From Corallococcus sp. bb12-1 (lineage in GTDB: Bacteria > Myxococcota > Myxococcia > Myxococcales > Myxococcaceae): a DNA stretch of 64,000 nt. Shown here piece by piece: positions 1 through 64,000 of this stretch (positions within the stretch are counted from its first letter, which is position 1; each line of letters starts with the position of its first letter). The stretch is taken from assembly GCF_026626765.1 (NCBI RefSeq), contig NZ_JAPNJZ010000012.1, positions 205,012-269,011 on the forward strand. The letters are read 5' to 3'. The translations under genes were made by a program, and so were the position numbers. The notes below the pieces were generated by a model. The model searched no databases. It worked only from the letters and a program-made list of their open reading frames with translations, and was not told where the DNA came from.

Positions 1-570
1 GCCAGCCTGATAGCCCGGACGCAGGGCCAGTGCGTCGAACATCCACCCCAGGGCCCGGTCCGCGAAGACATACCAGGACTCTTCACAGCCCGTGGCGTCC
101 ATGGTGATTTGAAGCACTTCCACCATTCCGTCCGCCAGGGCCAGCACCCGGATGTCGTCGTCCCCGGGCTCCGAGGGCAGGCCCTCCCGGAGGGACTGAT
201 ACACCGCATCCAGCTTGAACAGCCACGCGCGACGCTGCTCCAGGGCGTTGATCATGAGCTGGATGTTGTCCTGGACCCGCATGTTCGGCGTGGGGCGCTG
301 GTTGAAGAAGCTGTGACACCAGCAGTAGCCCCCCATGCTCTCGTTGCCCAGGTACACCCCCGTCTCCGTGTACCAGGCCGGCAGGTTCTCGTTGAGCAGG
401 TGTTGGATGTGCTTCGCCATGTCCTTGCGCTGCTCGTCCGTCAGCTTGCGCGTCCCCGGCGGAACCCGGGGCTCCAGGTACGCGCGCAGCACCTTGGCCA
501 GCCGCTCCGGCTCATAGCCGTCCATGCTGTCGCGGATGAGCTGCCAGGAGAAGCTGGACGTCTTGCTCAT
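1..570 (-). CDS. Hypothetical protein (paralog of the next gene); N-terminal 190 aa in window, C-terminus beyond window start
   Basis: Reverse-strand ATG at 570..568 overlaps the upstream gene's stop (ATGA). Translation begins MSKTSSFSWQLIRDS... and shares the motif LGNE.(M/L)GGYCWCH(S/A)FFN..PTPN plus N-terminal W..IR.S...Y.PE.LA..LR similarity with the 567-1262 protein. Confidence 0.6.
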   Translation of the reverse strand, partial: MSKTSSFSWQLIRDSMDGYEPERLAKVLRAYLEPRVPPGTRKLTDEQRKDMAKHIQHLLNENLPAWYTETGVYLGNESMGGYCWCHSFFNQRPTPNMRVQDNIQLMINALEQRRAWLFKLDAVYQSLREGLPSEPGDDDIRVLALADGMVEVLQITMDATGCEESWYVFADRALGWMFDALALRPGYQAG

Positions 571-1262
571 GGCGTCACCTCGTCGTTCAGCGCCGCCACC
601 GACACCCGCTGCGCCGAGGCCCGGAACGCCTCCGGCGGCGGTGGTGACCACGACTCGAACACGAACAGCGTGCCCATCAACGCCTGTGTGGATTCGCCCA
701 CCGACACGTCCAGAGCATCGAAGCACCAGTCCATCGCCGACTCCGCGACCTGATACCAAGCCTCTTCGCAGTACGTCTCCGCGGCGGTGAAATCCACCGT
801 CTGGACCAGCGCCTCCGCGAGCACCGTCGCCTGGAGGCCCTTGTCACCCCGCGCCGCGAGGAACCGGGCGCGCGCGGCTTCAAAGAGGGCATCCAGCGCA
901 TACAGATACTTCCGGGTGCGCTCCAGCGCCTCCAGCATGGCCCGGACGTTGTCATCCACGTCCAGGTTCGGCGTGGGAACGCTGTTGAAGAACGCGTGGC
1001 ACCAGCAATAGCCCCCCAGGTTCTCGTTGCCCAGCGGCAGGCCGCTCTCGGTGTACCAGGGGCCCAGGGTGGCGCCGAGCAGGTCCTGCACCTGGTGCTT
1101 GAAGGGCGTGAGCACCCCTCGGCTGAACGCGCCCCCTCCGGACCTCATCGACCGGAGCGGCGCCAGGATGTCGCGCAACCGGACCGCCAGCGGCTCCGGC
1201 GCGTAGGTGCCCAGGCTCTCGCGGATGCGATTCCACGGGCGCTTTGAAGGATCGCTGCTCAT
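567..1262 (-). CDS. Hypothetical protein, 231 aa, GYCWCHAFFN motif; tandem paralog of the downstream gene
   Basis: The real ORF is the 3' part of track ORF 567..1706. Start ATG at 1262..1260 overlaps the Fic stop (ATGA). No recognised domain. Confidence 0.65.
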   Translation of the reverse strand: MSSDPSKRPWNRIRESLGTYAPEPLAVRLRDILAPLRSMRSGGGAFSRGVLTPFKHQVQDLLGATLGPWYTESGLPLGNENLGGYCWCHAFFNSVPTPNLDVDDNVRAMLEALERTRKYLYALDALFEAARARFLAARGDKGLQATVLAEALVQTVDFTAAETYCEEAWYQVAESAMDWCFDALDVSVGESTQALMGTLFVFESWSPPPPEAFRASAQRVSVAALNDEVTP

Positions 1263-1888
1263 GGCTGCACCTCGTTGCGACACGGGGCGTCCGGCCCCGC
1301 GATGCTCCGGGCCAACAGACGCGCGAAGCGCACGTAGCGTTCCGCGTCTCCCGGACGCTTGGGAAACAGCACGATGGGCGCCAACGGTGGGGTGGGCAGC
1401 CCGCCCCGCCGCAGCATGTATTCCAACCACAACCGCGCCGCCCTCGCGTTCCCGTCCGGGAACGGGTGGAAGAAACACAGGTCCAGGTACAACCGGGTGG
1501 CGTGCGCCACCGGATGGCGTTCCTCCCGCGCCTCTCCCTCCACCTTCCCGACGAAGGCCGCCTCCAGGCCCGGGGCCTGCGCATAGCGGTGCGCACCCCC
1601 GTGCGCGAAAGCCTCCCCGGTGCGAAACGCCGTACGCACCCCCAACACCGTTTCCTGCACTTCCACCATCCGGGAAAACGTCAGCGCCTCCCCCGCATCC
1701 GCCCACTGCCGCACCCGTGCCAGGGCCCGCTCGAAGCGCTCCGTGCGCTCGGGCCCCTGGGGCTCGTGGGCGGGCGCGTCATGCCGGAGGAGGAACTCCT
1801 CCTGGGCCCCCGTCTCCCGGAAGGGCTGTCTTCCTGCCGCGTCCAGGTCCGCCCGGAGCGCCGGCAGGGCCCAGTCCAGGGCTTGCAT
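1259..1888 (-). CDS. Fic/Doc family protein (small stand-alone Fido domain; variant active-site motif HPFPDGNAR)
   Basis: C-terminal part of track ORF 1259..2902 contains HPFPDGNARAARLWLEYML, matching Fic HPFx(D/E)GNGRxxR with the second Gly replaced by Ala. First plausible ATG is at 1888. The upstream part of the track ORF is antisense to the DAG-kinase gene. Confidence 0.8.
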   Translation of the reverse strand: MQALDWALPALRADLDAAGRQPFRETGAQEEFLLRHDAPAHEPQGPERTERFERALARVRQWADAGEALTFSRMVEVQETVLGVRTAFRTGEAFAHGGAHRYAQAPGLEAAFVGKVEGEAREERHPVAHATRLYLDLCFFHPFPDGNARAARLWLEYMLRRGGLPTPPLAPIVLFPKRPGDAERYVRFARLLARSIAGPDAPCRNEVQP

Positions 1889-2089
1889 GGCGTCGCGGTG
1901 GGGACCGAGCTGCTCGGTGGCGGAGGGGGCTTTCACTCGGGGGCCGGGAGGAAGGCGGGGAGGGGAGGGCCCAGCATGGCACGGCCGGGGTGACAAACAC
2001 CCTGGTCGGAGGACCCTCCGGTGGGTCATGGAGTGGAGCACCGGCGCACAAACGCGTAAACAAGCGCGTCTCGCAGGGAAAGGTACTGA

Positions 2090-3010
2090 ATGAAGACGTT
2101 CCTCGTGGTCAACCCGCGCAGCGCCAACGGGCAGACGGGGAAGCGATGGGTGGAGATCTCCGCGCAGGTGGGCCGGGTGCTCGGCGAGTTCGGGCACGGC
2201 TTCACCAGCGGCGGCATGGATGCGGCGCGGCTGGCGCGGCAGGCCATCGATGATGGGTATGAGTGCATCGTCGCGGTCGGCGGCGACGGCACCCTCAACG
2301 AGGTCACCAACGGCTTCTTCCGCGACGGTCAGGTCATCAACCCCCAGGCGGCGCTGGGGCTGTTGCCCCGGGGCACCGGCGGCGACTTTCGACGCACGTT
2401 CGGGTGGGACCTGGAGCTGACGTCCGCGCTGGAGCGGCTGCGCACGGAGAAGACAGAGCCCTTCGACGTGGGCCGGTTGGACTTCATCGACAACGACGGC
2501 CAGCCCGCCACGCGCTTCTTCGCCAACATCGCCTCGTTTGGCGTGAGCGCGGTGGTGGCCCGGGAGGTGAACTCCGGCAGCAAGGCGCTGGGCGGCAACC
2601 TGAGCTTCATGTGGGGCACCGTGAAGGGCCTGGTGAAGTACACCGAACAGCAGGTGCGCCTGACGTTGGATGACAAGCCGCCGGAGACGGTGAGCGTCAC
2701 CGCCGTGGCCGTGGCCAACGGGCGCTACTTCGGCAGCGGCATGTTCGTCGCCCCCGACGCGCTCACGCACGACGGCCTCTTCGACATCACGCTCTGGTCC
2801 AACTACAAGCTGAGCGACTTCGTGCTCAAGTCCAAGGGCGTCTACAACGGCGACCACGTCACCTGGAAGGGCACGCGGCGCTTCCAGTGCCGCACCCTCC
2901 ACGCCGAATCACAGACGGGCGACGTGTACCTCGACGTGGACGGTGAGACGCCGGGCCGGCTGCCCTGCACCATGACCATCCTGCCCGGGGCCATCCGCCT
3001 CAAGGTGTAG
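2090..3010 (+). CDS. Diacylglycerol kinase catalytic-domain lipid kinase (YegS/BmrU family)
   Basis: VVNPRSANG...ECIVAVGGDGTLNEV glycine-rich DAGK_cat signature; 306 aa. Confidence 0.85.
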   Translation: MKTFLVVNPRSANGQTGKRWVEISAQVGRVLGEFGHGFTSGGMDAARLARQAIDDGYECIVAVGGDGTLNEVTNGFFRDGQVINPQAALGLLPRGTGGDFRRTFGWDLELTSALERLRTEKTEPFDVGRLDFIDNDGQPATRFFANIASFGVSAVVAREVNSGSKALGGNLSFMWGTVKGLVKYTEQQVRLTLDDKPPETVSVTAVAVANGRYFGSGMFVAPDALTHDGLFDITLWSNYKLSDFVLKSKGVYNGDHVTWKGTRRFQCRTLHAESQTGDVYLDVDGETPGRLPCTMTILPGAIRLKV

Positions 3011-3896
3011 CGCCCGGACGCGGGTGCCCGCGCGAGGTGTCCTCCACCGGCGCGGTCGCGCTCGCAAGGGGAGAAGGGCGATACCAGCTCGTCTGGCCAA
3101 TGAGGTTCCGGGAGAAGCCGTCCTCCGCCAGGGGGGCGGCCTCCGCGGCGCCCAGCACCAGGTAGCCGTCGAAGTGCAGCATCCGCCGCACGCGGGCCAG
3201 CACCGCGCGCCGGGTGGGCGCGTCCCAGTAGATCATCACGTTGCGCAGGAAGATGACGTCCACCGGGGTCTCCGGGTGGAAGTCGTCCATCAGGTTGAGC
3301 GGGCGGAACTCCACCGGCTTGCGCACCTGTTCGTTGAGCCTCCACCCGTCGCGCTCCTGGCGGAAGTAGCGCTGGCGCAAGAGGGGCGTCAGGCCCCGGT
3401 GGACCTCGCGCGCGTCGTAGCGGGCTTCGCTCGCGCGTCCCAGGGCGCGGGTGGAGAAGTCGGTGGCGAGGATGCGCACCGTCCAGCCGGTGATGAGCAG
3501 CCCCGCTTCCGCCAGCGTCATCGCGACGCTGTAGGGCTCCTGTCCGTAGGCGCACGCCGCGCACCAGATGCGCAACGTGCGCGTCCGGCCTCGCCGCGCC
3601 AGCAGGGCGGGCAGCACCGTGGTGCGCAGGGCCTCGAACACGGACGCGTCCCGGAAGAAGGCCGTCTCGTGGTTGGCCAGGGCCTCGGCCAGCCGTTGAT
3701 GGAGCAGGGTGTTCTCGGGCTGGGCGCGCAGCCGGGCCACCAGGGCGGTGACGTCCGCCACGTGCTCCTCGCGCACGAGCGAGGCGAGCCGCGTCTCCAC
3801 CAGCGCGTGCGTGTCGTGCTCCAGCACGAGCCCGGACAGCCGCAGCACGCGCTGCCGCAGCCAGGCGAAGTCGTCGTGAAGCAGGGGCATGCTCAA
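3000..3896 (-). CDS. cheR: Chemotaxis protein methyltransferase CheR
   Basis: CheR N-terminal and SAM-methyltransferase regions (…FFRD…LRIWCAACAYGQEPYSVAM…). Start overlaps the cheB stop. Confidence 0.9.
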   Translation of the reverse strand: MSMPLLHDDFAWLRQRVLRLSGLVLEHDTHALVETRLASLVREEHVADVTALVARLRAQPENTLLHQRLAEALANHETAFFRDASVFEALRTTVLPALLARRGRTRTLRIWCAACAYGQEPYSVAMTLAEAGLLITGWTVRILATDFSTRALGRASEARYDAREVHRGLTPLLRQRYFRQERDGWRLNEQVRKPVEFRPLNLMDDFHPETPVDVIFLRNVMIYWDAPTRRAVLARVRRMLHFDGYLVLGAAEAAPLAEDGFSRNLIGQTSWYRPSPLASATAPVEDTSRGHPRPGATP

Positions 3897-4957
3897 AGCC
3901 TCCGTCCGCGCGCTTCCACGCGCCGCACCAGCTCCGCGGCCACGTCGTCCAGCGGCAACACCCCGTCCGCCAGGCCCGCCTGCTCCACCGCGCCGGGCAT
4001 CCCTCCGATGACACAGGTGGCCTGGTCCTGGACCACCACCTGTCCGCCCGCTTCATCCACGCGACGGCAGCCGCGCAGCCCGTCCTGTCCCATGCCCGTG
4101 AGCACCACCGCGAGCACGCCCGGGCCATACACCTCCACCGCCGAGCGGAAGAGCACGTCCACCGCCGGACGGCAGGCATTCTCCGGCGGCCCCTGGTGCG
4201 TGAGGATCCGCACGCCGGTGGCATCCGAGGAGAGGGCGAGGTGGAAGTCCCCCGGAGCGACCCACACCGAGCCGGGCCTGATCAGGTCGCCGGAAACGGC
4301 CTCGCGCACGCGCAGCTTGCTGACGCCCTCCAGCCGCTCCGCGAGCAGCCGCGTGAACAGGGGCGGCATGTGCTGCACGATGAGCACCGGCACCGACAGG
4401 TCCGCCGGCAGCGCGGACACCACCCGCACCAGCGCGCCCGGGCCTCCGGTGGACGCGCCGATGACGATGATCTCCACCCGCGCCGGACCCTGCGGCCTTG
4501 GCGGATGCAGCCTGGGAAGGAGCCCCGGTCCCCCCGCGGCGCAGGTGTTGCGCACGTGGAGGGCCTTGAGCTTGCGCACCAACTCATCGCGCACCGCCTC
4601 CACGGTGATGTTCATCCCTCCGGAGGACGTGGGCTTCGTCACGTAGTCGCGAGCCCCCAGCGCCAGCGCCTCCAGCGTCAGCACGCCCGCGCGTTCGGTG
4701 AGCGCGCTGAACATCACCACCGGCAGCTCCGGCGCGCGCTGCCGCAGGAGCTTCAGCGTCTCCAGTCCATCCAGCTCCGGCATCTCCAGGTCCAACAGCA
4801 CCACGTCCGGTTGGAACTGCTCCACCTTCGCCAGCGCGATGCGTCCGTTGGCCGCGGTGGCGACGACCTCCAGGGCGGGGTCGCTTCCCAACAGCAACGA
4901 CACCTGTCGCCGCACCACGGCTGCGTCGTCCACCACCAGGACCCGGATGGTGTTCAT
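3893..4957 (-). CDS. cheB: Chemotaxis response regulator protein-glutamate methylesterase CheB
   Basis: N-terminal receiver (MNTIRVLVVDDAAVVR…DLEMPELDG) plus CheB methylesterase domain (VIGASTGGPGAL…). Start was chosen at the internal ATG 4957, not the track start 5143. Confidence 0.9.
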   Translation of the reverse strand: MNTIRVLVVDDAAVVRRQVSLLLGSDPALEVVATAANGRIALAKVEQFQPDVVLLDLEMPELDGLETLKLLRQRAPELPVVMFSALTERAGVLTLEALALGARDYVTKPTSSGGMNITVEAVRDELVRKLKALHVRNTCAAGGPGLLPRLHPPRPQGPARVEIIVIGASTGGPGALVRVVSALPADLSVPVLIVQHMPPLFTRLLAERLEGVSKLRVREAVSGDLIRPGSVWVAPGDFHLALSSDATGVRILTHQGPPENACRPAVDVLFRSAVEVYGPGVLAVVLTGMGQDGLRGCRRVDEAGGQVVVQDQATCVIGGMPGAVEQAGLADGVLPLDDVAAELVRRVEARGRRL

Positions 4958-4968
4958 GGGAGGTTGCT

Positions 4969-5307
4969 TCACCGGGCCGCGTGCGCGACCGGGCAGCGGC
5001 CCGTCGGGATGCTGGGGGCCGTATCGCCGCCGTACACCTCGTGCCGGGGCCGGCTCGCGAGGATCGCGCTGGCGCCCCAGTCCGTCACCCGGTGGAAGGC
5101 CTCGGACGCGATGAAGGCGTCGAAGCCCTCGCGGCTGTGCCATTCGGAGACGATGAGGTAGCGCCCGGCGGCTCCCACGCTCCGGAACAGCTCCGTCCGC
5201 GCATGCGTGGGCAGCGTGCGCATCGCCTCCAGCACGAGCGCGAACTTCTTCTCGAAGGCCTCCGCCTTGCCCTCACGCACTTCGTAGTTCATGCCAATGG
5301 TGACCAT
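4969..5307 (-). CDS. ABM (antibiotic-biosynthesis-monooxygenase-like) domain protein
   Basis: 112 aa ferredoxin-like dimeric α+β fold signature (MVTIGMNYEVREGKAEAFEKKF…LIVSEWHSREGFDAFIASEAFH). Confidence 0.7.
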   Translation of the reverse strand: MVTIGMNYEVREGKAEAFEKKFALVLEAMRTLPTHARTELFRSVGAAGRYLIVSEWHSREGFDAFIASEAFHRVTDWGASAILASRPRHEVYGGDTAPSIPTGRCPVAHAAR

Positions 5308-5329
5308 CCGCCGCCTCCTTGGTTCCGGT

Positions 5330-6859
5330 TCATTCCAGCCACACCCGGACGTGGCGTTCGCCCTCGTCCAGGTGGAACAATTCCGACGGCCGCAGTCCCG
5401 CCGCCACCGCGGTCGCCGCGATGGCCACCGGATCCAACCCCCGCGCCGCGAGCCGCGGCCTCAGGTCCTCTGGCAACAGGTCCTCCAGGTGCGCCGTCAC
5501 GTCCGCGCGGAAGGTGAGCGCCACCCGCGTGTGCGCCCCTTCCGTCACGCGAACGCGCAGATACCGCGCGGTGCCCTCCACGTGCGCCTCGGGCGGGAGT
5601 GGCGGCGGTGGCAGCCGTGGGGCGCGTGACTCGTCCAGCAGCGCTCCCCACGCGATGGGTGCCTCCAGCACGTCCAGGTGGCGCATCAGCCCGTGGAACG
5701 CACGCAGCACGAAGAGCAGCGACGCGGGCCCCGCGGCCCGGAAGTTCCAACGGTGCGGCCCCAGCGCTTCGGTGAGCCGCGCGCCCAGGTTCCACCGCGC
5801 GACGTGGAACGGGCCGTCCTGGAGGAAGGGCTCCAGCAGCACGCGGCTGACGGCGGGCAGCACCTCCGCCATGGGCTCCAGCAACTCCGGCGTGAAGCCC
5901 AGCGTCACCCACGTGGACAGCAGCCGCCGTGGATCCGCTTCGGTCCCGGGGACCCGGAGCAAGGCGATCAACCGCCCCAGCCCCAGGGGCAGCTCGGGAG
6001 GCAGCGGCTTCACGCAGCCGAAGTCGAGCACCCCCAACGTGGGCCTGCCCTCCGGCCCCCGGATGACGCGGTAGTTGCCGGGATGCGGATCCGCGTGCAG
6101 CGCGCCCCAGGTGAAGAGGCCCTGGAGGAACAGCCGCACCAGCGTGGTGGACAACTCTCGCCGGTCCGCCTCGCTCCAGCGCCGGGCCTCCGCGATGGGC
6201 TCCCCGTCCACCCAGGACATCACCAGCAGGTCCTCGCGGGTGAGCGCGTCCACCGGCACGGGGACCACCACCCCCGGCACGTCCGCCATGCGCGCGCCCG
6301 CCTCCGTCAGCGCGCGGGCCTCGTGGTGGTAGTCCAGCTCCTCCTGGAGCATCTGGGCAAGCTCGCGCCGGTAGGCGGACAGATCCAACTTCCCGCGCCA
6401 GCCCCCCAGCGGCGCCGCCAGCCAACCCAATGCACGCAGGTCGGCGCGCACCGCGTCCGCGATGCCCGGGTGCCGCAGCTTCACCGCCACCGCGCGCCCG
6501 TCATGCAGCACGCCCCGGTGCACCTGTCCTAGAGACGCCGCGATGCCCGCGCCGTCGAGCGACCTGAACACCTCGCTCCACGGCCGGCCCAACCGGCGGG
6601 AGACCTCCGCCAGCGCAGCCTCGGGCGCGAGCGGGGCGGGGGCCTCCGCGAGCGACCCGAAGCCAGGTGTCTCCGCCCCCAGCTCCGCGAGCGTGAGCAC
6701 CTGCCCCACCTTCTGCGGCAGTCCGCGCAGCCCGAGGAGCCGCTCGGCCAGCTCGCGCCGCGCGTCTTCCGCCTCCTGGGGCCGGGCGCCGCGCCGCAGC
6801 CGCGTGGACGCCCGCGCGACCTGTCCCAGCTCCCACCATCGTTTCAGTCCGGTCCTCAC
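5330..6859 (-). CDS. ABC1/UbiB/ADCK-family atypical protein kinase with roughly 110 aa C-terminal extension
   Basis: ABC1 kinase motifs (ASLGQVHRGVL.DGR.VAVKLRHPGI…; HADPHPGN). 509 aa. Sits between the MCP and ABM genes in the che operon. Confidence 0.85.
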   Translation of the reverse strand: MRTGLKRWWELGQVARASTRLRRGARPQEAEDARRELAERLLGLRGLPQKVGQVLTLAELGAETPGFGSLAEAPAPLAPEAALAEVSRRLGRPWSEVFRSLDGAGIAASLGQVHRGVLHDGRAVAVKLRHPGIADAVRADLRALGWLAAPLGGWRGKLDLSAYRRELAQMLQEELDYHHEARALTEAGARMADVPGVVVPVPVDALTREDLLVMSWVDGEPIAEARRWSEADRRELSTTLVRLFLQGLFTWGALHADPHPGNYRVIRGPEGRPTLGVLDFGCVKPLPPELPLGLGRLIALLRVPGTEADPRRLLSTWVTLGFTPELLEPMAEVLPAVSRVLLEPFLQDGPFHVARWNLGARLTEALGPHRWNFRAAGPASLLFVLRAFHGLMRHLDVLEAPIAWGALLDESRAPRLPPPPLPPEAHVEGTARYLRVRVTEGAHTRVALTFRADVTAHLEDLLPEDLRPRLAARGLDPVAIAATAVAAGLRPSELFHLDEGERHVRVWLE

Positions 6860-6889
6860 GCGCCTGGTTCTCCGGGTCCGAGCGGTGCG

Positions 6890-8950
6890 CTACTTCGACC
6901 GGTTCTGTTTGTCGGTGGTGTCTACCTGGATGACCAGCCGTTGCAGCGACTGCGCCATGTGGGCCAGCTCCACCGCCGAACGCTGCGTGCGACCCGCGCC
7001 CTCGGTGGTGCTGCGCGCGGCCTCCGCGACGGCGGCCATGTTCTCGGAGATCTGCTGGCTGCCCTTGGCCGCCTCGCCCACGTTGCGCAGGATTTCGCCC
7101 GCCGTGGCCGTCTGCTCCTCCACCGACGACGCGATGGACGTCTGCAATTCATTGATGCGGCCGATGGTGGCGCCAATCTCCAGGATGGCGTTGACCACCT
7201 CCTCGGTGTCGTCCTGGATGGCGCCAATCTTCTGCCCGATGTCCTCGGTGGCCCGGGCCGTCTCGCGCGCCAGCTCCTTCACCTCGTTGGCCACCACCGC
7301 GAAGCCCCGGCCCGCCTCGCCCGCGCGGGCCGCCTCGATGGTCGCGTTGAGCGCCAGCAGGTTGGTCTGCTGCGCGATGGAGGTGATGACCTTGATGACC
7401 TTGCCAATCTCCAGGCTGCTCGTGCCCAGCTTGCTGACGACGACGGACGTCTTGTCCGCCAGCAGGACGGCGGACGACGCGACCTTGGCGGCGGTGCTCG
7501 CGTTGCGCGCCACCTCGCGGATGTTCGCGTTGACCTCCTCCATGCCGGACGCGACGCTCTGCACGTTGCGGCTCACCTGTTCGGCGCCCGCGGACACCTG
7601 GGTGGCCTGCGCCGCGGTCTCCTGCGCGTTGCTCACCATCTGCTGGCTGACGCTGGACAGCTCCTGCGAGGACGCCGCGAGCGTCTGCGAGTGCTGCGTC
7701 ACCTCCTGGAAGATGCCGCGCAGGGTGGTGTCCAATTCCTTCTCACGCTGCTGCACGGCGAGCTTCTCCGTGATGAGCTCCCACGTCACCATGGGCCCCA
7801 GGTAGCGGCCCTGGCCGTCGTACACCGCCGTCACCAGCAGGTCCGCGATCTCCGGGCCGATGGGGATGTTCGCGCGCACCGGCAGGTTCTTGTCGTTGGA
7901 CAGGATCTTCCGCTGGTACGCCGCATCCTTGTGGAAGATGTCGATGGTCGCTCCGAGCACCTTGTCCGCGGTGATGGGCAGATGCTTCTCCACCCGCTGC
8001 AACAGCCGGCGGGAGGCCGGGTTCAGGTAGACGATCTTCAAATCCTTGTCGGCCACCATCACGCAGGTGGGCGCGTTCTCCAGCATGGCCCTCAGGCGCG
8101 CCATCTCCGTGTCCGAGCGCAGCTTCTCCGTGATGTCGTCCCACGTCACCACGTAGCCCGTGAGCTTCCCGCCCCTGCCGAGGATGCCGTCGACGCGCGC
8201 CTTGAGCGTGATGTCGCCCACGGAGAAGATGGCCTCGTGGGGCAGGGCCGACGGCGTATTCAGCCGCGACTCCTCGCGCCGCAACTGGTGCTCGAAGCGG
8301 GACAGGAACTCGCCTTCCGTCGCCTCCGCCCCGCCGTCGTGGAGCGAGCCCGACTGTTCGATGCGCTCGATGGCCTCCGTGGACGACGCGTTGACGAAGA
8401 CCACCTCCAGGCGTTCATCCATCACGAGGACGTTGACCCGCGCCGCGTCGAGCAGGGCTTCGCCCACCGCGCCTGAGAGGGGCGACGTCGCGCGGCTCCG
8501 GGCGGACCGGGGCGCGGGCTGCGCGATGGCGACCTTGCGGCCCTTCACGGGAGCGCGCTTCGCTGCGGGCTTGCGCACGGGCTCCTCCTCCAGCGTCCCC
8601 ATCGCCGCCAGCACCTCGCGGGCGACGGGGCCGGACACATCCAACTCGTCCAGCACGGAGGCCAGGTGTTCGGTGACGCGCTCGAAGTGGTGCGGGCGCA
8701 GGTTCAGCTCCGCGTGCAGCTCGCGCATGGACGGACCGCGATAGACGCCAGGGCCGCCCAGGTGCTGCGTGAGGTACGCGGCCAGTTGTCGCTGAAGGGC
8801 GACGAGGTCCGCGCGGCGGAAGAAGGGCTTGAGCAGGGCATCCGTCATCACCCGGGCGTAGAGCTTCTGCACGGCGGCCGTGAGGGCGGCCTTGCCCCCC
8901 AGGCGCTGAAAGAGGGTGTTCTTCACAGCGGGCGCGGCGGTGCGGGCCAT
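6890..8950 (-). CDS. Cytoplasmic methyl-accepting chemotaxis protein: N-terminal truncated-haemoglobin-like domain + 2 PAS + MCP signalling domain
   Basis: N-term [32 protein letters not shown]…[28 protein letters not shown] fits the trHb (2/2 globin) pattern. Two PAS-like blocks follow. The C-terminus carries the highly conserved MCP hairpin (…[34 protein letters not shown]…). No TM segments. Confidence 0.9.
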
Positions 8951-9438
8951 CAGCGGAACTCCTGGGAAGACGCAGGGAAGGAAGGGGAGGCGGAAGGGCT
9001 GGAGGAGGGCGCGAGCCCGTCCACCACCGCGTCCGCGGACAACACCAACAGCAGGCGCTCCGGCAGCGCGTGGACGCCCAGTAACATCGTGCGCAGCGAC
9101 CCGCGCAGGTTGTCCGGCAGGGGCGCCAACGCCGCGTCCTCCAGGGGAAGGATGTCGCCAATGGCATCCACGCGCAGGCTCACCGCGCCGTCATCGCCCC
9201 GCAGCACGACGTGGGGCGCGTCCGGGGGGGCCGTGCCCTCCAGCAATTCCAGACGGCGGCGCAGGTCGATGGCGGGGACGATCTGCCCACGCAGGTTGAG
9301 CAGCCCCGCCACCTCCGGCGGAGCGCCCGGGACGCGCGTGAGCGGGGGCGGCAGGAGGATCTCCTGCACACGTTCGATGTCCAGGCCGAACAGGTGCTCG
9401 CCCACGTGGAAGGTGCACAACTGACGCAGGGACCTCAT
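8950..9438 (-). CDS. cheW: Chemotaxis coupling protein CheW
   Basis: 162 aa CheW domain ([19 protein letters not shown]…[13 protein letters not shown]). Only the 3' portion of track ORF 8950..10719 is real. Start overlaps the cheA stop (ATGA). Confidence 0.9.
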
Positions 9439-11603
9439 GGCGCACCTCCCGACAGCAGCTCCGGGTGCACGGCGCGCACGGCGCCCTCCACGTCCAGGAA
9501 CTCGGTGGCTCGGTCCAACACCACCATGGAACCCAGCACCCCCGCGCGCCGCGTCTCGCGCTGGAGGACGACCTCCACCTCCGCGACATCGAGGATGGCG
9601 TCCACCACCAGACCCACCCGCGTGTCCGCGTGCGTGGTGACGACGATGGACAGGGACGCATCCGCCGCATGCTGCAGGCCCTCGGTGAGTCGCGCTGGCG
9701 TGCTGGCCTTCGCCTCCAGCACGGAGGCCACGCGCACCAGGGGCAGCAACTGGCCGTGGTAGCGCGCCAGCTCCATGCCGCCGCTCAGGTGCTCCACCTC
9801 GGTGAGGGGCAGCTCCTCCAGCCGCGCCACACGCGACAGGGGAATGGCCACGCGGCCCTCCGCGCCCGTGCGGCACAGCAGCACCCGTTCGCGCGTGTCC
9901 TCCGGGGGAGGCGCCACCGGGGGCGCGGCTTCCGGGACGACATGGGTGGGCGCCTCGCTGACGGCGCCCACGCGGCGGCCCAGGCCCATCGCGTCCAGGA
10001 TGAGCGCCACGCGCCCGTCGCCCAGCACCGTCGCGCCCGCGTAGCAGGCCAGCCCCTTGAGGTGCTTCCACAGCGGCTTGACGACGATCTCCTCGGTGTC
10101 GTGGATGGCGTCCACCCACAGCCCGAAGGTGCGCTCCCCGGCCTGCAACACGACGAGGGTGGCGCCCTCGTCCAGCTTCGGCGCGGCGGGCCCCACGCCC
10201 AGCTCCGAGGCCAGCACGACGAGCGGCAGCAGCTCCCCGCGAAGCCGCAGCACGGAGGCGTCCTGGAGGCGGGTGATGTCGCGCCGGGCCTGGTCGGGCT
10301 CCAGCCACACCACCTCGCGCAGGCTCGCCTGGGGCAGCGCGTACCGGTCCCCCCGGCAGGTGACGAGGAGCGCGGGGATGATGGCCAGCGTGAGGGGAAT
10401 CTTCAGCGTGAACGTGGTGCCCTGGCCCTGTCGGCTGTGCACCTCCACGGTGCCGCCAATGCGCTCCACCTGCGTGCGCACCACGTCCATGCCCACGCCC
10501 CGCCCGGACAGCGACGTGACGCGCTCCGCGGTGCTGAAGCCCGGCATGAAGATGAGCATCAGCGCGTCCGCGTCCGTCAGCCGCGCGGCCTGGTCGGCCG
10601 TCAGCAGGCCCCTCTGCACCGCGACCTGCCGCACGCGCTGCACGTCGATGCCCGCGCCGTCGTCGGACATCCCCAGGTGCACGAGCCCGCCCTCGTGCGA
10701 CGCGCTCAACGTCACGCACCCCACGGGCGGCTTGCCCCGCTGCACGCGCTGCTCGGGCGTCTCCACGCCGTGGTCCACGGCGTTGCGCAAGAGGTGCGTG
10801 AGCGGATCATGCAGCGCTTCCACCAGCGTCTTGTCCAGCTCCGTGTCCGCGCCCTGGAGCACCAGCCGCACCTGCTTGCCGCACCCGTGCGCCAGCTCCC
10901 GCACGAGCCGGGGGAAGCGGTTCCACACCTGCCCCACCGACTGGAGCCGCGTCTTCATCACCACCTGCTGCACCTGCGTGGTGACGACATCCAGGCGCTG
11001 CGACGCGGTGGCCAGGTCCGCGCCCGGCGTGGGGCCCGTCGCGCACTGGAGGATGCGGTTGCGCGCCAGCACCAGCTCGCCCATCAGGTTCATCAGCCGG
11101 TCGAGCAGCGCCACATCCACCCGCAGCTTGGAGTCCACGCCAGTGGAGGATCCGCGCCAGGGCAGGATGCCCGGAACGGGCGGCGCCTCCGGGGTCTCCA
11201 ACGGGACGGAAGCGGCCGTGGCGCCCGCGAGCCGGGCGAGCAACGCGGCGTGGTCCACCGCGGGCTCCATGCCCGTCGCCTCGATGTGCTCCAGCGCCCC
11301 GCGCGCCGCGTCCGCCAATGCCAGCAGCGTGGACACGCGCTCGCGGTCGAGCGTGAGGCGCTTGTCGCGCGCCAGCCCGAGCATCTCCTCGGAGGCATGC
11401 ATCAGCCCCTCCAGGCGGGTGAAGCCCAGGAAGCCGCAGGTGCCCTTCACGGTGTGCAGGTTCCGGAACAGTTGCGCCAGCAGGGCCTGTGAGCCCGGCT
11501 GCGCCTCCAATTCCAGCACCGTCGCCTCGATGCTCTGCACGTGCTCGCGGGATTCGATCAGGAACTCCCGCATCACGTCGTCCCAGCCCGGAGTGTCACT
11601 CAC
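9435..11603 (-). CDS. cheA: Chemotaxis histidine kinase CheA
   Basis: HPt (…LHTVKGTCGFLGF…), dimerisation, HATPase_c (HLLRNAVDHGVE…G..D.G.GID) and C-terminal CheW-like P5 domain. 722 aa. Confidence 0.9.
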   Translation of the reverse strand: MSDTPGWDDVMREFLIESREHVQSIEATVLELEAQPGSQALLAQLFRNLHTVKGTCGFLGFTRLEGLMHASEEMLGLARDKRLTLDRERVSTLLALADAARGALEHIEATGMEPAVDHAALLARLAGATAASVPLETPEAPPVPGILPWRGSSTGVDSKLRVDVALLDRLMNLMGELVLARNRILQCATGPTPGADLATASQRLDVVTTQVQQVVMKTRLQSVGQVWNRFPRLVRELAHGCGKQVRLVLQGADTELDKTLVEALHDPLTHLLRNAVDHGVETPEQRVQRGKPPVGCVTLSASHEGGLVHLGMSDDGAGIDVQRVRQVAVQRGLLTADQAARLTDADALMLIFMPGFSTAERVTSLSGRGVGMDVVRTQVERIGGTVEVHSRQGQGTTFTLKIPLTLAIIPALLVTCRGDRYALPQASLREVVWLEPDQARRDITRLQDASVLRLRGELLPLVVLASELGVGPAAPKLDEGATLVVLQAGERTFGLWVDAIHDTEEIVVKPLWKHLKGLACYAGATVLGDGRVALILDAMGLGRRVGAVSEAPTHVVPEAAPPVAPPPEDTRERVLLCRTGAEGRVAIPLSRVARLEELPLTEVEHLSGGMELARYHGQLLPLVRVASVLEAKASTPARLTEGLQHAADASLSIVVTTHADTRVGLVVDAILDVAEVEVVLQRETRRAGVLGSMVVLDRATEFLDVEGAVRAVHPELLSGGAP

Positions 11604-11782
11604 GGACGGAGCGTCCCTGGCGCGAAGGCGCGCACGACGGGTGTTTCAATGAATGCGAAAAGGTCCTGCCTGGCGCTGCCCATGGGCAACGGCCCCCCCG
11701 ACCCGCATGACTCCGGAGTCGAACCGACAGCATGTCGCAATGCCAGAAACGCGAAAGCTGTCCCGCAGGGAAGGTGCCCTGG

Positions 11783-12730
11783 TCAGAAGAACAGGCGAAG
11801 CAGGTCAAACCGTGTTTCCGCGCCCAGCTTCCGCAACAGATTGGCCTGATGGAATTTTACGGTGCGCTCGGTAATCCTGAGCACGGTCGAGATGTCGATG
11901 GGGGAGCGGCCGAGCGCGAGGTAACGCAAGACATCGCCTTCGCGCTCCGACAGCCGCGCGGCCTGCGCCAGCCTTCGCACCTTGGCTTCGAAGAGGCCGG
12001 TGAGCGTGGAGTCCCCAATCGTGTGCACGCTGATGTGCGCGGTGCCGGCGCTCGTCGGGGTGGCGGTGACGACCTCGAAGCCCTCGCTGACCGTGGAGGC
12101 CTGTCTGACGATGGTGTGGGGCCAGGACGTGGGCGACACCGCCGTCAGCGGACAGTCCTGACAGGGGGTGTCGCGGTGGGCTAACGCGCCGAAGCACGGA
12201 CGTCCCACCATGTCCTCGTGCTCCGAGTGGCCCGCGCGCCAGACCGCCTTGAGCGTCCCGAACGTCGCCAACTCGGTGGAGATTTCATAGCTCAGGTCCA
12301 GGCCCTGGCCGGGCTCTCCATGGGCCACCGCACGCTGCGGCACGGGCAGGGGAGGGCCGGCGCGGGTGACGATGCAGACCAGCCGCAAGGGAGGCCGGCC
12401 CACCGCCGCGACATCCAGCTCCACCGCCAATCGCTCACCTTCGCGCGTCAGCACCTCGGTCTCCAACCGGTGTTCGGCGCTGGTGAAGACCGCGCGCAGG
12501 GCCTGTCCCACCTTCCGGCCCTGTTCTCGCGGCGTACACACGTCCGTCCAGCGACGGCCCAGCAGCTCCTCACGAGGGCGTCCCAGGAGCGATGTGAGCG
12601 CTCCGTTGGCCAGCTCGATGCGCCCCCGCCGGTCCATCACGACAATGGGGCGCCCATCCCGCTCCGCCAGCAGGGATGCCGTCAGTGACCAATCCAAGGT
12701 AACCCCCCGCCCGTTGCAACCCCAATCCAC
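11783..12730 (-). CDS. PAS-domain LuxR-family (HTH) transcriptional regulator
   Basis: N-terminal PAS-like region. C-terminal LuxR HTH (…EREGDVLRYLALGRSPIDISTVLRITERTVKFHQANLLRKLG…). Apparent GTG start. Confidence 0.8.
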   Translation of the reverse strand: MDWGCNGRGVTLDWSLTASLLAERDGRPIVVMDRRGRIELANGALTSLLGRPREELLGRRWTDVCTPREQGRKVGQALRAVFTSAEHRLETEVLTREGERLAVELDVAAVGRPPLRLVCIVTRAGPPLPVPQRAVAHGEPGQGLDLSYEISTELATFGTLKAVWRAGHSEHEDMVGRPCFGALAHRDTPCQDCPLTAVSPTSWPHTIVRQASTVSEGFEVVTATPTSAGTAHISVHTIGDSTLTGLFEAKVRRLAQAARLSEREGDVLRYLALGRSPIDISTVLRITERTVKFHQANLLRKLGAETRFDLLRLFF

Positions 12731-13328
12731 TTTTCCAGTGGAATGAAGGGCTTCAACGGTTTCATGAGCTTACCCTGAAACGACTGGCTTCGCAGGATGG
12801 GGCAGGTCGTGTGGCAACCCACCGACCCCGCGGATTGAGTCACGCCGCCGGGCGGGGCACTCCAAGGCGCGCCGGCTCCGCCCTTCGTCTCGGCTGGGAA
12901 GGTGAGGGGGCATCCCCCGGGGACGGGTGGGGGATGGGGTCACCGCCGCGGACCTTCACCCTGGCATGGACGGCGGGGGGCCTGCCTCAATCCCAGACAC
13001 GGAGCCGCGCCCATGGCGCATGAAATCACCGTGCGGATTGTCGGAGGGGTTGTCTTCATCGGCTCCTGACGGCAAGGAGCTGGAAGCCCTCCTCCTTCCG
13101 CTGCTTGACGCGCTGCCGGAGCGGGACGCCTGGGGCTTCGTCCTGGAGCTGGGGCGGGTCCGTCGCTCCCTGGAAGTGGCCTTCATGACCCTTCGGAGCT
13201 CGGCTGGCTGGTAGGCATGCCGGAAACCTGGAACGTCACCTCGATTCGAGGCAACCTCCTGCATTGTGTGGCCTTGGGGATTACTCCCAGGAGCTCACCC
13301 GGACCTCCGCAGGAAGGGAGCTGACTGC

Positions 13329-14387
13329 ATGAGCGCCTCGCGACGACCCGCCCAGTTCGACCTCTTCACCGGTGCGCTCGAGGAAGCCCCCGTGTCCTCA
13401 CGCCGCCGCACCCAGCCGCTAGCACCGGCCCCGGTGTCCGACGACCTGCGGGTCCTGGGCGAGCGGCTGCCCCAGGGCGTCTACCTGGGCACGTCGTCGT
13501 GGACCTTCCCGGGGTGGACGGGGCTCGTCTACGACCACGAGGCCAGCACGACGCAGCTCGCCAAGGAGGGCCTGGGCGCCTACGCGCACCACCCGGTGCT
13601 GCGCACGGTAGGCATCGACCGGACGTTCTACGCGCCCGTGCCCGCCACCGCCTTCGCCGAATACGCCCAGCAGGTGCCCGACGGCTTCCGCTTCCTCGTG
13701 AAGGCCCACGAGGCCTGCACGCTGGCGCGCTTCCCCGTGCACGAGCGCTACGGCGCGCACCGAGGGCAGGTGAACGACCGCTTCCTCCAGGCCGCCTACG
13801 CGATGGACCACGTCGTGGGGCCCTTCCTGGAGGGCCTGGGCGACAAGGCCGGCCCGCTCGTCTTCCAGTTCCCCCCACAGGATCCGGCCTCGCTCGGAGG
13901 CCCAGCGCGCTTCGTGGAGCGGCTGCACGGCTTCTTCTCCGCGCTGCCCAAGGGACCGCTGTATGCGGTGGAGGTGCGCAACGAGGAGTTGTTGACGGAG
14001 GGCTTCGCCCAGGCGCTCGCGGACACCGGCGTGAGCCCCGTGCTCGCGGTCTGGGCCCACATGCCGCCCGTCGCGCGCCAGGCGAAGCTCACGCGCGCCT
14101 TCGAGTCCCGCGCCGTGGTGGTGCGTTGGATGCTGCCGCCCAACCTGGGCTACGAGGAAGCACGCGCCCGCTACGCCCCCTTCAACAAGTTGGTGGACGA
14201 AGATGTTGGCACCCGCGATGTGCTGGCGCGGGTGTGCATGGCGGCGGTGCGGCGCGAGCGGCCCGTCTTCGTGACCATCAACAACAAGGCGGAAGGGAGC
14301 GCTCCCTTGTCGGCCATCCGGCTCGCGGAACGCGTCGTGTCACACAAGGAGGAGGGCGGGCAGCGAAGCGTTGCTCACGCGACATGA
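13329..14387 (+). CDS. DUF72 (UPF0759/YecE-like) family protein
   Basis: GTSSWTFPGW motif and overall DUF72 pattern. Start was chosen at ATG 13329 (MSASRRP…) inside track ORF 13266..14387. Confidence 0.75.
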   Translation: MSASRRPAQFDLFTGALEEAPVSSRRRTQPLAPAPVSDDLRVLGERLPQGVYLGTSSWTFPGWTGLVYDHEASTTQLAKEGLGAYAHHPVLRTVGIDRTFYAPVPATAFAEYAQQVPDGFRFLVKAHEACTLARFPVHERYGAHRGQVNDRFLQAAYAMDHVVGPFLEGLGDKAGPLVFQFPPQDPASLGGPARFVERLHGFFSALPKGPLYAVEVRNEELLTEGFAQALADTGVSPVLAVWAHMPPVARQAKLTRAFESRAVVVRWMLPPNLGYEEARARYAPFNKLVDEDVGTRDVLARVCMAAVRRERPVFVTINNKAEGSAPLSAIRLAERVVSHKEEGGQRSVAHAT

Positions 14388-14425
14388 CTTGCGCGCGAGC
14401 ACGGCGCTTGCTTACGTGAAAGCCC

Positions 14426-14731
14426 ATGAAGGCGATGACCCTGGGTGTCCTGCTGATGCACATGACTTCCGCCGGAGGTGCCGGCGCGGAGGAGAAGCGG
14501 GCAGGCAAGCATGTGCAGGACGCCGGTGGCGATGAGAAGGGCGGCGTGACGAAGGAGGTCTCCTCCCTCAAGGGGGAGATCACCAGCCTGAAGGAAGAGT
14601 TCAGGGTCGCGCGCGAAAAGCAGCGTCTGGCGGCTGAAGAGAAGAAGCGCCTGGAGGAGGCCCGCTACGGTGTCCCGGCGAAGACCCCCCCTGTCACTGC
14701 CTCCGGAGGGACCGGAGCCACCGCCCGATGA
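14426..14731 (+). CDS. Small hypothetical protein with N-terminal hydrophobic segment and charged coiled-coil-like tail
   Basis: ORF only. Overlaps the following Smr ORF by about 60 nt, so the boundaries of one of the two are wrong. Confidence 0.3.
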
Positions 14732-15002
14732 GGGCGAAGCGGTAGAAATCCCGGTCGATGGCAACCTCGACCTGCACCTCTTCCAGCCCCGCGAGGTGAA
14801 GGAACTCGTCACCGAGTACCTCTGGGCGTGCCGGCAGAAGGGTGTGCTCGACGTGCGCATCATCCACGGCAAGGGCACGGGCGCGCTGCGGCGCACCGTG
14901 CAGTCCCTGTTGCCCACGTTGCCGGAGGTGGACAGCTTCCGGAGCGCCTCGGAAGGCGACGGAGGCTGGGGCGCGACGTGGGTGCGGCTCAAGCCCCTCT
15001 AG
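14670..15002 (+). CDS. Smr-domain protein
   Basis: C-terminal [49 protein letters not shown]… matches the Smr (MutS2 C-terminal) domain. Start uncertain. Confidence 0.6.
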
Positions 15003-15005
15003 ACG

Positions 15006-17927
15006 TCAGGACAGCCAGAAGTACGCGGAGGCGATGAGGGTGCGCTTCTCCGTCACGCGCCCCTTCTGGGCCAGCTCCGCCATCTGGCGGTCCTTGGCTG
15101 CGTAGCGCTTCTCCTCCTCGTTGCGCAGCGACGCCAGCTTGCGGCGGTACTCGCGCTCCATCCGGTCCGAGTGCGCCCGCGCCTTCGCGCGCTCCGCGGT
15201 GTCGTCCACGCCCGCGACTTCCTTGCGCGCGTCGATCCACGTCTGCCGCGCGGCCTCCACCACCTCGCGCGACTCCATCAGGCAGTCCTCGACGTAGCGG
15301 TCCGCGCGCTCGCGGGCCTTGTCCAGCTCCAGGGCATTGCGGCGCTCGGCGGCCCGGATGAGTTCATCCTTGGCCGTCATCAGCGACTGCTCTTGCATGA
15401 GCTGCACGGACACCGGGGCGGGCTGCCGGCGCTTCTCTTCCTTGGCTTCGAGCTTCGTGAAGTGGACCCCGTCCGTCAGCGGCAGGGCCCGGAAGCCGCC
15501 GTCCCGGTCCTTCACCAGCACCAGGTGCACCAGCTTCTCTTCAGGCTTGAGGCCGGTGATCTCGAACTTGTAGGCGAACCACCAGCCCTCGCAGCCGGCC
15601 AGCCGCGCCAGCCGGGACGGCAGGCTCGCCGCGTCCAGTTGCAGGTAGCTGACCGCGTCCTGGGTGCGGTCGCGCACGGCATAGGCGGCCTTGGCCACCT
15701 GGAGCCGGCCGGAGGTGCGGCTGCCCAGCACGGAGCCGGTGAGGGCGCGCGCTTCCTGCTGGCGGCGGGCCACGACCTCCTTGGCCTGGTCGCCGGCCAC
15801 GCGCAGCCGGCGGCGCACGTCGCCGTCGAAGCGCTCCAGCACCACGGACTTCATCTCCGTCATGCGCTGGGTGATGGCGCCTTCCAGCTCCTCGCGCAGC
15901 TTGTCGAAGGCGATGTTGATGTCGGCCGGGCTGCGGCAGGACTGGTAGATGTCCAGCACGCGCCGCTCGAAGTCGACGCCGCTCTCCAGCGCGCCCAGGA
16001 TTTCATCCGACGCGCCGAAGACGCCGTCGAAGAGGTTGAGCTTCTTCTCCAGCAGCTCGAACAGGCGCGCATCCGCCGCGTTCTGCCGGTTGAGGAAGTT
16101 CACCACCAGCACGTCGCGCTGCTGGCCGTAGCGGTGGCAGCGGCCAATTCTCTGCTCCACGCGCTGCGGGTTCCACGGCAGGTCGTAGTTCACGACCAGG
16201 TTGCAGAACTGGAGGTTCAGGCCTTCCGCGCCGGCTTCCGTGCAGATGAGGATCTGCGTGCGGTTGCGGAAGTCGTCCACCAGGGCCCGGCGCTCCTCGG
16301 GCGAGCTGCCCGAGTCCCCGGACAAGAGCGAGATCTTGTCCTGGTAGCCGTGCTCCGACAGCAGGTTGAACAGGTACTGCTGCGTGCGCTTGGACTCGGT
16401 GAAGATGAGCGCCTTCTCCGGCCAGCTGTGCGTGCGCATCACCGCGAAGGTGCGATCCAACGCGCGCTTGAGCGCCTCACCCTTGGCGTTGATCCGGATG
16501 GAGTCCGCGAGGTCCGCGTACTGCCGCAGCTCCCAGACCTCCTGCTCCAGCGTGCGCACCGCGGGGGCCTTGGCGGGGTCGTCGGACCACTCCTCGCCTT
16601 CCTCCACGAACTGCTTGGCCTCTTCCGGCTCGAAGAGCGCCAGGGCCTGCTGGCCCAGGCGCGCCGCTTCCAGGCGCTTCTGGAGGTTCTCCGACAGCTT
16701 GCGCAGCGTGGGCGCGATGGCGAACGTGGAGGAGGCCAGGAGCTTCCGGTAGCACAGCGTCAGCAGCGTCTTCTTGCCCGGCTCGATGGCGGCGACTTCG
16801 GAGCGCTGGAGGTACTCGCTGACCTTCTCGTAGAGGTCGTGCTCCTCGGGGGACGGGTTGAAGTCCTCCACGATGCTGCGCCGGTTGGTGTAGCGCACGT
16901 ACTCGCGCACCTGACGGCGCAGCGTGCGTTGCACCACCGGGGCCAGCCGCTCCTTGAGTTCGCAGGCGGCGGCCTCCGTCATGCCGCCGCCCTCGTCCGC
17001 GCGGTAGCGGCTGCGGAAGGCGTGCTCGGGCCCGAGAATCTGCTCGTCCAGCAGCGACATCAGTCCGAACAGCTCCATCAGGTTGTTCTGGAGCGGCGTG
17101 GCGGTGAGCAGCAGCTTGGGCCGGCCCGCGAGTCCCGCGCGCAGCGCCTGCCCCATCTTGTTGTTGGGCCGGTGTGCGTTCCGCAGCCGGTGGGCCTCGT
17201 CGATGATGACCAGGTCCCAGGGAATCTCCGCCAGCAGGGCCACCCGGTTGGCGGCGAACGGGTGCGAGCAGATGACGGGGAAGGGCTGGTCGAAGCAGTT
17301 GTTGTGGGCGCGCACGTTGCGGCCGTCCACCAGCACGCTGTCCAGGTCGAACTTCTCGCGCAGTTCGGCATTCCACTGCGCGCGCAGCACCGCGGGCGCC
17401 AGGATGAGGATGCGGTTCTTGCCCTCGGCCATGAGCTGGGCCACGACGAGGCCCGCCTCGATGGTCTTCCCCAGGCCCACCTCGTCCGCGAGCATGCAGC
17501 CGCCGCGCGACAGGGCGTCCATCGCGAACATCGCGGCTTCGACCTGGTGGGGGTTCAGGTCCACCTTCGCTTCGGACAGGGCGTTGGCCAGCCGCTGCTG
17601 CGTGTCACCGCTGCGCGCGAGCAGCTCCTCCGCCAGCAGCCGCTCATGGAAGGGCGTCAGCGCCGCCGCCACCAGTTCGTCGGCTGCGCGGGCGGCGACC
17701 GCCGCGGCGTCCGCCTCCACCTGCACCCTCAAACCCCTCGCGACCTCCGCCAAGTCCCGCCTCCCATCCGTGGTTTGAAGCGCTCGCGCACGTGCGCGGA
17801 CGTTTGAGGCGCGCCATTCTCTTGAGCGATCCGCATCTGTAAAGGGGGTCCTCCGCGAGGCCGAAAACTCGGCCTCCGCGCGATTGGCAAGCACGCTGTT
17901 CGGCGGAGTGTTTTCGCGTGCCCTCAT
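15006..17927 (-). CDS. Snf2/RapA-family DEAD/DEAH-box helicase
   Basis: Motif I DEVGLGKTIEAG. Motif II DLVIIDEAHRLRN. C-terminal helicase domain (…NLVVNYDLPWNPQRVEQRIGRCHRYGQ…). 973 aa. Exact start uncertain. Confidence 0.85.
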   Translation of the reverse strand: MRARENTPPNSVLANRAEAEFSASRRTPFTDADRSREWRASNVRARARALQTTDGRRDLAEVARGLRVQVEADAAAVAARAADELVAAALTPFHERLLAEELLARSGDTQQRLANALSEAKVDLNPHQVEAAMFAMDALSRGGCMLADEVGLGKTIEAGLVVAQLMAEGKNRILILAPAVLRAQWNAELREKFDLDSVLVDGRNVRAHNNCFDQPFPVICSHPFAANRVALLAEIPWDLVIIDEAHRLRNAHRPNNKMGQALRAGLAGRPKLLLTATPLQNNLMELFGLMSLLDEQILGPEHAFRSRYRADEGGGMTEAAACELKERLAPVVQRTLRRQVREYVRYTNRRSIVEDFNPSPEEHDLYEKVSEYLQRSEVAAIEPGKKTLLTLCYRKLLASSTFAIAPTLRKLSENLQKRLEAARLGQQALALFEPEEAKQFVEEGEEWSDDPAKAPAVRTLEQEVWELRQYADLADSIRINAKGEALKRALDRTFAVMRTHSWPEKALIFTESKRTQQYLFNLLSEHGYQDKISLLSGDSGSSPEERRALVDDFRNRTQILICTEAGAEGLNLQFCNLVVNYDLPWNPQRVEQRIGRCHRYGQQRDVLVVNFLNRQNAADARLFELLEKKLNLFDGVFGASDEILGALESGVDFERRVLDIYQSCRSPADINIAFDKLREELEGAITQRMTEMKSVVLERFDGDVRRRLRVAGDQAKEVVARRQQEARALTGSVLGSRTSGRLQVAKAAYAVRDRTQDAVSYLQLDAASLPSRLARLAGCEGWWFAYKFEITGLKPEEKLVHLVLVKDRDGGFRALPLTDGVHFTKLEAKEEKRRQPAPVSVQLMQEQSLMTAKDELIRAAERRNALELDKARERADRYVEDCLMESREVVEAARQTWIDARKEVAGVDDTAERAKARAHSDRMEREYRRKLASLRNEEEKRYAAKDRQMAELAQKGRVTEKRTLIASAYFWLS

Positions 17928-18006
17928 GCGTGCGGTGAAATGTTCCGACGCATGTCCAAAGGTCTTGACGAATGCGTCTGGCGCGCTCCACGAACCCGCG
18001 CGTGTT

Positions 18007-19335
18007 TCAGAGCTGTCCGCGCGCCTTCACGTCCAGGTACATGTTGAGCGCCGCGGCCCCGAAAGCGCGTGCCGGCGCGCGCACCACCAGGGCTCCGGCG
18101 TCGCGCAGCGTGGTGGCGGTGCGGCGGTATTCGGCCTCCATGCGCTGGGCGGCCTGACGCGCGTAGGCGGCGGTCGCGTCGCCGGGCACGTCGGTGGCGG
18201 CGGCCTCCAGGTCCTCGTCCAGGAGCGACGCGACGACGGGCAGGTGCCGGGGCCTGAGGGCCAGCGTGCGCGTGAGGAGCGTGGCGGACGCGTCCGGATC
18301 CACCAGGTCGGTGAAGAGCACCACCAGCGCGCGGCGCGTCTGGCGCGCGAAGGCGAAGTCGAACGCGCGGCCGTAGTCGCTCTCCTCCAGGCCAGCCTCG
18401 GCGCGGTAGAGGGATTCAGTGATGAGGCGCAGGTGTTCGGCGCCCTTGCGCGGGGGCAGGAAGGAGCGCACGTCGCTGGCGAAGGCCACGACGCCCACCA
18501 CGTCGCCCGCGTCCAGGCTCACGCGCGCGAGCCGCAGCGCCGCGTCCACCGCGTGGTCCAGCTTCCTTCGTCCCTGCACCCGGCCCGCCATGTGACGGCC
18601 GCAGTCCAGGAGCAGCAACACCGGCTGGTGACGCTCCGGCTGCCACGTGCGCACCAGCGTGTGGCCGTGGCGCGCGGAGGACTTCCAGTCGATGTGGCGG
18701 AAGTCGTCGCCGGGGCGGTACTCGCGCAGGGATTCGAACTCGCGGCCTTCCATGGCCTTGCGGCGCTGCGTGCGCGCGGACACGGCCTCCGCTGCTCGCG
18801 CCAGCGTGAGCGCTTCGCGCGAGAGGGCGCTCAGGTCTGGATACACCTTCACGTCGCGGGACGCGGGCAGGCGCACCTGCCGCGAGCACAGGCCCAGGGG
18901 CCCCAACAGGCGCAGGTGCACGTCCCCGAAGTGCGCATCTCCCCGGGAGGGAGGACGCACGCGGTACATGAGGCGCGTGGGCGGTGCTCCGGCTTCCAGA
19001 AAGAAGGGCTGCCGGTGGCCGTGGCTCTCCACGTCCAGGGGCGGCTCGTCGCGCAGCTCTCCGCGCATGGCGCTGTCGGTGCGTGCGTGCAGCACCCAGC
19101 GCACGGGGTTGTCCACGCCGGAGGAGAGGATGGGCTCTACCTCCCGGTGCGCTTCGATGTCAGCGGCGCGCGGCGCGCGAACGAAGTCCACCGCGCACAA
19201 GAGGAGGACGGCCACGTCCACCGCGAGCGCCAGCCACCCGAAGGCGGGGCTCGCCACCGCGAGCGCCGCGGGCACGAGCGCCCCGGCGAACAGCGCGACG
19301 GCGAGGCCGGTGGGGACGGGACGCCCGACGCTCAC
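18007..19335 (-). CDS. DUF58 family protein (vWA-like, MoxR partner)
   Basis: EFESLREYRPGDDFRHIDWKSSAR motif typical of DUF58. N-terminal TM segments. Start overlaps the MoxR stop. Confidence 0.85.
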   Translation of the reverse strand: MSVGRPVPTGLAVALFAGALVPAALAVASPAFGWLALAVDVAVLLLCAVDFVRAPRAADIEAHREVEPILSSGVDNPVRWVLHARTDSAMRGELRDEPPLDVESHGHRQPFFLEAGAPPTRLMYRVRPPSRGDAHFGDVHLRLLGPLGLCSRQVRLPASRDVKVYPDLSALSREALTLARAAEAVSARTQRRKAMEGREFESLREYRPGDDFRHIDWKSSARHGHTLVRTWQPERHQPVLLLLDCGRHMAGRVQGRRKLDHAVDAALRLARVSLDAGDVVGVVAFASDVRSFLPPRKGAEHLRLITESLYRAEAGLEESDYGRAFDFAFARQTRRALVVLFTDLVDPDASATLLTRTLALRPRHLPVVASLLDEDLEAAATDVPGDATAAYARQAAQRMEAEYRRTATTLRDAGALVVRAPARAFGAAALNMYLDVKARGQL

Positions 19336-20267
19336 CGGGGCACTCGCACCCGTTCGAGCATCTGCCGGAGGACGTCGTCCGTGGTGACGCCCTCCACCTC
19401 CGCCTCCGCCTTGAGCAGCAGGCGGTGGTTGAGGACGCTGGAGGCCACGGCCTTCACGTCATCCGGCGTGACGAAGTCGGTGCCCTTGAGCGCCGCGTGC
19501 GCCTTGGACGCCGCGAGCAGGGCCTGCGCCGCGCGGGGGCTCGCGCCCAGTCGCACGCGCGGGTGGGCCCGGGTGTCGCGCACCAACTGCACGACATACT
19601 GGAGGATGGAGTCGTCGCACGCGACGCGGGCCGCGCGGTCCTGCAACTCCGTCAGCGTGGCCGCATCCAGCACGCGGGAGACACCGGGCGGCTTGCCCTC
19701 GCGCTGGTGGTAGGCGCGCAGCAGTGACGTCTCCGAGTCCGCGTCCGGATAGCCCACGCGCACGCGCATGAGGAAGCGATCGAGCTGGGCTTCGGGGAGG
19801 GGATAGGTGCCCTCCAGCTCCAGCGGGTTCTGCGTGGCGACGACGAAGAAGTGCGGCGGCAGCGGGTGGGTGACCCCGTCGATGGTGACCTGCCGCTCCT
19901 CCATGGCCTCCAGCAGCGCCGCCTGCGTCTTGGGCGGGGTGCGGTTGATCTCATCCGCGACCAGCACCTCCGTGAAGACGGGGCCCTTCATCAGGCGGAA
20001 GGACTGGGACTGGGGCTGGAAGATGTTGGTGCCCAGGATGTCCGCGGGCATCAGGTCCGGCGTGAACTGCACGCGGGAGAAGGACAGCCCCAGGGCGCCG
20101 GCCATGCTGCGCGCGGTGAGCGTCTTGGCGACGCCAGGGACACCCTCCAGCAGCACGTGGCCCCGGGCGAGGAAGGCCGTCACCAGGTCGGCCAGGACGC
20201 GGGGCTGGCCCACGACGGCCGAGCCCAGCGCATCGAGGAGGCGGGAGAGGGGCGTGGCGTCGGACAT
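19332..20267 (-). CDS. MoxR-family AAA+ ATPase
   Basis: [32 protein letters not shown] Walker A. AAA_3 pattern. 311 aa. Confidence 0.9.
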
Positions 20268-20342
20268 GGTGGCCGGCGACGGTAGCCCGCCTCCCGGCCG
20301 GCACGGCAGCGAAATCCTCGCCGCCGGGACCCGGACTGGCGG

Positions 20343-21332
20343 CTACTCCTGCGGGCGACGCAGTCCCATCAGGCTTCCGAGCAGCGCCACCACCGCGCCG
20401 AGGATGCCCAGGAAACAGCCGATGCTCGGTGAGGAGATCATCATCTCCGAGTTGCCGAGCGGCGACGGCACCAGGTTGGTGTCCGAGGAGATCTTCAGGA
20501 AGATGAGCGACCAGACGAGGCAGACGACGCTGCTCGCGGTCTGCGCGCCCCACGGCAGCATGGGATTCACCCAGGCCATGACGTTGCGCACGCGGATGCC
20601 GACGAACACCATCGTCGAGACGGCGAAGAGGAACGAGATGAAGCCCAGGCTGATGAGGCCCAGGAAGTCTCCGTCCGCGGCCGTCTCCTTCCACGGCATG
20701 AAGCAGGAGAGCACCACCAGCGCCGCGCCCCAGAAGGCGATGCGATCCGCGCCCTCCAGCTCGAACAGGAAGTTGCGCGCGTCGGCCAGCAGGACCTCGG
20801 GGTCCTCGATGGGCGAACGGAAGCCGTCGCGGCTGCTGTCACGGGCCCAGGGCTCCGGCGCGCCACCGTCCGCGTCGGAATCCAGGTCGTCCTCGTCGCG
20901 GGCCACGGGGGCCGCCGCGCGGCGGGCGGCCGTGCTGCGCGAGGGGGCGGGCTTCGCGGCGGGCGTGCTCTTGGTGGGGGGACGCTGCGCGCGCTCCTTG
21001 GCGATGTCGTCCATGCTCCGCACGTTGGTGGAGTCATCGCTCGGCGGGGCCGCGGCCCGGGTGCTCGGCTTGGAACGGGTCGGTGCGGGACGTGCGCGCG
21101 GCACCGGCGCGGAGGGACGCGCCTTGGGCTGCGGCCCGACCCCGGTGCTCTCGTCACCCCCGGACTCTTCCTCGGAACCCGCGAGGAAGGACTTGTCGAT
21201 GATGTAGTCGCATTCGGGGCAGATCGCGGTGTCGTCCGCGACCTTGCTCTTGCAGCCTGGGCAGTTCAGGGCCGGTGCTCCGGGAGGGGGGAACGGCCCG
21301 GCATCTTCCCGGCCCTCGCGAGCGGCTGTCAA
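20343..21332 (-). CDS. Zinc-ribbon (CPxC…CPxC) N-terminal, Pro/Ala-rich linker, C-terminal multi-TM membrane protein
   Basis: LNCPGCKSKV…ICPECDYII. C-terminal hydrophobic helices. No family assignment. Confidence 0.5.
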   Translation of the reverse strand: MTAAREGREDAGPFPPPGAPALNCPGCKSKVADDTAICPECDYIIDKSFLAGSEEESGGDESTGVGPQPKARPSAPVPRARPAPTRSKPSTRAAAPPSDDSTNVRSMDDIAKERAQRPPTKSTPAAKPAPSRSTAARRAAAPVARDEDDLDSDADGGAPEPWARDSSRDGFRSPIEDPEVLLADARNFLFELEGADRIAFWGAALVVLSCFMPWKETAADGDFLGLISLGFISFLFAVSTMVFVGIRVRNVMAWVNPMLPWGAQTASSVVCLVWSLIFLKISSDTNLVPSPLGNSEMMISSPSIGCFLGILGAVVALLGSLMGLRRPQE

Positions 21333-21389
21333 ACCCGTTCAGCGCCATAACCCCTGGATTTTCGCGGGAAATTGACCTACCCCCTCCGG

Positions 21390-23602
21390 ACATGGCCCGT
21401 CTGCCCGCCGCCGTGTCCACTGGCCTCCTCCTGTTGACCGCGTGTGTGCGCGCGGTGCCACCGCCCGACGTGGGAGGGCGTCCAGACCCGGTCCTGGAGC
21501 GGATCGCGGACTGGGAGGATCGCCGCTCGCTGGGAGGAGGCGATCTCGTGCGGCTCGCCACGGCGGCCCCGGACCCGGTGGTTCGCGGCCGGGCCCTGCG
21601 TGCACTGGGACGCATCCAGGACGTGACGACGCTGGACGCGGTGCGGGCCGGGCTGACGGCCCCGGACGCGACGGTGCGTGACGAAGCGGCCTTCGCGGCG
21701 GGGGAGCTGGCGTTGTCGTGGGAGCCCCTGCCGGAAGATGTCCGGACGTCGCTGACCGAAGCGCTGACGAAGGCTGAGTCCACCGAGTCCGAGCCCACGG
21801 TGCGGACCACGCTGCTGGAGTCGCTGGGAAAACTGGCCACGCCCGGCGCGGTGGAGGTGCTGACGGCGCGCTTGTCTCCGCCCGACGGTGCGTGGGCCGG
21901 GTCCGCGGCGAAGGCCCTGGGCGTGGCGGCGCGCAAGGCCGGGGCGCCGCTGGTGGCACAGGTCCCCCTGGCGACGATGGTGGCGCTGACGGAGTCCGCG
22001 CGTCCCCAGGCCGTGCGCTACGGCGGGGCCTATCTGCTGGCGACGGCGAAGCGCCCGGAGGCGGTGCCCGCGCTGAGCGGTTGTGTGGGTGATGCGGATC
22101 CGGACGTGCGGGCCCTCTGTGCGAAGAGCCTGGGAGACGTGGGTGGAGTCGCGGATGTCCTGGTGCTGGCGCCATTGCTCTCGGATGCGGCGCCCCGCGT
22201 GGCGGCGGAGGCGGCACGGGCCCTGGCGAAGTGGGCGGTGAAGTGCCAGGCCGATGAGGGACCCCGGTGTCCTCCGCTGGGTGCACTGGCCCGGCTCGAG
22301 TCCCAGGTGAAGCAGGTGGGCATGGGGAACGCGGCATGGGGGCACCCGCTGCTGGCGGTGACACAGCAAGGACTGCCGACCAGCGGTCAGCCCCTGTGGA
22401 TCCGCCTGCGGCTCGCGCTGGCGGAGGCTGACCGGGTCGCCACGTCCGAGGAGATACACGCGGATCTCGCGTGGCTGGACTGCCGGGTCGCGGCGGCGAT
22501 GGACCGGCAGACCGGCGAACTGAAGCAGGTGCAAGGGTGCGGCTTTGGCCGCGTGTCCGAACCCCGGCGGCTGTCCCTGGGGCTGCACGAGGTGGCGAAG
22601 TTCACCCCGGTGCTGGCTACGTTATCGCCGCTGATCAACGGGGCCCCTGTGTCCGCTGCTTCGTCGCCGCCGAACAACGCTGCCCCTGTGTCGTCCGGTA
22701 CTTTGTCGCCGCCGAACAACAGCGCCCAGACGTCCGGAGCGGTCTTCGCGGTGCCGCTGTTGGGCCACGCCAGTCCCCTGGTGCGCGGTGCGGCGTTGGA
22801 TGCGCTGTCCGAGCGTCCGGTGCCGGAAGCGAAAGCGCCGGTGCGAGCCCTCATCGCGGGAGACGACGCGGTGGTCGCGGGGCTCGCCGCGTCCACGGCG
22901 GGCAAGCTGCACGACACCGAAGCGCTGCCCGCGGTGGAGGCCCTGGCGGCGCGGGTGCCCCGGGAGCCGGACCTCGCGGAGTCGGTGGCGGGCGCGCTCG
23001 TAGCGTTGCAGGGAAGGGCGGCCGAGCCCCGCCTGCGCGAGTGGCTCAACCATCCGCACGCGAACGTGCGCCGCGTCGCCGCCGAATCCCTCACGGCATT
23101 GACGGGCGCCCCGGTGCGCTCCGCCCGCGTGGAACTGCCTCCGGACACCTACCGGCCGCCACCCGCTCCGCCAGGCACGACGCTCACGCTGCGCACGCGC
23201 AAGGGGGACATCACCGTCCTCCTGGAGCGCGACGCGCCGCTCACGGGAGGCAACCTGGTGGCGCTCGCGAAGCAGGGCTACTTCCGGGGCATCACCTTCC
23301 ATCGCGTGGTGCCGGACTTCGTCGCGCAGGGCGGAGATCCGCGCGGAGACGGGGAGGGCGGCCCGGGACACTCCATCCGCTGTGAGATGACGCGCAGGCC
23401 GTACACGCGCGGTGTCGTGGGCATGGCGCTGTCGGGCAAGGACACCGGCGGCAGCCAGTTCTTCTTCACCCACGCGCCGCAGCCGCACCTGGACGGTCGC
23501 TACACGGTGTTCGGCGAGGTCGTCGCCGGCATGGACACCGTCGATGCGCTGCTGGAGGGCACGGTCATCGACGACGTCATCGTCGGCACCCGCGTCCCGT
23601 AG
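21390..23602 (+). CDS. Lipoprotein with HEAT/PBS-lyase-like repeats fused to a C-terminal cyclophilin-type peptidyl-prolyl isomerase
   Basis: Lipobox LLLTAC after MARLPAAVSTGL. Repeated …VRxxAxxALGxxG… HEAT-like units. C-terminus has FHRVVPDFVAQGGDP…GxxxxGVVGMA…GSQFFF, a cyclophilin signature. Start was moved to ATG 21390. Confidence 0.8.
22628..22740. repeat. Short in-frame tandem repeat inside the HEAT-cyclophilin gene (…cgccgccgaacaac… twice)
   Basis: Direct repeat of about 45 bp encoding (S/L)SPPNN(A/S)A(P/Q)(V/T)S. Confidence 0.5.
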
Positions 23603-23613
23603 CAGCCCGGACG

Positions 23614-24735
23614 TCAGGCCCCGCTGGCGCGCGCGGGCTCCGTCTCGCCCTGGGCGTTGAGCTTCCCGCTGTTCCAGCGGCGGTTCTCCGCATCCTCCAT
23701 CACCTCCACCTCGCGGCGGATGCGGGCCCACTCCGTCTCCGGCAGGTTGAGGAAGGCCTCCGCGAGCGCCGGATCGAACTGGGTGCCGGCGCAGCGGCGC
23801 ACCTCGTCGCGCGCCACGCTCATGGGGCGGCCCTTACGGTAGGGACGGTCGGAGGTGATGGCGTCCAGCGTATCCACGAGACAGAAGATGCGCGCGCCCA
23901 CGACGATGTCCTCGCCCTTGAGCCCCAACGGGTAGCCCTTGCCGTCCCAGCGCTCCTGGTGCTGCAGGACGATGAGCGCCGCCTCGTGCAGGTAGGGCAT
24001 CTTCGCCAGCATCCGGTAGCCGAACTCCGGGTGCTGCTTCATCTCCACCCACTCGTCCGGCGTCAGCGGGCCGGGCTTGAGCAGGATGGAGTCACGAACG
24101 CCAATCTTCCCGATGTCATGCAACAGCGCGCCCTGTTCCACCACGTCCAGCGCCGGTCCGGTGAGGCCGATCTCCTGCGCCAGCCGCCGCGCGTACAGCG
24201 ACACGCGCCGCGAATGCCACTGCGTCTCCGTGTCCCGGTAGTCCAGCGCGCTGATGAGTCCGTCCAGCAAGCCCGCGGTGCGCTCGATGACCCGGCGCTC
24301 CAGGTCCTGGTTGATCTCCAGCAGCTCCTCGTTCTTGTCCGCCACCTCGCGCGTCAGCCGCTCGTTGGCCTCCACCAGCCGGCGGTGCTCCACGGCCTGC
24401 CGCACGCTGCTCGTCAGCTCGCTCAACGCCCACGGCTTGCCCAGCAGGCGGAACACCTCGCCCCGGTTCACCGCCTCCGACGCCGTCTTGAAGTCCGCCG
24501 CCGCGGTCAACATCAGCCGCACCGCCCGTGGATTCTTCTCCCGGAGCGCCGACAGCAGCTCGATGCCGTTGAGGTACGGCATCATGAAGTCCGTCAGCAC
24601 CACGTCGAAGCCCTGCTCGCGCGCCGCCAGCACCGGATCGCTGTGCGTCACGACCTCGTAACCTTCCGCATGGAGGATTCGGGACAGCGCGGCGAGGATC
24701 AGCACGTCGTCGTCCACCACGAGGATTCGAGCCAT
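23614..24735 (-). CDS. Response regulator with HD-GYP domain (c-di-GMP phosphodiesterase class)
   Basis: Receiver (ILVVDDD…TDFMMP). HD-GYP (…LLHDIGKIGV…HQERWDGKGYP…). Confidence 0.9.
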   Translation of the reverse strand: MARILVVDDDVLILAALSRILHAEGYEVVTHSDPVLAAREQGFDVVLTDFMMPYLNGIELLSALREKNPRAVRLMLTAAADFKTASEAVNRGEVFRLLGKPWALSELTSSVRQAVEHRRLVEANERLTREVADKNEELLEINQDLERRVIERTAGLLDGLISALDYRDTETQWHSRRVSLYARRLAQEIGLTGPALDVVEQGALLHDIGKIGVRDSILLKPGPLTPDEWVEMKQHPEFGYRMLAKMPYLHEAALIVLQHQERWDGKGYPLGLKGEDIVVGARIFCLVDTLDAITSDRPYRKGRPMSVARDEVRRCAGTQFDPALAEAFLNLPETEWARIRREVEVMEDAENRRWNSGKLNAQGETEPARASGA

Positions 24736-24981
24736 GGGTCCGTACGCTCCGAGCGAGTGGACTGCGTTATTCTCAAAGTCTTATAGCGAGTTCGAAGGCA
24801 GGCAGACAGGCCCCCCCAAGCTTTCCAGTGTCGGTAAAGTGCCGGAATTCTTGAAGATTCCCTGAAACCCGTGGTCGCCGGACTCCACGTCACGCTTGCC
24901 TGCCTGCGGAAGCGTGTTCTATGGTGCATTCCTACCCGCCGTAAGTGCTTGTAACCCCTTGGAATTCGGGAGCAATTTCCG

Positions 24982-25983
24982 ATGGCTAAAGCCCCTGATG
25001 GGCCAGTGCCGGTCGTGGTGATGGGGCTGGGGTTCATCGGGCAGGAGATTGCCAAGGCGGCTCTTTCCTCCCAGGAAGTGGAACTCATCGGAGCGGTGGA
25101 TCCGCAGCCCACGCTGGTGGGACGCCCGCTGGGCGACGTGCTGGGGCAGGCAGGACCGCGCTTCAAGATCTCCGAATCGCTGGAGCGCGCGGTGGGACGC
25201 CGCAAGGGCGTGGTGGTGCTGCACGCCACCAGCTCGCGGCTCGCGCAGGTGATGGACCAGTTGATGGAGGCCTTGAAGCTGGGCCTCCCGGTGGCGAGCA
25301 CCTGCGAGGAGCTGGCGTTCCCGTACCTCAAGTACCCGGAGCTGGCGGAGAAGCTGGAGCGCGCGGCGCAGAAGGCGGGCGTCGCCATCGTGGGCACCGG
25401 CGTGAACCCGGGCTTCGTGTTGGATCGGCTGGTGGCCACGGCGGGGCAGGTGTGCGGCCCGGTGCGCAAGGCGACGGTGAGCCGGGTGGTGGACGCGCGC
25501 ACGCGGCGTGAAGCCCTCCAGCGCAAGGTGGGCGCCGGCCTGACGGAGGAGGAGTTCTTCGACCTGGTGGACCGCGAGGAGCTGGGCCACGTGGGCCTGG
25601 TTGAATCCGCGGCGCTGGCGGCGCTGGGCCTGGGCCTGGACTGCGACGACTTCGAGGAGGAGGTCGCGCCCGTGTTCGCCGAGGAGGACATCACCGGCGG
25701 CGCATTTGTGGTGAAGAAAGGCCGCGTCGCGGGCATGTTCCAGTCCGTGGTGGGTTTGGAGGAGGGTCAGGAGCGGGTGCGCCTGGAGCTGACCATCGCG
25801 GTGGGGGCGGAAGATCCAAGGGACCGCATCGAAATCGACGCGGACCCCAGACTGGTGCTGGAAATCCCGGGGGGAGTGGCGGGCGACCGGGCCACCGCGA
25901 ACGCGCTGGTGAATGCCGCGCCACGATTGACGGCCGCGGAAGCAGGGCTCCTGACGGTGCTCGAGCTTCCGGCAGGACGCTGA
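24982..25983 (+). CDS. NAD(P)-binding oxidoreductase of the DapB-N/amine-dehydrogenase-like family
   Basis: N-terminal Rossmann VVVMGLGFIGQEIAKA. Overall resemblance to the dihydrodipicolinate-reductase-like / 2,4-diaminopentanoate dehydrogenase family. Exact function not resolved. Confidence 0.55.
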   Translation: MAKAPDGPVPVVVMGLGFIGQEIAKAALSSQEVELIGAVDPQPTLVGRPLGDVLGQAGPRFKISESLERAVGRRKGVVVLHATSSRLAQVMDQLMEALKLGLPVASTCEELAFPYLKYPELAEKLERAAQKAGVAIVGTGVNPGFVLDRLVATAGQVCGPVRKATVSRVVDARTRREALQRKVGAGLTEEEFFDLVDREELGHVGLVESAALAALGLGLDCDDFEEEVAPVFAEEDITGGAFVVKKGRVAGMFQSVVGLEEGQERVRLELTIAVGAEDPRDRIEIDADPRLVLEIPGGVAGDRATANALVNAAPRLTAAEAGLLTVLELPAGR

Positions 25984-26003
25984 AGACTCATCAGGAGAGG
26001 GAA

Positions 26004-26453
26004 ATGCTGGACAAGAATGCGATTGGCCGCGCCTCGCCGCCGACGCTCAACGAGGTGGAGAAGGGCGCCATCCGGCGCTTCGCCGAGGCGATCGGCGACT
26101 ACAATCCCATCTACTACGACGAGGAGTACGCTCGAGCGTCGGGCTACCCCACCATCGTCGCGCCGCCCACGTTTCCCGCGTCGTTCCATTCCGCCGCGGA
26201 CCTGAGGGAGCTGCTGGGGGTGGGCATCAAGAGCCTGCTGCACGCGGAACAGGGGTTTGACTACGAGCGGCCCATCTTCGCGGGGGACCGCATCTACGTG
26301 TCCACCCGTGTCTCGGATGTCTTCGAGCGACCCAACATGTCCGGGAAGATGGACATCGCGGTCATCGAGGACGAAGGCCGTGACGAGGAGGGCAACCTCG
26401 TCTTCCGCGCCCGTCGCACGCTCGTCGTCCGGGCCGCCAAGGAGAACGTTTGA
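26004..26453 (+). CDS. MaoC-like (hotdog) dehydratase, N-terminal/HadA-like subunit
   Basis: FAS1-like dehydratase pattern (…FAEAIGDYNPIYYDEEYA…TIVAPPTF…). Translationally coupled to the next gene. Confidence 0.75.
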   Translation: MLDKNAIGRASPPTLNEVEKGAIRRFAEAIGDYNPIYYDEEYARASGYPTIVAPPTFPASFHSAADLRELLGVGIKSLLHAEQGFDYERPIFAGDRIYVSTRVSDVFERPNMSGKMDIAVIEDEGRDEEGNLVFRARRTLVVRAAKENV

Positions 26454-27148
26454 TGCCCGCGCGCAAGCTCTACTTCGAATCCATCCGCGTCGGTGACGAG
26501 CTTCCGGCGCTGGCCAAGGCCCCGGTGGATCGCGTGCAGTTGTCCCGGTACGCAGGCGCCTCTGGCGACTACAACCCCGTCCACGTGGACGAGCTGTACG
26601 CCAAGAGCGTGGGCATGCCGTCCGTCTATGCCCCGGGCATGCTCGTCATGGGCATGCTCGGCCAGCTCATCAGCGACTGGGCGCGCGGCGGCCAGCTGCG
26701 GCGCTACAACGTCCGCTTCATCAAGATGGTGTGGCCGGGCGACACCGTGGTCTGCAAGGGCAGGGTGAGCGACCGCCACGGCTCCGGTGGCCGGTACTTC
26801 GTCGAAATCGACCTCTGGGCGGAGAACCAGAAGGGCGAGCTCGTCATGAAGGGCGGCTCGCAGATCCAGCTCTTCTACTCCCTGGAGGACGAGAACCGGC
26901 AGCGCTCCGGCCAGTCCCCCATCGTGGTGGAAGTGCCTCGCGAGAGCCTGGTCGTCCAGGCCCCCCAGGCCGCGACCTCGGAGGCTGCCTCCTCTCCCAG
27001 TGTGCCCTCCGCCCCCGAGGAGGAGGCCGACGAGGACGAGGACTCAGACGAGCCCCGGACTGGCGCCTCGTCCAAGAAGACCGCCCCCCGGGAGAAGCCC
27101 GCCGCCAAGACGGCCTCCCTCCCGGCCGCGAAGAAGGCCAAGAAGTAG
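26450..27148 (+). CDS. MaoC-family dehydratase (HadB-like) with Lys/Ala/Pro-rich C-terminal tail
   Basis: …YAGASGDYNPVHVDELYAKSVGMPSVYAPGML… MaoC hotdog signature. Confidence 0.8.
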   Translation: MMPARKLYFESIRVGDELPALAKAPVDRVQLSRYAGASGDYNPVHVDELYAKSVGMPSVYAPGMLVMGMLGQLISDWARGGQLRRYNVRFIKMVWPGDTVVCKGRVSDRHGSGGRYFVEIDLWAENQKGELVMKGGSQIQLFYSLEDENRQRSGQSPIVVEVPRESLVVQAPQAATSEAASSPSVPSAPEEEADEDEDSDEPRTGASSKKTAPREKPAAKTASLPAAKKAKK

Positions 27149-27319
27149 GCGTTTACAGCGCAGGTCCCGCGTTCGAGAAGGGCGGCTTCGACCGCTGCTC
27201 AACGCGGGGTGTCATTCAGGGTTGACTCAAAAATCAGCCGACGCCACACTTCCTGTCGTTAGATGGGCCGTTGACCCCTTCCCGCCAAACGGGAGGGGGC
27301 AGCGAGCCCCCACGCAGGA

Positions 27320-29170
<1,851 letters not shown>

Positions 29171-29198
29171 TCCACACCGCGCCTCGCGCTGAAAAGTG

Positions 29199-29234
29199 AA
29201 AAGGCCCTCCGGCATCCGTGCCGGGGGGCCTTTG
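29199..29234. terminator. Bidirectional intrinsic terminator between convergent acyl-CoA dehydrogenase and exbD
   Basis: GC-rich hairpin aaaggccctccggca-tccg-tgccgggggg-cctttt flanked by T-runs on both strands. Confidence 0.5.
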
Positions 29235-29265
29235 TCTTTCGCTTGGGTGGAGCAGGAAGCGGAGG

Positions 29266-29721
29266 CTAGTTGCCTTCGCGCACGCCGATGGCGAGCTGCC
29301 CCAGGCCGGCTTGCTTCGCCAGCTCCATCACCTGCACCACGGTGCCGTGGGACACGCCTTCGTCCGCCTGCACGATGACCACGGTGTCGGGGTTGAGCTC
29401 CTTGGCCTTGTCGAAGGCCTGCTTCAATTCCGCCTCCGCGACGACGTTGCCCGCGAGCACGAAGCGGCCATCCGCCAGCACCGCCACGGAGATGTCCGTG
29501 GTGCGCGCGGTGACGTCCGCGGAGCCGCCCTTGGGCAGGTTCACCTTCAGGCCCGTCTTGGTTCCGCCGCCCGGGCCCTGCTGGGTGATGACGGTGCTGG
29601 TCACCATGAAGATGATGAGCAGCACCAGCATCACGTCCGTCAGCGGCGTGATGTTGATCTCCGCGAAACCCGGGCTGTCGCCTTCATCGTCGGAGGAGCC
29701 CGGCGTCTTTCCCATGGCCAT
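29266..29721 (-). CDS. exbD: ExbD/TolR-family biopolymer transport protein
   Basis: Single N-terminal TM (INITPLTDVMLVLLIIFMV) plus periplasmic ExbD fold. 151 aa. Confidence 0.85.
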   Translation of the reverse strand: MAMGKTPGSSDDEGDSPGFAEINITPLTDVMLVLLIIFMVTSTVITQQGPGGGTKTGLKVNLPKGGSADVTARTTDISVAVLADGRFVLAGNVVAEAELKQAFDKAKELNPDTVVIVQADEGVSHGTVVQVMELAKQAGLGQLAIGVREGN

Positions 29722-29739
29722 GGTGGACGTTCTCTCCTG

Positions 29740-30471
29740 TCAAGACGAGGCGGGCTGCGGATCCGGACGTGTGGCGGGTGGGGTGGACGGCTCGCGCGAG
29801 GGGGGCGGCTCCGGCAGCAGGGCTCCAGTCGCGCGCTCCTTGAGCAGCTCGGAGAACTCGTCGCCCAGGAGGCGCAGCTCCACCAGCACGCGGGAGAGCC
29901 GGGCCTGGAAGTAGTTGTAGAAGACCATCGCCTGCACGGCGACGAGGATGCCCACGGCGGTGGCGACGAGCGCTTCGGAGATGCCCGTCATCACGGCCGC
30001 GGAGCCGCCGGTGCCGCCGGCCTCCACGTCCACGCCCAGGTCCTTGAAGGAGCGCATGATGCCGGCCACGGTGCCGAAGAGGCCCACGAAGGGCGTCGTC
30101 GAACCGATGGTGGCGAGCAGCCACAGGTTGCGCCTGAGCTTGAGGCCCACCTGGGCGCGCTCGCGCTCCACGGCGGACTCGATGCCATTGCCGCCACTGG
30201 CGCGGCTTCGCTCCCAGCGGTCGAAGCCCGCGAGGAAGATGTCGGCGGCCACCGCGTCGGAGCGCTCGGCGGCGGTGCGGGCCGCGGCCACGTCCCCGCG
30301 GAGCAGGTGCTTGTTGACGATTTCGCCCAGGCTGCGGGACCGCTCGCTCACGCCCCAGAGGGCAATGAGCCTTTCGACGGCCACGCCCAGGGCCACCACG
30401 GAGGCGCCCAGGAGGAGGGCGAGGGTGACGCCGCCCAGGCGAAGGTAATGAAGTAGATCGTTCAGGCTCAT
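29740..30471 (-). CDS. exbB: MotA/TolQ/ExbB-family proton-channel protein
   Basis: Three TM pattern and conserved …TIGSTTPFVGLFGTVAGIM… segment. Confidence 0.85.
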   Translation of the reverse strand: MSLNDLLHYLRLGGVTLALLLGASVVALGVAVERLIALWGVSERSRSLGEIVNKHLLRGDVAAARTAAERSDAVAADIFLAGFDRWERSRASGGNGIESAVERERAQVGLKLRRNLWLLATIGSTTPFVGLFGTVAGIMRSFKDLGVDVEAGGTGGSAAVMTGISEALVATAVGILVAVQAMVFYNYFQARLSRVLVELRLLGDEFSELLKERATGALLPEPPPSREPSTPPATRPDPQPASS

Positions 30472-30513
30472 GGTTGATGACCGGGCAGGGAGCCCTGGCT
30501 CACACTAGGACAT

Positions 30514-31341
30514 ATGAACCGCGCAGCCGCCGCAATCTTCCTGGCCCTCCTCTGTTCGGCCTGCCCCAAACGCCTCGAGTTCGGTCCGGAGGGCCGCATC
30601 GAGGACGCCCAGACGCTCTACCAGCATGTGCAGGAGCGGCAGGGTCGGGTGGTGACCCTGGAGGGCGACTCCAAGCTGCGCGTGGATTCCCCCCAGGGCA
30701 GTGGAACGCTCTCCACCTTCCTCTCCATCACCCGGCCGGGCCTCATCCACCTGGAGACGTACGACTTCTTCAACCGCCCGGTCGCCTCGCTCGTGTCCGA
30801 CGGGACACGTTTCGGCGTCTACCAGGCGCAGGGCAACACCTACTACCAGGGCCCCTCCAGCCCTGAGAACGTGTCCCGCTTCCTGCCCATCGTCCTGCCG
30901 AGCGAGGAACTGGTGGCCGTCATGCTGGGCCAGGTCCCCCTCCTGCCCCCGGAGTCCATGACCCTGGCGCTGGATGAGAAGGCGCGCGTGTACGTGCTCA
31001 CGCTGGTGCGGGGCGCGGCCACACAGACACTCCGCGTGGATCCCCGGCACCTGCGGGTGGTGAAAAGCGAGGTCCGGGGCGTGCCGGGCTACGACCTAGC
31101 GTTCGAGGACTTCAAGCAGCGCGGCGAGCTGCTCTTCCCCGGCAAGGTCATCCTCACGGCGTCCCAGGCGGACACGAAGCTGGAGCTGCGCTACACGGAG
31201 ATCACCCTCAACGGCCGGCCGGACCTGACGCTCTACGAGCTGACGGCCCCGGAGGGCGCGAAGGTGGTGGACGTGGACGAGCGGGGCCGGGAGCTGGGTG
31301 GGGGCGCGGTGTCGCCACCGCCCCCAGCGCCGGGTTCCTGA
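30514..31341 (+). CDS. Lipoprotein, LolA-like / DUF4292-type fold (outer-membrane lipoprotein-carrier-like)
   Basis: Lipobox LALLCSAC. β-rich sequence with LolA-like pattern. First gene of the long plus-strand block. Confidence 0.55.
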   Translation: MNRAAAAIFLALLCSACPKRLEFGPEGRIEDAQTLYQHVQERQGRVVTLEGDSKLRVDSPQGSGTLSTFLSITRPGLIHLETYDFFNRPVASLVSDGTRFGVYQAQGNTYYQGPSSPENVSRFLPIVLPSEELVAVMLGQVPLLPPESMTLALDEKARVYVLTLVRGAATQTLRVDPRHLRVVKSEVRGVPGYDLAFEDFKQRGELLFPGKVILTASQADTKLELRYTEITLNGRPDLTLYELTAPEGAKVVDVDERGRELGGGAVSPPPPAPGS

Positions 31342-31400
31342 GCTTCCAGGCGTCGAAAGGCAGCGTACCAGCCCAAGTCGGGTACACTGACGCGCACGAC

Positions 31401-32159
31401 ATGGCACAGATCAAGCTCGGAGAACTGCTGATCAAGGCGAACGTCCTGCAGGAGAGCCAGCTCAAGGCGGCGCTCGCCGAGCAGGCCAAGTGGGGCGGGA
31501 AGCTGGGCGAGATCCTCGTCCGGATGAACCTCGTCTCCGAGGACATCCTCGTGCGCGCCCTGTCGAAACAACTGGGCATGCCGGCGGTGAACCTGGACGC
31601 CGTGCAGATGGTTCCGCCGCACGTGAAGGCGAAGATTCCCTCGCAGACGGCGCGCGACTTCTCCGTCGTGCCGCTCCAACTGCGCGACGACGGCAAGACG
31701 TTGGTGGTGGCCATGTCGGACCCGCTCAACGTGCGGGTGCTCGACGAGCTCCGGGCCCTGTCCAAGTGCCGCATCGTGGCCAACGTGGCGGGCCGTACGT
31801 CGGTGGCGCGGGCGTTCGCGCGCCTCTACGAGGAGTCCGCGGAGCTGGAGGACGCGGACACGAACTTCAAGGTGGTGGACGCCCAGGGGCGTACCGTCGT
31901 GAAGAGCCTCAAGGACCTGGAGGCGGCCGGCGCCGCAGCCACCGCGCCCGCTCCGGCCCGTCCGGCGGCCCCCGCGGCCCGTCCGGCGCCCCCCGCGGAG
32001 GCGCCCCGTTCGGCGGCCTCCGGCAGTCCGGCGGAGCTGCTCAAGAGCGTGGAAGAGGTCCAGCGCAAGGAGGTCGCGGCGCTCAAGGCCATGGTGGAGC
32101 TGCTCATCGAGAAGGGCGTTTTTTCTCGCGAGGAATACCTCGCCAAGGTCAAGCGGTAG
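31401..32159 (+). CDS. Stand-alone MshEN (T2SSE_N / GspE N-terminal) domain protein; predicted c-di-GMP binding
   Basis: N-terminus KLGELLIKANVLQESQLKAALAEQ fits the MshEN motif RLGxxL(V/I)xxGx(I/V)xxxQLxxALxxQ. Second …DARDF..VPLQ…D..L.VAM.DPLN region. No ATPase domain. Confidence 0.75.
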   Translation: MAQIKLGELLIKANVLQESQLKAALAEQAKWGGKLGEILVRMNLVSEDILVRALSKQLGMPAVNLDAVQMVPPHVKAKIPSQTARDFSVVPLQLRDDGKTLVVAMSDPLNVRVLDELRALSKCRIVANVAGRTSVARAFARLYEESAELEDADTNFKVVDAQGRTVVKSLKDLEAAGAAATAPAPARPAAPAARPAPPAEAPRSAASGSPAELLKSVEEVQRKEVAALKAMVELLIEKGVFSREEYLAKVKR

Positions 32160-32168
32160 CCAGCGGCC

Positions 32169-33154
32169 ATGCGCAAGAAGATTGGTGAACTCCTCGTCCA
32201 GGCCGGAGTGGTCACGGACGAGCAGGTGAAGCAGGCCCTTGCCTCCGGGCGGCGCGGTCAGGGCCGCAAACTGGGGGAAGTGTTGGTGTCCATGGGCCTG
32301 TGCACCGGCCAGGACATCGCGCGCGCGCTGGCGGCGCAGCACGAGCTGCCCTTCGTGGAGATCCCCGAGTACATCCCCCATGGGGTGTCCTCGCTGGTGT
32401 CCATGGACTTCCAGTCCGAGCATCGCGTGCTGCTCTTCGCGCTGGAGCAGGACGGCCGCAGCGAGAAGCTCCACGTCGCGGTGGAGGACCCTGGCAACCT
32501 CATGTTGGTGGATGAACTGCGCTTCCAGTTGCGCAAGCCCCTGAAGGTGTTCGTCGCTTCCTCGGACGACATGGATCAGGCGCTGGCGCGCGGCCGGGGC
32601 GAACCGCTGGACATCGTGGAGGCTGAACCCATGGATGAGATGGACGACGCGGACGATTCGCCGGACATCCTGCCGTCCCCGCCGCCCGCGCCCGCACGGT
32701 CCTCCGCGCGTCCGCCCGCGCCGCCGCCGCTGGACTGGGACCTGCCGCCCCCACCGCCGTCCGACTCACGTCCCGACGGCGCGGACGTGCTGGAGGACCT
32801 GCTGAGCGCGAAGCCCCGCTCCGCGCCGCCCCCGCCGCCCAAGCCCGCCGCGTCGAGGCCGCCGCCTCCGCCGCCCCCGGAGGACTCCGACCCGAACAAG
32901 CCGCGCGTGCCGGTGGTCGTCTTCGGCGGCGCCGCGCAGGGCGTCCGGCCGTCGATGGCGCTCACGCCCACGCCGGACTTCTCCGAGGAGGACCTGGCGG
33001 TGCTGGACGACATCGAGCGCATCTCGCGCGGTGAAGAGGCCAGCCTGGACACGGAGAAGGTGAAGCCCGCGCGCATGGTCGCGAGCCTCATCCGCCTGCT
33101 CATCCGCAAGGGCCTCATCCAGGAGTCGGAGTTCCTGGAGGAGCTGGCCCAGAA

Positions 33155-33158
<4 letters not shown>
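32169..33158 (+). CDS. Stand-alone MshEN (GspE N-terminal) domain protein with long Pro-rich C-terminal region
   Basis: [26 protein letters not shown]…[24 protein letters not shown] (two motif copies). C-terminal helix …[23 protein letters not shown] resembles the C-terminus of the preceding protein. No ATPase domain. Confidence 0.75.
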
Positions 33159-34176
<1,018 letters not shown>

Positions 34177-34180
<4 letters not shown>

Positions 34181-35232
34181 GCGAACCGCTGGTCCAGGTG
34201 CGTGACCTGAAGGTGCACTTCCCGGTGCGCGGCGGCTTCTTCGGACGCGCGAAGGGCGCGGTGCGCGCGGTGGACGGCGTGTCCTTCGACGTCGCGCGCG
34301 GTGAGACGCTGGGCCTCGTGGGGGAGAGTGGTTGCGGCAAGAGCACGCTGGGCCGCGCGGTGCTGCGCCTGCTGGAGCCCACGGCCGGCTCCATCCGCGT
34401 GGACGGACGCGAACTCACCGGCCTGTCGCAGCGCCAGTTGCGGCCCCTGCGTCGGCGCATGCAGCTCGTCTTCCAGGATCCGTACGCCTCGCTCAACCCG
34501 CGCATGACGGTGGGGGACATCCTCGCGGAGCCCTTCGCCATCCACGGCCTCGCGAAGGGCAAGGCGCGCGAGGAGGAGGTGCTGGCGCTCCTGGACGCCA
34601 TGGGCCTGCCTCGCGAGGCCCGGCACCGCTACCCGCACGAGTTCTCCGGCGGGCAACGTCAACGCATCGGGATTGCACGTGCCATCGCGTTGCGTCCGGA
34701 CCTGGTGGTGGCGGACGAGCCCATCAGCGCGCTGGACGTCTCCATCCAGGCGCAGATCGTCAACCTGCTGGTGGACCTGCAGCGCGAGCGCGGGCTCACC
34801 TATGTCTTCATCGCGCACGACCTGAAGATCGTGGAGTACGTGTCCACGCGCGTGGCGGTGATGTACCTGGGCCGCATCGTGGAGGTGGCGCCGTCGCGCG
34901 TGCTGTACGCCGGGCCCCGGCATCCGTACACGCAGGCGCTCCTGTCCGCGGTGCCCGTGCCGGATCCGGAGCGTCCCCGCACGCGCCTGCTCCTGCCGGG
35001 CGAGCCGCCCTCGCCGCTGTCTCCCCCGTCCGGGTGCTCGTTCCACCCTCGCTGCCCCTACGTGATGGAGCGCTGCCGGCGTGAGTCGCCGCCGCTCTAC
35101 CCGCTGGGGGACGGCCACGCCGCCGCGTGCTTCCTGGCCGAAGGGGACGCGCAGCGCGCCGGGCCCGTTCCCCCTGTTTCCGCGTCCGACGGAGGTCCCG
35201 GTGTTCTGGCTCAGCCATCATCACGCGGATGA
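34177..35232 (+). CDS. ABC transporter ATP-binding protein, OppF/DppF type
   Basis: Walker [10 protein letters not shown]. Signature [12 protein letters not shown] overlap with the previous gene. Confidence 0.9.
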
Positions 35233-35608
35233 GTACAACCGCACGTACGTGCTGGGCGGAGTGCGCGTCTGCGCGCGCTGCCTGGGCACCTACCCGGTGC
35301 TCGCCGCTGTCTTCATGGGGCTGTTCGCGCTGAAGGCGCCCCTTGCGTGGACGTGGGACGTGCCGGTGGGAGTGGCGCTCACGCTGCCGGCGCTGGTGGA
35401 CTGGGCGGTGGGGCGCTTCCGTCCGGCCTCGGGCAGCAACGCGGTGCGCACGCTGACGGGGGTGTTGCTGGGGCTGGGACTTGCCCGCTCGCTGTACATC
35501 CACGTGCAGCGCCCCCTGCCGGCGGTGCTGCTGGCACAGGCACTCCTGGTGACAGGGGTGGCGGTCCCTGTCATTCTCGCCACTTACCGGCGTCCACGGC
35601 CGGAATAG
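35201..35608 (+). CDS. DUF2085-like small membrane protein
   Basis: [28 protein letters not shown] matches the conserved H…C.RC.G.Y core of DUF2085, followed by TM helices. GTG start at 35201 is preceded by GGAGG. Overlaps the 3' end of oppF in another frame. Confidence 0.5.
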
Positions 35609-35671
35609 ACCTTTCCCGCGTGCCTGTCCGTTACAGGCAATGGGCGGGAAGGGGATGGCACCCGTGGCTTC

Positions 35672-36319
35672 ATGGGCACAGGGGGAGTGTTGGCACCCGA
35701 AACCTCAGACGAGCGGCTGATGCTCGCCTTCCAGGCGGGAGACGCGCGCGCGTTCGAAGCGCTGATGCGAAAGCACCGCGCGCCGGTGTTCAACTTCATC
35801 CTGCGCTTCGTCGGGCAGCGGGCGCGGGCGGAGGACGTGCTGCAGGAGACGTGGCTCAAGGTGGTTCGCAGCGCACGGGAATACACGCCGAAGGCCCGGT
35901 TCACGACCTGGCTGTACACCATCGCGAGGAACCTCTGCGTGGACAGCACGCGCAAAGAGAGCTACCGCCAGACGACATCCTTGGAGGCCCCCGTCGGTGG
36001 CACGGACGGGGACGAGGGACGTCCGCTGGGCGAGGGGCTGCCGGACTCCGGTGCCAGTCCGGAGCGCGGGGCGCACAACGCGCGCCTGCGGCCCCTGCTG
36101 GAGCGGGCCCTCGCGGGCCTGCCGGAAGAGCAGCGCGAGGTGTTCGTGTTGCGCGAGTACAGCGGCATCCCGTTCAAGGAGATCGCCGAGGTGACGGGCG
36201 TGTCCGAGAACACGGTGAAGAGTCGGATGCGCTACGCGTTGGAGGGACTGCGCCGTCGTCTGGGAGAACTGGGCGTGGATGGTGACCTGTCGGAGGATGG
36301 AAGGACGGTGGCGGGATGA
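35672..36319 (+). CDS. ECF (group IV) sigma-70 factor
   Basis: Region 2 (…FNFILRFVGQRARAEDVLQETWLKVVRS…) and region 4 HTH (…EVFVLREYSGIPFKEIAEVTGVSENTVKSRMRYALEGLRR…). Confidence 0.85.
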   Translation: MGTGGVLAPETSDERLMLAFQAGDARAFEALMRKHRAPVFNFILRFVGQRARAEDVLQETWLKVVRSAREYTPKARFTTWLYTIARNLCVDSTRKESYRQTTSLEAPVGGTDGDEGRPLGEGLPDSGASPERGAHNARLRPLLERALAGLPEEQREVFVLREYSGIPFKEIAEVTGVSENTVKSRMRYALEGLRRRLGELGVDGDLSEDGRTVAG

Positions 36320-37761
36320 GTGCCCAGAATGCCCATGCGCACGAGGACCGGCTCCTCGACTTCGCCTACGGCGAGCTGCCTGCGTCGGAGGCCCAGTCGC
36401 TGGAGCAGCACGTCCAGGGCTGCGCGCGCTGCTCCAAGGCCCTGTCGGACATCCGCGGCGTGCGCTCCACGATGGCGCACCTGTCGGTCGAACCGCCGCC
36501 GGACGCCGGCCTGGAATCGCTCCTGGCGTACGCGCAGCAGTCCGCGCGCCGCGCCGCCGCGGGGCCCGAACCAAAGCCCTCGCGCTGGCGCCGCTGGCTG
36601 TTGCCCGTGGTGGGCCTGGCCTCGGTGAGCACCTTCGGCTTGCTGACGCTGGAGGTCAGCAAGGACGTCAACCTCCAGCCGACGCTGACCCAGAAGGCCG
36701 AACCGGCGGCAGCGAAGGCGGACCGGACCCGGTCCTATGACGACGCCCCGGCCCGGCCCGCGGCGCCCGCGGCCATGCAGGCCGCGCCGCCCCCCGCGCC
36801 CATGGAGGGCGCGCTGCTGGACCGTGCGCAGCGGATGCAGGCGGAAGCCACCGTGGGCACCAAGGGTGGGGGCGAAGGTCGGCCCTCGGACTGGATGAAC
36901 GCGGGCAGTGGTGGCGCGCTGCTGGAGCGGCGTCGCGGGGCGGAGTCGAAGAAGCAGATGTCCGGCTTCAGCAAGTCGAAGTCGGAAGCGGCGAGGGACG
37001 CGCTCTCGGCCCCGTCGGCGGTGATGGACGACGAGGCGAAGGACTCCGCGCTCGCGCAGGGCTCGCTCGTTGGGAGCCGCTCGGGCCTCGGTGTCAGCAA
37101 TGGTATCGGCAATGGGGGCGGTGGCAGCGACAAGCTCCGCAAGGAAGAGGAAGGCTCGCTGCGGCTGGGCGGCGCGTCCTATGGGCGGGGCCTCGCCAAG
37201 GACGACGACGAGCTCGCGGAAGAGGCCGCGCCACCGCCGCCTGCGGATTCAGTGGTCGCCGCCGCGCCCATGGCGCCTTCCACGCCGCCGATGCCCACGG
37301 GCTCCATGCCCACGGGCTCCGTCCAGCGCAATCAGCAGGCTCCTGGCAAGGCGATGGCCGCCGCCGAGCAGATGCCCGCCACTGTTTCCAAGCCGAAGTC
37401 CGCGCCCGCGGAGAAGGCGGCCCGCGCCGATGCGATGACGACCGCGCGCGATCTGTCGCGTCAGGCGCAGGAAGCCGCGAGCCAGGGCGACCGCGCTCGG
37501 GAGTCCCAGTTGCTGCGCGCCGCGCTCGCGGCCGGGGCCACCGGAAGTGAACGCCTGTCGCTGCTCTCCCGCCTGTGCGAATCGGAGTACGCCCAGGGCC
37601 GGAGGACCGAAGGCGCGGAGGTCTGCGCGCGCATCCTCTCCGAGGCACCCGATTCCGAAGCGGCCCAGCGGGCCGGGCTGTGGCTGGGGCAGGGCGGGGC
37701 GGCGACCGTCCCCGTCAAGAAGGCCCCGGCCCAGGCCGCCCCTCTGCCGTCCAAGCAGTAG
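36316..37761 (+). CDS. Anti-sigma factor (zinc-finger HxxxCxxC N-terminal domain, one TM, large Ala/Pro-rich periplasmic region)
   Basis: ATGA overlap with the ECF gene. LEQHVQGCARCSKAL motif. TM WRRWLLPVVGLASVSTFGLLTL. Confidence 0.75.
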   Translation: MSAQNAHAHEDRLLDFAYGELPASEAQSLEQHVQGCARCSKALSDIRGVRSTMAHLSVEPPPDAGLESLLAYAQQSARRAAAGPEPKPSRWRRWLLPVVGLASVSTFGLLTLEVSKDVNLQPTLTQKAEPAAAKADRTRSYDDAPARPAAPAAMQAAPPPAPMEGALLDRAQRMQAEATVGTKGGGEGRPSDWMNAGSGGALLERRRGAESKKQMSGFSKSKSEAARDALSAPSAVMDDEAKDSALAQGSLVGSRSGLGVSNGIGNGGGGSDKLRKEEEGSLRLGGASYGRGLAKDDDELAEEAAPPPPADSVVAAAPMAPSTPPMPTGSMPTGSVQRNQQAPGKAMAAAEQMPATVSKPKSAPAEKAARADAMTTARDLSRQAQEAASQGDRARESQLLRAALAAGATGSERLSLLSRLCESEYAQGRRTEGAEVCARILSEAPDSEAAQRAGLWLGQGGAATVPVKKAPAQAAPLPSKQ

Positions 37762-37811
37762 CAGCTCCGGGGGACGGCGACGTCCGTCCCCCAGGTGACG
37801 CTCCAGTCCAG

Positions 37812-38114
37812 ATGACCGATGCAGCGGGCCTCCGGAGCCTGGATACTGGGAGGATGACGCCGGTCGTGGATCATCCCCCCGTGAGCACCCCCCGGAAGAC
37901 AGCGTCGCGCTCCCTGCGCCGGGCCAGTCGGGGTCAGGCGATGGTCGAGTACTCGGCGCTCAACTGGGTGCTGCTCGTGGCGCTCGTCGTCGGTGCCACC
38001 GTGAAGATCCAGTGGTCCGATGACCGGCAGAGCAACGTCATCGACCTGTTCCTCGAGGCGTACGAGATCTATTACGACTCGTTCTACTTCGTGTTGAACC
38101 TGCCGTTCCCCTGA
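37812..38114 (+). CDS. Flp/Fap-family type IVb prepilin (Tad pilus subunit)
   Basis: …RRASRG/QAMVEYSALNWVLLVALVVGATV… matches the Flp processing motif G/XXXXEY followed by a hydrophobic helix. Mature length about 59 aa. Alternative start ATG 37854. Confidence 0.6.
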   Translation: MTDAAGLRSLDTGRMTPVVDHPPVSTPRKTASRSLRRASRGQAMVEYSALNWVLLVALVVGATVKIQWSDDRQSNVIDLFLEAYEIYYDSFYFVLNLPFP

Positions 38115-38223
38115 CGCAGGGAGCCACGCGGATCATCGGCGGTCGCGCGGCCCAACCCAACAGGCAGGGAGGCGCTGGGGCCTCCGGGTGTCCTGGGATT
38201 CCGTTCTATCGTGAGAGGTGGTT

Positions 38224-38253
38224 TTGACACCTGCTCTGGCGCATGGCTAACAT
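38224..38253 (+). promoter_or_regulatory. Candidate sigma-70-type promoter upstream of cpaB (TTGACA-N18-TAACAT)
   Basis: ttgaca at 38224-38229 and taacat at 38248-38253 within the 228-bp flp-cpaB intergenic gap. Confidence 0.35.
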
Positions 38254-38341
38254 CCCACCCGTTCGCGCCCTGGCACCGCCCCCTCGTCAAAGCTGTCTTG
38301 CCGCCACGACGGCGCCCCACCGTTCTGGAGGACCTTGAACC

Positions 38342-39157
38342 ATGTTGAAGGGTAAGACCCCGCTCGTCGTCGCGCTGGTGCTCGGTTTGCTCGCGGGCAT
38401 CGTGGCCTATTCGGCCATCAAGAAGAAGGAATCGGATGTGCGTCGCGGGTGGAATCTGGTGCCCGTGGTGGTCGCGGGCACGGACATGCCCGAAGGGACG
38501 GTCATCACGTACGAGATGATCTCCCAGCGCTCCGTGCCCGAGCAGTTCGTCACCTCGTCGGTGGTGAAGCCGGACTCGGCCAACTACATCGTGAACCAGA
38601 AGGTGTTGGTGGCGCTGCAGGCCGGCGACCCCATCCTCTGGAGCCAGTTCGAGACGACGAAGGCCGCCGAGCGCCTGTCGACGAAGGTGCAGAAGAAGGC
38701 GCGCGCCATCACCATCGAGGCGAAGCACACGACGTCGGTGGGCGGCTGGATCCGTCCCAACGACCACGTGGACATCATCGGCACGTTCCGCGATCCGCAG
38801 ACGGACGAGAGCGTCGCCGTGACGCTGCTGCAGAACATCATCGTGGTCGCCACGGGCAAGATCACCGGCACCACGAACATCAACCTCATCCCGGAGAGCC
38901 AGCGCGAGTACTCCAACGTGTCGCTGATGGTGCTGCCGGAAGAGGCGGAGATCCTGGTGCTGGCAGCGGAGCTGGGCAACCTGACCCTGTCCTTGCGCAA
39001 CGAGGACGACGTGGACCTCATCGAGGAGCGCGGTCGCGCCACCATCAGCACGCTGCTGTCCGGCGAGCGCACCCGGGTGCTGGAGCAGAAGCGCCGGGAG
39101 ATCATCCAGATCATCAAGGGCGGCACCGGCGAGAAGGCCTCGGCCGGCTCTCCGTAG
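38342..39157 (+). CDS. cpaB: Flp pilus assembly protein CpaB/RcpC (SAF-domain)
   Basis: N-terminal TM (LVVALVLGLLAGIVAY). SAF-like region. Characteristic …ITIEAKHTTSVGGWIRPNDHVDII… CpaB core. Confidence 0.85.
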   Translation: MLKGKTPLVVALVLGLLAGIVAYSAIKKKESDVRRGWNLVPVVVAGTDMPEGTVITYEMISQRSVPEQFVTSSVVKPDSANYIVNQKVLVALQAGDPILWSQFETTKAAERLSTKVQKKARAITIEAKHTTSVGGWIRPNDHVDIIGTFRDPQTDESVAVTLLQNIIVVATGKITGTTNINLIPESQREYSNVSLMVLPEEAEILVLAAELGNLTLSLRNEDDVDLIEERGRATISTLLSGERTRVLEQKRREIIQIIKGGTGEKASAGSP

Positions 39158-39229
39158 TGGCCCGCGGGGGCTGCTTCGTCTGAAGCAGCCCCGCCGGCTT
39201 CTCCCTCTTCCTCACGGGGATTCCCGCCC

Positions 39230-40075
39230 ATGCTCGCAGGTATCGTCCTCCTTCTCGTCACCGGCTCGGTGTTCTTCTTCAGCCTGGTGATCTTCAGCGT
39301 CCTGTCGAAGGCGTATGAGCAGTACCAGGAGCGCTACGTCGCCAAGTCGATGAACGACTTGAGCGACATGTTCCTCTTCATCGACGCGCGGCAGATGTTG
39401 ATCCTCAACATCGCCATGATGTGCCTCCTGGGCATCCTCAGCTACATCATCTTCAACCCCATCCTGGCGTTGATCGCGACCATCTTCGGCTTCTTCCTGC
39501 CGATGCTGATGGTGAAGCACTACCGCAAGCGCCGGATCAAGAAGTTCAACGTGCAGCTCGTGGACGCGCTGCAGGCCATGGCCAACGCGTTCAAGGCGGG
39601 CCTCACGTTCCCCCAGGCCATCGAGCACGTGGCGCGCGAAGCAATGCCGCCGCTGTCCCAGGAGTTCGGCCTGTTCGTGAAGGAAGTGAAGCTGGGCGTC
39701 CCCCTGGAAGAGGCCCTGGTGAACATGGGCCGCCGCGTGGGCAGTGACGACCTGGAGCTGGTGGTGGTGTCCACCAACATCGCGCGCCAACTGGGCGGCA
39801 ACATGGCGGAGATGTTCGAGACCATCTCCACGGTGATCCGCGAGCGCTTCCGCCTGGAGGGCAAGATCGACGCCCTCACGTCCCAGGGCAAGCTGCAGGG
39901 GTGGATCGTCGCGGCCATGCCGGCTGTCCTCGGCATGGTGCTCAACTACATGCGCCCGGACCTGATGGAGCCGATGTTGGATCACCTCTTCGGCTACATC
40001 CTGGTGACCATCATCGCCATCATGGAGATCATGGGCATCCTCATCATCCGGAAAATCGTCAACATCGACATTTGA
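39230..40075 (+). CDS. tadB: Tad pilus inner-membrane platform protein TadB (T2SS-F domain)
   Basis: N-terminal TM. T2SSF domain pattern (…LVDALQAMANAFKAGLTFPQAIEHVA…). C-terminal TMs. 281 aa. Confidence 0.85.
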   Translation: MLAGIVLLLVTGSVFFFSLVIFSVLSKAYEQYQERYVAKSMNDLSDMFLFIDARQMLILNIAMMCLLGILSYIIFNPILALIATIFGFFLPMLMVKHYRKRRIKKFNVQLVDALQAMANAFKAGLTFPQAIEHVAREAMPPLSQEFGLFVKEVKLGVPLEEALVNMGRRVGSDDLELVVVSTNIARQLGGNMAEMFETISTVIRERFRLEGKIDALTSQGKLQGWIVAAMPAVLGMVLNYMRPDLMEPMLDHLFGYILVTIIAIMEIMGILIIRKIVNIDI

Positions 40076-40088
40076 AACGAGGCGCACC

Positions 40089-40979
40089 GTGCAGGAGATT
40101 CTGACAGCCTTGTTGATCGGTGGCTCGACGCTGCTGACCGTGGGGGCCTTTACGTTCCTGGGCGTGGGCCTCTACACCAACGTCCTGGAGCACTTCCTCA
40201 CGGAGGTCCGCGACGAGTCCGCGGGCGGCATGAAGGGCGTGGGCTCCGTCGCCATCCGCAAGTTGGGGGCGATGAACCGGCGCTTCATGTGGCCGGGCTA
40301 CGAGTCCAAGACGCGCCGCAAGCTCATCAAGGCGGGCGAACCGTCGCAGTACAAGCCCGAGGACATCATGGCGCTGCAGGAAGTCAGCGCCTTCCTGGCC
40401 CTGCTGGCCGGCCTCTTCGTCATCAACGGCATCGGGATGAACCTGGCCTGGTCGCTGCTGGTGATGCTGTTGGGCCTGTTCTATCCGCTCATCTGGTTGA
40501 ACGATCAGGTGAAGCGCCGTCACCTGGCCATCAGCCGCGCGCTTCCGTACAACATCGACCTGCTGACGCTGTCGGTGGAAGCGGGCATGGACTTCACGGG
40601 CGCGCTGGCGAAGGTGGTGGAGAAGGGTCGCCAGGGGCCGCTGCGCGAGGAGCTGCAGCTGGTGCTCAAGCAGCTCAAGATGGGCAAGACGCGTGAAGAG
40701 GGCTTGAAGGGCATGATCGCGCGCGTGGACCTGCCGCCCCTGACGACGTTCGTCACGGCGCTGATCCAGGCGGACAAGATGGGCACCAGCCTGGGCAAGG
40801 TGCTGCGCATCCAGTCCACGCAGATGCGCATCGACCGGACGCAGCGCGCGGAGAAGCTGGCGGGTGAAGCGCCGGTGAAGATGCTCTTCCCGCTCATCGC
40901 CTGCATCTTCCCGACGGTGTTCATGGTGCTCTTCGGGCCCATCGTGTTCCAGTTCATGTACGGCAACGTCGGGGGCTAG
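40089..40979 (+). CDS. tadC: Tad pilus inner-membrane platform protein TadC (T2SS-F domain)
   Basis: T2SSF domain (…LPYNIDLLTLSVEAGMDFTGALAKVVE…). GTG start. 296 aa. Confidence 0.85.
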   Translation: MQEILTALLIGGSTLLTVGAFTFLGVGLYTNVLEHFLTEVRDESAGGMKGVGSVAIRKLGAMNRRFMWPGYESKTRRKLIKAGEPSQYKPEDIMALQEVSAFLALLAGLFVINGIGMNLAWSLLVMLLGLFYPLIWLNDQVKRRHLAISRALPYNIDLLTLSVEAGMDFTGALAKVVEKGRQGPLREELQLVLKQLKMGKTREEGLKGMIARVDLPPLTTFVTALIQADKMGTSLGKVLRIQSTQMRIDRTQRAEKLAGEAPVKMLFPLIACIFPTVFMVLFGPIVFQFMYGNVGG

Positions 40980-41052
40980 TCCTCTGCCGATCCTGCTCAC
41001 CATCACCCAGGGGCTCCAGGTTGGTAGGGAGCTCGCCTTCGAGCAGGCCGAG

Positions 41053-44000
41053 GTGAAGATCGGCCGGACCTCGGAGAACGACCTGGTGCTGCATGACCAC
41101 GGGGTCTCCCGGCGTCATGCCCGCATCACGGCGAGGGACGGGCAGTACTTCGCCGAGGACGTGGGCAGCGCCAACGGCACGCAGCTCAACGGCCAGCCGC
41201 TCGGCGGGCAGAAGCAGCTGCGCGACGGGGATCGCATCACCGTCGGGCCGGTGGAGTTCACCTTCGTCTGGATGCCGCAGGACGACGAGGCGGACGTCAC
41301 CCGGCCCATCCGCAGGGTGCTCGCGCCGGCGCATGCGCAGGTGTCGCCGCCGCAGGGCCTGGAGCAGGCCTCGCTCGCGGAGATCGAAGCCGCGCCCACG
41401 AGCTACCAGCAGTCGCTGCCGGTGATGGCGAGGCCGTCCTTCCTGCCGACCCCGCAGCGTTCCGGGGCCGCGGTGAAGAGCCTGGCGACGCCCGCGGCGC
41501 CGCTGGCGCCCCCTCCCACGAAGAAGCCGGAGGCCGTGGTGCCTCCGCCGAAACGGCCCTCCGCTCCCGACCTTCCGGCGGTGGGCGCGCCCGCGCAGGG
41601 CCGCGCTTCGGGGCCGCGCCTTCCCGCGCTGGGAGCGCCCACGTTGAACAGGGCCGCCCGTCCGGCAGGGGACGCCTCCTCGCAGGGCCGTGCATCCGGT
41701 CCGGGCCTCCCTGCTGGCGGAGCATCCACGTCAAACCGGGTCGCGCCTCCCCTAGAGGGAACTCCCGCGCAGGGCCGTGCATCCGGTCCGGGCCTCGCCG
41801 CTGTCGGAGCGTCCACGCCGAACCGGGCCGCGCCTGACGTGCAGGGGGCGCCCGCGCAGGGCCGCGCTTCGGGGCCGGGTCTCCCCGTCGCGGGTGGTTC
41901 CGCGAAGGGCGGACCTTCTGCCCCAGGCCAGTCCGCCGCTTCAGGCAAATTCTCGGCACCGGGCCCAGCCTCGCCTGACGCCTCCTCCGCACCGAAGCGG
42001 GTCGCCCCTCCGGGCCCGCCCGTGCTCGATGCCGCCGCGCCGAAGAAAGCCCCGCCGGGCCTGCCCTCGGTCGGCGCTCCCGCGCTGAACCGTCCCTCCC
42101 TGGGGCGCGGTGCCGCGCGAGGGGCCGAGGCGGCGAAACCTCCGTCGCTCCAAGCGGACGCCGCCGCCGCGCCGCCTCCGCCGGGCCCGCCCGCTCCGCA
42201 CAGGGATGCGCCGTCTGTCTCTCCCCCCGCGAGTGGAAGGCCGCCCGCGTCGCCTCCGGTGAACAGGGGCGCGGTGGCTTCGGTACCCTTGCTGCCCTCT
42301 GTTCCGGCGCTGACGCCTCCCGTGGCGCCCACGCCCGTGCGGGGTCCGTCAGCTCCAGCTCCCGGCCTTCCCGTACTGTCTCCTTCCGGGTTCGTGCCGC
42401 CTCCGGTGACCGCTCCTGTCGCTTCATGGGACGCGCCTCCGGCGGGCCTGTCCCCGGTGGATCCGGACGAGCCCGAGGAGCGCACGCTGATGGCGATTCC
42501 CGTGGTGCAGTCGCCTGGGCCTGTCCTGGCTGCTCCTCCGGTGGCGCCCCCCGCGTTGTCCTTCGTGGATCCGGACGAGCCCGAAGAGCACACGCTGATG
42601 GCGATCTCCACGGTGGACTCGCCGGAGCCCCTGCTTCCTGCGCCCCCGGTGGCGTTCCCCGCGCTCGCCTTCGTGGATCTGGAGGAGCCCGAGGAGCGCA
42701 CGTTGATGGCGATCTCCGCGGTGGACTCGCCTGAGCCCCGGACCCAAGCCGCACCGTCATTCGGCCCTCCGGAGGCAGCGGCCCTTCCGTCGGTGGCGGA
42801 GGAGGAGCCCGAGGAGCACACCGTCCTCGACCTGCGGCCCATCGTCCCCGTCAGTCCGCTGGTGCCGCGCCCGGTGTTGCATGGGGCGCCTCCACCGAAG
42901 GCGGCTGCCCCTGCCTTCTCCGCGGAACCGCCGACGTACGTGGGGCAGGACCAGGACATCCCTTCCGCCCCGCCGGACGACGCCTTGTCCGACGTGCAGA
43001 CCTTCATCGGCAAGGACGGACCTGGCGCGCCCCCTGTTCTGGCGCCTTCCCCGGCGCGAAGCGCTCCGGTCGCTCCGCCTCCGCCTTTTGATCCGGCCTT
43101 TGATCCGGTGACGTTCGTGGGCAAGGACCGGCCGGACGCGGCGGCGCCCCCCGCATCGCTGGCCGCTTCACCGCCGGCCGCGGAGGCCGGCCTGCTGGCC
43201 CTCCTCTCTTCGGACGAAGGCGACGCCACCCAGCCCCTCCCGCCGTCCGACCCGGACGCCTCCTCCTCCCAGCCGGCGCGCTCCGTGACGGTCGTCGCCA
43301 AGGTCGAACCCTCGACCGCCGCCGACAAGGCCCGGAAGCGGCGCCAGCTCGCCCGCACGCTGGGCGGCCAGTTCGTCCTCTTCTGGAATCGCCAGTCCCT
43401 GCTCCGCCGCGTCGGCTACGCGTCCCTCGCGGGTGTCGTCGTGCTGGCGGCGCTGTTCGGCGTGGTGACCGCCGTGACGTCCCAGTCGCTCCGGCTGCCG
43501 GGCCGGGAGCCCTTCAAGCTGGGCCTGGAGCCGGTGCCGGACTCGTTCGGCTTCGGCCAGGGCGTGCGCTGGTCCCACGTAGACGACAAGGTCTTCGACT
43601 TCCGCTTCGTCTCGCCCACGCGCGCGGTGGCGGTGCTGCACTACCAGGCCAGCAACATCTCCAAGGATGAGGTCAACCTGTCGCTCAACGGCGTGTCCCT
43701 GGGCTGGGTCCCGCCGGACACGGCCCAGACGCAGGAGCGCGAGCTGGAGCAGGTGATGCCCCCGGGCCTGCTGCGCCGCAACGAGAACAACCAGCTGCTC
43801 TTCGACAACGCCCTCAACCCGCCCGGTCAGGAGAGCTGGCGCATCTGGAACCTCCGGCTGGAGATCATCCCGGTGCCGGAGCTGCCGCCGGCTCAGCTGT
43901 TGGCGTCCGCTCGGGAAGCCGCGATGGCGGGTGCCCGGTTCTACGAACTCAAGGACGTGGGCGGGGAGAACCTCTTCAGGGCCTGGCAGCAGTACCGCGC

Positions 44001-44253
44001 CGCGTGGATCACCCTGGAAGCGCTGGATGAGAAGCCGGAGCTCTACGAGGACGTCCGGGAGCGGATCGCCCGGATTTCAACGGAGCTGGACCACCGGTGC
44101 GGTCAGCTGATGCTGGAATTCCAGCAGGCCGTCCAGTACCGGAGTCGGCGTCAGGCGGTCGCGGCCCTGGCGGAAGTGCGGAGACGCTTCCCTAGCACCG
44201 AGCATCGCTGCCACAATCTCGCGCTGGAAAAAGCCTATGAGCATGAACTCTAG
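41053..44253 (+). CDS. FHA-domain protein with long Pro/Ala-rich repetitive linker, one TM, and about 270 aa C-terminal (periplasmic) domain
   Basis: FHA core …IGRTSENDLVLHDHGVSRRHARI…GSANGTQLNGQPL…RDGDRITVGPVEF. TM LAGVVVLAALFGVVTAV near residue 800. FHA similarity continues in-frame upstream to about 40981 with no canonical start codon. Confidence 0.8.
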   Translation: MKIGRTSENDLVLHDHGVSRRHARITARDGQYFAEDVGSANGTQLNGQPLGGQKQLRDGDRITVGPVEFTFVWMPQDDEADVTRPIRRVLAPAHAQVSPPQGLEQASLAEIEAAPTSYQQSLPVMARPSFLPTPQRSGAAVKSLATPAAPLAPPPTKKPEAVVPPPKRPSAPDLPAVGAPAQGRASGPRLPALGAPTLNRAARPAGDASSQGRASGPGLPAGGASTSNRVAPPLEGTPAQGRASGPGLAAVGASTPNRAAPDVQGAPAQGRASGPGLPVAGGSAKGGPSAPGQSAASGKFSAPGPASPDASSAPKRVAPPGPPVLDAAAPKKAPPGLPSVGAPALNRPSLGRGAARGAEAAKPPSLQADAAAAPPPPGPPAPHRDAPSVSPPASGRPPASPPVNRGAVASVPLLPSVPALTPPVAPTPVRGPSAPAPGLPVLSPSGFVPPPVTAPVASWDAPPAGLSPVDPDEPEERTLMAIPVVQSPGPVLAAPPVAPPALSFVDPDEPEEHTLMAISTVDSPEPLLPAPPVAFPALAFVDLEEPEERTLMAISAVDSPEPRTQAAPSFGPPEAAALPSVAEEEPEEHTVLDLRPIVPVSPLVPRPVLHGAPPPKAAAPAFSAEPPTYVGQDQDIPSAPPDDALSDVQTFIGKDGPGAPPVLAPSPARSAPVAPPPPFDPAFDPVTFVGKDRPDAAAPPASLAASPPAAEAGLLALLSSDEGDATQPLPPSDPDASSSQPARSVTVVAKVEPSTAADKARKRRQLARTLGGQFVLFWNRQSLLRRVGYASLAGVVVLAALFGVVTAVTSQSLRLPGREPFKLGLEPVPDSFGFGQGVRWSHVDDKVFDFRFVSPTRAVAVLHYQASNISKDEVNLSLNGVSLGWVPPDTAQTQERELEQVMPPGLLRRNENNQLLFDNALNPPGQESWRIWNLRLEIIPVPELPPAQLLASAREAAMAGARFYELKDVGGENLFRAWQQYRAAWITLEALDEKPELYEDVRERIARISTELDHRCGQLMLEFQQAVQYRSRRQAVAALAEVRRRFPSTEHRCHNLALEKAYEHEL
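41575..41900. repeat. About 3.6 tandem copies of an 87-90 bp in-frame repeat (AQGRASGPGLPA…NRAA) in the FHA gene
   Basis: cagggccg(c/t)gc(t/a)tc(g/c)gg(g/t)ccg recurs at about 41593, 41683, 41770 and 41857. Confidence 0.7.
42445..42790. repeat. Three tandem copies (plus a partial fourth) of a roughly 108-111 bp in-frame repeat (DPDEPEERTLMAI.VVDSPEP…PPVA.PAL.FV)
   Basis: gatccggacgagcccga(g/a)gagc(g/a)cacgctgatggcgat recurs at about 42457, 42568 and 42676. Confidence 0.7.
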
Positions 44254-44280
44254 GGTTCGTGCCCCCCTCAGCAGGACGCG

Positions 44281-46029
44281 GTGAACACCATGTCGAACGG
44301 TCCTCCCCCAGCCCGCCGAAGGCCCACTTCGGGTACGCCCTCTTCCGGGACCGGACAACGCGCGCCGGTCCGTCGGTCGACCGCCGGTGTCTCCGCGGCG
44401 AAGCCCGCGAAGCTCGTGGTCATCGCGGGCCCCAGCGAGGGCGCGGAGTTCCCGCTCTCCGAGCTGGAGTACACGGTCGGCCGCGCCTCCGACAATCCCA
44501 TCTGCCTTCAGGACACGTCCGTCTCCCGCAAGCACATCACGCTGCGCAAGGAGTCCGCAGGCTGGTACGTCAGCGACATGAAGTCGGGCAACGGCACGCT
44601 CGTCAACGACGAGCCCGTCACCGACGAGACGCTGCTGGCCAACGGCGACGTCATCACGCTGGGCGACTCGGAGATGCGCTACGAGGACGTGGCCAACAGC
44701 ACCGCCAAGGTGCAGGCGCCGCCGTCGGGCCCCAGGCCCCGTCCGTCCACGGGCGGGAGCCGTTCCTCCCCGGCGGTGCCCGTGCGTCCCGGCCCCGGTC
44801 GCGCGCGCCCGCAGACGTCGCGCGCCTCCGCCGCCGCGGAGCAGACGCCGGAGATGCAGCGCAAGAAGCTGCGGATGAAGCTCGCGGGCGTGGGCGTGGT
44901 GGTGGTGCTCCTCGCCGGCCTGGGCGTCGCGCGCACCCGCATGCAGAAGCAGCAGGAGGAGCAGGTCCGCATCGAGCAGGAGCAGCTCGACTACCGCGCG
45001 CAACTGGGCGCCCTCTTCCAGGAGGCCAAGAACCTGGTGCGCGAGGGCCAGTGGCAGCAGGCCAAGGTGAAGTTGATGGAGCTCCAGGAGCAGGCGCCCG
45101 AGTACCCCGGCGTGGCCGACTACCTGAAGGCCGCGGAGAAGGAGATCCCCAACCAGGGACACCTGACGGCGGCCCAGTCGGCGATGACCAAGGGGGAGCT
45201 TGCCTCCGCGCAGGCGTCGCTCGCCAAGGTGGGCAGCGACACGCAGTTGTACGAGCAGCTGAAGACGGCCCGCAGGGCGCTGACCAACGCGGCCGACGCA
45301 CGCACGAAGGAGGCCAACACGCTGATGGCCACCCGTCAGCTGGAGTCGGTGCAGAAGGCCAAGGCCATCACCGACGACGTGCTGGTGACCTTCCCGGAGC
45401 ACCGCGACGGCAAGCTCATCAACGAGGAGGCCGCGCGCATCATCGCGGATCTGACGCGTCCGGAGCCCGTGCGGGTGGCGGCGGCGCCCAAGCCCTGGGA
45501 GCCCGCGGTGGACCGGTTCCGCGACGGTGACATGACCGGCGCGGTGGCCATCCTCAACACGTGCCTGGGCAAGACGCCCCAGTGCAAGCAGTACATGACG
45601 CAGATGACGGAGTTCGGGAACCTCTACAAGAAGCTGGAGGACCTGGACGCCAAGGGCCTGACGCGGCTGCTGGCGCTCGACAAGGACATCACCGACGGCC
45701 GGGGCAGCAAGATGGCGCGCAACGCGGGCACCCGCGCGGCGACGACCTTCTACAAGAGCGCCGCCGCCGCGAAGGCCTCCGCGCAGTACACGCGCGCGAT
45801 GGAGCTCGCCCGCCGCGCGCTCCAGGCGGACCCCAACCACACGGGCGCCGCCAACATCGTCAGCGACCTGCGGGCCAAGGCCAAGGACCTGTACATGCAG
45901 GCCTACTCCATCAAGGACTCCAGCCCGGACGAAGCGCTGCCCCAGTTCAAGGACGTCGTCTCCATGACGCCGCCGGACGACGAGCTGCACGGCAAGGCCC
46001 AGGGCTGGGTCGAGAAGCTGTCGCGATGA
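44281..46029 (+). CDS. FHA-domain membrane protein with C-terminal TPR-like/helical domain
   Basis: FHA (KLVVIAGPSEGAEFPLSELEYTVGRASDNPICLQDTSVSRKHITL…SGNGTLVNDEPV…). TM GVGVVVVLLAGLGVA. Stop overlaps the xseA start (ATGA). Confidence 0.8.
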   Translation: MNTMSNGPPPARRRPTSGTPSSGTGQRAPVRRSTAGVSAAKPAKLVVIAGPSEGAEFPLSELEYTVGRASDNPICLQDTSVSRKHITLRKESAGWYVSDMKSGNGTLVNDEPVTDETLLANGDVITLGDSEMRYEDVANSTAKVQAPPSGPRPRPSTGGSRSSPAVPVRPGPGRARPQTSRASAAAEQTPEMQRKKLRMKLAGVGVVVVLLAGLGVARTRMQKQQEEQVRIEQEQLDYRAQLGALFQEAKNLVREGQWQQAKVKLMELQEQAPEYPGVADYLKAAEKEIPNQGHLTAAQSAMTKGELASAQASLAKVGSDTQLYEQLKTARRALTNAADARTKEANTLMATRQLESVQKAKAITDDVLVTFPEHRDGKLINEEAARIIADLTRPEPVRVAAAPKPWEPAVDRFRDGDMTGAVAILNTCLGKTPQCKQYMTQMTEFGNLYKKLEDLDAKGLTRLLALDKDITDGRGSKMARNAGTRAATTFYKSAAAAKASAQYTRAMELARRALQADPNHTGAANIVSDLRAKAKDLYMQAYSIKDSSPDEALPQFKDVVSMTPPDDELHGKAQGWVEKLSR

Positions 46030-47738
46030 AGAAGCGCAAGGGCGCGGAGCCGCCGCCTCCCGAAGAGGGACAGGGCGACCTCTTCGGCACGTCGCTCTTG
46101 CCACCCCTGCGTCCGGCCTCCCCGGTGGCGAAGGCCGCTGGGAGCAAGCCTCCGCCGCCCGCGTCCCAGCCCCGGGCGGAAGCCGTCCTGCCGCCACCGG
46201 CCCCGGCGCCCATCCCGGTGCCGCGCGCGGAGCGAACGGTGTTGTCGGTGGGCGAACTCACGCGTCAGTTGAAGCAGACGGTGGAGTCGCGCTTCCCGCG
46301 CGTGCTGGTGCGCGGCGAGGTGTCCAGCTTCCGGGGCGCCAACGCGCGCGGCCACTGGTACTTCACGCTCAAGGACGCGGACGCCTCCATCGACGCCAAG
46401 GTGTGGGCCTCGATGGCGTCGCGGATCCGCTTCGCGCTGCGCGACGGCATGGAGGTCCTGGCCGAGGGCAGCGTGGACCTGTACGAGCCGCAGGGCCGCT
46501 ACAGCCTCATCGTCAGTCGGCTGGAGCCTGTCGGCGAGGGCGCGATGGCGCTCGCGTTCGAACAGCTCAAGCAGCGCCTGGCGGCCGAGGGGCTCATCGG
46601 CGACCGGCGCGTGCGCCCGCCCCGTCCCGTGCCCTTCCTGCCCCGGCGCATTGGCGTCGTCACCAGCCGCACGGGCGCGGCGCTCCAGGACTTCCTGCGC
46701 GTGCTGCACTCGCGCAACCCCCGGCTGGGCGTGCTGCTGGCGGACGCGCGGGTGCAGGGCGAGGGCGCTGAAGAGGACGTCGCGCGGGCCATCGAACGGC
46801 TGGGCCGCACCGACGTGGACGTCATCGTCGTGACGCGCGGCGGAGGCTCCGTGGAGGACCTCTGGACCTTCAACGAGGAGCGGGTGGCGCGTGCCATCTT
46901 CGCCTCGCCGGTGCCGGTGGTGTCCGCCATCGGCCACGAAATCGACTTCACCATCGCGGACTTCGTCGCGGACCTGCGCTCGCCCACGCCCAGCGCGGCG
47001 GCGGAGCGGCTGTCTCCGGTGCTGGCGGACCTGGAGCTGACGCTGGCCACGCAGTCCGGACGGCTGCGCCGCGCCTTCGAGCGCCGCGTGCTGGAGCTGC
47101 GCGAGCGTCAGGGCCAACTCGCGGCCCGGCTCACCGACCCGCGCCGCGCGGTGAACCAGCAGCGCCTGCACCTGTCCGAACAGGTGGAGGCGATGATGCG
47201 CGTGCTGCGTCCCCAGGCGCGCGAACACCGCGAGCGGCTGCGGGCCCTGCAGGAGCGGTTGCAGCGGGCCCGGCCCCAGACGCGGCTGGGAGAGCAGCGC
47301 TCGCACCTGCTCAAGCTCGCCGGGCGCCTGTCGGAAGCGGCGCGCGCGGGCGTGTCCCGGCGGCGGGGCGGACTGGCGGACGCGCGGCTGGGGCTGGAGC
47401 GTCTGACGCCCACGGCCCTGGTGGCGGCGGAGCGCGCGCGGGTGGCGAAGGCGCGCTCGCGGCTTTTGGAGCTCCAGCGGGGGACGCTGTCCTCCGCGCA
47501 GACGCATTTCGGACGCCTGGGGGGACGGCTGGACGCCCTGAGCCCGCTGAAGGTGATGTCGCGCGGCTACGCGGTGACGTTCCGCCAGCGGGACGGCGTG
47601 GTGGTGCGCTCCACCGGGGACGTGGTGGTGGGGGACGTGCTGGGCATCAAGCTGGCCGCCCATGGCGCCCAGACGCTGGGCGGGTGTGAAGAAATCGAAG
47701 CCACCGTCACGGGCCTGAAAGGGCCGGTGGACTGCTAG
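46026..47738 (+). CDS. xseA: Exodeoxyribonuclease VII large subunit
   Basis: OB-fold N-terminus (…VRGEVSSFRGANARGHWYFTLKD…). Catalytic region (…IGVVTSRTGAALQDFLRVLHSR…VIVVTRGGGSVEDLW…). Start is ATG 46026 within track ORF 45561..47738. Confidence 0.9.
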   Translation: MKKRKGAEPPPPEEGQGDLFGTSLLPPLRPASPVAKAAGSKPPPPASQPRAEAVLPPPAPAPIPVPRAERTVLSVGELTRQLKQTVESRFPRVLVRGEVSSFRGANARGHWYFTLKDADASIDAKVWASMASRIRFALRDGMEVLAEGSVDLYEPQGRYSLIVSRLEPVGEGAMALAFEQLKQRLAAEGLIGDRRVRPPRPVPFLPRRIGVVTSRTGAALQDFLRVLHSRNPRLGVLLADARVQGEGAEEDVARAIERLGRTDVDVIVVTRGGGSVEDLWTFNEERVARAIFASPVPVVSAIGHEIDFTIADFVADLRSPTPSAAAERLSPVLADLELTLATQSGRLRRAFERRVLELRERQGQLAARLTDPRRAVNQQRLHLSEQVEAMMRVLRPQAREHRERLRALQERLQRARPQTRLGEQRSHLLKLAGRLSEAARAGVSRRRGGLADARLGLERLTPTALVAAERARVAKARSRLLELQRGTLSSAQTHFGRLGGRLDALSPLKVMSRGYAVTFRQRDGVVVRSTGDVVVGDVLGIKLAAHGAQTLGGCEEIEATVTGLKGPVDC

Positions 47739-47779
47739 CGGGCCACCCTCTACATTCCGCGCCCCGCTCGGGGAGGTGG

Positions 47780-48118
47780 ATGGACGTGGCGAAGTCGGAA
47801 AAGAACCCGAAGGTGGAGGCCGCCCCCGAGCAGTACGGGGACGTGGTGTCGCGTCTGGAGCAGACGGTGGCGCGGCTGGAGAGCGGCGAGCTGTCGCTGG
47901 AGGACTCGCTCAAGGCATTCGAGGAAGGCATCCGGCTCGTCCGCCGGGGCGAGAAGCTGCTCACGGAGGCCGAACAGCGCATCGAGCAGTTGCTCGTGGA
48001 CGAGGACGGCCAGGAAGTCGTCGCGCCTCTGGCGGTGGCGTCCCGTCCTGCTCCCCAGGCTGCTCCCCGGGCGAGCAGCACGGCCCGTCCGCCGCCGGAG
48101 GACGATGTCCCGTTCTAG
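47780..48118 (+). CDS. xseB: Exodeoxyribonuclease VII small subunit
   Basis: …VSRLEQTVARLESGELSLEDSLKAFEEGIRLVRRGEKLLTEAEQRIEQL… is typical XseB. Confidence 0.85.
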   Translation: MDVAKSEKNPKVEAAPEQYGDVVSRLEQTVARLESGELSLEDSLKAFEEGIRLVRRGEKLLTEAEQRIEQLLVDEDGQEVVAPLAVASRPAPQAAPRASSTARPPPEDDVPF

Positions 48119-48145
48119 GTATCAGGGGAAGGGCGGAGGCCGGGA

Positions 48146-48535
48146 ATGTCGAAGCCGAAGATCACCATCGTGGATGATGACCGTGACACACGCGAGCTGC
48201 TCTCCGAGGCCTTGGGCTCGGAGGGGTTCGAGGTGACGTCCGCGGCCAATGGCCTGAGGCTGGTCGCCTCGCTGGAGCTGCACCGGCCGCACGCCATCCT
48301 CCTGGACGTGAACATGTCCTGGATCAACGGCTTCGAGCTGTGCCAGGCCGTGAAGCAGAACAAGCAATTCCGGGACATCCCCATCATCTTCATCAGCGGG
48401 CGGGGAGACCCGGAGGACAAGCGGCGGGGCATGGAGGTCGGTGCCGCCGACTACTTCGTGAAGCCGCTGGAGCTGGACACGCTCGTCCAGCGCATCCGCG
48501 AACTCATTCCCACCGACACGGTGCAGGAGCCGTAA
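48146..48535 (+). CDS. Single-domain response regulator (CheY-like receiver)
   Basis: KITIVDDDRDTRELL…ILLDVNMSWINGFELC…DYFVKP. Confidence 0.85.
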   Translation: MSKPKITIVDDDRDTRELLSEALGSEGFEVTSAANGLRLVASLELHRPHAILLDVNMSWINGFELCQAVKQNKQFRDIPIIFISGRGDPEDKRRGMEVGAADYFVKPLELDTLVQRIRELIPTDTVQEP

Positions 48536-48540
48536 CTCCG

Positions 48541-49434
48541 ATGGCCGCCTTCGAACTGGAACCCTTCATGCGCTCGCAGCAGGCGCGGGTGGAGGCGCTG
48601 CTGCGCGAGAAAGCCGACCGCCTGGTTCCCGCCGGCACCCCGTCCCGGCTCGCGGAGTCCATGCGCTACTCGCTGCTCGCGGGCGGCAAGCGGCTGCGTC
48701 CCGTGATGTGCATCGCGTTCGCGGACGCGGTGGCCAAGGCGAGCACCCGCAACGACGTGGCCGTGGATGCCGCGTGCGCGCTGGAGTACGTGCATACGTA
48801 TTCGTTGGTGCACGACGATCTGCCCTGCCTGGACAACGACGACCTGCGCCGGGGCAAGCCGACGAACCACAAGGTCTTCGGTGAGTCGCTGGCGCTGCTG
48901 GCCGGGGACGGACTGCTCACGGAGGCCTTCACGGTGCTGGCCAGCGGGCCGGAGCCGGTGCGCGGCATGCTGTGCGCGGAGCTGGCGCGCGCGGCGGGCG
49001 CGGCGGGCATGGTGGGCGGCCAGGTGCTGGACATCGCGGAGGACCGGGCGGCGACGGAGTCGTACCTCATCCGGTTGCATCGCCTGAAGACGGGGGCGCT
49101 CATCCGCGCGGCGTGCCGCATGGGCGTGCTGGCCGGCGGGGGCGACCTGGCGGCGCTCGTGAGCGCGGAGACCTACGGCGACGCGGTGGGACTGGCGTTC
49201 CAGATCGCCGACGACGTGCTGGACGTCACGTCGAGCGCGGAGCAGTTGGGCAAGCCCGCGGGCGCGGACGCGGAGGCCGGACGCTTCACGTTCCCGGCGG
49301 TGCTGGGGCTGGAGGCGTCGCGGCGCATGGCCCGGGAGCTGGTGGCGAAGGCGGAGGAGGCCGTGCGTCCGTTGGAAGGCAACGACGGCCCGCTGGCCGC
49401 CCTGGCGCGCTACTCGGTGGAGCGGACGTCCTGA
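48541..49434 (+). CDS. ispA: Polyprenyl (farnesyl/geranylgeranyl) diphosphate synthase
   Basis: FARM LVHDDLPCLDNDDLRRG and SARM FQIADDVLD motifs. Start is ATG 48541 within track ORF 48340..49434. Confidence 0.9.
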   Translation: MAAFELEPFMRSQQARVEALLREKADRLVPAGTPSRLAESMRYSLLAGGKRLRPVMCIAFADAVAKASTRNDVAVDAACALEYVHTYSLVHDDLPCLDNDDLRRGKPTNHKVFGESLALLAGDGLLTEAFTVLASGPEPVRGMLCAELARAAGAAGMVGGQVLDIAEDRAATESYLIRLHRLKTGALIRAACRMGVLAGGGDLAALVSAETYGDAVGLAFQIADDVLDVTSSAEQLGKPAGADAEAGRFTFPAVLGLEASRRMARELVAKAEEAVRPLEGNDGPLAALARYSVERTS

Positions 49435-51185
49435 TGGCGGACGTGCTGTCCGGTGTGTCCTCTCCCTCGGAGGTGCGAGCGCTCCCCGAGGACGCGCTGC
49501 CCGGCCTGTGCGAGGCGCTGCGCGAGGCCATCATCACGCTGTGTGGCCGCGTGGGCGGACACCTGGGTGCGTCGCTGGGCGCGGTGGAGCTGGTGGTGGC
49601 CCTGCACCGCGTCTTCCACACGCCCCAGGACGCGATCCTCTTCGACGTGGGGCACCAGGCGTACGCGCACAAGCTGCTCACCGGCCGGCGCGACCGCATG
49701 CACACGCTGCGGCAGGCGGGAGGCATCGCCCCGTTCCTGGATCCGCGCGAGAGCCCCCATGACGCCCTGGCAGCGGGCCATGCATGCACGGCCATCTCCG
49801 CGGCGCTGGGCGTGCTCGCGGGCCGGCGGCAGTTGGAGCACCGGGGCCACGTGGTGGCGGTGGTGGGGGACGGGGCACTCACGGGCGGCCTGAGCTTCGA
49901 GGGCCTCAACAACGCCGGGGGCAGCCACCTGCCGTTGGTGGTGGTGGTCAACGACAACCAGATGTCCATCAGCGCGAACGTGGGCGCCATCCCCGCGCTG
50001 CTGCGGACGCGCAACGCGCGAGCCTTCTTCGAATCGCTGGGCTTCACCTACCTGGGCCCGGTGGACGGGCACGATTTGGGCGCGCTCACGCAGGCGCTGC
50101 GCGAGGCGAAGGCTTCGTTGCGGCCGGTGGTGGTGCACGCGCTCACGAAGAAGGGGCGCGGCTTTCCTCCCGCGGAGGCCGACGAGCAGACGCGCGGCCA
50201 CGCCATGGGGCCGTACGAGTGGCGCGCCGGCAAGCTCGTGCGCTCGCGCGGCGGCCTGCCCACGTTCAGCGAGGCGTTCGCCACGGTGCTGGGCGAAGCG
50301 CTGGAGCGGGATCCGCGCGTGGTGGTCGTCACCCCCGCGATGCTGGAGGGCTCCGCGCTCACGGGCTTGAAGGCGCGCTTCCCGGACCGCGTGCACGACG
50401 TGGGCATCGCGGAACAGCATGCCGTCACCTTCTGCGCGGGGCTGGCTGCGGCGGGGGCTCGGCCGGTGTGCGTCGTCTACTCCACCTTCCTCCAGCGCGC
50501 GTACGACCAGGTGGTCCACGACGTTTGCCTGCCGGGCTTGCCCGTCGTCTTCGCGTTGGACCGCGCGGGGCTCGTGGGCGCGGACGGCGCCACGCACCAG
50601 GGCGCGTACGACGTGTCCTTCCTCCGGCCCCTCCCGGGCCTGACGCAGTGGGCCCCGGTGGTGGGCGAGGACCTGGGGCCGATGCTCACCACCGCGCTCC
50701 AGGCGGCCGGGCCGTCCGTGCTGCGCTTCCCGCGCGGCACGTTGCCGGCGGTGCCCCCGGAGCTGCACGTGGGGGACGCACCCGTGGCGGGAGCCCGCTG
50801 GCTGAAGCGCGCGCAAGCGCCCCGGCTGACGCTGGTGACGCTGGGCCCGCTGGGGCTCGCGGCGCTGGAGGCCGTGCGGGACGAACCGGACTGGAGCGTG
50901 TTGGACGCGCGCCGGGCCTGGCCGCTGGATGAGGCGGCGCTGCTGGAGGCCGCGGCGTCCGGGCACGTGGTGGTGGCCGAGGAGGGCACCACCCGGGGCG
51001 GGCTGGGCAGCGCGGTGCTGGAGCTGTACGCGGCCTCCGGTGTGCATCCCCGGGTGAAGCTCGTGGGCATGCCGGACGTGTTCCTGCCGCATGGTGACGC
51101 CCGGGTGCAGCGCGCGGAGCTGGGCCTGGACGCGGTGGGCCTCAGGCGCGCGGGCCGGGGGTTGCTCGGCGAGGAGGCCCCGTGA
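49434..51185 (+). CDS. dxs: 1-deoxy-D-xylulose-5-phosphate synthase
   Basis: TPP-binding (…GHLGASLGAVEL…GDGALTGG…), transketolase pyrimidine and C-terminal domains. ATGA overlap with ispA. Confidence 0.95.
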   Translation: MADVLSGVSSPSEVRALPEDALPGLCEALREAIITLCGRVGGHLGASLGAVELVVALHRVFHTPQDAILFDVGHQAYAHKLLTGRRDRMHTLRQAGGIAPFLDPRESPHDALAAGHACTAISAALGVLAGRRQLEHRGHVVAVVGDGALTGGLSFEGLNNAGGSHLPLVVVVNDNQMSISANVGAIPALLRTRNARAFFESLGFTYLGPVDGHDLGALTQALREAKASLRPVVVHALTKKGRGFPPAEADEQTRGHAMGPYEWRAGKLVRSRGGLPTFSEAFATVLGEALERDPRVVVVTPAMLEGSALTGLKARFPDRVHDVGIAEQHAVTFCAGLAAAGARPVCVVYSTFLQRAYDQVVHDVCLPGLPVVFALDRAGLVGADGATHQGAYDVSFLRPLPGLTQWAPVVGEDLGPMLTTALQAAGPSVLRFPRGTLPAVPPELHVGDAPVAGARWLKRAQAPRLTLVTLGPLGLAALEAVRDEPDWSVLDARRAWPLDEAALLEAAASGHVVVAEEGTTRGGLGSAVLELYAASGVHPRVKLVGMPDVFLPHGDARVQRAELGLDAVGLRRAGRGLLGEEAP

Positions 51186-51922
51186 AGTTGAAGAAGGAGC
51201 GGTTGGACGTGCTGGTGGTGGAGCGGGGCCTCGCCGAGTCGCGCACCAAGGCCCAGGCGCTCATCCTCGCCGGTCAGGTGGTGGTGGGCGACCAGCGCGT
51301 GGACAAGCCCGGCGCCCTGGTGCTGGTGGAGTCGGAGCTGCGCCTCAAGGGCGAGGTGCTGCCGTACGTGTCGCGCGGGGGCCTCAAGCTCAAGGGGGCC
51401 ATGGACCGCTTCGGCCTGGACGTGACGGGCCGCGTGGGCGCGGACATCGGCGCCAGCACGGGTGGCTTCACCGACTGCCTGCTCCAGCACGGCGTGGTGC
51501 GGGTGCACGCCATCGACGTGGGCTATGGCCAGCTTCACGAGAAACTGCGCAAGGACCCGCGAGTGCGCTCGCGCGAGCGGGTGAACGCGCGCTACCTCAC
51601 GGAAGAGGACCTGCCGGAGAAGGTGGGCGTGGTCGTCATCGACGTGAGCTTCATCTCGCTCACCCAGGTGCTGCCGTCGGTGCTGACGTTCCTGTCGCCC
51701 GGGGGCCTGCTGGTGGCGCTGGTGAAGCCCCAGTTCGAAGTGGGGCCGGACCGGGTGGGCAAGGGCGGCGTGGTGAGGGACCCCGTCGCGCGGCAGGACG
51801 CCATCGACACCGTGACGGCGTTCGTGCGCGAGCAGGGCCTCGCCGTGCGCGGGCTGATGGACTCGCCCGTGCCCGGGCCCGCCGGCAACGTGGAAGCGCT
51901 CCTCGTCGCCGACCGGCCCTGA
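51182..51922 (+). CDS. tlyA: TlyA-family rRNA 2'-O-methyltransferase / hemolysin A
   Basis: S4 N-terminus (LDVLVVERGLAESRTKAQALI). FtsJ-like MTase (…GADIGASTGGFTDCLLQHG…). Confidence 0.85.
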   Translation: MKLKKERLDVLVVERGLAESRTKAQALILAGQVVVGDQRVDKPGALVLVESELRLKGEVLPYVSRGGLKLKGAMDRFGLDVTGRVGADIGASTGGFTDCLLQHGVVRVHAIDVGYGQLHEKLRKDPRVRSRERVNARYLTEEDLPEKVGVVVIDVSFISLTQVLPSVLTFLSPGGLLVALVKPQFEVGPDRVGKGGVVRDPVARQDAIDTVTAFVREQGLAVRGLMDSPVPGPAGNVEALLVADRP

Positions 51923-51934
51923 GGCGTCACGCGG

Positions 51935-53495
51935 TTACGGGCGGACCTTGCGGTAGTCCGCCAGGGGCAGCGTCTGGACCAGGCTGTTGCCGGTCCGCAT
52001 CCAGAGGCGGTTGTCGTTGTCCACCGAGCACGACAGGCTGCTGGACACCTCGAAGCGGAACAGCTCTCCCTTCTCGCCGGAGTCCACCGCGACGATCTCC
52101 TGGGGCAGCTCGCCCGGGCCGGAGCCGTTGAGCAGGTAGAACTCGGGGCTGGTGGCCCGGCCCAACTGCACCTGGACGACCTGGAGCGTGCCGGAGGCGT
52201 CCACCGACTTGCCGTCCTTGTTGACGATGGCGCCGGTGTCCGCGTTCAGGAACCACACGCGCTGCAGGCCGATGGCGGCCACGCGCGTTCCGCCCGCGTA
52301 GGGGAGGACGAACTGGAGCGGGACGGGCAGAGCGGGGCTGTTCCACTTGAGCCCGGAGCCCTCGCAGCCCGCCGAGTCCACCCGGCAGGCCTGGATGCTC
52401 GACTGGTTGTTGCCCAAGGGGAAGGCCAGGTAGAGGACCGTGCCATCCGGGCTGAACGACGCGAGCGGCGGCGAACCGAAATCGCCGTTGTACTTCAGGA
52501 TGGCGGTCTGGCTCACGGGCACCAGGTCCCCGGTGCCGTTGGCATTCAGCCGCGCGACGACGATCTGCAGCACCTTGGCCGTGGTGACCTCCGGCTGTTC
52601 CATGTACGCCACGAGCACGTCCGAACCCTTCTGGAGGGGCGGCGCGACGAGCGGCCACTCCGAGGCGAAGGTCCACTTCGGAGCGCCGATGCCGGAGTCA
52701 TGCGGCAGCCGGTACACGATGTTGTCGTCATCGGCGATGAGCGCGTCGCCGTTGTCCATCATGGAAAGGTTGGACAGGAAGATGGTCGGCTTCGACAGCC
52801 CGCTGACCGTGAAGTTCTGGTGGACCGCCACCGCTCTCGCGCCGGGCGTCCAGACCCACCGCTTGTTCGTCGATGGGTGCAGGTCCGTGTAGACCGTGGA
52901 CGCGTTGCACGGCACGCCCATGGCCACGCTCTGCTGCAGCTTCCCGGCGGAATCCACGCGGAACAGCGTGCCGACGCCCGTGGTGGGGTTGCCGCACCCG
53001 ATGAAGCTCACGCCCGTGCCATTGCCTTCGGCGACGAAGAAGTCCGTCACCACCTGGCCGTTGGGGTCCGCGTCCTTCACCACCTTCGTCACCGGCAGGA
53101 ACGTGGCGGCCTGGGGCTGCGACACGTTGGAGCGGCCGTCCGCACAGGTGACCTTCGCGTGGAGCGCCAGCTTCGCGGAGAGGCCTGACGTGTACTTGAT
53201 CTCATTCGAGGCCAGCTCGAAGTCCATGGAGCCGCTGGTGTAGGGGACCGTCTTGAGGAACACCTCCCGGTCGTAGATCTCCGCCTGCGCCACCGCGTCA
53301 CACCCGGCGACGAGCAGCCGGATCTTCAGCAGGGGCGCCGCCGTGTTGGGCTCGGGGATGGACAGGGTCACCACCGGAGGGTCCGGCACGGGCGGTAGCT
53401 TCGGGTCACCGCCACAGGCGGACAGGGCGGAAATGGCGAGCGAGGCCAGGAAGGCGGCCCGCGACGCGGACAGGCGCGGTCTATCGAGGTGCATG
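51935..53495 (-). CDS. Hypothetical lipoprotein, β-rich (possible β-propeller)
   Basis: Start was moved to the internal Met (MHLDRPRLSASRAAFLASLAISALSAC) to give a signal peptide and lipobox. No named domain. Confidence 0.6.
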
Positions 53496-53966
53496 GGGCT
53501 GCACTCTACCGTGCTATGGGGACACAGGCGGGCCCTGGAGCCCCGCATCCCGCCCCCAGAACCGCCTTCCCGAGCGATTCCTGATCGCGACGCCGTCCGG
53601 AGTCCTCCCACCACCGCCCCCGCCGGTTGCTCGCCAGGGCCCAACCCGCCGGGTCCTCCCTGCCTGCCACCCCTGCTTTCGAGGAAGCACGGCAGGGCGG
53701 TGGGGGAAGAAAGTCACAGCCATGGCGTTCCGGTGGGGGCCCGACTCCTGTTCTCCGAGGAGAGGCGGCCCCGATACTTCGAGGTCATCCGAACGTCACG
53801 CGCGCGCGGAATCCGGGGCGTTGACGCCGGGTCGGGGTATACGTCGCGCCCCTTCTCTCACCTCTCTCCCTTGGGAGAGTCCCGTCCATCTGCTGGCTCA
53901 CGGACGGGTTAGACGGCATGATCCAGAATCGACCATGACCCCTTACGCACCCAACGGGCTTTCGCA

Positions 53967-56519
53967 GTGTCGTTCCCTGTCTGGGCGGGGCGGAGGCGTG
54001 CCGTGAGGATCGAGATGTTGGCGTCGGAGCAGCGGGGACGGGTGCTGGTGCTGGCGGCGAAGGCCGCGGGCGACGCGTTGGTGGAGCGCCTGACGGCGAG
54101 CGGCTACCAGTGCGGCACCACCGAGCGTGAGAGTGGGCTGGCGGAGATGGTGGACCAGCTCCAGCCAGAAGTGGTCCTCCTGTCGGTGACGGCCAAGCGG
54201 GCGGCCGAGCTGCTGGAGACCGTCCGCAAGGTGGACAAGCTGAACCGGCTGCCGGTGCTGGTGGACCAGGGCCGCGCGCGCTCCGCGGAGGCCTTCAAGC
54301 GTCTGGCGGTGGATGACTTCGTGCGCGGCGCGGACGAACTGGTGCCCCGGCTGGAGTCGGCCCTGCGCGCCTGGCGTCTGAAGGAGCGCGAGGAGCGCAT
54401 CCGCCTGCGCATGGGGATGCTGCTGGAGATCACCCAGGCGGCCACCAGCTCACTGGAGCTGGAGGAGATCCTCCGCATCGCGGTGGAGAAGGTGGGCCAG
54501 GTCACCGGCACGGACCGCTGTTCGGTGGTGCTGGTGGAGGGCAGCCACGCGCGCACGGCCACGGTCGTCGCGACGCAGGAGGACCCGAGCCTCGTCCAAC
54601 TGGACATCGAGGTGGCGCGCTATCCGGAGCTGCGCCGCGCGCTGGAGACGCGGCAGCCGGTGCTGATTGAAGAGGCGCAGCGCGATCCGCTGATGGCGGA
54701 GGTGCGCACGTCACTGCTCCCGCAGGGCGTGAAGTCCATCCTGGTGCAGCCGCTCATCTGTCAGGACGACCTGCTGGGCGCGCTGTTCCTGCGCGTGTCG
54801 CGGGGGGATGCGTCCATCGGTCGCGACGAGCAGGAGTTCGCGCAGGCGGTGGCGGGCGTGCTCGCCAACTCCATCCGCAACGCGCGCCTGCACACGGCGG
54901 TGAAGAAGAAGCGCGAGGACCTGGAGCTGGCGTACGTGGAGCGCTACCGCGAGCTCAACGACGCGAACCGCCGGCTGAAGGAGCTCAACCGCCTCAAGGA
55001 TGAGATCATCGCGGTGTGCAGCCACGACCTGCGCGCGCCCCTCCAGGTGCTACTGGGCCATGGTCGGCTGCTGCTCGAAGGTCCGCTGGAGACGCAGCAG
55101 AAGCAGTCCGCGGAGGCGATGATCCGCCAGGGTCGGAAAATCCTCACCCTGGTCGAGTCCCTGCTGGAGAAGGGCAAGGGCGAGGCGGCGCGGCTGTCCA
55201 TCGAACCTCGCGTCCTGGACGTGGCGCAGCTGTGCCGCGACGCGGTGGGGGAGCTGGAGATCCTCGCCGCGGAGAAGGCCGTGGCGCTGCGCTCCGAGTG
55301 CCCCGACAGCCTGATGCTGATTGGCGACGAGGTGAAGCTGCACGAGGTGCTGCAGAACCTCATCAGCAACGCCATCCAGCACGCGAGCGACACGCGCGGC
55401 GAGGTGGTGGTGCGCACGCAGCGGCTGTCGCGGCCGGACGGCGACGCGGTGCGGGTGATGGTGAGCGACAACGGGGTGGGCATCCCCCCGGACGAGCTGC
55501 ACCTCGTGTTTGATCGCTACCGCCACGGGCCCAAGGGCACGGGGCTGGGGCTGGCCATCTGCAAGGAGTTCGTGGAGCTGCACGGCGGCGAAATCTGGGC
55601 GGAGAGCCCGGCCGACGGCGGCTGCACCTTCGTCTTCACGCTGCCGCTGGCGCAGGAGGCCGCGCGCAACCCCCGGCCGCAGCCCGCGCCCGGCGCCACG
55701 CCCGAGCAGCCTCGCGTGCTGGTGGTGGAGGACGAGCCGGAGATCGCCGCGGTGCTGTCGGAGGTGCTGCGCTCGAAGTACCGCGTGGAGGTGGCGCGCG
55801 ACGGCGCGGAGGGCCTGGCGAAGGCTCGTGCGTCCCGTCCGGACCTGGTGGTGATGGACGTGTTCCTGCCCAAGCTGGACGGGTTGGACGCGGCCATGGC
55901 GCTCAAGTCCTCGTCGGACACGGCGCACATCCCCGTCATCCTGCTGTCCGCCCACCAGGGCGTGGCCGACAAGGTCCGCGCGCTCAACCTGGGCGCGGTG
56001 GACTACATGGCCAAGCCGTTCAACGCGGTGGAGTTGCTGAACCGCACCGAACGGGCCCTCAAGCTGCGCCAGGGTGAGAAGGAACAGCAGGACAAGTCGG
56101 CTCCGCTCCAGAAGCGCACCGGCAGCGACCCCGCGACGGGGCTGCACGACCGGCGCGGCCTGCTGTTGCGGCTGGAGCAGGAGGTGGCCCGCAGCCGGCG
56201 CTACCACCGCTCGCTCACGCTGGCGGTGCTCCGGCCGGACCGCAACCTGGAAGCGCTGCCCTCCAACATGGCGGACGTGATGCGCAAGCGGGTGCGACAC
56301 CCGGATGCCATCGCCCACCTGGGGCAGGGTGTCTTCGCGGTGGTGCTGCCCGAGTGCAACGCGGACGCCGCGCGCACGGTCATCAACCGGCTGATGCCGG
56401 ACGTGGAGAAGGTGACCTCCATCGAATACCGCGCTGCCCTGGCGGACGTCAGCCAGGACAGCGACCCGGTGGAGAAGCTGCTGGAGAAGCTGGGCGCTCC
56501 GCCGCCCGAGGCCCTCTAG
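53967..56519 (+). CDS. Hybrid sensor histidine kinase: N-terminal receiver-like region, GAF, HisKA/HATPase_c, receiver, and C-terminal degenerate GGDEF-like domain
   Basis: GAF (…VGQVTGTDRCSVVLVE…). H-box EIIAVCSHDLRAPLQ. HATPase (…VSDNGVGIPPDE…GTGLGLAICKEFVELHGG…). REC (RVLVVEDEP…DLVVMDVFLPKLDG). The C-terminus has RYHRSLTLAVLRPD…GQGVFAVVLPE where GGDEF should be. Confidence 0.85.
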   Translation: MSFPVWAGRRRAVRIEMLASEQRGRVLVLAAKAAGDALVERLTASGYQCGTTERESGLAEMVDQLQPEVVLLSVTAKRAAELLETVRKVDKLNRLPVLVDQGRARSAEAFKRLAVDDFVRGADELVPRLESALRAWRLKEREERIRLRMGMLLEITQAATSSLELEEILRIAVEKVGQVTGTDRCSVVLVEGSHARTATVVATQEDPSLVQLDIEVARYPELRRALETRQPVLIEEAQRDPLMAEVRTSLLPQGVKSILVQPLICQDDLLGALFLRVSRGDASIGRDEQEFAQAVAGVLANSIRNARLHTAVKKKREDLELAYVERYRELNDANRRLKELNRLKDEIIAVCSHDLRAPLQVLLGHGRLLLEGPLETQQKQSAEAMIRQGRKILTLVESLLEKGKGEAARLSIEPRVLDVAQLCRDAVGELEILAAEKAVALRSECPDSLMLIGDEVKLHEVLQNLISNAIQHASDTRGEVVVRTQRLSRPDGDAVRVMVSDNGVGIPPDELHLVFDRYRHGPKGTGLGLAICKEFVELHGGEIWAESPADGGCTFVFTLPLAQEAARNPRPQPAPGATPEQPRVLVVEDEPEIAAVLSEVLRSKYRVEVARDGAEGLAKARASRPDLVVMDVFLPKLDGLDAAMALKSSSDTAHIPVILLSAHQGVADKVRALNLGAVDYMAKPFNAVELLNRTERALKLRQGEKEQQDKSAPLQKRTGSDPATGLHDRRGLLLRLEQEVARSRRYHRSLTLAVLRPDRNLEALPSNMADVMRKRVRHPDAIAHLGQGVFAVVLPECNADAARTVINRLMPDVEKVTSIEYRAALADVSQDSDPVEKLLEKLGAPPPEAL

Positions 56520-56581
56520 TTCCGGCCGCGCCCCCTGACCGCGGGAAAAAGGGGGCGCGCCGCGCTACACTCGGCTTCCGC

Positions 56582-58480
56582 GTGCGCAAGCTCCCGTTCC
56601 TCCGCCGTGCCGCCGTGCTGTGCCTCGCCCTGGTCGCCGGGGGCGCGGGGGCCGCTCCGCCTCCGAAGGCTCCGGCCAAGAAGGCACCGGCCCCCCACAT
56701 CGACCGCGAGGCGATGCGCGAGGCGATGGACTCCGCCGCGCAGGACGACCCCGCCGCGTCGTCCGCCAGTTACGCGCACTACCTCCAGTCGCGCCTGCTG
56801 CACCTGGAGGGCAACCACCGGGGCGCGGTGGACGAGCTGCGGCTGGCGCTCGCCACCGATGATGGCAACCCGCGCCTGCTCACCCAACTGGGCGAGGAGT
56901 ACGCGCGCCTGGGAGACCTGGAGCGCGCCGAGCGCGAGCTGCGCCGGGCGGTGGAGAAGGCCCCCACGTACTACCCCGCGCACGTGCTCCTGGGCCGGGT
57001 GCTGATGGAGTCCGGCCGCCTCTCGCGCGCTCGCCAGCACCTGCGCCGCGCGATGACGCTGCGCCCGCGCGACCCGGAGGCGTACCTGGTGCTGTCTCAG
57101 CTCCACCTGGACGCGAAGGCGCCGGATGAAGCGGTGAAGGTGGTGGAGGCGCTCGCGCACGCGCTGCCCGGGGAGGCCTCCGGTTACCGGCGGCTGGGGC
57201 TGGCGCTGGCCGAACGCGGCGACACGGCCCGCGCCGAGCGGCTGCTCACGAAGGCCGCCGAGCGGGACCCGGGGGACGTGGAGGTGTGGTCCACGCTCGC
57301 CCGCATGTACGAGGACGCGGGGCGGGCGAAGGAGGCCGAGGACGCGCTCGCACGCGCGCTGGAGGCGGATCCGGACAGCCGCGAGGTGCTGTTGTCGGCG
57401 GGCCGCGCCGCGCTCAAGGGCGGTTCGGTGACGCGGGCCCGGGCGTACTTCGACCGGCTGCTGTCGCTGTCGTCCTCACCGGAGTTGGCGGTGCGGGTGG
57501 CCTTCAGCTACCTGTCCGCGCACCAGTCCTCCGCCGCGGAGGCCGTGCTGGACGCCGCCCGGAAGGACGCGCCGGACGAGCCCCGGCTGGCCTACTACGC
57601 GGGCCTCGTCGCGGAGCGGATGCGCCGCTTCTCCACCGCCGCCACGGCCTTCGCCGACGTGCCCGCCAACTCGGAGGTGTTCCTCGACGCCCGGGTGCGG
57701 CGGGCCCGCTGCCTGTCGCTGGCGGGAGAACACGCCCGGGCGCTGGTGCTCTACCGCGCCGCCGTGAAGGAGACGCCGGAGGACCTGGAGCTGCGCGTCG
57801 CCTATGCCCGGGCGCTGGAGCGCGGTGGTTCGCCCGCGAAGGCGGAAGGCGTGCTGCGCGAGGCCCTGGGAGGGGAGGGCGCGGCGATGGCCTACGAGGC
57901 GCTGGCCTCCCTGCTGGAGCGCCAGGGCCGCCCCGCGGAGGCGCTCACGCTCTTGCGCGACGCCGTCGCCCGCTCGCCCAGGGATCAGGACCTGCTCTTC
58001 TCCCTGGGCGCCGCGCTGGAGCGCCAGGGGGACGTGGCCGGGGCGCTGTCGCGGATGCGGACGGTGCTGGTGGTGGCGCCGGAGCACTCGGCGGCGATGA
58101 ACTTCATCGGCTACCTGCTCGCGCAGCACGGCCGGGACCTGGACGAGGCGGAGCGGCTGGTGCGGCGCGCGCTGGCGCTGAGGCCCGACAGCGCGGCGTA
58201 CGTGGACTCGCTGGGTTGGGTCTATTTCCAGCGCGGCGAGGCACGCAGGGCGGTGGAACTGCTGGAGCGCGCGGTGGAGCTGGCCCCCGACGAGCCCGCC
58301 ATCCTGGAGCACCTGGGGGATGCCTACCTCAAGGCCGCCCGCGCCACGGATGCCGCCGCGTCCTGGAAGCGCGCGCTGGACGTGCTCACCCTGGAGCCGG
58401 AGGCCGCCGAACCCGCCGGCCAGCGCACGGCGTTGGAGCGCAAGTTGAAGGCGCTACCCTCGCCAGCGCCGGGCCGCTAA
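56582..58480 (+). CDS. TPR-repeat protein with N-terminal signal peptide
   Basis: GTG start (VRKLPFLRRAAVLCLALVAGGAGA). Many Ala/Leu/Arg-rich TPR-like repeats (…EAEDALARALEADPD…). Confidence 0.7.
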   Translation: MRKLPFLRRAAVLCLALVAGGAGAAPPPKAPAKKAPAPHIDREAMREAMDSAAQDDPAASSASYAHYLQSRLLHLEGNHRGAVDELRLALATDDGNPRLLTQLGEEYARLGDLERAERELRRAVEKAPTYYPAHVLLGRVLMESGRLSRARQHLRRAMTLRPRDPEAYLVLSQLHLDAKAPDEAVKVVEALAHALPGEASGYRRLGLALAERGDTARAERLLTKAAERDPGDVEVWSTLARMYEDAGRAKEAEDALARALEADPDSREVLLSAGRAALKGGSVTRARAYFDRLLSLSSSPELAVRVAFSYLSAHQSSAAEAVLDAARKDAPDEPRLAYYAGLVAERMRRFSTAATAFADVPANSEVFLDARVRRARCLSLAGEHARALVLYRAAVKETPEDLELRVAYARALERGGSPAKAEGVLREALGGEGAAMAYEALASLLERQGRPAEALTLLRDAVARSPRDQDLLFSLGAALERQGDVAGALSRMRTVLVVAPEHSAAMNFIGYLLAQHGRDLDEAERLVRRALALRPDSAAYVDSLGWVYFQRGEARRAVELLERAVELAPDEPAILEHLGDAYLKAARATDAAASWKRALDVLTLEPEAAEPAGQRTALERKLKALPSPAPGR

Positions 58481-58493
58481 GGTCCCGGCACCC

Positions 58494-59333
58494 ATGGCCC
58501 GCCACGACGAAGGCTTCTTCACCGGCAAGGACAACACCCGGCTGTTCTGGACGCTGGACCTGCCGGACGCGGGAACTCCGCGCGCGCATGTCGCCATCGT
58601 CCACGGCTACGGGGACCACATCGGCCGCTACCGGCCCGTCATCGACGCGCTGGTGCAGGACGGCTTCGCGGTGCACGGCTTTGACTACCGGGGCCACGGC
58701 CGCGCCGACGGACGCCGCGCCTACGCCAGCAAGTGGCCCGAATTCCTCGACGACCTGGACGGCTTCTGGCAGCGCGTGCGCGCCGCCGCCGGCACCCAGA
58801 AGATCTTCCTGCTGGGCCACAGCCACGGCGGCCTGATGGCGGTGCACGCGCTGGCCAAGGGGATGGAGGGTCTCACCGGCGCCATCCTCTCCGCGCCCTA
58901 CCTCAAGCTGGCCATCACCCCGCCCGCGGCGAAGGTCCTCGCCGCCCGCATGGTGGGCTCGGTGATTCCGTGGATGCATGTCAGCTCCGGCCTGACCCCG
59001 GACATGCTCAGCACCGACCCGGACATCCAGAAGGCGGTCGGCGAGGACCCGCTGTACATCACCTTCGCCACGCCGCGCTGGTTCGTGGAGTCCACGGTGG
59101 CCCAGGCGCAGGCGCTGCTCCTGGCGCCGAAGATTCAAGTGCCGCTGTTCGTGCTGTGCGGACAGGATGACGGGGTGGCGCTCCCCGCGACGGCGCGGGC
59201 CTTCTTCGAGGCGGCGGGGACGGCGGACAAGAAGTTCAAGGAGTACCCCGGCATGCGGCACGAGCCGCTCAACGAACGGGATCGCTCGACGGTGTTCCAG
59301 GACATCTCCGGCTGGATCTCCGCGCATCTCTGA
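58494..59333 (+). CDS. Alpha/beta hydrolase (lysophospholipase / monoacylglycerol-lipase-like)
   Basis: HGYGDHIGRY. Nucleophile elbow GHSHGG. 279 aa. Confidence 0.85.
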   Translation: MARHDEGFFTGKDNTRLFWTLDLPDAGTPRAHVAIVHGYGDHIGRYRPVIDALVQDGFAVHGFDYRGHGRADGRRAYASKWPEFLDDLDGFWQRVRAAAGTQKIFLLGHSHGGLMAVHALAKGMEGLTGAILSAPYLKLAITPPAAKVLAARMVGSVIPWMHVSSGLTPDMLSTDPDIQKAVGEDPLYITFATPRWFVESTVAQAQALLLAPKIQVPLFVLCGQDDGVALPATARAFFEAAGTADKKFKEYPGMRHEPLNERDRSTVFQDISGWISAHL

Positions 59334-59387
59334 CATAATCAGGTCGCCCCGCTCCCATACGGAGCAGGCGCTGGCGAGGATCACCTC

Positions 59388-59729
59388 ATGGCACAGGGTG
59401 AAACGGGCATCATTGGCAAGGGCATCGTCATCAGGGGCAACCTCACGGGCGGAGGAGACCTGGTCATCGAAGGACGCGTGGAGGGGCAGATCGCCCTGAA
59501 GAACCACCTGACCATCGAGGGCACCGGCAAGGTGCAGGCGGACATCCGCGCCGAGGAACTGACCATCAACGGAGAGGCGAGCGGCAACATCGACGCGTCG
59601 ACCCGTGTGGCCATCAATGCCTCGGCGAAGGTTGCGGGCGACATCAAGGCCCCGCGCGTCGTCATCGAGGATGGGGCCGTGTTCAACGGCTCCATCGAGA
59701 TGGACGTGAAGTTGCCGGACGACATCTAG
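59388..59729 (+). CDS. bacN: Bactofilin (DUF583 β-helical cytoskeletal protein)
   Basis: Repetitive …I.G.V.G.I… β-helix pattern. First of three tandem bactofilins, as in the M. xanthus bacNOP-padC locus. Confidence 0.8.
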   Translation: MAQGETGIIGKGIVIRGNLTGGGDLVIEGRVEGQIALKNHLTIEGTGKVQADIRAEELTINGEASGNIDASTRVAINASAKVAGDIKAPRVVIEDGAVFNGSIEMDVKLPDDI

Positions 59730-59792
59730 CATCCACCGGGGTTCGTCCCACGGACCCCCCAGGCGCAAGCTTCGAGAAGGCGGACAACACTC

Positions 59793-60116
59793 ATGGCGAA
59801 TACGGTCATTGGTTCGAGCATCGTCATCGACGGGGAGATTTCCGGTGACGAGGTCCTGGTCATCCAGGGCACCGTGAAGGGGAAGATCTCCCTCAAGGAG
59901 AGCCTCTACGTGGAGGGCTCCGGCGTCGTCGAGGCGGACATCGACACGCAGAACGTGGAGATCGCCGGCCGGGTGACGGGCAACATCGTCGCCAGCGACA
60001 AGGTGGAGCTCAAGACGGACTGCCGCGTGGTGGGCGACATCAAGGCCCCGCGAATCCTCATCGCCGACGGTGCCTCCTTCAAGGGCAACGTCGACATGGA
60101 CATGAAGGAGCGCTGA
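59793..60116 (+). CDS. bacO: Bactofilin
   Basis: Same DUF583 repeat pattern. 107 aa. Confidence 0.8.
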   Translation: MANTVIGSSIVIDGEISGDEVLVIQGTVKGKISLKESLYVEGSGVVEADIDTQNVEIAGRVTGNIVASDKVELKTDCRVVGDIKAPRILIADGASFKGNVDMDMKER

Positions 60117-60119
60117 TCC

Positions 60120-60845
60120 GTGGCCACCGCCAAGGAGCTCGCAGACAATGCCGTGGACAACACCGTGGTGGGGCCTTCCATCCTCATCAGCGGTCGTCTC
60201 ACGGGTGACGAGGACCTCACGGTCCGCGGGCGCGTCGAGGGTGAACTGACCCTCAGCCGCACCCTCATCGTGGAGCCCTCGGGCGTGGTGAAGGCCAACG
60301 TGGCGGTGAAGAACGCCATCGTCAGCGGCGTGGTGGTGGGCAACATCAACGCCACCGAAAGCGTGGAGCTGACCCGCGAAGGCCGCATGGTGGGCGACAT
60401 CCGCGCCCCCCGCGTCATCATCGTGGACGGCGCCAGCTTCCGCGGCCGCGTGGACATGGGCGACGTGGAGCCGGGCCGTCTGCCGGCCGAGCGCCCCACC
60501 GTCGCGCGCCCCCAGGCCGTCACGCGTCCCACGGTGCGGCCCGGCGCCACGCCGCCGCGCCCCCCGACGCCTCCGGCGGCGCCCCCGCGCGCCCCGACCC
60601 CGCCGCCGCCCCCAGCGCGTCCCGCGCCCACGAGCACGGCGCCGGCCACGGTGGTGTCCCGGCCGTTGGCTCCGGCCAGCAAGCCGCTGCCTCCGCCGCC
60701 GCCCGCGACGCCCACGTTCACCCCGCGCGCATCCGAGCCGCCGCGCCCGCCTCCCACTGAGCAGGCGAGCAGTGCTTCGAGACCCATGTCTCCCGTGGTG
60801 GCGGCTGGCGCGAAGAAGAAGGTCGTGGTGAAGAAGTCCCGTTAG
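60120..60845 (+). CDS. bacP: Bactofilin with about 125 aa Pro-rich, Lys-terminated C-terminal tail
   Basis: DUF583 core followed by …[24 protein letters not shown]…[10 protein letters not shown]. The architecture matches BacP. Confidence 0.8.
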
Positions 60846-60906
60846 AGCCCGCCCACCGCGCCGTCATTTCCGGCGGCGCGGGGGTGGAACAACCGGGGGT
60901 GCCACC

Positions 60907-62340
60907 ATGGACGCCGAGCACAGGGCCGAGGGACAGGAAGGAATGCCGGGCACGCCTGGGGAGAACGCGACGCCGTCCCAGCAGGAGGGCGCGTCCGAAG
61001 CGTCTCCGCCGGAGTCTGGCGAGGGCGTGGCAGGGCCGCCGCACGCGCAGGGCGCGGGTGGGGAAGTGACTTCGGAAGGCGCCTCTCAGGCGGGAGCGGG
61101 TGGCGACGCCGTGAGTGGAGCGCAAGCGGAATCAATCAGTGGAGCGGGTGACGCCTCCGGGGCCCCGGTGGATGCCGGTGCTGGCCCCATGGACACGCGC
61201 AGCGGTGGCACCGACGCGGGCAATGCGGATGCGTCGTCCACGACGGGCTCCGAGGCAGGCGCGGCGTCCGGGACGGACGTCGATGCCGGTGCTTCATCCG
61301 GAACCGGCGGCGATGCGGACGCGGCGTCCGCGACGAGCCCTGATGCAGGTGCTTCATCCGGAACGGGCGGCGAGATGGGTGGTGCCTCCGCGACGGATTC
61401 CGAGTCAGGTGTGGCCTCTGGAACGGGTGTCGACGCGGGTGGAACGACCGACGCCGCGACGGGCTCCGAGTCCTCCACCGAGAACGCGGGCCCGGGCCGC
61501 TACGTCGAGCTGCCGTCGGGCGGTGACGCGACGGAGGCCCCTGCCGAGGCGAAGGACGAGACGCGCTCCGGCCCGGTGTCGGGCGTGGACGCCGCGCTCT
61601 TGAGCGCGGGCATCTGGGACGTGGCGAGCCGTGCGAGCCAGGAAGAAGCGCCCGGCCCGGATGGCGGCGCCAAAGAAGACGTGGCGACCCCGCCGGACGA
61701 GGCGCCCCTCGCGGAGGACGTGGAGCCCCGCGTGATGGGACAGGTGACGGCGATGGTGTTGCCGCTGGAGCGACTGGAGGAGGACACCACCTTCCGTCTG
61801 CGGGACGAAGGCGACGTGTCCGAGCTGGCCACGGACCTGGCGCGGCTGGGGCAGCTGTTCCCGGTGGACGTGCGCCCGCGCGGCGACGAGCGCTACCAGC
61901 TCATCTGCGGCTTCCGGCGCGTGGCGGCGCTGAGATTCCTCAAGCGCGACCAGGTGCAGGTCCGCGTGCACGAGGAGCTGTCCGACGAGGACGCGCTGCT
62001 CCTGTCCCTGGCGGAGGCCATCCACGCCTCGCCGGTGGAGCACGACACGCTGGCGGCCAAGCGGGCCTCGCTGGAGGCCGAAGGCCGGCTGACCGCGCCG
62101 GTGCGCGACATGCTGGAGAAGGCGCTCGCCACCGAGGATTCGCTGGCGCCCGAGGGCGTGGAAGAGGAGATCGACGCGGATGAGCTGGCGGCGGACGTCG
62201 CGCAGCGCATGGGCGCCCTCAACCAGGACCTGTCGCTCCTGGCGGACGTGTTCTCCTCGCTGGATGAATCCCGGCGCGCGGAGCTGCTGATGCAGGTCCG
62301 CTACTCGGCGGAGCTGGTGAAATACCTGGAGGGTCTGTAG
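60907..62340 (+). CDS. padC: ParB/Srx-like nuclease-domain protein with long acidic Gly/Ser/Asp-rich N-terminal region (PadC-like bactofilin adaptor)
   Basis: The C-terminal half has a ParB-like N-domain (…[24 protein letters not shown]…). Position immediately after the three bactofilin genes. Confidence 0.7.
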
Positions 62341-62343
62341 GCC

Positions 62344-62910
62344 ATGGCGGAACCGCTCACTCGCGACCGCGCCCGGCTCCTGGAGGTGCTCACCCAGCGC
62401 TCCTTCGAGCGGCGGCGCGTGGTGCTCTCCTCCGGCAAGGAGTCGGACTTCTACATCGACTGCAAGCGCACGGCGCTGCTCGCCGAGGGCCACTACCTCG
62501 TCGGCCGGCTGCTGCTGGAGGCCATCCGGCGCGACGCTCCGTCGGCGGTGGCGGCGGGTGGGCTGACGCTCGGCGCGGATCCGCTCGCGTCGGCGGTGAG
62601 CCTCACCAGCTTCCTGGAAGGCACGCCGCTGCACGCCTTCATCGTGCGCAAGGAGCCCAAGGGCCACGGCACCGGCCAGTGGATTGAAGGCCTGTCCGCG
62701 CTGGGCCCCGGTGCGCCGGTGGCCATCGTGGAGGACGTGGTGACGACGGGCGCGTCCACGCTCAAGGCGATTGAGCGGGCGAAGCTGGAGGGCCTGACGG
62801 TGCTGGGCGCCTTCGCGCTGGTGGACCGGCTGGAGGGGGGACGCGAGGCCGTGGAGGCTTCCGGCCACCGCCTCACCACGTTGTTCACGCGCAAGGACTT
62901 CATCCCGTGA
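62344..62910 (+). CDS. pyrE: Orotate phosphoribosyltransferase
   Basis: PRTase motif VAIVEDVVTTGAST. 188 aa. Confidence 0.9.
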   Translation: MAEPLTRDRARLLEVLTQRSFERRRVVLSSGKESDFYIDCKRTALLAEGHYLVGRLLLEAIRRDAPSAVAAGGLTLGADPLASAVSLTSFLEGTPLHAFIVRKEPKGHGTGQWIEGLSALGPGAPVAIVEDVVTTGASTLKAIERAKLEGLTVLGAFALVDRLEGGREAVEASGHRLTTLFTRKDFIP

Positions 62911-63536
62911 GAAGGCTGCTGTTGGCCGTGGTGCTGCTGGGCGTGTTCGGCGGTTGCGCCAACGCCCCCCCCTTCATCGGGGAGCCCGCGCCCACGTTGG
63001 ATGATCCGAAGGCGGAGTCCGCGTACCTGGCGGCGCTGGACCGGTACTCGGACCGCAAGGAGATCTACGACGGCTTCGACACGCGCATCTTCGCGGGGGC
63101 CACGCTTCAGACGCCCACCTTCCGCGACGCCCGCGTCCGCCGCCGCGCGCTCTTCCAGACGCTGCCCGCGGCGAAGGTGGAGGCCCTGCTCGCCGAGGAG
63201 CAGGCCGAGGCCGCGAAGTTCCACGAGTTCTTCCTGGGCGTGCACGTCAATGACATGCGCTACGACGACTTCGCCAACCGCAACAGCATCTGGCGGCTGG
63301 CCCTGGTGACGCCCGCGGGAGAAGTGACCCCCGTGGAGGTCCGTCGCATCGGCCGCGCCGACCTCAACGTGCGCGCCTACTACCCGTACACCACGCTCTT
63401 CTGGGTGGCCTACCGCGTCCGCTTCCCGCGCACCTTCACCGAAGGCCAGCCCGTCATCCCCGAAGGCACTGAGCAGGTGATGCTGCGCGTGGCCTCCTCG
63501 CTGGGGAAGGCGGAGCTCAAGGTGCACGCGCGCTGA
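62907..63536 (+). CDS. Hypothetical lipoprotein
   Basis: MRRLLLAVVLLGVFGGC lipobox. ATGA overlap with pyrE. No named domain. Confidence 0.55.
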   Translation: MRRLLLAVVLLGVFGGCANAPPFIGEPAPTLDDPKAESAYLAALDRYSDRKEIYDGFDTRIFAGATLQTPTFRDARVRRRALFQTLPAAKVEALLAEEQAEAAKFHEFFLGVHVNDMRYDDFANRNSIWRLALVTPAGEVTPVEVRRIGRADLNVRAYYPYTTLFWVAYRVRFPRTFTEGQPVIPEGTEQVMLRVASSLGKAELKVHAR

Positions 63537-63555
63537 AGCCCGCGGCCGGCGGCCC

Positions 63556-64000
<445 letters not shown>

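Follow-up and report, generated by a model that had tools for sequence, protein, structure and literature searches.

In a 64-kb window of DNA, the whole stretch that was analysed, the Corallococcus genes at 36316-46029 are very probably orthologous to kil cluster II of Myxococcus xanthus and would encode the inner-membrane and periplasmic sub-assembly of Kil, the Tad-like (type IVc) pilus for contact-dependent prey killing. The locus is the Corallococcus copy of the described second kil gene cluster and, as such, is already known and not new (Seef et al., 2021, eLife, PMC8460266; Herrou et al., 2025, Nat Commun, PMC12075869). All the functional roles assigned to its products we infer from experiments in M. 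xanthus. KilG and KilH would form the TadB/TadC platform, and KilB (CpaB) would connect that platform to the secretin; KilK would be a Flp-type adapter that docks the minor-pilin tip on the KilP filament and primes polymerisation. The secretin KilC, the ATPase KilF, the peptidase KilA, KilD, the major pilin KilP and all the tip complexes would be encoded elsewhere.

Gene content and identity of the locus

Genes were called by GC3, and domains were assigned with Pfam and NCBIfam profiles. Between 30514 and 46029 this gave 14 genes, all on the plus strand (Table 1). Most of the gaps between them range from -32 to +92 bp, the largest (227 bp) lying 5' of kilB, and all ORFs of the block are intact, with GC3 values of 0.84-0.95. 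The calling therefore bears out the 14 co-directional genes with tiny or overlapping gaps that an earlier, sequence-only reading had described. The domain calls of that reading also hold, with two exceptions: the Flp pilin has no profile match, and the predicted lipoprotein is LolB-like rather than LolA-like, because it matches NCBIfam LolB1_Flavo over its full length (38 bits, under the cut-off of 50). The gene for this lipoprotein is divergent from exbB, with 42 bp between the two start codons. The frame indicated by GC3 places the OppF gene at 34177-35232 instead of the ORF at 34332, its start overlapping the oppD stop (ATGA). The DUF2085 start was corrected to 35201, which gives a 135-aa form in agreement with the M. 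xanthus gene call. The first FHA gene begins at a conserved CTG (40984), not at the GTG at 41053, whereas MXAN_4649 in M. xanthus starts at GTG.

Table 1. Features of the kil cluster II region and its surroundings (positions in the 64-kb window)
Feature	Position	Strand	Evidence
DUF4292 / LolB-like predicted lipoprotein	30514..31341	+	Pfam DUF4292 48.6 bits; N-terminal signal sequence with Cys
Stand-alone MshEN protein 1 (252 aa), predicted c-di-GMP receptor without ATPase domain	31401..32159	+	Pfam MshEN; NF053729 64.8 vs 38
Stand-alone MshEN protein 2 (329 aa)	32169..33158	+	Pfam MshEN; NF053729 62.2 vs 38
OppD/DppD-like ABC ATPase, orphan	33155..34180	+	ABC_tran + oligo_HPY; best NCBIfam matches dipeptide/OppD ATPases, sub-cut-off
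OppF/DppF-like ABC ATPase, orphan	34177..35232	+	ABC_tran + oligo_HPY; NF008453 passed, 416.7 vs 408
DUF2085 small membrane protein	35201..35608	+	Pfam DUF2085
Promoter-like element upstream of ECF sigma gene	35549..35632	+	Conservation; putative function
ECF sigma factor	35672..36319	+	Sigma70_r2 + r4_2; NF009166 passed, 267.9 vs 206
zf-HC2 transmembrane anti-sigma factor, MXAN_4661 orthologue	36316..37761	+	zf-HC2; one TM at residues 94-112
Conserved element 5' of kilK: GTCCAnnTGACCGATGC ... GATACT	37806..37853	+	Stops 6 nt 5' of ATG
kilK, Flp-type minor 'adapter' pilin	37854..38114	+	70% identity to M. xanthus KilK
Putative sigma-70-like promoter of kilB, TTGACA-N18-TAACAT	38224..38253	+	Sole such site in 19.6 kb
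kilB (CpaB/RcpC)	38342..39157	+	RcpC + SAF; TIGR03177 189.9 vs 71
kilG (TadB-type platform protein)	39230..40075	+	T2SSF; TM segments predicted
kilH (TadC-type platform protein)	40089..40979	+	T2SSF
MXAN_4649 orthologue, 1089 aa, CTG start	40984..44253	+	FHA, one predicted TM
MXAN_4648 orthologue	44281..46029	+	FHA, Yop-YscD_cpl, weak TPR matches; TM residues 196-214
bacN-bacO-bacP-padC landmark	59388-62340

The window has 96.8% nucleotide identity to C. terminator CA054A, which identifies the DNA as Corallococcus; KilB is 100% identical between the two. The genes at 36316-46029 are orthologous to MXAN_4661-4648 and encode the anti-sigma factor, KilK, KilB, KilG, KilH and two FHA proteins. Against their M. 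xanthus AM003 counterparts, the identities are 91% for KilB, 95% for KilG, 80% for KilH, 67-70% for KilK and 60-62% for the two FHA proteins, and the order KilB, KilG, KilH is that of M. xanthus AM003. The window is collinear with 75 orthologous loci and with M. xanthus itself, its gene order being the one published for MXAN_4661 to 4648. Both FHA proteins are encoded directly 3' of kilH, the MXAN_4649 orthologue being PrgH-like and the MXAN_4648 orthologue combining FHA and TPR. At the opposite end, the anti-sigma gene has the position that it has in M. xanthus and corresponds to the 'putative zinc-finger' entry of the published parts list, in which MXAN_4661 is the last gene of kil cluster II (Seef et al., 2021, Table 1, PMC8460266). 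The sigma factor has sigma regions 2 and 4 only, and its gene overlaps that of the anti-sigma factor by 4 nt.

The flanks match those of M. xanthus kil cluster II on both sides, from exbBD through bacNOP-padC. On the 3' side the cluster is followed, as in M. xanthus, by xseAB, a response regulator, ispA, dxs and tlyA, and then by further genes up to bacNOP-padC, namely an unannotated gene (51935-53494, minus strand), a histidine kinase, a TPR protein (MXAN_4639-like) and a hydrolase. Gene order, flanks and protein identities thus confirm the earlier assignment to the cluster-2 half of the Tad-like Kil apparatus; the downstream bacNOP-padC landmark that had been cited for it is present, and collinearity at the bactofilin locus extends as far as this landmark.

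Indeed, the obligatory Tad parts that had been reported missing from the window are missing. In the 64 kb, Pfam found no secretin, no T2SSE/CpaF ATPase, no TadZ/ParA-type ATPase and no prepilin peptidase, in a scan that took in about 56 other called genes of the window and left out a 68-aa ORF at 14796-15002. The proposal that another locus supplies these parts holds in that such a locus exists in Corallococcus: for two complete genomes of the genus a published table lists cluster I, KilP and homologues of Tip1/Tip2, and in complete genomes of Corallococcus the distance from cluster I to cluster II is 81-88 genes, compared with about 1500 in M. xanthus (Herrou et al., 2025, Supplementary Data 1, PMC12075869). 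By this published table, cluster I is near, yet it is outside the window and on another operon. The proposal went too far in including TadZ, which is not to be expected, since it is absent from the published Kil parts list (Seef et al., 2021, Table 1, PMC8460266).

The missing Tip4 block and the adapter KilK

An approximately 8-kb Tip4 block lies inside the M. xanthus cluster, whereas the Corallococcus cluster is without it. A tblastn search with the M. xanthus proteins gave no match to kilM4, kilN4 or kilL4 in the window (best E 0.15), and the Tip4 minor pilins KilM4/N4/L4 (MXAN_4660-4658) were likewise not found by tblastn in any of 12 Corallococcus-type loci; the same search detected them in about 40 loci of other genera. 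Homologues of MXAN_4657, 4656 and 4653 are also absent from all 12 loci (MXAN_4654 was not tested separately). Because the block is missing, the distance between the anti-sigma gene and kilB is just 580 bp, as against about 8 kb in M. xanthus. This local loss of tip genes could mean an altered function in Corallococcus.

KilK, which in M. xanthus is the adapter for Tip1, Tip2 and Tip4 (Herrou et al., 2025, PMC12075869), carries the motif RG/QAMVEYSAL followed by a hydrophobic helix, G/QAMVEY being the Flp processing motif. It has no Pfam match at E<=0.1 (Flp_Fap included) and no NCBIfam match, and KilK is without a profile match in the published list too (Seef et al., 2021, Table 1, PMC8460266). 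The native GTG start of kilK at 37881 is in frame with an ATG at 37854. In Corallococcus, kilK stands directly behind a conserved element that in Myxococcus, Hyalangium and Citreicoccus precedes kilM4 instead; positions 37806-37822 of the window align with a stretch that in M. xanthus lies 33-49 nt 5' of the ATG of kilM4. The kilK mRNA may be leaderless, since a -10-like hexamer stands 6 nt from the start codon.

Missing tip genes raise the question of whether the cluster is a decaying remnant, disabled in Corallococcus by a deletion of about 8 kb. The consistent loss of the Tip4 block and of the MXAN_4653, 4656 and 4657 homologues would fit such decay, and the junction resembles a deletion scar. 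However, the ORFs that remain are all intact and have a strong codon bias, conservation of KilB, KilG and KilH across Corallococcus species is 92-100%, the kilB promoter is retained, and kilK has come to lie directly behind the former kilM4 element, in frame with the ATG of that element. In addition, M. xanthus strains mutated in Tip4 remain able to kill owing to the redundancy of other tips, and another five tip-like clusters have been modelled for C. coralloides. We therefore regard decay as very improbable. It is scarcely credible that the block is instead part of an ordinary Tad/Flp locus for an adhesive pilus and no predation machine: although CpaB, TadB, TadC and a Flp-like pilin belong to Tad systems in general, the proteins show 80-95% identity to, and the genes full collinearity with, those of the experimentally defined kil cluster II, both Kil-typical FHA proteins are present, secretin, ATPase and TadZ are not adjacent, and Flp_Fap gives no match to the pilin. 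A kil cluster II orthologue that lacks its local tip genes is the reading that we prefer.

Promoter-like elements and the upstream genes

Promoters within the block are putative and were recognised by their conservation. All 75 orthologous loci carry the pattern TTGAC[AGT]-N16-19-TANNAT upstream of kilB, and these 75 are all the plus-strand matches in 1.35 Mb of fetched loci; the kilB promoter is common to Corallococcus and M. xanthus. Upstream of the ECF sigma gene, GTGACA-N17-(TGT)CATTCT with the inverted repeat TGACAGG/CCTGTCA is followed by TAGAYC-N17-CGTT. This element is near-invariant in 21 loci from several genera, and it is also present in Archangium loci that have no DUF2085 homologue upstream (tblastn, E<1e-5). 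Each of its two patterns occurs only once in the window, and because TAGAYC-N17-CGTT is found nowhere else in it, there is no sign of this sigma factor driving kilK or kilB. The kilB promoter of all 75 loci, together with the conserved elements before kilK and the ECF sigma gene, makes the single 21-kb operon of the sequence-only reading unlikely. Transcription is probably modular, and the units would be ECF sigma/anti-sigma, kilK, and kilB-kilG-kilH-FHA-FHA, the last perhaps reading on into xseA.

The operon structure bears on the six genes 5' of the sigma factor gene, which had been counted as machine parts and which keep their synteny with kil II throughout the genomes seen. If all 14 genes were one co-transcribed functional unit, the lipoprotein, the MshEN proteins, OppD/OppF, DUF2085 and the ECF/anti-sigma pair would be regulatory or energising Kil parts. 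The genes are indeed co-directional with overlapping or tiny gaps, and the order MshEN-MshEN-ABC-ABC-DUF2085-ECF-anti-sigma-kil is kept in all loci with a long enough flank, including M. xanthus and distant MAGs (KilB at 75-80% identity). The anti-sigma gene already belongs to cluster II and is overlapped by the sigma gene, and in some MAGs an ECF sigma gene is again found beside CpaB-like genes at an unrelated locus. Moreover, MshEN domains usually control the ATPases of type IV filaments, and each of the two proteins passes a c-di-GMP motif model. The argument for the six genes is nevertheless one of adjacency. Housekeeping genes on the 3' side (xseA, xseB, ispA, dxs and tlyA) keep their synteny in these loci just as well, so that conserved order is here no proof of function and Kil membership of the six is unproven. 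The conserved internal promoter-like elements speak against a single transcript, TAGAYC-N17-CGTT precedes only the sigma gene within the window, and MXAN_4662-4670 go without mention in the literature searched. We consider a 14-gene unit unlikely and retain modular transcription with kil cluster II at 36316-46029.

Among the upstream genes, the two MshEN proteins are the best new lead, as predicted receptors that pass the curated c-di-GMP-binding motif model NF053729. MshEN1 has a full-domain match to the N-domains of PilB/PilF/MshE and is 84% identical to its M. xanthus DK1622 orthologue; MshEN2 has a Pro-rich linker and a C-terminal helix resembling that of MshEN1, and its PDB matches include V. 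cholerae MshE (5htl). In the Kil ATPase KilF, an FHA domain takes the place that MshEN has in PilB-type ATPases, so the detached MshEN proteins could give c-di-GMP control in trans. It is a speculative and rather improbable extension that the MshEN pair, the orphan OppD/OppF with DUF2085, and the ECF sigma factor with the MXAN_4661 anti-sigma factor make up an undescribed Kil control module, in a Corallococcus Kil that runs without a local tip and with a doubled-length FHA scaffold. If this were true, the ECF/anti-sigma pair would report envelope or prey contact.

FHA proteins and comparison with known systems

The MXAN_4649 orthologue has a cytoplasmic YscD/PrgH-type FHA domain, a Pro/Ala repeat linker of about 600 aa, a TM helix, and a periplasmic beta-sandwich with a TPR-like bundle. 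At 1089 aa in Corallococcus, compared with 460-540 aa elsewhere, it is about twice as long as the M. xanthus protein because of the repeat-rich cytoplasmic linker. The MXAN_4648 orthologue, 60% identical to the M. xanthus protein, combines an FHA domain with a single TM helix and a helical/TPR region in the periplasm, and the stop codon of its gene overlaps the xseA start. The cytoplasmic FHA domains of both retain the canonical GR / SRxH / NG phosphothreonine-binding residues. No published phenotype for MXAN_4648 or MXAN_4649 was found in the literature searched. Most likely, these two bitopic proteins would serve as scaffolds where the cell touches its prey, recruiting or gating KilD and the ATPase KilF, which itself bears an FHA domain.

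Like SctD (YscD/PrgH) of type III secretion systems, the FHA proteins have an N-terminal cytoplasmic Yop-YscD_cpl-type FHA domain, a single TM helix and then a periplasmic domain, and the MXAN_4648 orthologue has a weak similarity to SctD (NCBIfam); SctD periplasmic ring-building motifs were not found after the FHA domain and TM helix. The MshEN proteins share with the MshEN domains of MshE/PilB/PilF the full two-subdomain fold region and the tandem 24-residue motifs, which in the two proteins fit the extended consensus (R/K/L)LGxx(L/V/I)(L/V/I)xxG... (PMC11731258). Unlike those domains, they stand alone, without an ATPase domain; all four motifs have Lys in place of the first Arg, and MshEN1 has Asn in place of the motif Gly. 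The ATPase pair is of the type found in Opp/Dpp ABC importers, but it comes without permeases or a binding protein, Pfam having found no OppB/OppC permease or OppA binding protein (BPD_transp, SBP_bac_5) in the 64 kb.

With the canonical Tad/Flp loci (Aggregatibacter flp-tad-rcp and Caulobacter cpa), the cluster shares the TadB/TadC (T2SSF) pair, CpaB/RcpC and a short Flp-type pilin with the G/xxxxEY motif. Those loci encode secretin, TadA/CpaF ATPase, TadZ/CpaE and prepilin peptidase together, whereas the window has none of them; M. xanthus kil cluster II likewise has no secretin or ATPase at the locus. The Corallococcus locus also differs from the canonical ones in adding FHA-domain membrane proteins and in having a pilin that falls below the Flp_Fap profile and whose M. 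xanthus counterpart, KilK, is an adapter rather than the major pilin.

Gene content and kinship with kil cluster II

Because the window has a G+C content of about 70%, we called genes by third-position GC bias. In the kil block (see the table) this gave 14 genes on the + strand, separated mostly by gaps of -32 to +92 bp, the single large one, of 227 bp, lying before the CpaB gene; the 14 co-directional genes of the earlier sequence-only reading were thus confirmed. Nearly all of its domain calls were also backed by Pfam or NCBIfam, which matched a DUF4292 protein, two MshEN proteins, two ATPases with ABC_tran and oligo_HPY domains, DUF2085, an ECF sigma factor, a zf-HC2 anti-sigma factor, CpaB (RcpC and SAF domains, passing TIGR03177), two T2SSF proteins and two FHA proteins with one predicted transmembrane helix each. 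Two calls fared differently. The Flp gene, kilK, has no Pfam or NCBIfam match and was recognized because it has an RG/QAMVEY motif and a hydrophobic helix and shares 70% identity with M. xanthus KilK. The DUF4292 protein, previously described as LolA-like, is predicted to be LolB-like instead: in NCBIfam it resembles the Flavobacterium LolB1 insertase across its full length, at a score under the model cut-off, and a PDB sequence search with it returned no match. ORF 34332-35084 was rejected as the second ABC gene because it lies in the wrong frame.

We then scanned about 56 other called genes of the window with Pfam, a scan that omitted one 68-aa ORF (14796-15002). It contained no secretin, T2SSE/CpaF ATPase, TadZ-type ATPase or prepilin peptidase, in agreement with the earlier statement that these parts are missing from the window, and no ABC permease or binding protein. 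Across the entire window, Rfam and tRNA scans gave no hit.

A CpaB protein query against species-representative genomes returned 80 loci, among which the top one, Corallococcus terminator CA054A, had 100% protein identity; its contig and the window share 96.8% DNA identity over one collinear alignment of 16.3 kb. MshEN1 matches a protein of Corallococcus sp. bb12-1 at 100% identity. In M. xanthus, cluster II of the Tad-like Kil pilus comprises MXAN_4648 (FHA and TPR), 4649 (FHA, PrgH-like), 4650 KilH, 4651 KilG, 4652 KilB, 4653-4654, 4655 KilK, 4656-4657, 4658 KilL, 4659 (TadG-like), 4660 KilM and 4661 (zinc finger) (Seef 2021, PMC8460266). The kil genes of the window have the order and orientation of this cluster, and their identity to M. 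xanthus AM003 is 91% for KilB, 95% for KilG, 80% for KilH, 67-70% for KilK and 60-62% for the two FHA proteins. The upstream flank matches the M. xanthus chromosome gene for gene; there, the genes around the MshEN orthologue encode HEAT-PPIase, RR-HD, a DapB-like protein, two MaoC, acyl-CoA dehydrogenase, ExbD, ExbB, a 278-aa protein, MshEN, MshEN, ABC, ABC, DUF2085, ECF sigma, zf-HC2, TadE, Tad and TadE. After the kil genes come xseA, xseB and the gene of a response regulator, then ispA, dxs and tlyA, and past an unannotated gene a hybrid kinase, an MXAN_4639-like TPR protein, a hydrolase and the bacNOP-padC landmark already noted, in agreement with the numbering from MXAN_4647 down to 4634. 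Since the order is that of M. xanthus on both sides, the identification of the block as Kil cluster II was right, here in a Corallococcus, and is borne out by gene order, identities of 60-95% and flanks that match through bacNOP-padC.

Several neighbors deserve mention. The TPR protein (632 aa), two genes upstream of bacN, occupies the position of MXAN_4639, which has been included in the Kil table with a Caulobacter homologue (Seef et al., PMC8460266). The exbD and exbB genes are divergent from the LolB-like lipoprotein gene, with start codons 42 bp apart, and M. xanthus (L081) has them arranged in this way too. Further away lies a complete chemosensory cluster, whose MCP carries an N-terminal bacterial globin and a PAS domain.

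Features of the window (positions count within the window)
Feature	Position	Strand	Remarks
Chemosensory cluster	3000-11576	-	CheA-CheW fusion, CheW, MCP, ABC1 kinase, ABM monooxygenase, CheB, CheR
exbD and exbB	29266-30514		
kil block, 14 genes	30514-46029	+	
MshEN1	31401-32159	+	
MshEN2	32169-33158	+	
Poly-proline tract of MshEN2	32790-32890		aa 220-238
Second ABC gene	34177-35232	+	other frame than ORF 34332
DUF2085 gene	start 35201	+	
Element before the ECF sigma gene	35549-35632		within 3' end of DUF2085; GTGACA-N17-TGTCATTCT, inverted repeat TGACAGG/CCTGTCA (7 bp), then TAGAYC-N17-CGTT
Putative deletion junction	37800-37885		
Match to kilM4 upstream element	37806-37822		GTCCAGATGACCGATGC
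ATG at expected kilM4 position	37854		
Match to M. xanthus kilK start (GTG)	from 37879		
Sigma-70-like site before kilB	38224-38253		TTGACA-N18-TAACAT
First FHA gene (MXAN_4649 orthologue)	40984-44253	+	predicted CTG start
Linker of first FHA protein	41300-43350		Pro/Ala-rich
Second FHA gene (MXAN_4648 orthologue)	44281-46029	+	
xseA, xseB, response regulator, ispA, dxs, tlyA	46026-51922		gaps -4 to 41 bp
Unannotated gene	51935-53494	-	
Hybrid histidine kinase	54003-56519		GAF, HisKA, HATPase, receiver; weak partial GGDEF match at C-terminus
TPR protein	56582-58480		
bacN, bacO, bacP, padC	59388-62340		

The interval before kilB and its promoter-like elements

Between the anti-sigma stop and the start of kilB, 11 of 12 Corallococcus-type loci have 585-641 bp, the 11 being those with the anti-sigma gene on the contig. 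The interval measures 7.3-9.5 kb in Myxococcus, Pyxidicoccus, Citreicoccus, Archangium, Cystobacter, Hyalangium and Vitiosangium. Among a deeper group of metagenome-assembled genomes (MAGs), most have 1.4-1.9 kb and one has about 0.6 kb. Tblastn with M. xanthus queries found no homologue of KilM4, KilN4 or KilL4, the minor pilins of the Tip4 block, or of MXAN_4657, 4656 or 4653, either within the 64 kb window or at any Corallococcus locus; Tip4-block homologues were found in about 40 loci of other genera. Archangium, Cystobacter and Vitiosangium loci (L018-L026, L045, L051, L053-L055) have the Tip4-kilK block, which separates the anti-sigma gene from kilB, in the opposite orientation to Myxococcus. 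With the interval present, inverted or deleted, it is therefore a rearrangement hot spot.

The junction itself looks like a deletion scar in which the upstream element and ATG of kilM4 have been fused in frame to kilK. GTCCAGATGACCGATGC matches an element that lies 33-49 nt before the kilM4 ATG of M. xanthus, a match to the M. xanthus kilK start follows, and the ATG at the expected kilM4 position is in frame with the native GTG of kilK. A -10-like GATACT ends 6 nt ahead of this ATG, which suggests a leaderless kilK mRNA. Loss of the Tip4 block in Corallococcus is the more parsimonious reading because Myxococcus and the Archangium-type genera both possess it. Deep MAGs show the same compact cluster II arrangement as Corallococcus, and given this, the Tip4-less arrangement may be ancestral. 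Tips appear to be supplied from other loci, since the five tip-like clusters modelled for C. coralloides (COCOR_620-622, 1099-1101, 2819-2821, 7211-7213, 7640-7642) have locus tags spread widely around the genome (Herrou et al., PMC12075869).

The site before kilB is the sole sigma-70-like site in 19.6 kb. The pattern TTGAC[AGT]-N16-19-TANNAT occurs within 200 bp upstream of kilB in all orthologous loci (75/75), has no other + strand match in 1.35 Mb of fetched DNA, and is absent from five paralogous CpaB loci. The element before the ECF sigma gene, which may be a promoter or operator, is near-invariant and is retained in Archangium loci that have no DUF2085 homologue upstream by tblastn; its palindromic pattern and TAGAYC-N17-CGTT are each unique in the window. 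As neither the palindromic element nor this putative ECF-type motif was found again before kilK or kilB, there is no support for direct control of the kil genes by this sigma factor, and we dropped that proposal.

The single 21 kb operon that had been proposed is probably not correct: three conserved promoter-like elements, before kilB, kilK and the ECF sigma gene, argue against it, and on these predicted elements transcription of the kil region looks modular. No intrinsic terminator was convincing (3 found versus 6.2 expected). As the second FHA gene and xseA share 4 nt, the kilB unit may read into housekeeping genes. The order from the second FHA gene through xseA, xseB, the response regulator, ispA and dxs to tlyA is conserved in all loci examined; the overlap and small gaps along this run imply that essential isoprenoid genes may be partly cotranscribed with kil.

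The FHA proteins and the machine

Were the first FHA gene read from its first canonical codon, GTG 41053, the FHA domain would lose its first two strands. In this frame, ATG, GTG and TTG are all absent between the upstream stop at 40879 and this GTG. A CTG at 40984, however, sits 4 nt after the kilH stop with GGGGG 8 nt ahead, and read from it the protein matches Yop-YscD_cpl over profile positions 2-91 (64.8 bits), versus 20-91 (53.9 bits) from the GTG. Across loci, the homologous start codon is CTG in 37, GTG in 10 (M. xanthus among them), ATG in 4 and TTG in 2, and in 33 of the 37 with CTG no canonical start codon lies in frame further upstream. We conclude that CTG 40984 is the predicted start. 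So defined, the protein has 1089 aa, compared with 460-540 aa in the homologues returned from other genera. The additional ~600 aa make up a cytoplasmic linker, rich in Pro and Ala, whose tandem repeats (87 bp x3.4 and 108 bp x2.6) include a repeated DPDEPEE[RH]TLMAI motif, and over six Corallococcus loci the gene-sized interval varies from ~2.85 to 3.4 kb. The uncharacterized MXAN_4649-type protein is thereby given a start and a domain map.

Every functional statement on Kil proteins derives from experiments in M. xanthus. There, KilB, KilG and KilH are essential for prey lysis, KilG-NG gathers at the prey contact site, and the machine polymerizes the KilP pilus. KilK is a minor Flp adapter required for Tip1, Tip2 and Tip4 (Herrou 2025, PMC12075869), and pili are missing from a kilK kilO double mutant. 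On orthology, the window codes for four components: the TadB/TadC platform, the CpaB connector in the periplasm, the adapter pilin and a pair of bitopic FHA proteins. As read from sequence, the phosphothreonine-binding residues are kept in both the first (IGRTSEND...VSRRHARI...SANG) and the second FHA domain (VGRASDNP...VSRKHITL...SGNG), and KilF and KilD likewise carry FHA domains (Seef 2021, PMC8460266). The most economical reading, we infer, is that the FHA proteins would form a scaffold which, depending on phosphorylation, brings cytoplasmic parts to the platform.

The upstream genes and comparison with known Kil loci

Do the six genes upstream also belong to the machine? The order MshEN-MshEN-ABC-ABC-DUF2085-ECF-anti-sigma-kil was present in every locus with sufficient flank, including M. 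xanthus and MAGs with KilB at 75-80% identity. However, xseA, xseB, ispA, dxs and tlyA are conserved beside the cluster in the same loci, and because these housekeeping genes are equally syntenic, conserved order here says little about function; we therefore dropped synteny as proof of membership. Other evidence does point toward Kil. Cluster II as published already includes the anti-sigma gene, which the sigma gene overlaps, and at an unrelated locus in some MAGs two CpaB-domain genes come after an ECF sigma factor. In type IV filament ATPases, MshEN domains are the N-domains that sense c-di-GMP, and both MshEN proteins pass the curated NCBIfam c-di-GMP-motif model (64.8 and 62.2 bits versus a cut-off of 38); the first motif residue is Lys rather than Arg in both, which is compatible with very tight binding according to work on PilF GSPII-B (PMC11731258). 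MshEN1 and MshEN2 are thus predicted c-di-GMP receptors. On balance we regard membership of the six genes as unlikely, though worth pursuing, and treat them as candidates only, a caution added by this analysis. The best lead is the predicted receptor pair together with the ECF pair: adjoining the cluster, the receptors and sigma factor are candidates for the trigger of Kil assembly on prey contact.

MshEN1 homologues among the matches listed are close orthologues, of at least 73% identity. M. xanthus has 17 MshEN proteins, mostly unstudied, and a literature search found no mention of MXAN_4662-4670. In at least six draft Corallococcus assemblies (L001, L002, L004, L005, L006, L011), contigs end at the poly-proline tract of MshEN2, probably because the GC-rich CCG/CCC run affects assembly or coverage. 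The hybrid kinase lies in the same neighborhood as the two predicted c-di-GMP receptors. Some MAGs also have a second locus with a KilB-like CpaB (75-81% identity) and without kilG or kilH (L047 8379-12136; L069 4200-7980; L068, L072, L073). L069 has an ECF sigma gene, next a 327-aa protein in which an N-terminal extension is joined to a CpaB domain, and after it the KilB paralogue; in L047 the paralogue is preceded at ~1 kb by an ECF sigma gene. A CpaB-type anti-sigma arrangement may be present here.

Overall, the sequence-only finding was accurate and its main interpretation correct. The window is of modest interest but offers specialists several concrete leads, among them the mapped candidate promoters that split the "operon", three conserved elements that this analysis adds as evidence against a single transcript.

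In two complete Corallococcus genomes, a published HMM table places cluster I only 81 and 88 genes from KilB (Herrou 2025, PMC12075869), compared with ~1500 genes in M. xanthus and about 1500-2400 in Myxococcus and Archangium (PMC12075869). By gene count from that table, cluster I would be roughly 40 genes past the left end of the window, close, yet outside the window and not on the same transcript as cluster II. Kil is the main contact-killing device of myxobacterial predators, and the window brings no new kind of system: Kil is already described, and the Corallococcus kil genes are already in the supplementary table of the 2025 paper. New here are the expanded FHA protein with its predicted CTG start and the Tip4-less compact architecture with its junction, a natural variant of cluster II that lets specialists ask what a locally encoded tip contributes.

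Follow-up and report, generated by a model that had tools for sequence, protein, structure and literature searches.

A probably self-regulating ECF sigma/anti-sigma pair at the edge of kil cluster 2 in Corallococcus: a candidate for tuning the Kil contact-killing genes

Introduction

Directly ahead of kil cluster 2, Corallococcus sp. bb12-1 carries a canonical pair of an ECF sigma factor and a zinc-finger, single-pass anti-sigma factor, and we hold with moderate confidence that this pair regulates itself, is coupled to the kil genes, and may tune but does not drive their expression. The window analysed here is a stretch of 64,000 nucleotides of contig NZ_JAPNJZ010000012.1 (positions 205,012 to 269,011, forward strand), and its features are collected in Table 1. 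The parts of the Kil contact-killing pilus and its contact-triggered assembly have been described in detail, and a transcriptional regulator is not discussed in those studies (PMC8460266, PMC12075869). For MXAN_4661, the Myxococcus xanthus ortholog of the anti-sigma factor, the same papers give just the entry "putative zinc-finger, unknown function", and the sigma factor does not appear in them. In the literature searched, MXAN_4662 and MXAN_4661 are absent apart from one operon-prediction preprint and are nowhere treated as a sigma/anti-sigma pair, and no paper ties ECF sigma factors to Kil.

Table 1. Genes and predicted promoters around the sigma/anti-sigma pair, in positions of the window
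Feature	Position	Strand	Basis or remarks
Conserved upstream operon	31401-35608	+	Pfam
MshEN-domain proteins, two	31401-32159; 32169-33158	+	
OppD/F-like ABC ATPases, two	33155-34180; 34177-35232	+	
DUF2085 membrane protein	about 35201-35608	+	
P0, predicted sigma-70-type promoter of sigma gene	35549-35586	+	Within 3' end of DUF2085 gene; GTGACA 35549-35554, 17 nt, TGT-CATTCT 35572-35577; inferred start site A 35586
P1, candidate ECF-type promoter	35606-35632	+	TAGACC 35606-35611, 17 nt, CGTT 35629-35632; predicted start site near 35639-35641
ECF sigma factor gene	35672-36319	+	Pfam and NCBIfam; ortholog of M. xanthus MXAN_4662
Single-pass zinc-finger anti-sigma gene	36316-37761	+	zf-HC2; ortholog of MXAN_4661; zinc-finger anti-sigma domain residues 1-90, transmembrane segment about 92-115, periplasmic linker, TPR-like domain about 378-460
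P2, promoter-like element of kilK	37812-37856	+	ATGACCGATGC 37812-37822; GATACT 37842-37847
kilK, Flp-type adapter pilin	37854-38114	+	Ortholog of MXAN_4655 (KilK)
P3, predicted sigma-70-type promoter of kilB-kilG-kilH	38224-38253	+	TTGACA, 18 nt, TAACAT
kilB (CpaB)	38342-39157	+	TIGR03177, 190 bits; MXAN_4652-4648 orthology set
kilG	39230-40075	+	T2SSF
kilH	40089-40979	+	T2SSF
FHA protein gene 1	41053-44253	+	Pfam/NCBIfam
FHA protein gene 2	44281-46029	+	Pfam/NCBIfam

The Sigma Factor and Its Membrane Partner

The sigma protein matches Sigma70_r2 (E 3.7e-18, residues 31-97) and Sigma70_r4_2 (E 6.6e-17, residues 143-190) in Pfam, with no match to the r3 or r1 regions along its 209-215 aa, and NCBIfam assigns it to sigma70-ECF (TIGR02937, 112 bits against a cutoff of 42.9) and to PRK12513 (268 bits against 206). 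With regions 2 and 4 only, in about 200 aa, it is a group 4 (ECF) member of the sigma-70 family, as an earlier note made from the letters alone had proposed, start codon aside. In an alignment of 11 loci the ATG at 35672 occurs only in Corallococcus, whereas GTG 35687 and TTG 35690 are conserved behind a GGGGGAG ribosome-binding site, and one of these two is the probable true start. Homologues of 46-60% identity are spread across the phylum Myxococcota, and the nearest solved structures are those of SigL, SigE, SigW and RpoE (E 1e-20 to 1e-16). Models of anti-phage defence matched neither member of the pair nor the DUF2085 protein.

The partner protein scores above the Pfam cutoff for zf-HC2 (26.4 bits against 22.2) and under cutoff for the NCBIfam anti-sigma models (39 against 100). 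Its H32-x3-C36-x2-C39 motif is invariant among 32 orthologs and stands in the N-terminal domain, which points to a ZAS-type, class I anti-sigma factor, and a hydrophobic segment (about residues 92-115) follows the sequence RWRRW, in agreement with the zinc-finger, single-pass protein that the note had described. The note had further ascribed to it a large low-complexity periplasmic domain. This holds for the linker, which is long, Ala/Pro-rich and variable, but leaves out what stands behind it, a C-terminal block that is conserved in the 32 orthologs, with C421 and C437 invariant. AlphaFold2 folds residues 373-481 of this block into five helices (mean pLDDT 82.8), for which Foldseek returned only TPR domains (best E 5.6e-3), and the periplasmic part is thus modelled as closing with a conserved five-helix TPR-like domain.

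The sigma and anti-sigma genes share 4 nt (ATGA, 36316-36319), as they do in the annotations of M. xanthus, Stigmatella, C. coralloides and Pyxidicoccus, five annotated genomes in all, which bears out the proposal that the genes are translationally coupled. The cognate anti-sigma gene is accordingly placed directly downstream of the sigma gene and is predicted to be co-transcribed with it, the usual arrangement of an ECF pair.

Gene Order Around the Pair

By orthology and order, kilK, kilB, kilG, kilH and the two FHA genes are assigned to kil cluster 2, and the flp-cpaB-tadBC genes that had been seen directly behind the pair are indeed kilK, kilB, kilG and kilH. The stretch kilB-kilG-kilH-FHA-FHA is orthologous to MXAN_4652-4648 (Seef et al., table in PMC8460266; also by tblastn), and across 13 loci the cluster 2 proteins retain tblastn identities of 70-97% in the same order. 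Indeed, the M. xanthus kil cluster 2 (MXAN_4648-4661) together with MXAN_4662 is orthologous throughout, running in the same order from two MshEN genes to two FHA genes, with identities to the M. xanthus proteins of 85% for the sigma factor (94% to that of C. interemptor), 90% for KilB and 70% for KilK (tblastn range 70-77%). What distinguishes the genera is the distance from the anti-sigma gene to kilB. In Myxococcus, Pyxidicoccus, Stigmatella and Hyalangium it is about 8 kb and holds kilM4, kilN4, kilL4, MXAN_4657, 4656, kilK, 4654 and 4653, whereas Corallococcus (the window, C. interemptor and C. coralloides) lacks this pilin block except for kilK, which lies straight behind P2; in none of these three does that interval hold the Tip4 minor pilin genes kilL4, kilM4 and kilN4.

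The sigma/anti-sigma pair adjoins kil genes in 13/13 related loci with enough flank, over sigma identities of 54-94%, and does so despite rearrangements on both sides. Locus L012 is without the ABC and DUF2085 genes and locus L011 without the ABC genes, and both keep the pair next to kilB-kilG-kilH; on the other side, the pilin block of 8 kb has been inserted, deleted and inverted without breaking the adjacency. By gene order, the pair has a fixed place in the Myxococcus/Archangium lineage, with the MshEN-ABC-DUF2085 operon on one side and kil cluster 2 on the other. Such persistence, down to 54% sigma identity and through the upstream losses of L012 and L011, is what would be expected of a dedicated Kil regulator, in which prey contact, sensed by the anti-sigma factor, would lead the sigma factor to act directly on the promoters of kilK/kilM4 and kilB and perhaps on those of kil cluster 1, kilP and the tip pilin clusters as well. 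A periplasmic domain modelled as TPR-like would suit protein binding of this kind, and a 2026 preprint predicts a single operon that begins at the sigma gene (MXAN_RS22635) and takes in the kil genes. Against it, members of the sigma family in other Myxococcota stand apart from kil: no kil genes were found within 10 kb of the sigma homologues of Polyangiaceae, Kofleriaceae, Nannocystaceae and Anaeromyxobacter.

The gene order can also be read from the other side, with the pair serving the upstream operon or general envelope stress and its place beside kil being inherited gene order of no regulatory meaning. The upstream order MshEN-MshEN-ABC-ABC-DUF2085 is the same in M. xanthus, Stigmatella, C. 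coralloides and Pyxidicoccus, and MXAN_4667-4661 have been joined, as overlapping genes, into one "Operon 24" that ends at the anti-sigma gene (Kuzmich et al., PMC8844925). Moreover, in the distant genome L062 the order DUF4292-ABC-ABC-sigma-anti-sigma is retained and the neighbourhood is free of kil genes, the homologues are phylum-wide as given above, and the closest structures are those of general stress sigma factors. This reading fits poorly with L012 and L011, which lost upstream genes and kept the pair by kilB-kilG-kilH, and with an adjacency that survived the rearrangements of the pilin block, and we regard it as unlikely.

Predicted Promoters of the Sigma Gene

Two promoters are predicted ahead of the sigma gene. 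The sequence of P0 is invariant in 8 loci, and around it A/T-ending rare codons are kept in the DUF2085 gene (AT3 0.41-0.50 against 0.05-0.30 elsewhere in that gene); in locus L004, which has a different DUF2085 C-terminus, P0 persists as non-coding DNA beside the sigma gene. In M. xanthus, Cappable-seq data (PMC8844925 supplement) show MXAN_4662 with a start at -66 in every sample of the 0 to 24 h series, and this site falls in the same alignment column as the start expected from P0, so that P0 coincides with a mapped, constitutively used M. xanthus start site. A constitutive start would agree with the general-stress reading of the pair; on the other hand, a sigma gene with P0 and P1 of its own is independent of the upstream operon, which argues against it.

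P1 is probably an autoregulatory promoter of the sigma gene, and remains a candidate one. The dyad AGA[TC]C-N16/17-CGT, a candidate for the AAC-like -35 and CGT-like -10 elements of an autoregulatory ECF promoter, stands upstream of the sigma gene in 42 of the 84 loci of the family. Shuffled sequences yielded 1.4 on average and never more than 6, and the counts in control windows were 3/81 and 1/73. Furthermore, a weight matrix built from distant loci only ranks the P1 site 11th among 255,856 positions of the window and, wherever a related locus has a kil-type context, scores it above all other intergenic sites. In loci of Kofleriaceae and Haliangiales it is the other strand that carries the dyad. 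A start at P1 was not reported by Cappable-seq in M. xanthus during growth or starvation without other stress (PMC8844925), as would be expected if the sigma factor is sequestered under those conditions, and this equally leaves P1 unproven. Part of the conservation could also be due to RNA structure, since the P1 spacer and downstream flank fold into a hairpin in 7 of 10 loci when each sequence is folded singly; RNAalifold gave no consensus structure over P1 in 11 loci, and no Rfam family matched in 30000-47000.

Two further signals were considered and set aside. A GGAAC-type ECF motif (GAAC-N16-18-CGTT) matches twice in the window, where 3 matches would be expected, and neither lies near the locus. 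The matrix also peaks at 36176 inside the sigma gene; this peak lies on the codons of the conserved EIAEVTGVS helix and was treated as a by-product of coding sequence.

KilK and the Promoters of the kil Genes

KilK, for which a role as adapter pilin has been described (PMC12075869), has the cleavage motif G/QAMVEY (glycine codon 37932; RG/QAMVEYSALNWVLLVALVVG) and a mature part of 59 aa whose length is invariant across Myxococcaceae. A short prepilin in which G/XXXXEY is followed by a hydrophobic helix has the features of a Flp/Tad-type pilin, and the Pfam Flp model did not match it. Its leader had been called unusually long and basic, an impression that hangs on the choice of start codon. A leader of 41 aa would start within a promoter element that is conserved, as ATGACC here and as TTGACC in other genera, and is therefore unlikely, and once it is excluded the length is not unusual: over 11 loci, plausible leaders measure 18-27 aa in Corallococcus, 15-17 aa in five other genera and 10-12 aa in the more distant loci L008 and L011.

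The element in question, P2, is found at the equivalent site in 9 loci with TGACCGATGC exact, a sequence that occurs once in the window. In other genera P2 fronts kilM4 instead of kilK, and in locus L004 it travels with the inverted pilin block. The ATG follows GATACT by 6 nt, and in 6 loci GATAAT stands 6-7 nt ahead of the ATG, a layout which suggests a leaderless mRNA. An ECF type was considered for P2, which has GACC in common with P1, and was rejected for want of a correctly spaced CGT in most loci. P3 is the sole sigma-70-type match in 35000-38500, agreeing with the consensus at 10 of 12 positions (0.1 expected from shuffles). Its core (GTTTTGACACC ... TAACATC) is kept in 9 loci of several genera, and the sigma-70-like promoter that the earlier note had itself named as the alternative to control by the pair is thereby present and conserved.

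The search for ECF-type -35/-10 elements, which the earlier note had advised for the sigma gene and flp, thus gave a divided answer, with TAGACC-N17-CGTT upstream of the sigma gene and no such motif at the kil genes. No P1-type site precedes kilK, kilB, kilG or the FHA genes, where the best matrix scores are all below 0, and the distant-loci matrix found no conserved second P1-type site in any related locus. With P2 and P3 both unlike the family motif and P3 near the sigma-70 consensus, we consider a dedicated Kil regulator to be quite improbable on the kil genes within the window, kil cluster 1, kilP and the tip1-3 clusters lying outside it. In the note's picture of a dedicated, envelope-signal-responsive regulator of the pilus/kil genes, the identities of the two proteins, their coupling and their adjacency to kil stand, and the dedicated control is not supported: at this locus the ECF motif is confined to the sigma gene, kilK and kilB appear to have non-ECF promoters of their own, and homologues in other families exist without kil genes within 10 kb. 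On these grounds any effect of the pair on kil is probably indirect, by read-through, or absent.

A Model for the Pair

The self-regulating pair that we favour might work as follows. The anti-sigma factor would hold the sigma factor at the membrane until a cue in the periplasm, a protein or peptide recognized by the TPR-like domain, frees it, and the freed sigma factor would then boost transcription of the sigma/anti-sigma operon from P1. In Corallococcus, with its compact layout, this extra transcription could continue into kilK and possibly into kilB-kilG-kilH, while the main sigma targets would lie outside the window. Run-on into kilK is conceivable because no conserved terminator lies behind the anti-sigma gene; neither an intrinsic terminator nor a terminator-like site was found in 35000-38500. 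A GC hairpin past the anti-sigma stop (37769-37792) was tried as a terminator, and being absent in C. interemptor and folding no better than shuffles (z -0.6) it is not a conserved one. The operon predicted from the sigma gene through kil would agree with run-on, and the Operon 24 that ends at the anti-sigma gene would speak against it. One Archangium genome has the pilin block ahead of kilB turned round, so that read-through from the anti-sigma gene is impossible there. Among the matches listed from a predation RNA-seq supplement, MXAN_4658-4660 are mildly induced, and 4661 and 4662 are not among the matches listed.

A bolder version would make the pair a prey-sensing arm of Kil, in which the TPR-like domain would respond to the condition of the Kil pilus or secretin or to a prey peptide, and the sigma factor would lift cluster 2 by P1 read-through together with predation genes at other loci (kil cluster 1, kilP, tip clusters, toxins), whose promoters would be of the AGA(C/T)C-N16/17-CGT type. 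We put this forward as a speculation with rather little probability.

Comparison with Known Systems

A precedent is DdvS/DdvA of M. xanthus, an ECF pair that controls the adjacent CRISPR-Cas/CBASS island (PMC6061681, PMC11506125) and would, as a case of a neighbouring island under such control, speak for a dedicated Kil regulator. Both pairs consist of an ECF sigma factor and a single-pass anti-sigma factor with a zinc-finger N-terminus beside a large gene cluster, the N-termini of the anti-sigma factors matching weakly (E 0.025), and the autoregulatory AAc...cGT-type promoter of DdvS/DdvA would have its counterpart here in the candidate P1. However, DdvS-type promoters (GTAA-N16-CGT) front three further operons of the island, whereas the motif here stands only at the sigma gene, and the periplasmic domain of DdvA, of about 900 residues, is unrelated to the linker and 85-residue TPR-like domain described here.

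The envelope-stress pairs SigL/RslA, SigE, SigW/RsiW and RpoE/RseA supply the closest sigma structures, and their membrane anti-sigma factors and autoregulation, the latter predicted here, fit as well. The anti-sigma N-terminus also weakly matches chain 3hug_B (E 0.12), which we take to be RslA of M. tuberculosis. They differ in that RseB/RseC-like partners are absent here and in that the predicted -35 element is AGA(C/T)C here and GGAAC in the envelope-stress pairs. A third comparison is offered by HrpL-type sigma factors (ECF32), which are linked to type III secretion genes (PMC7826278). The likeness is that of an ECF sigma gene in genomic linkage with a large envelope-spanning secretion or pilus machine. 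HrpL is not known to have an anti-sigma factor, and its promoter box fronts each target operon, whereas here an anti-sigma factor is present and the family motif does not precede each kil operon.

Implications

The pair is a testable lead for the regulation of Kil and is not a demonstrated Kil regulator. The zinc-finger protein that borders kil cluster 2 and is listed without a function can now be recognized as the anti-sigma factor belonging to a highly conserved but unstudied ECF sigma factor, and a concrete predicted promoter motif is available for the MXAN_4662-type sigma factor. Should the link to kil prove negative, the pair would simply be a general envelope-stress sigma factor of myxobacteria, which would also be worth knowing.

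Gene Content of the Locus

The window has a G+C content of ~70%. By third-position G+C, the genes between 30514 and 46029 form one plus-strand series, whose products were assigned by Pfam and NCBIfam; downstream of its FHA genes come the housekeeping genes xseA, a response regulator gene and dxs. The earlier note had placed an ECF sigma factor and a zinc-finger anti-sigma factor upstream of pilus genes, which these assignments bear out, and the ATGA overlap it described is present at 36316-36319. The anti-sigma protein is 100% identical to a Corallococcus sp. bb12-1 protein, and the two genes, an ordinary ECF/ZAS module, are orthologs of MXAN_4662 and MXAN_4661 of M. xanthus.

The product of the small ORF behind them (RG/QAMVEYSALNWVLLVALVVGATVKIQWSDDRQSNVIDLFLEAYEIYYDSFYFVLNLPFP) matches KilK of M. 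xanthus and Stigmatella nearly residue for residue, identifying it on sequence grounds as KilK and not as an anonymous Flp candidate. The genes that follow are orthologs of KilB, KilG, KilH and the FHA proteins MXAN_4649 and MXAN_4648; kil cluster 2, which they form, is part of a Tad-like contact-killing machine (PMC8460266), in which KilK is currently viewed as the adapter pilin and KilP as the major pilin (PMC12075869). The mature part of KilK is 59 aa across Myxococcaceae, preceded by a leader of 15–17 aa in Myxococcus, Pyxidicoccus, Stigmatella, Hyalangium and Archangium, 10–12 aa in two more distant loci (L008 and L011), and 15–27 aa, depending on the possible start, in three Corallococcus genomes. 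The long leader of 27 to 41 aa proposed for this gene holds only in part: the ATG giving 27 aa is a possible start in the window, exactly 6 nt after a −10-like hexamer, but is one end of the Corallococcus range, and the 41-aa option was rejected, its start being the ATG of ATGACCGATGC, a cis element that reads TTGACC in other genera.

Upstream, the two MshEN genes, two ABC ATPase genes and the DUF2085 gene form a tightly overlapping operon (31401-35608). The MshEN proteins (31401-33158) are tandem, stand-alone and of the c-di-GMP-binding type, and the OppD/F-like ATPases (33155-35232) come without permease or binding protein. This block recurs beside kil cluster 2 throughout the lineage, the MshEN genes being kept even in locus L012, and may be part of the Kil system. 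The kilB/kilG gap holds a G+C-rich hairpin (39167-39192) whose 11-bp stem is perfect and whose loop has 4 nt; both other Corallococcus genomes have a comparably strong hairpin there, and other genera do not.

Features of the locus and corresponding regions in related genomes (L numbers denote loci of other genomes)
Feature	Position	Strand	Basis or sequence
DUF4292	30514-31341	+	Pfam/NCBIfam
MshEN-domain proteins (two)	31401-32159, 32169-33158	+	Pfam/NCBIfam
OppD/F-like ABC ATPases (two)	33155-34180, 34177-35232	+	Pfam/NCBIfam
DUF2085 (membrane protein)	about 35201-35608	+	Pfam/NCBIfam
P0	35549-35577	+	GTGACA, 17 nt, (TGT)CATTCT
P1	35606-35632	+	TAGACC, 17 nt, CGTT
ECF sigma factor	35672-36319	+	Pfam/NCBIfam
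zf-HC2 anti-sigma factor	36316-37761	+	Pfam/NCBIfam
P2 (anti-sigma gene to first pilin gene)	37812-37856	+	TGACCGATGC and GATAAT-like hexamer
Small ORF (kilK)	37854-38114	+	
P3	38224-38253		
CpaB (kilB)	38342-39157	+	Pfam/NCBIfam
T2SSF proteins (kilG, kilH)	39230-40075, 40089-40979	+	Pfam/NCBIfam
FHA proteins (two)	41053-44253, 44281-46029	+	Pfam/NCBIfam
Anti-sigma-to-kilB region/pilin block, window	37762-38341		
Same, L001	5059-12752		
Same, L002	12005-18772		
Same, L004	12040-18767	minus	
Same, L084	7450-8003		

Linkage of the Pair to the Kil Genes

Relatives of the sigma factor were collected from 80 loci of a one-genome-per-species scan and 4 loci from protein look-ups. In every Myxococcus/Archangium-type locus with enough flank (M. 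xanthus, Stigmatella, Pyxidicoccus, Hyalangium, three Corallococcus including the window, and six metagenome-assembled genomes), the pair lies directly 5′ of kil genes, with sigma identity ranging from 94% down to 54%. The gap between the anti-sigma gene and kilB is ~8 kb in Myxococcus, Pyxidicoccus, Stigmatella and Hyalangium, and contains the Tip4 minor pilin genes kilM4, kilN4 and kilL4 as well as kilK, which has a pair of unknown genes before it and another pair after it (only one after it in Stigmatella). In the three Corallococcus genomes the block is reduced to kilK, directly behind the block's promoter element; in L004, an Archangium genome, the whole pilin block is inverted; and L009 and L012 have neither pilin block nor kilK. 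On the upstream side, L012 is without the ABC and DUF2085 genes and L011 without the ABC genes. The linkage of the pair to kilB-kilG-kilH has thus survived rearrangements on both flanks, and this persistence is the main argument for a putative functional connection to Kil.

The association does not appear to be exclusive, since no KilB, KilG, KilH or KilK was found within 10 kb at 71 loci with 45–60% sigma identity (Kofleriaceae, Haliangiales, Polyangiaceae, Nannocystaceae, Sandaracinaceae, Bradymonadaceae and Anaeromyxobacter). These have conserved neighborhoods of their own, such as TPR-DUF4292-ABC-ABC-sigma-anti-sigma followed by housekeeping genes in L062, or sigma-anti-sigma-rlmH-iPGM in one Anaeromyxobacter locus. 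That the pair is a mere neighbor with no role in Kil is, set against the conserved linkage, rather unlikely, though it deserves some weight.

Promoter Elements of the Sigma Gene

The upstream element, P0, overlaps the 3′ end of the DUF2085 gene, within its final 20 codons. Its codons are identical in eight loci, keeping the rare A/T-ending ACA, CCT, ATT and ACT, and third-position A/T is 0.41–0.50 here compared with 0.05–0.30 over the rest of DUF2085; invariant rare A/T-ending codons are in this way forced on DUF2085 across genera. In L004, DUF2085 has a different C-terminus with normal codon bias, and a non-coding copy of P0 (9830-9900) lies beside the sigma gene, after an insertion of ~600 bp. 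Cappable-seq of M. xanthus reports a start site at 5847043, −66 from MXAN_4662, at 0, 6, 12, 18, and 24 h with scores of 150–367 (PMC8844925 supplement), which maps to the A of CACTTACC, 8–9 nt past CATTCT (window 35586). Codon conservation, the non-coding copy and the start site at 0–24 h together establish P0 as a real, constitutively used sigma-70-type promoter.

The second element, P1, is of ECF type. An unbiased dyad count over 73 loci with <62% sigma identity returned GATC...GCGT (20 loci) and AGAT...GCGT (16) as top dyads, with 0.9 and 0.2 in shuffles. Of 84 loci, 42 carry the motif AGA[TC]C-N16/17-CGT no more than 250 nt from the start and in the same orientation as the sigma gene, as against a mean of 1.4 (maximum 6) in dinucleotide shuffles and 3/81 and 1/73 in control windows, and since gene context varies among lineages, this motif moves with the sigma gene. 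P1 is therefore probably an autoregulatory ECF promoter, as judged from sequence; no start site is reported there in the Cappable-seq of unstressed M. xanthus (PMC8844925). In Kofleriaceae and Haliangiales, 12–14 loci carry a P1-type dyad on the opposite strand of the mutM/sigma gap (TAGACC-N16/17-CGTTGGAC; L013-L028 and L040, e.g., L015 9920-9950, minus), which overlaps the palindrome AGACCGC-TTAC-GCGGTCT. This reversed orientation, the missing start site and the hairpin described next all call for caution over P1.

The P1 spacer and downstream flank can form a possible hairpin in 7/10 loci (z −2.2 to −3.5); in the window it spans 35609-35654, i.e., the spacer and 20 nt past CGTT (−28.4 kcal/mol, z −3.5). 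CGTT lies near the loop, and other loci build similar hairpins from different sequences; RNAalifold on related loci found no common structure at P1. The hairpin could act in the 5′-UTR of transcripts that start at P0, or it could terminate transcription of the upstream operon.

Promoter Elements of the Kil Genes

A weight matrix for P1-type sites, trained solely on distant loci, scores P1 of the window at 9.3 bits (rank 11 of 255,856 positions) and P1 of other kil-context loci at 9.3–23 bits (C. interemptor 9.3), and among window matches of at least 8 bits only P1 lies within 100 nt upstream of a same-strand gene. In the anti-sigma/kilK, kilK/kilB, kilB/kilG, kilH/FHA and FHA/FHA gaps the best sites all score below 0. 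Hence the ECF-type −35/−10 that the earlier note sought was found before the sigma gene, whereas the Flp gene and the other genes of kil cluster 2 lack one. The top match of the whole window (36176-36209, AGATC-N16-CGTG, 14.3 bits) is within the sigma gene, 140 nt 5′ of the anti-sigma start, where the codons specify the conserved EIAEVTGVS helix. It is seen again in L010, L004 and L008 and probably just reflects the coding sequence, although it may be an internal promoter for the anti-sigma gene.

The kil genes have elements of a different kind. At P2, the exact 10-mer TGACCGATGC occurs in 9 loci, namely every examined Myxococcaceae/Archangiaceae locus except Pyxidicoccus (L085), where no exact match was found. 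In six loci a GATAAT-like hexamer follows 24–25 nt after it and 6–7 nt 5′ of the ATG, with no Shine-Dalgarno sequence before the pilin ATG, a typical leaderless layout which suggests that the pilin mRNA is leaderless. Because 24–25 nt is too long for a normal −35/−10 pair, TGACCGATGC may be the predicted binding site of some regulator. In L004, where the pilin block is inverted, P2 has been carried along with the pilin genes, and so belongs to these and not to the anti-sigma gene. P3, upstream of kilB, is kept in nine loci as GTTTTGACACC-N-TAACATC and is the only sigma-70-type match in 35000-38500 (TTGACA/18/TAACAT, 10/12 consensus positions); the sigma-70-like promoter that had been named as the alternative source of kil expression is thus present and conserved.

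Of the proposal that the pair is a dedicated regulator of the pilus genes, the linkage to kilB-kilG-kilH stands, but an ECF-type promoter before the genes of kil cluster 2 is missing. With this, and with a promoter map that speaks against simple direct control, a dedicated direct activator of Kil seems improbable, the least likely of the readings considered.

Architecture of the Anti-Sigma Factor

Alignment of 32 orthologs shows an almost invariant cytoplasmic N-terminus (residues 1–97, with H32-x3-C36-x2-C39), a membrane segment, an Ala/Pro-rich linker that evolves fast and contains a few islands (DW-NAGSGG, SLRLGG and a poly-Pro stretch), and a conserved C-terminal block in which C421 and C437 are invariant. 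The anti-sigma factor is only ~53% identical to its C. interemptor ortholog, compared with 94% for sigma and 97% for KilB, and almost all of this divergence lies in the periplasmic linker, the cytoplasmic and TPR-like domains being conserved. In an AlphaFold2 model (mean pLDDT 82.8) the final 109 residues form five helices, for which Foldseek returned TPR domains only (best E 5.6e-3), including the collagen prolyl hydroxylase peptide-binding domain, YbgF, BamD and LpoP. In the model the end domain resembles TPR, at the fold level only, and the most natural guess is that the signal would be a protein or peptide ligand. The large low-complexity periplasmic domain noted earlier is therefore right for the linker but not for this block.

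A Plausible Scenario and its Meaning

In the scenario we propose, the pair would be made constitutively from P0 and the upstream operon, and the anti-sigma factor would hold the sigma factor at the membrane until a signal in the periplasm, sensed through the TPR-like end, frees the sigma factor to boost transcription of its operon from P1. With the genes as closely packed as in Corallococcus, the extra P1 transcription might run into kilK and perhaps beyond, since no terminator-like site was found after the anti-sigma gene (35000-38500) and a local hairpin there is not conserved. One operon predictor (preprint) joins MXAN_RS22635, the sigma gene, to the kil genes, and Kuzmich et al. end the operon at MXAN_4661. 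Such read-through is not the conserved logic, given the inverted pilin block of L004. In a predation RNA-seq supplement MXAN_4658-4660 are mildly induced, and MXAN_4661/4662 were not found among the rows listed. On balance we favor, with modest confidence, an autoregulated ECF module that is genetically coupled to Kil, affects kil at most indirectly, and would have its main targets elsewhere.

Seef et al. entered MXAN_4661 only as “unknown function, putative zinc-finger,” with the cluster ending there (PMC8460266), and the word sigma is absent from Herrou et al. (PMC12075869); a full-text search of the literature found MXAN_4662/4661 nowhere treated as a sigma/anti-sigma pair and no ECF sigma factor linked to Kil. 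The new elements are that what was labeled a “zinc-finger protein” is recognized as half of a sigma/anti-sigma pair, the depth to which this pair is linked to kil, and, for the sigma family, a predicted promoter motif; to these comes a map of promoters at the locus, which speaks against simple direct control of kil. As it stands, the evidence points away from the exciting reading of the pair, but the pair offers a cheap experimental way into the little-studied regulation of Kil.

What the first reader, a model, noticed from the sequence alone, without database searches (positions are those of the whole stretch)
40977..41056. FHA-domain homology extends about 70 nt upstream of the first canonical start codon
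The first ATG/GTG/TTG in frame is GTG 41053 (MKIGRT…). The upstream in-frame sequence PLPILLTITQGLQVGRELAFEQAEV is exactly what the first β-strands of an FHA domain look like (LxIxxGxxxGxxF.L). This frame stays open back past the tadC stop at 40977-40979 with no canonical initiator. The likely explanations are a non-canonical start (CTG 40984/40993 or ATC), a +1 frameshift or coupling out of tadC, or a sequence error.
Basis: seen in the sequence. Interest (0 to 1): 0.55.

Follow-up and report, generated by a model that had tools for sequence, protein, structure and literature searches.

The report
Conserved CTG start of FHA gene
The FHA-domain gene after kilH/tadC in this Corallococcus Tad-like (Kil) predation locus most likely starts at a rare CTG codon four bases past the upstream stop, a position conserved in every related locus found, so the "missing start" is real but is an unusual start codon and an annotation problem, not a new mechanism.

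Summary
The FHA frame is open from TGA 40876 to GTG 41053 with no ATG/GTG/TTG. The 23 codons before GTG 41053 encode strands β1-β2 of the FHA fold.

I compared 45 orthologous loci (34 distinct sequences) from Corallococcus, Myxococcus, Pyxidicoccus, Citreicoccus and uncultured relatives.
- The codon equivalent to CTG 40984 is always CTG (26) or GTG (8). M. xanthus DK1622 has GTG, and its annotated 484-aa protein starts there (MPILLTITQ…).
- Several lineages have an in-frame stop 1-3 codons upstream of it.
- Three lineages have no canonical start at all before the GR motif.
- Purifying selection begins at the very next codon (dN/dS 0.34, against 1-1.9 in the other frames).
- An SD-like G-run lies 6-9 nt upstream everywhere. 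In the window it is GGGGG, -8.6 kcal/mol, in the best 6% of the window.
- GTG 41053 is not conserved (GTC, ATC or CTT elsewhere).

The tadC and FHA frames relate in all three possible ways across lineages, which rules out a conserved frameshift or fusion. Thirteen Corallococcus assemblies agree, which rules out a sequencing error.

The window's protein is WP_267574849.1 (Corallococcus sp. bb12-1), which RefSeq starts at ATC 41002. RefSeq uses five different starts across this family. Best reading: a CTG initiation codon, probably coupled to tadC termination. This is a new member of a known kind, of modest interest.

The parts
40089..40979 (+). tadC/kilH-like inner-membrane platform gene (T2SSF domain); its stop is TAG 40977-40979
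   Evidence: ORF list. Pfam PF00482, E 1.7e-18. Gene order matches KilB-KilG-KilH of M. xanthus cluster 2.
40971..40975 (+). SD-like GGGGG, with an 8-nt spacer to CTG 40984; it lies within the last codons of tadC
   Evidence: Duplex with the generic anti-SD is -8.6 kcal/mol, in the best 6% of 18-nt windows of the whole window. A G-rich or GAGG element 6-9 nt upstream of the equivalent codon occurs in all 34 genome sequences analysed, even where the tadC C-terminus differs.
40984..40986 (+). Proposed initiation codon CTG, 4 nt after the tadC stop
   Evidence: The equivalent codon is CTG (26) or GTG (8) in 34 distinct orthologous sequences and never anything else. It is the annotated GTG start of M. 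xanthus DK1622 ABF92065.1, MPILLTITQ….
40987..41052 (+). 22 codons (PILLTITQGLQVGRELAFEQAE) encoding FHA strands β1-β2, upstream of the first canonical start
   Evidence: dN/dS is 0.34 in this frame against 0.98 and 1.9 in the other frames. Synonymous variation starts at the first of these codons. The stretch aligns to β1 of GarA/OdhI. The AF2 model has strands at residues 3-9 and 16-19.
41002..41004 (+). ATC used as the start codon in the RefSeq record of this very protein (WP_267574849.1, MTQGLQ…)
   Evidence: The window protein with M at 41002 is identical to P0032. There is no SD (+0.3 kcal/mol). This start would cut β1 in half.
41053..41055 (+). GTG, the first canonical start in frame; most likely an internal Val codon
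   Evidence: It is not conserved: GTC in L016/20/24/26/28/L037, ATC in L031/33/40/43/47, CTT in L041. Its SD energy of -4.7 kcal/mol is unremarkable (best 37%).
40984..41271 (+). Complete N-terminal FHA domain
   Evidence: Pfam PF00498 and PF16697. PDB matches. AF2 strands up to residue 96.
40984..44253 (+). Proposed full coding sequence of the FHA protein (1089 aa plus stop): FHA domain, a long Pro/Ala-rich repeat linker, a hydrophobic segment (43411-43476), and a conserved C-terminal domain. It is the orthologue of M. xanthus MXAN_4649.
   Evidence: The gene-order match to Seef et al. 2021, supplementary file 1, is.

Best explanation
The FHA-domain gene downstream of tadC/kilH starts at CTG 40984, a near-cognate initiation codon read by initiator tRNA. 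This gives MPILLTITQGLQ…, and the Met is probably removed because Pro or Gly follows. The ribosome is positioned by the GGGGG Shine-Dalgarno-like run at 40971-40975. Because the tadC stop is only 4 nt upstream, ribosomes terminating on tadC are probably handed over (termination-reinitiation coupling). This would compensate for the weak codon and tie synthesis of the FHA scaffold to KilH.

Shown by comparison: the position of the N-terminus, the coding signature beginning right after it, the SD-like element, and the absence of any conserved alternative.

Inferred: that CTG is actually decoded as the start, and that coupling occurs.

The GTG/CTG alternation means the M. xanthus clade uses a canonical codon at the same site.
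For: (1) The codon is CTG or GTG in all 45 loci (34 distinct sequences: 26 CTG, 8 GTG). GTG arose in two separate lineages, the M. xanthus group and L041.
(2) In the M. xanthus group, that GTG is the only canonical start upstream of the FHA core; the next one is 8 codons beyond the GR motif. All 15 listed members of the M. xanthus cluster, including DK1622, are 484 aa; the three whose N-termini were read (DK1622 among them) start MPILLTITQ.
(3) In-frame stops lie 1-3 codons upstream of it in the M. xanthus group, L014/18/22, L030-33 and L041/42/45/47, so the ORF cannot begin earlier there.
(4) L033, L042 and L043 have no ATG/GTG/TTG at all between the upstream stop and the GR motif.
(5) Columns from -25 onward show synonymous variation (Pro CCC/CCG/CCT/CCA; Leu CTG/CTC/TTG; Arg CGT/CGG/AGG). 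Columns at -27 and upstream show many amino acids and stops. dN/dS is 0.34 for codons -25 to -4 and 0.38 for the first five, against roughly 1-1.9 in the other frames.
(6) SD/anti-SD energy is -5.6 to -11.2 kcal/mol before this codon in all 34 genome sequences analysed. It is about 0 before ATC 41002 in most (down to -5.4 in the four most distant MAG loci) and -4.7 before GTG 41053.
(7) β1 begins at residue 3-4 of the CTG-initiated protein. Many unrelated FHA proteins start their domain within 2-8 residues of the N-terminus.
(8) CUG supports initiation in E. coli at about 1-2% of AUG (bioRxiv 10.1101/063800).
(9) RefSeq already calls this CTG as the start in some orthologues: C. macrosporus WP_347402472.1, Myxococcus sp. 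AM011 WP_255203568.1 and M. qinghaiensis WP_256569730.1.
Against: There is no experimental N-terminus for any CTG-bearing species. CTG/GTG alternation also occurs at an ordinary internal Leu/Val column (+7), and several internal Leu codons are equally invariant, so codon identity alone proves little. The SD-like G-run partly overlaps conserved tadC codons (…GNVGG*), so part of its conservation may come from tadC. CUG is a poor initiator in E. coli, and its efficiency in Myxococcota is unknown. A few lineages have an in-frame canonical codon slightly upstream, inside the tadC 3' end (GTG at -34 in L015/L025; TTG at -31 in L037/L040); those species might use it. The anti-SD sequence used is the generic bacterial one, not read from this genome.
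Confidence: 0.75

Rival explanations
1. Translation starts at GTG 41053 (alone, or in addition to CTG 40984). This would give a protein that lacks FHA strands β1-β2. The upstream conservation would then be irrelevant to the product, or would belong to a minor isoform.
For: It is the first canonical start. It is the start in many database entries (MKIGRT…). It has a weak SD-like AGG (-4.7 kcal/mol). The codon is GTG in most Corallococcus and Myxococcus loci.
Against: The upstream 22 codons are under purifying selection in this frame and form part of the fold. The codon is GTC, ATC or CTT in at least 11 loci, including M. xanthus. Its SD energy is ordinary for this genome (best 37%).
Confidence: 0.08
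2. Translation starts at another near-cognate codon inside the conserved peptide: ATC 41002 (the RefSeq call for this genome), ATC 40990 or CTG 40993.
For: RefSeq WP_267574849.1, which is identical to the window protein, begins at ATC 41002. ATC/ATT is conserved at that column in all loci. AUC initiates at about 1-2% of AUG in E. coli.
Against: There is no SD before 41002 (+0.3 kcal/mol). The five codons upstream of it show synonymous variation and a dN/dS of 0.38, so they are translated. Column -24 (40990) is TTT/TTC and column -23 (40993) is CTC/CGT/CGG in other lineages. The M. xanthus protein starts six codons earlier. This start would halve β1.
Confidence: 0.08
3. Recoding out of tadC: a +1 frameshift near GGG GGC TAG, or stop-codon read-through in the lineages where the frames coincide, would produce a TadC-FHA fusion.
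For: In Corallococcus the FHA frame stays open for 61 codons across the tadC 3' end. A G-run immediately before a stop codon loosely recalls the prfB frameshift site (own knowledge).
Against: The frame relation between tadC and the FHA gene is 0, +1 or +2 depending on lineage, and the gap is 3-11 nt. In-frame stops sit just upstream of the CTG/GTG in many lineages. Columns upstream of -26 are not conserved in the FHA frame. GGC to GCU is not a re-pairing slip. The one fused ORF found (P0058) comes from an assembly with obvious frameshifts.
Confidence: 0.02
4. A sequencing or assembly error has removed a canonical start codon.
For: None beyond the absence of a canonical start.
Against: The junction sequence is identical in 13 independently assembled Corallococcus genomes, and the same CTG appears in other genera and in metagenomes.
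Confidence: 0.01

Closest known systems
M. xanthus DK1622 FHA domain protein ABF92065.1, taken to be MXAN_4649, the gene after kilH in Kil cluster 2 (Seef et al. 2021, PMC8460266)
   Same: Same gene order: KilB/CpaB, KilG, KilH, FHA protein, FHA-TPR protein. The N-terminal FHA domain is 71% identical to M. xanthus strain AM003 (L026), which sits in the same 90%-identity cluster as the DK1622 protein, and the C-terminal domain is conserved. The N-terminus is at the same column (MPILLTITQ).
   Different: M. xanthus uses a canonical GTG where the window has CTG. The M. xanthus protein is 484 aa against 1089 aa here, because of an expanded Pro/Ala-rich repeat linker. I inferred the locus-tag identity from gene order and did not look it up.
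Near-cognate bacterial start codons (E. coli infC and pcnB AUU; annotated CTG/ATT/ATC/ATA starts; Hecht et al., bioRxiv 10.1101/063800)
   Same: A single-base departure from AUG at the first codon position, preceded by an SD; CUG measurably initiates in E. coli. IF3 discriminates against such codons (PMC2268962).
   Different: Initiation at this CTG has not been demonstrated. No autoregulatory logic like that of infC is evident. The infC and pcnB examples are from my own knowledge, not from a tool result.
Translational coupling by termination-reinitiation in polycistronic operons (Yoo and RajBhandary 2008, PMC2268962)
   Same: The stop of the upstream gene lies 3-11 nt before the downstream start in every lineage, with no room for a terminator or promoter.
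   Different: Dependence of FHA translation on tadC translation was not tested. An SD-like element is present here, whereas that study stressed SD-less reinitiation.
FHA-TM-periplasmic-domain scaffolds of secretion machines (T3SS YscD/PrgH; Pfam PF16697)
   Same: N-terminal cytoplasmic FHA fold matching PF16697, followed by a linker, one hydrophobic segment and a conserved C-terminal domain. Seef et al. report an HHpred hit of MXAN_4649 to PrgH.
   Different: The system is Tad-like, not a T3SS. I did not analyse the C-terminal domain for PrgH/YscD ring-building motifs.

Membership tests
FHA domain (Pfam PF00498; whole-fold model PF16697) | Profile match above the curated threshold | tested here: met
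   PF00498: 70.8 bits against a cut-off of 20.7. PF16697: 64.8 bits against 33.2, covering profile positions 2-91 of 94 from ATC 41002.
FHA domain (Pfam PF00498; whole-fold model PF16697) | Conserved phosphothreonine-binding residues (G-R, S-x-x-H, N-G) | tested here: met
   G27 R28 S42 H45 N64 G65 are invariant in alignment A2. The role of these residues is from own knowledge.
FHA domain (Pfam PF00498; whole-fold model PF16697) | β-sandwich that includes the N-terminal strands β1-β2 | tested here: met
   GarA/OdhI structures align from residue 4. The AF2 model has strands 3-9, 16-19, 23-27 and onward, but only at pLDDT 70.
Kil (Tad-like) cluster 2 of Myxococcaceae, MXAN_4649 orthologue | Position directly downstream of kilB-kilG-kilH and upstream of an FHA-TPR gene | tested here: met
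   Pfam domains of the window's neighbouring genes, the table in Seef et al., and the same order in L037-L039.
Kil (Tad-like) cluster 2 of Myxococcaceae, MXAN_4649 orthologue | Role in contact-dependent prey killing | not testable with these tools
   MXAN_4649 itself is listed as of unknown function.
Gene with a non-canonical (CUG) initiation codon | No canonical start can yield the conserved N-terminal sequence, and the near-cognate codon sits at the conserved N-terminal column | tested here: met
   The codon is GTG at the same column in M. xanthus.
Gene with a non-canonical (CUG) initiation codon | Ribosome-binding site at functional spacing | tested here: met
   GGGGG with an 8-nt spacer, -8.6 kcal/mol, best 6% of the window; conserved across lineages. 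A generic anti-SD sequence was assumed.
Gene with a non-canonical (CUG) initiation codon | Experimentally mapped N-terminus or initiation site | not testable with these tools
   Needs N-terminomics, TIS profiling or mutagenesis.
Programmed frameshift or read-through fusion | Conserved frame relationship and slippery or recoding motif between the two ORFs | tested here: not met
   Frame offsets of 0, +1 and +2 all occur. Stops lie just upstream of the start column, and there is no conservation upstream in the FHA frame.
Termination-reinitiation translational coupling | Upstream stop within a few nucleotides of the downstream start | tested here: met
   The gap is 4 nt in the window and 3-11 nt in all loci.
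Termination-reinitiation translational coupling | Downstream translation depends on upstream translation | not testable with these tools
   Needs a premature stop placed in tadC together with a reporter.

The most novel reading that the evidence does not exclude
The CTG is not merely tolerated but maintained. On this reading, a deliberately weak, IF3-sensitive start codon, usable mainly by ribosomes arriving from kilH, sets the stoichiometry of the FHA scaffold relative to the Kil inner-membrane platform. It could also make Kil-machine assembly responsive to the activity of the unusual myxobacterial IF3 (Dsg). The M. xanthus clade would have escaped this control by switching to GTG.
Probability: 0.12. 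Interest if true: 0.55.

Novelty: new member of a known kind. Interest (0 to 1): 0.3.

Why it matters
There are three practical points.

1. The RefSeq model of this protein (start at ATC 41002) and most orthologue models are probably wrong at the N-terminus. Five different starts are in use for one orthologous group. Truncated models remove one or two strands of the FHA domain, which affects structure prediction, construct design and N-terminal tagging in a system under active study (Kil, contact-dependent predation).

2. It is a clean, comparatively well-supported case of a CUG start conserved across several genera of Myxococcaceae and uncultured relatives (one labelled Archangiaceae). A canonical GTG sits at the same site in a sister clade, which offers a natural experiment on how start-codon strength is tolerated inside an operon.

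3. It is a useful test case for start-site prediction in high-GC genomes.

It does not reveal a new mechanism.

Tried and rejected
- **Sequencing error:** rejected. The junction is identical in 13 Corallococcus assemblies.
- **+1 frameshift or read-through fusion with TadC:** rejected, because the frame relations are not conserved. The only fused ORF in the databases (P0058) is a frameshift-ridden assembly artefact.
- **Upstream canonical starts** (GTG at -34 in L015/L025 and M. stipitatus-type annotations; TTG at -31 in L037/L040): these are by-products of the tadC codons GGT GAG and GTT GGG. They are lineage-specific, and the residues they would add are not conserved.
- **A conserved mRNA structure around the junction:** none found. 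The fold z-score is +0.37 against shuffles, and there is no Rfam family anywhere in the window.
- **Codon-identity statistics as proof:** rejected. Other internal Leu codons are just as invariant, and column +7 also alternates CTG/GTG.
- **Selection for CTG specifically:** cannot be shown. With pairwise dS of about 0.5-0.9, two C-to-G changes and no change to A or T fit neutral drift among NTG codons under GC bias equally well.
- **Second protein search with a distant N-terminus:** gave only 3 hits. One of them, P0044, begins MPFQLTIS at the same column, but no DNA is on record for it, so its context is unknown.
- **The representative search:** dominated by multi-FHA proteins. It was useful only for showing that FHA domains often start within 2-8 residues of the N-terminus, and for finding P0145.
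- **The paper on reinitiation at non-canonical codons (PMC4648390):** it concerns eukaryotic expression and was not used.
- **An initiator tRNA in the window, to inspect its anticodon stem:** no tRNA genes are present.
Full report
**What is in the sequence.**
The window carries a Tad-like pilus operon.
- cpaB (38342-39157; SAF and RcpC domains).
- Two T2SSF platform genes (39230-40075 and 40089-40979).
- A large gene with an N-terminal FHA domain, running to 44253.
- A second FHA-TPR gene (44281-46029).

This order matches Kil cluster 2 of Myxococcus xanthus: KilB = MXAN_4652, KilG = 4651, KilH = 4650, an FHA protein = 4649 and an FHA-TPR protein = 4648 (Seef et al. 2021, PMC8460266, supplementary file 1).

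The window protein with Met placed at ATC 41002 is identical to WP_267574849.1 / MCY1042936.1 of Corallococcus sp. bb12-1. The source is therefore that genome or an identical one.

**Checking the observation.**
tadC ends at TAG 40977-40979. The FHA frame is open from TGA 40876 and contains no ATG, GTG or TTG until GTG 41053. The only near-cognate codons are CTG 40984, ATC 40990, CTG 40993 and ATC 41002.

The upstream peptide is part of the FHA fold.
- Pfam's short FHA model starts exactly at V41053, but the whole-fold model PF16697 aligns from ATC 41002.
- Solved GarA/OdhI FHA domains align from residue 4 of a CTG-initiated protein.
- An AlphaFold2 model of only moderate confidence (pLDDT 70) puts strands at residues 3-9 and 16-19, and places V41053 inside the third strand.

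**Comparative evidence.**
One scan of species-representative genomes gave 33 orthologous loci. They come from Corallococcus, Myxococcus, Pyxidicoccus, Citreicoccus and uncultured Myxococcaceae/Archangiaceae. A metagenome scan and one contig look-up added 12 more. I numbered codons from the Gly of the invariant IGRT motif, so the window's CTG 40984 is codon -26.

- Across 34 distinct sequences, codon -26 is CTG in 26 and GTG in 8, and never anything else.
- The GTG cases form two separate groups: the M. xanthus/virescens clade and the metagenomic lineage L041.
- In the M. xanthus group, this GTG is the only canonical start upstream of the FHA core. All 15 listed members of the M. xanthus cluster, including DK1622 (ABF92065.1), are 484 aa; the three whose N-termini were read (DK1622 among them) begin MPILLTITQ.
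- In-frame stop codons lie one to three codons upstream of -26 in many lineages, for example 'tag gcc CTG' and 'tag cgc ccc GTG'. The ORF cannot begin earlier there.
- Three lineages (L033, L042, L043) have no canonical start anywhere between the upstream stop and the GR motif.
- GTG 41053 (codon -3) is GTC, ATC or CTT in at least eleven loci.

**Where coding begins.**
The column-by-column table shows the signature of translated sequence starting at codon -25.
- Codon -25 has four synonymous Pro codons, or three synonymous Gly codons.
- Codon -23 has Leu CTG/CTC or Arg CGT/CGG/AGG.
- Codon -22 has Leu CTG/CTC/TTG.
- Columns at -27 and upstream carry many different amino acids and stops.

Pairwise Nei-Gojobori estimates give dN/dS of 0.34 for codons -25 to -4 and 0.38 for the first five. 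The same nucleotides read in the other two frames give 0.98-1.9, and the FHA core gives 0.22. The pairs are not independent, so these figures are descriptive only. Because tadC ends upstream of codon -26 in every lineage, this constraint cannot come from tadC. The result excludes ATC 41002, CTG 40993 and GTG 41053 as the sole start.

**Ribosome-binding site and coupling.**
A G-rich element (GGGGG, GGGGGG or GAGG) lies 6-9 nt upstream of codon -26 in all lineages. This holds even where the TadC C-terminus differs (…GNVGG* against …GELA*).
- The predicted duplex with a generic anti-SD is -5.6 to -11.2 kcal/mol.
- Before ATC 41002 it is about 0 in most loci, and at best -5.4 in the four most distant MAG loci.
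- Before GTG 41053 it is typically -4.7.
- In the window, the value for CTG 40984 (-8.6) is in the best 6% of all 18-nt windows. It equals or exceeds those of kilG and kilH and is close to that of kilB (-9.3). The value for GTG 41053 is in the best 37%.

The tadC stop lies 3-11 nt before codon -26 in all loci (4 nt in the window), so termination-reinitiation is physically plausible. There is no special RNA structure (z = +0.37) and no Rfam match.

**Rivals.**
- *Frameshift or read-through fusion:* contradicted, because tadC and the FHA gene are in the same frame, +1 or +2 depending on lineage. The one fused database ORF is an assembly artefact.
- *Sequence error:* excluded by 13 concordant Corallococcus assemblies.
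- *Lineage-specific canonical codons a few codons upstream* (GTG -34, TTG -31): these arise from the tadC reading frame, and the residues they would add are not conserved.
- *A minor second initiation at GTG 41053 in Corallococcus:* cannot be excluded.

**Limits.**
No experiment shows that CTG is decoded as a start in these organisms. In E. coli, CUG initiates at roughly 1-2% of AUG (bioRxiv 10.1101/063800), and IF3 discriminates against such codons (PMC2268962).

Codon identity at -26 is not statistically compelling on its own, because other Leu codons are equally invariant and column +7 also alternates CTG/GTG. Nor can selection for CTG be distinguished from neutral drift among NTG codons under GC bias. 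The argument rests on five things taken together: the position, the upstream stops, the onset of coding constraint, the SD, and the canonical GTG in M. xanthus.

**Comparison with what is known, and novelty.**
Non-canonical bacterial starts and translational coupling are both established, and the gene family (MXAN_4649-like FHA protein of the Kil system) is known. RefSeq has already extended this protein upstream, but inconsistently. Across the orthologous group it uses GTG -3, ATC -20, CTG -23, CTG -26 and GTG -34, sometimes with two versions in one species: C. terminator at 1066 and 1083 aa, and C. macrosporus at 1052 and 1055 aa.

The contribution here is to fix the most probable start (CTG 40984) and to show that it is conserved across the family. 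I rate this a new member of a known kind. Interest is 0.3, and confidence that CTG 40984 is the physiological start is about 0.75.

Noticed in passing
window 37854-38114 (+): An 86-aa ORF preceded by GGGAGG. It carries a Flp-pilin-type processing motif (G/QAMVEY) followed by a hydrophobic stretch. It is probably a Flp/KilK-like pilin gene just upstream of cpaB/kilB.
   Followed up: partly
window 41590-41887 and 42457-42739 (+): Two in-frame tandem arrays inside the FHA gene's Pro/Ala-rich linker: 87 nt x3.4 (QGRASGP every 29 aa) and 108 nt x2.6 (EPEE[RH]T every 36 aa). Orthologue length ranges from 484 aa in M. xanthus to 1089 aa here, so the linker expands and contracts rapidly.
   Followed up: partly
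window 40984-41055; proteins P0001, P0009, P0023, P0032-P0040: RefSeq models of this orthologous group use five different start positions. In some species there are two coexisting versions: C. terminator at 1066 and 1083 aa, C. macrosporus at 1052 and 1055 aa, M. eversor at 626 and 643 aa.
   Followed up: yes
window 43411-43476 (+): A single 22-residue hydrophobic segment (VGYASLAGVVVLAALFGVVTAV) lies between the linker and the conserved C-terminal domain. This suggests a bitopic membrane protein with a cytoplasmic FHA domain, like YscD/PrgH. Topology was not tested.
   Followed up: no
window 35672-36319 and 36316-37761 (+): A probable ECF-type sigma factor gene and a downstream Cys/His-rich (putative zinc-finger anti-sigma) gene overlap by ATGA, a canonical coupled junction. 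They lie upstream of the pilus genes. Domains were not checked.
   Followed up: no
L019, L029 (codons -29 to -26 region): In the M. eversor-type junction (…gcg tag ggg ATG gtc ct CTG…), an out-of-frame ATG lies between the tadC stop and the CTG. It opens a short ORF that ends at the TGA overlapping codons -3/-2. Its significance is unknown.
   Followed up: no
P0058 (metagenome-derived protein, 575 aa): An apparent kilH-FHA fusion protein in the database. It is explained by multiple frameshift errors in a low-quality assembly and is not evidence for a natural fusion.
   Followed up: yes
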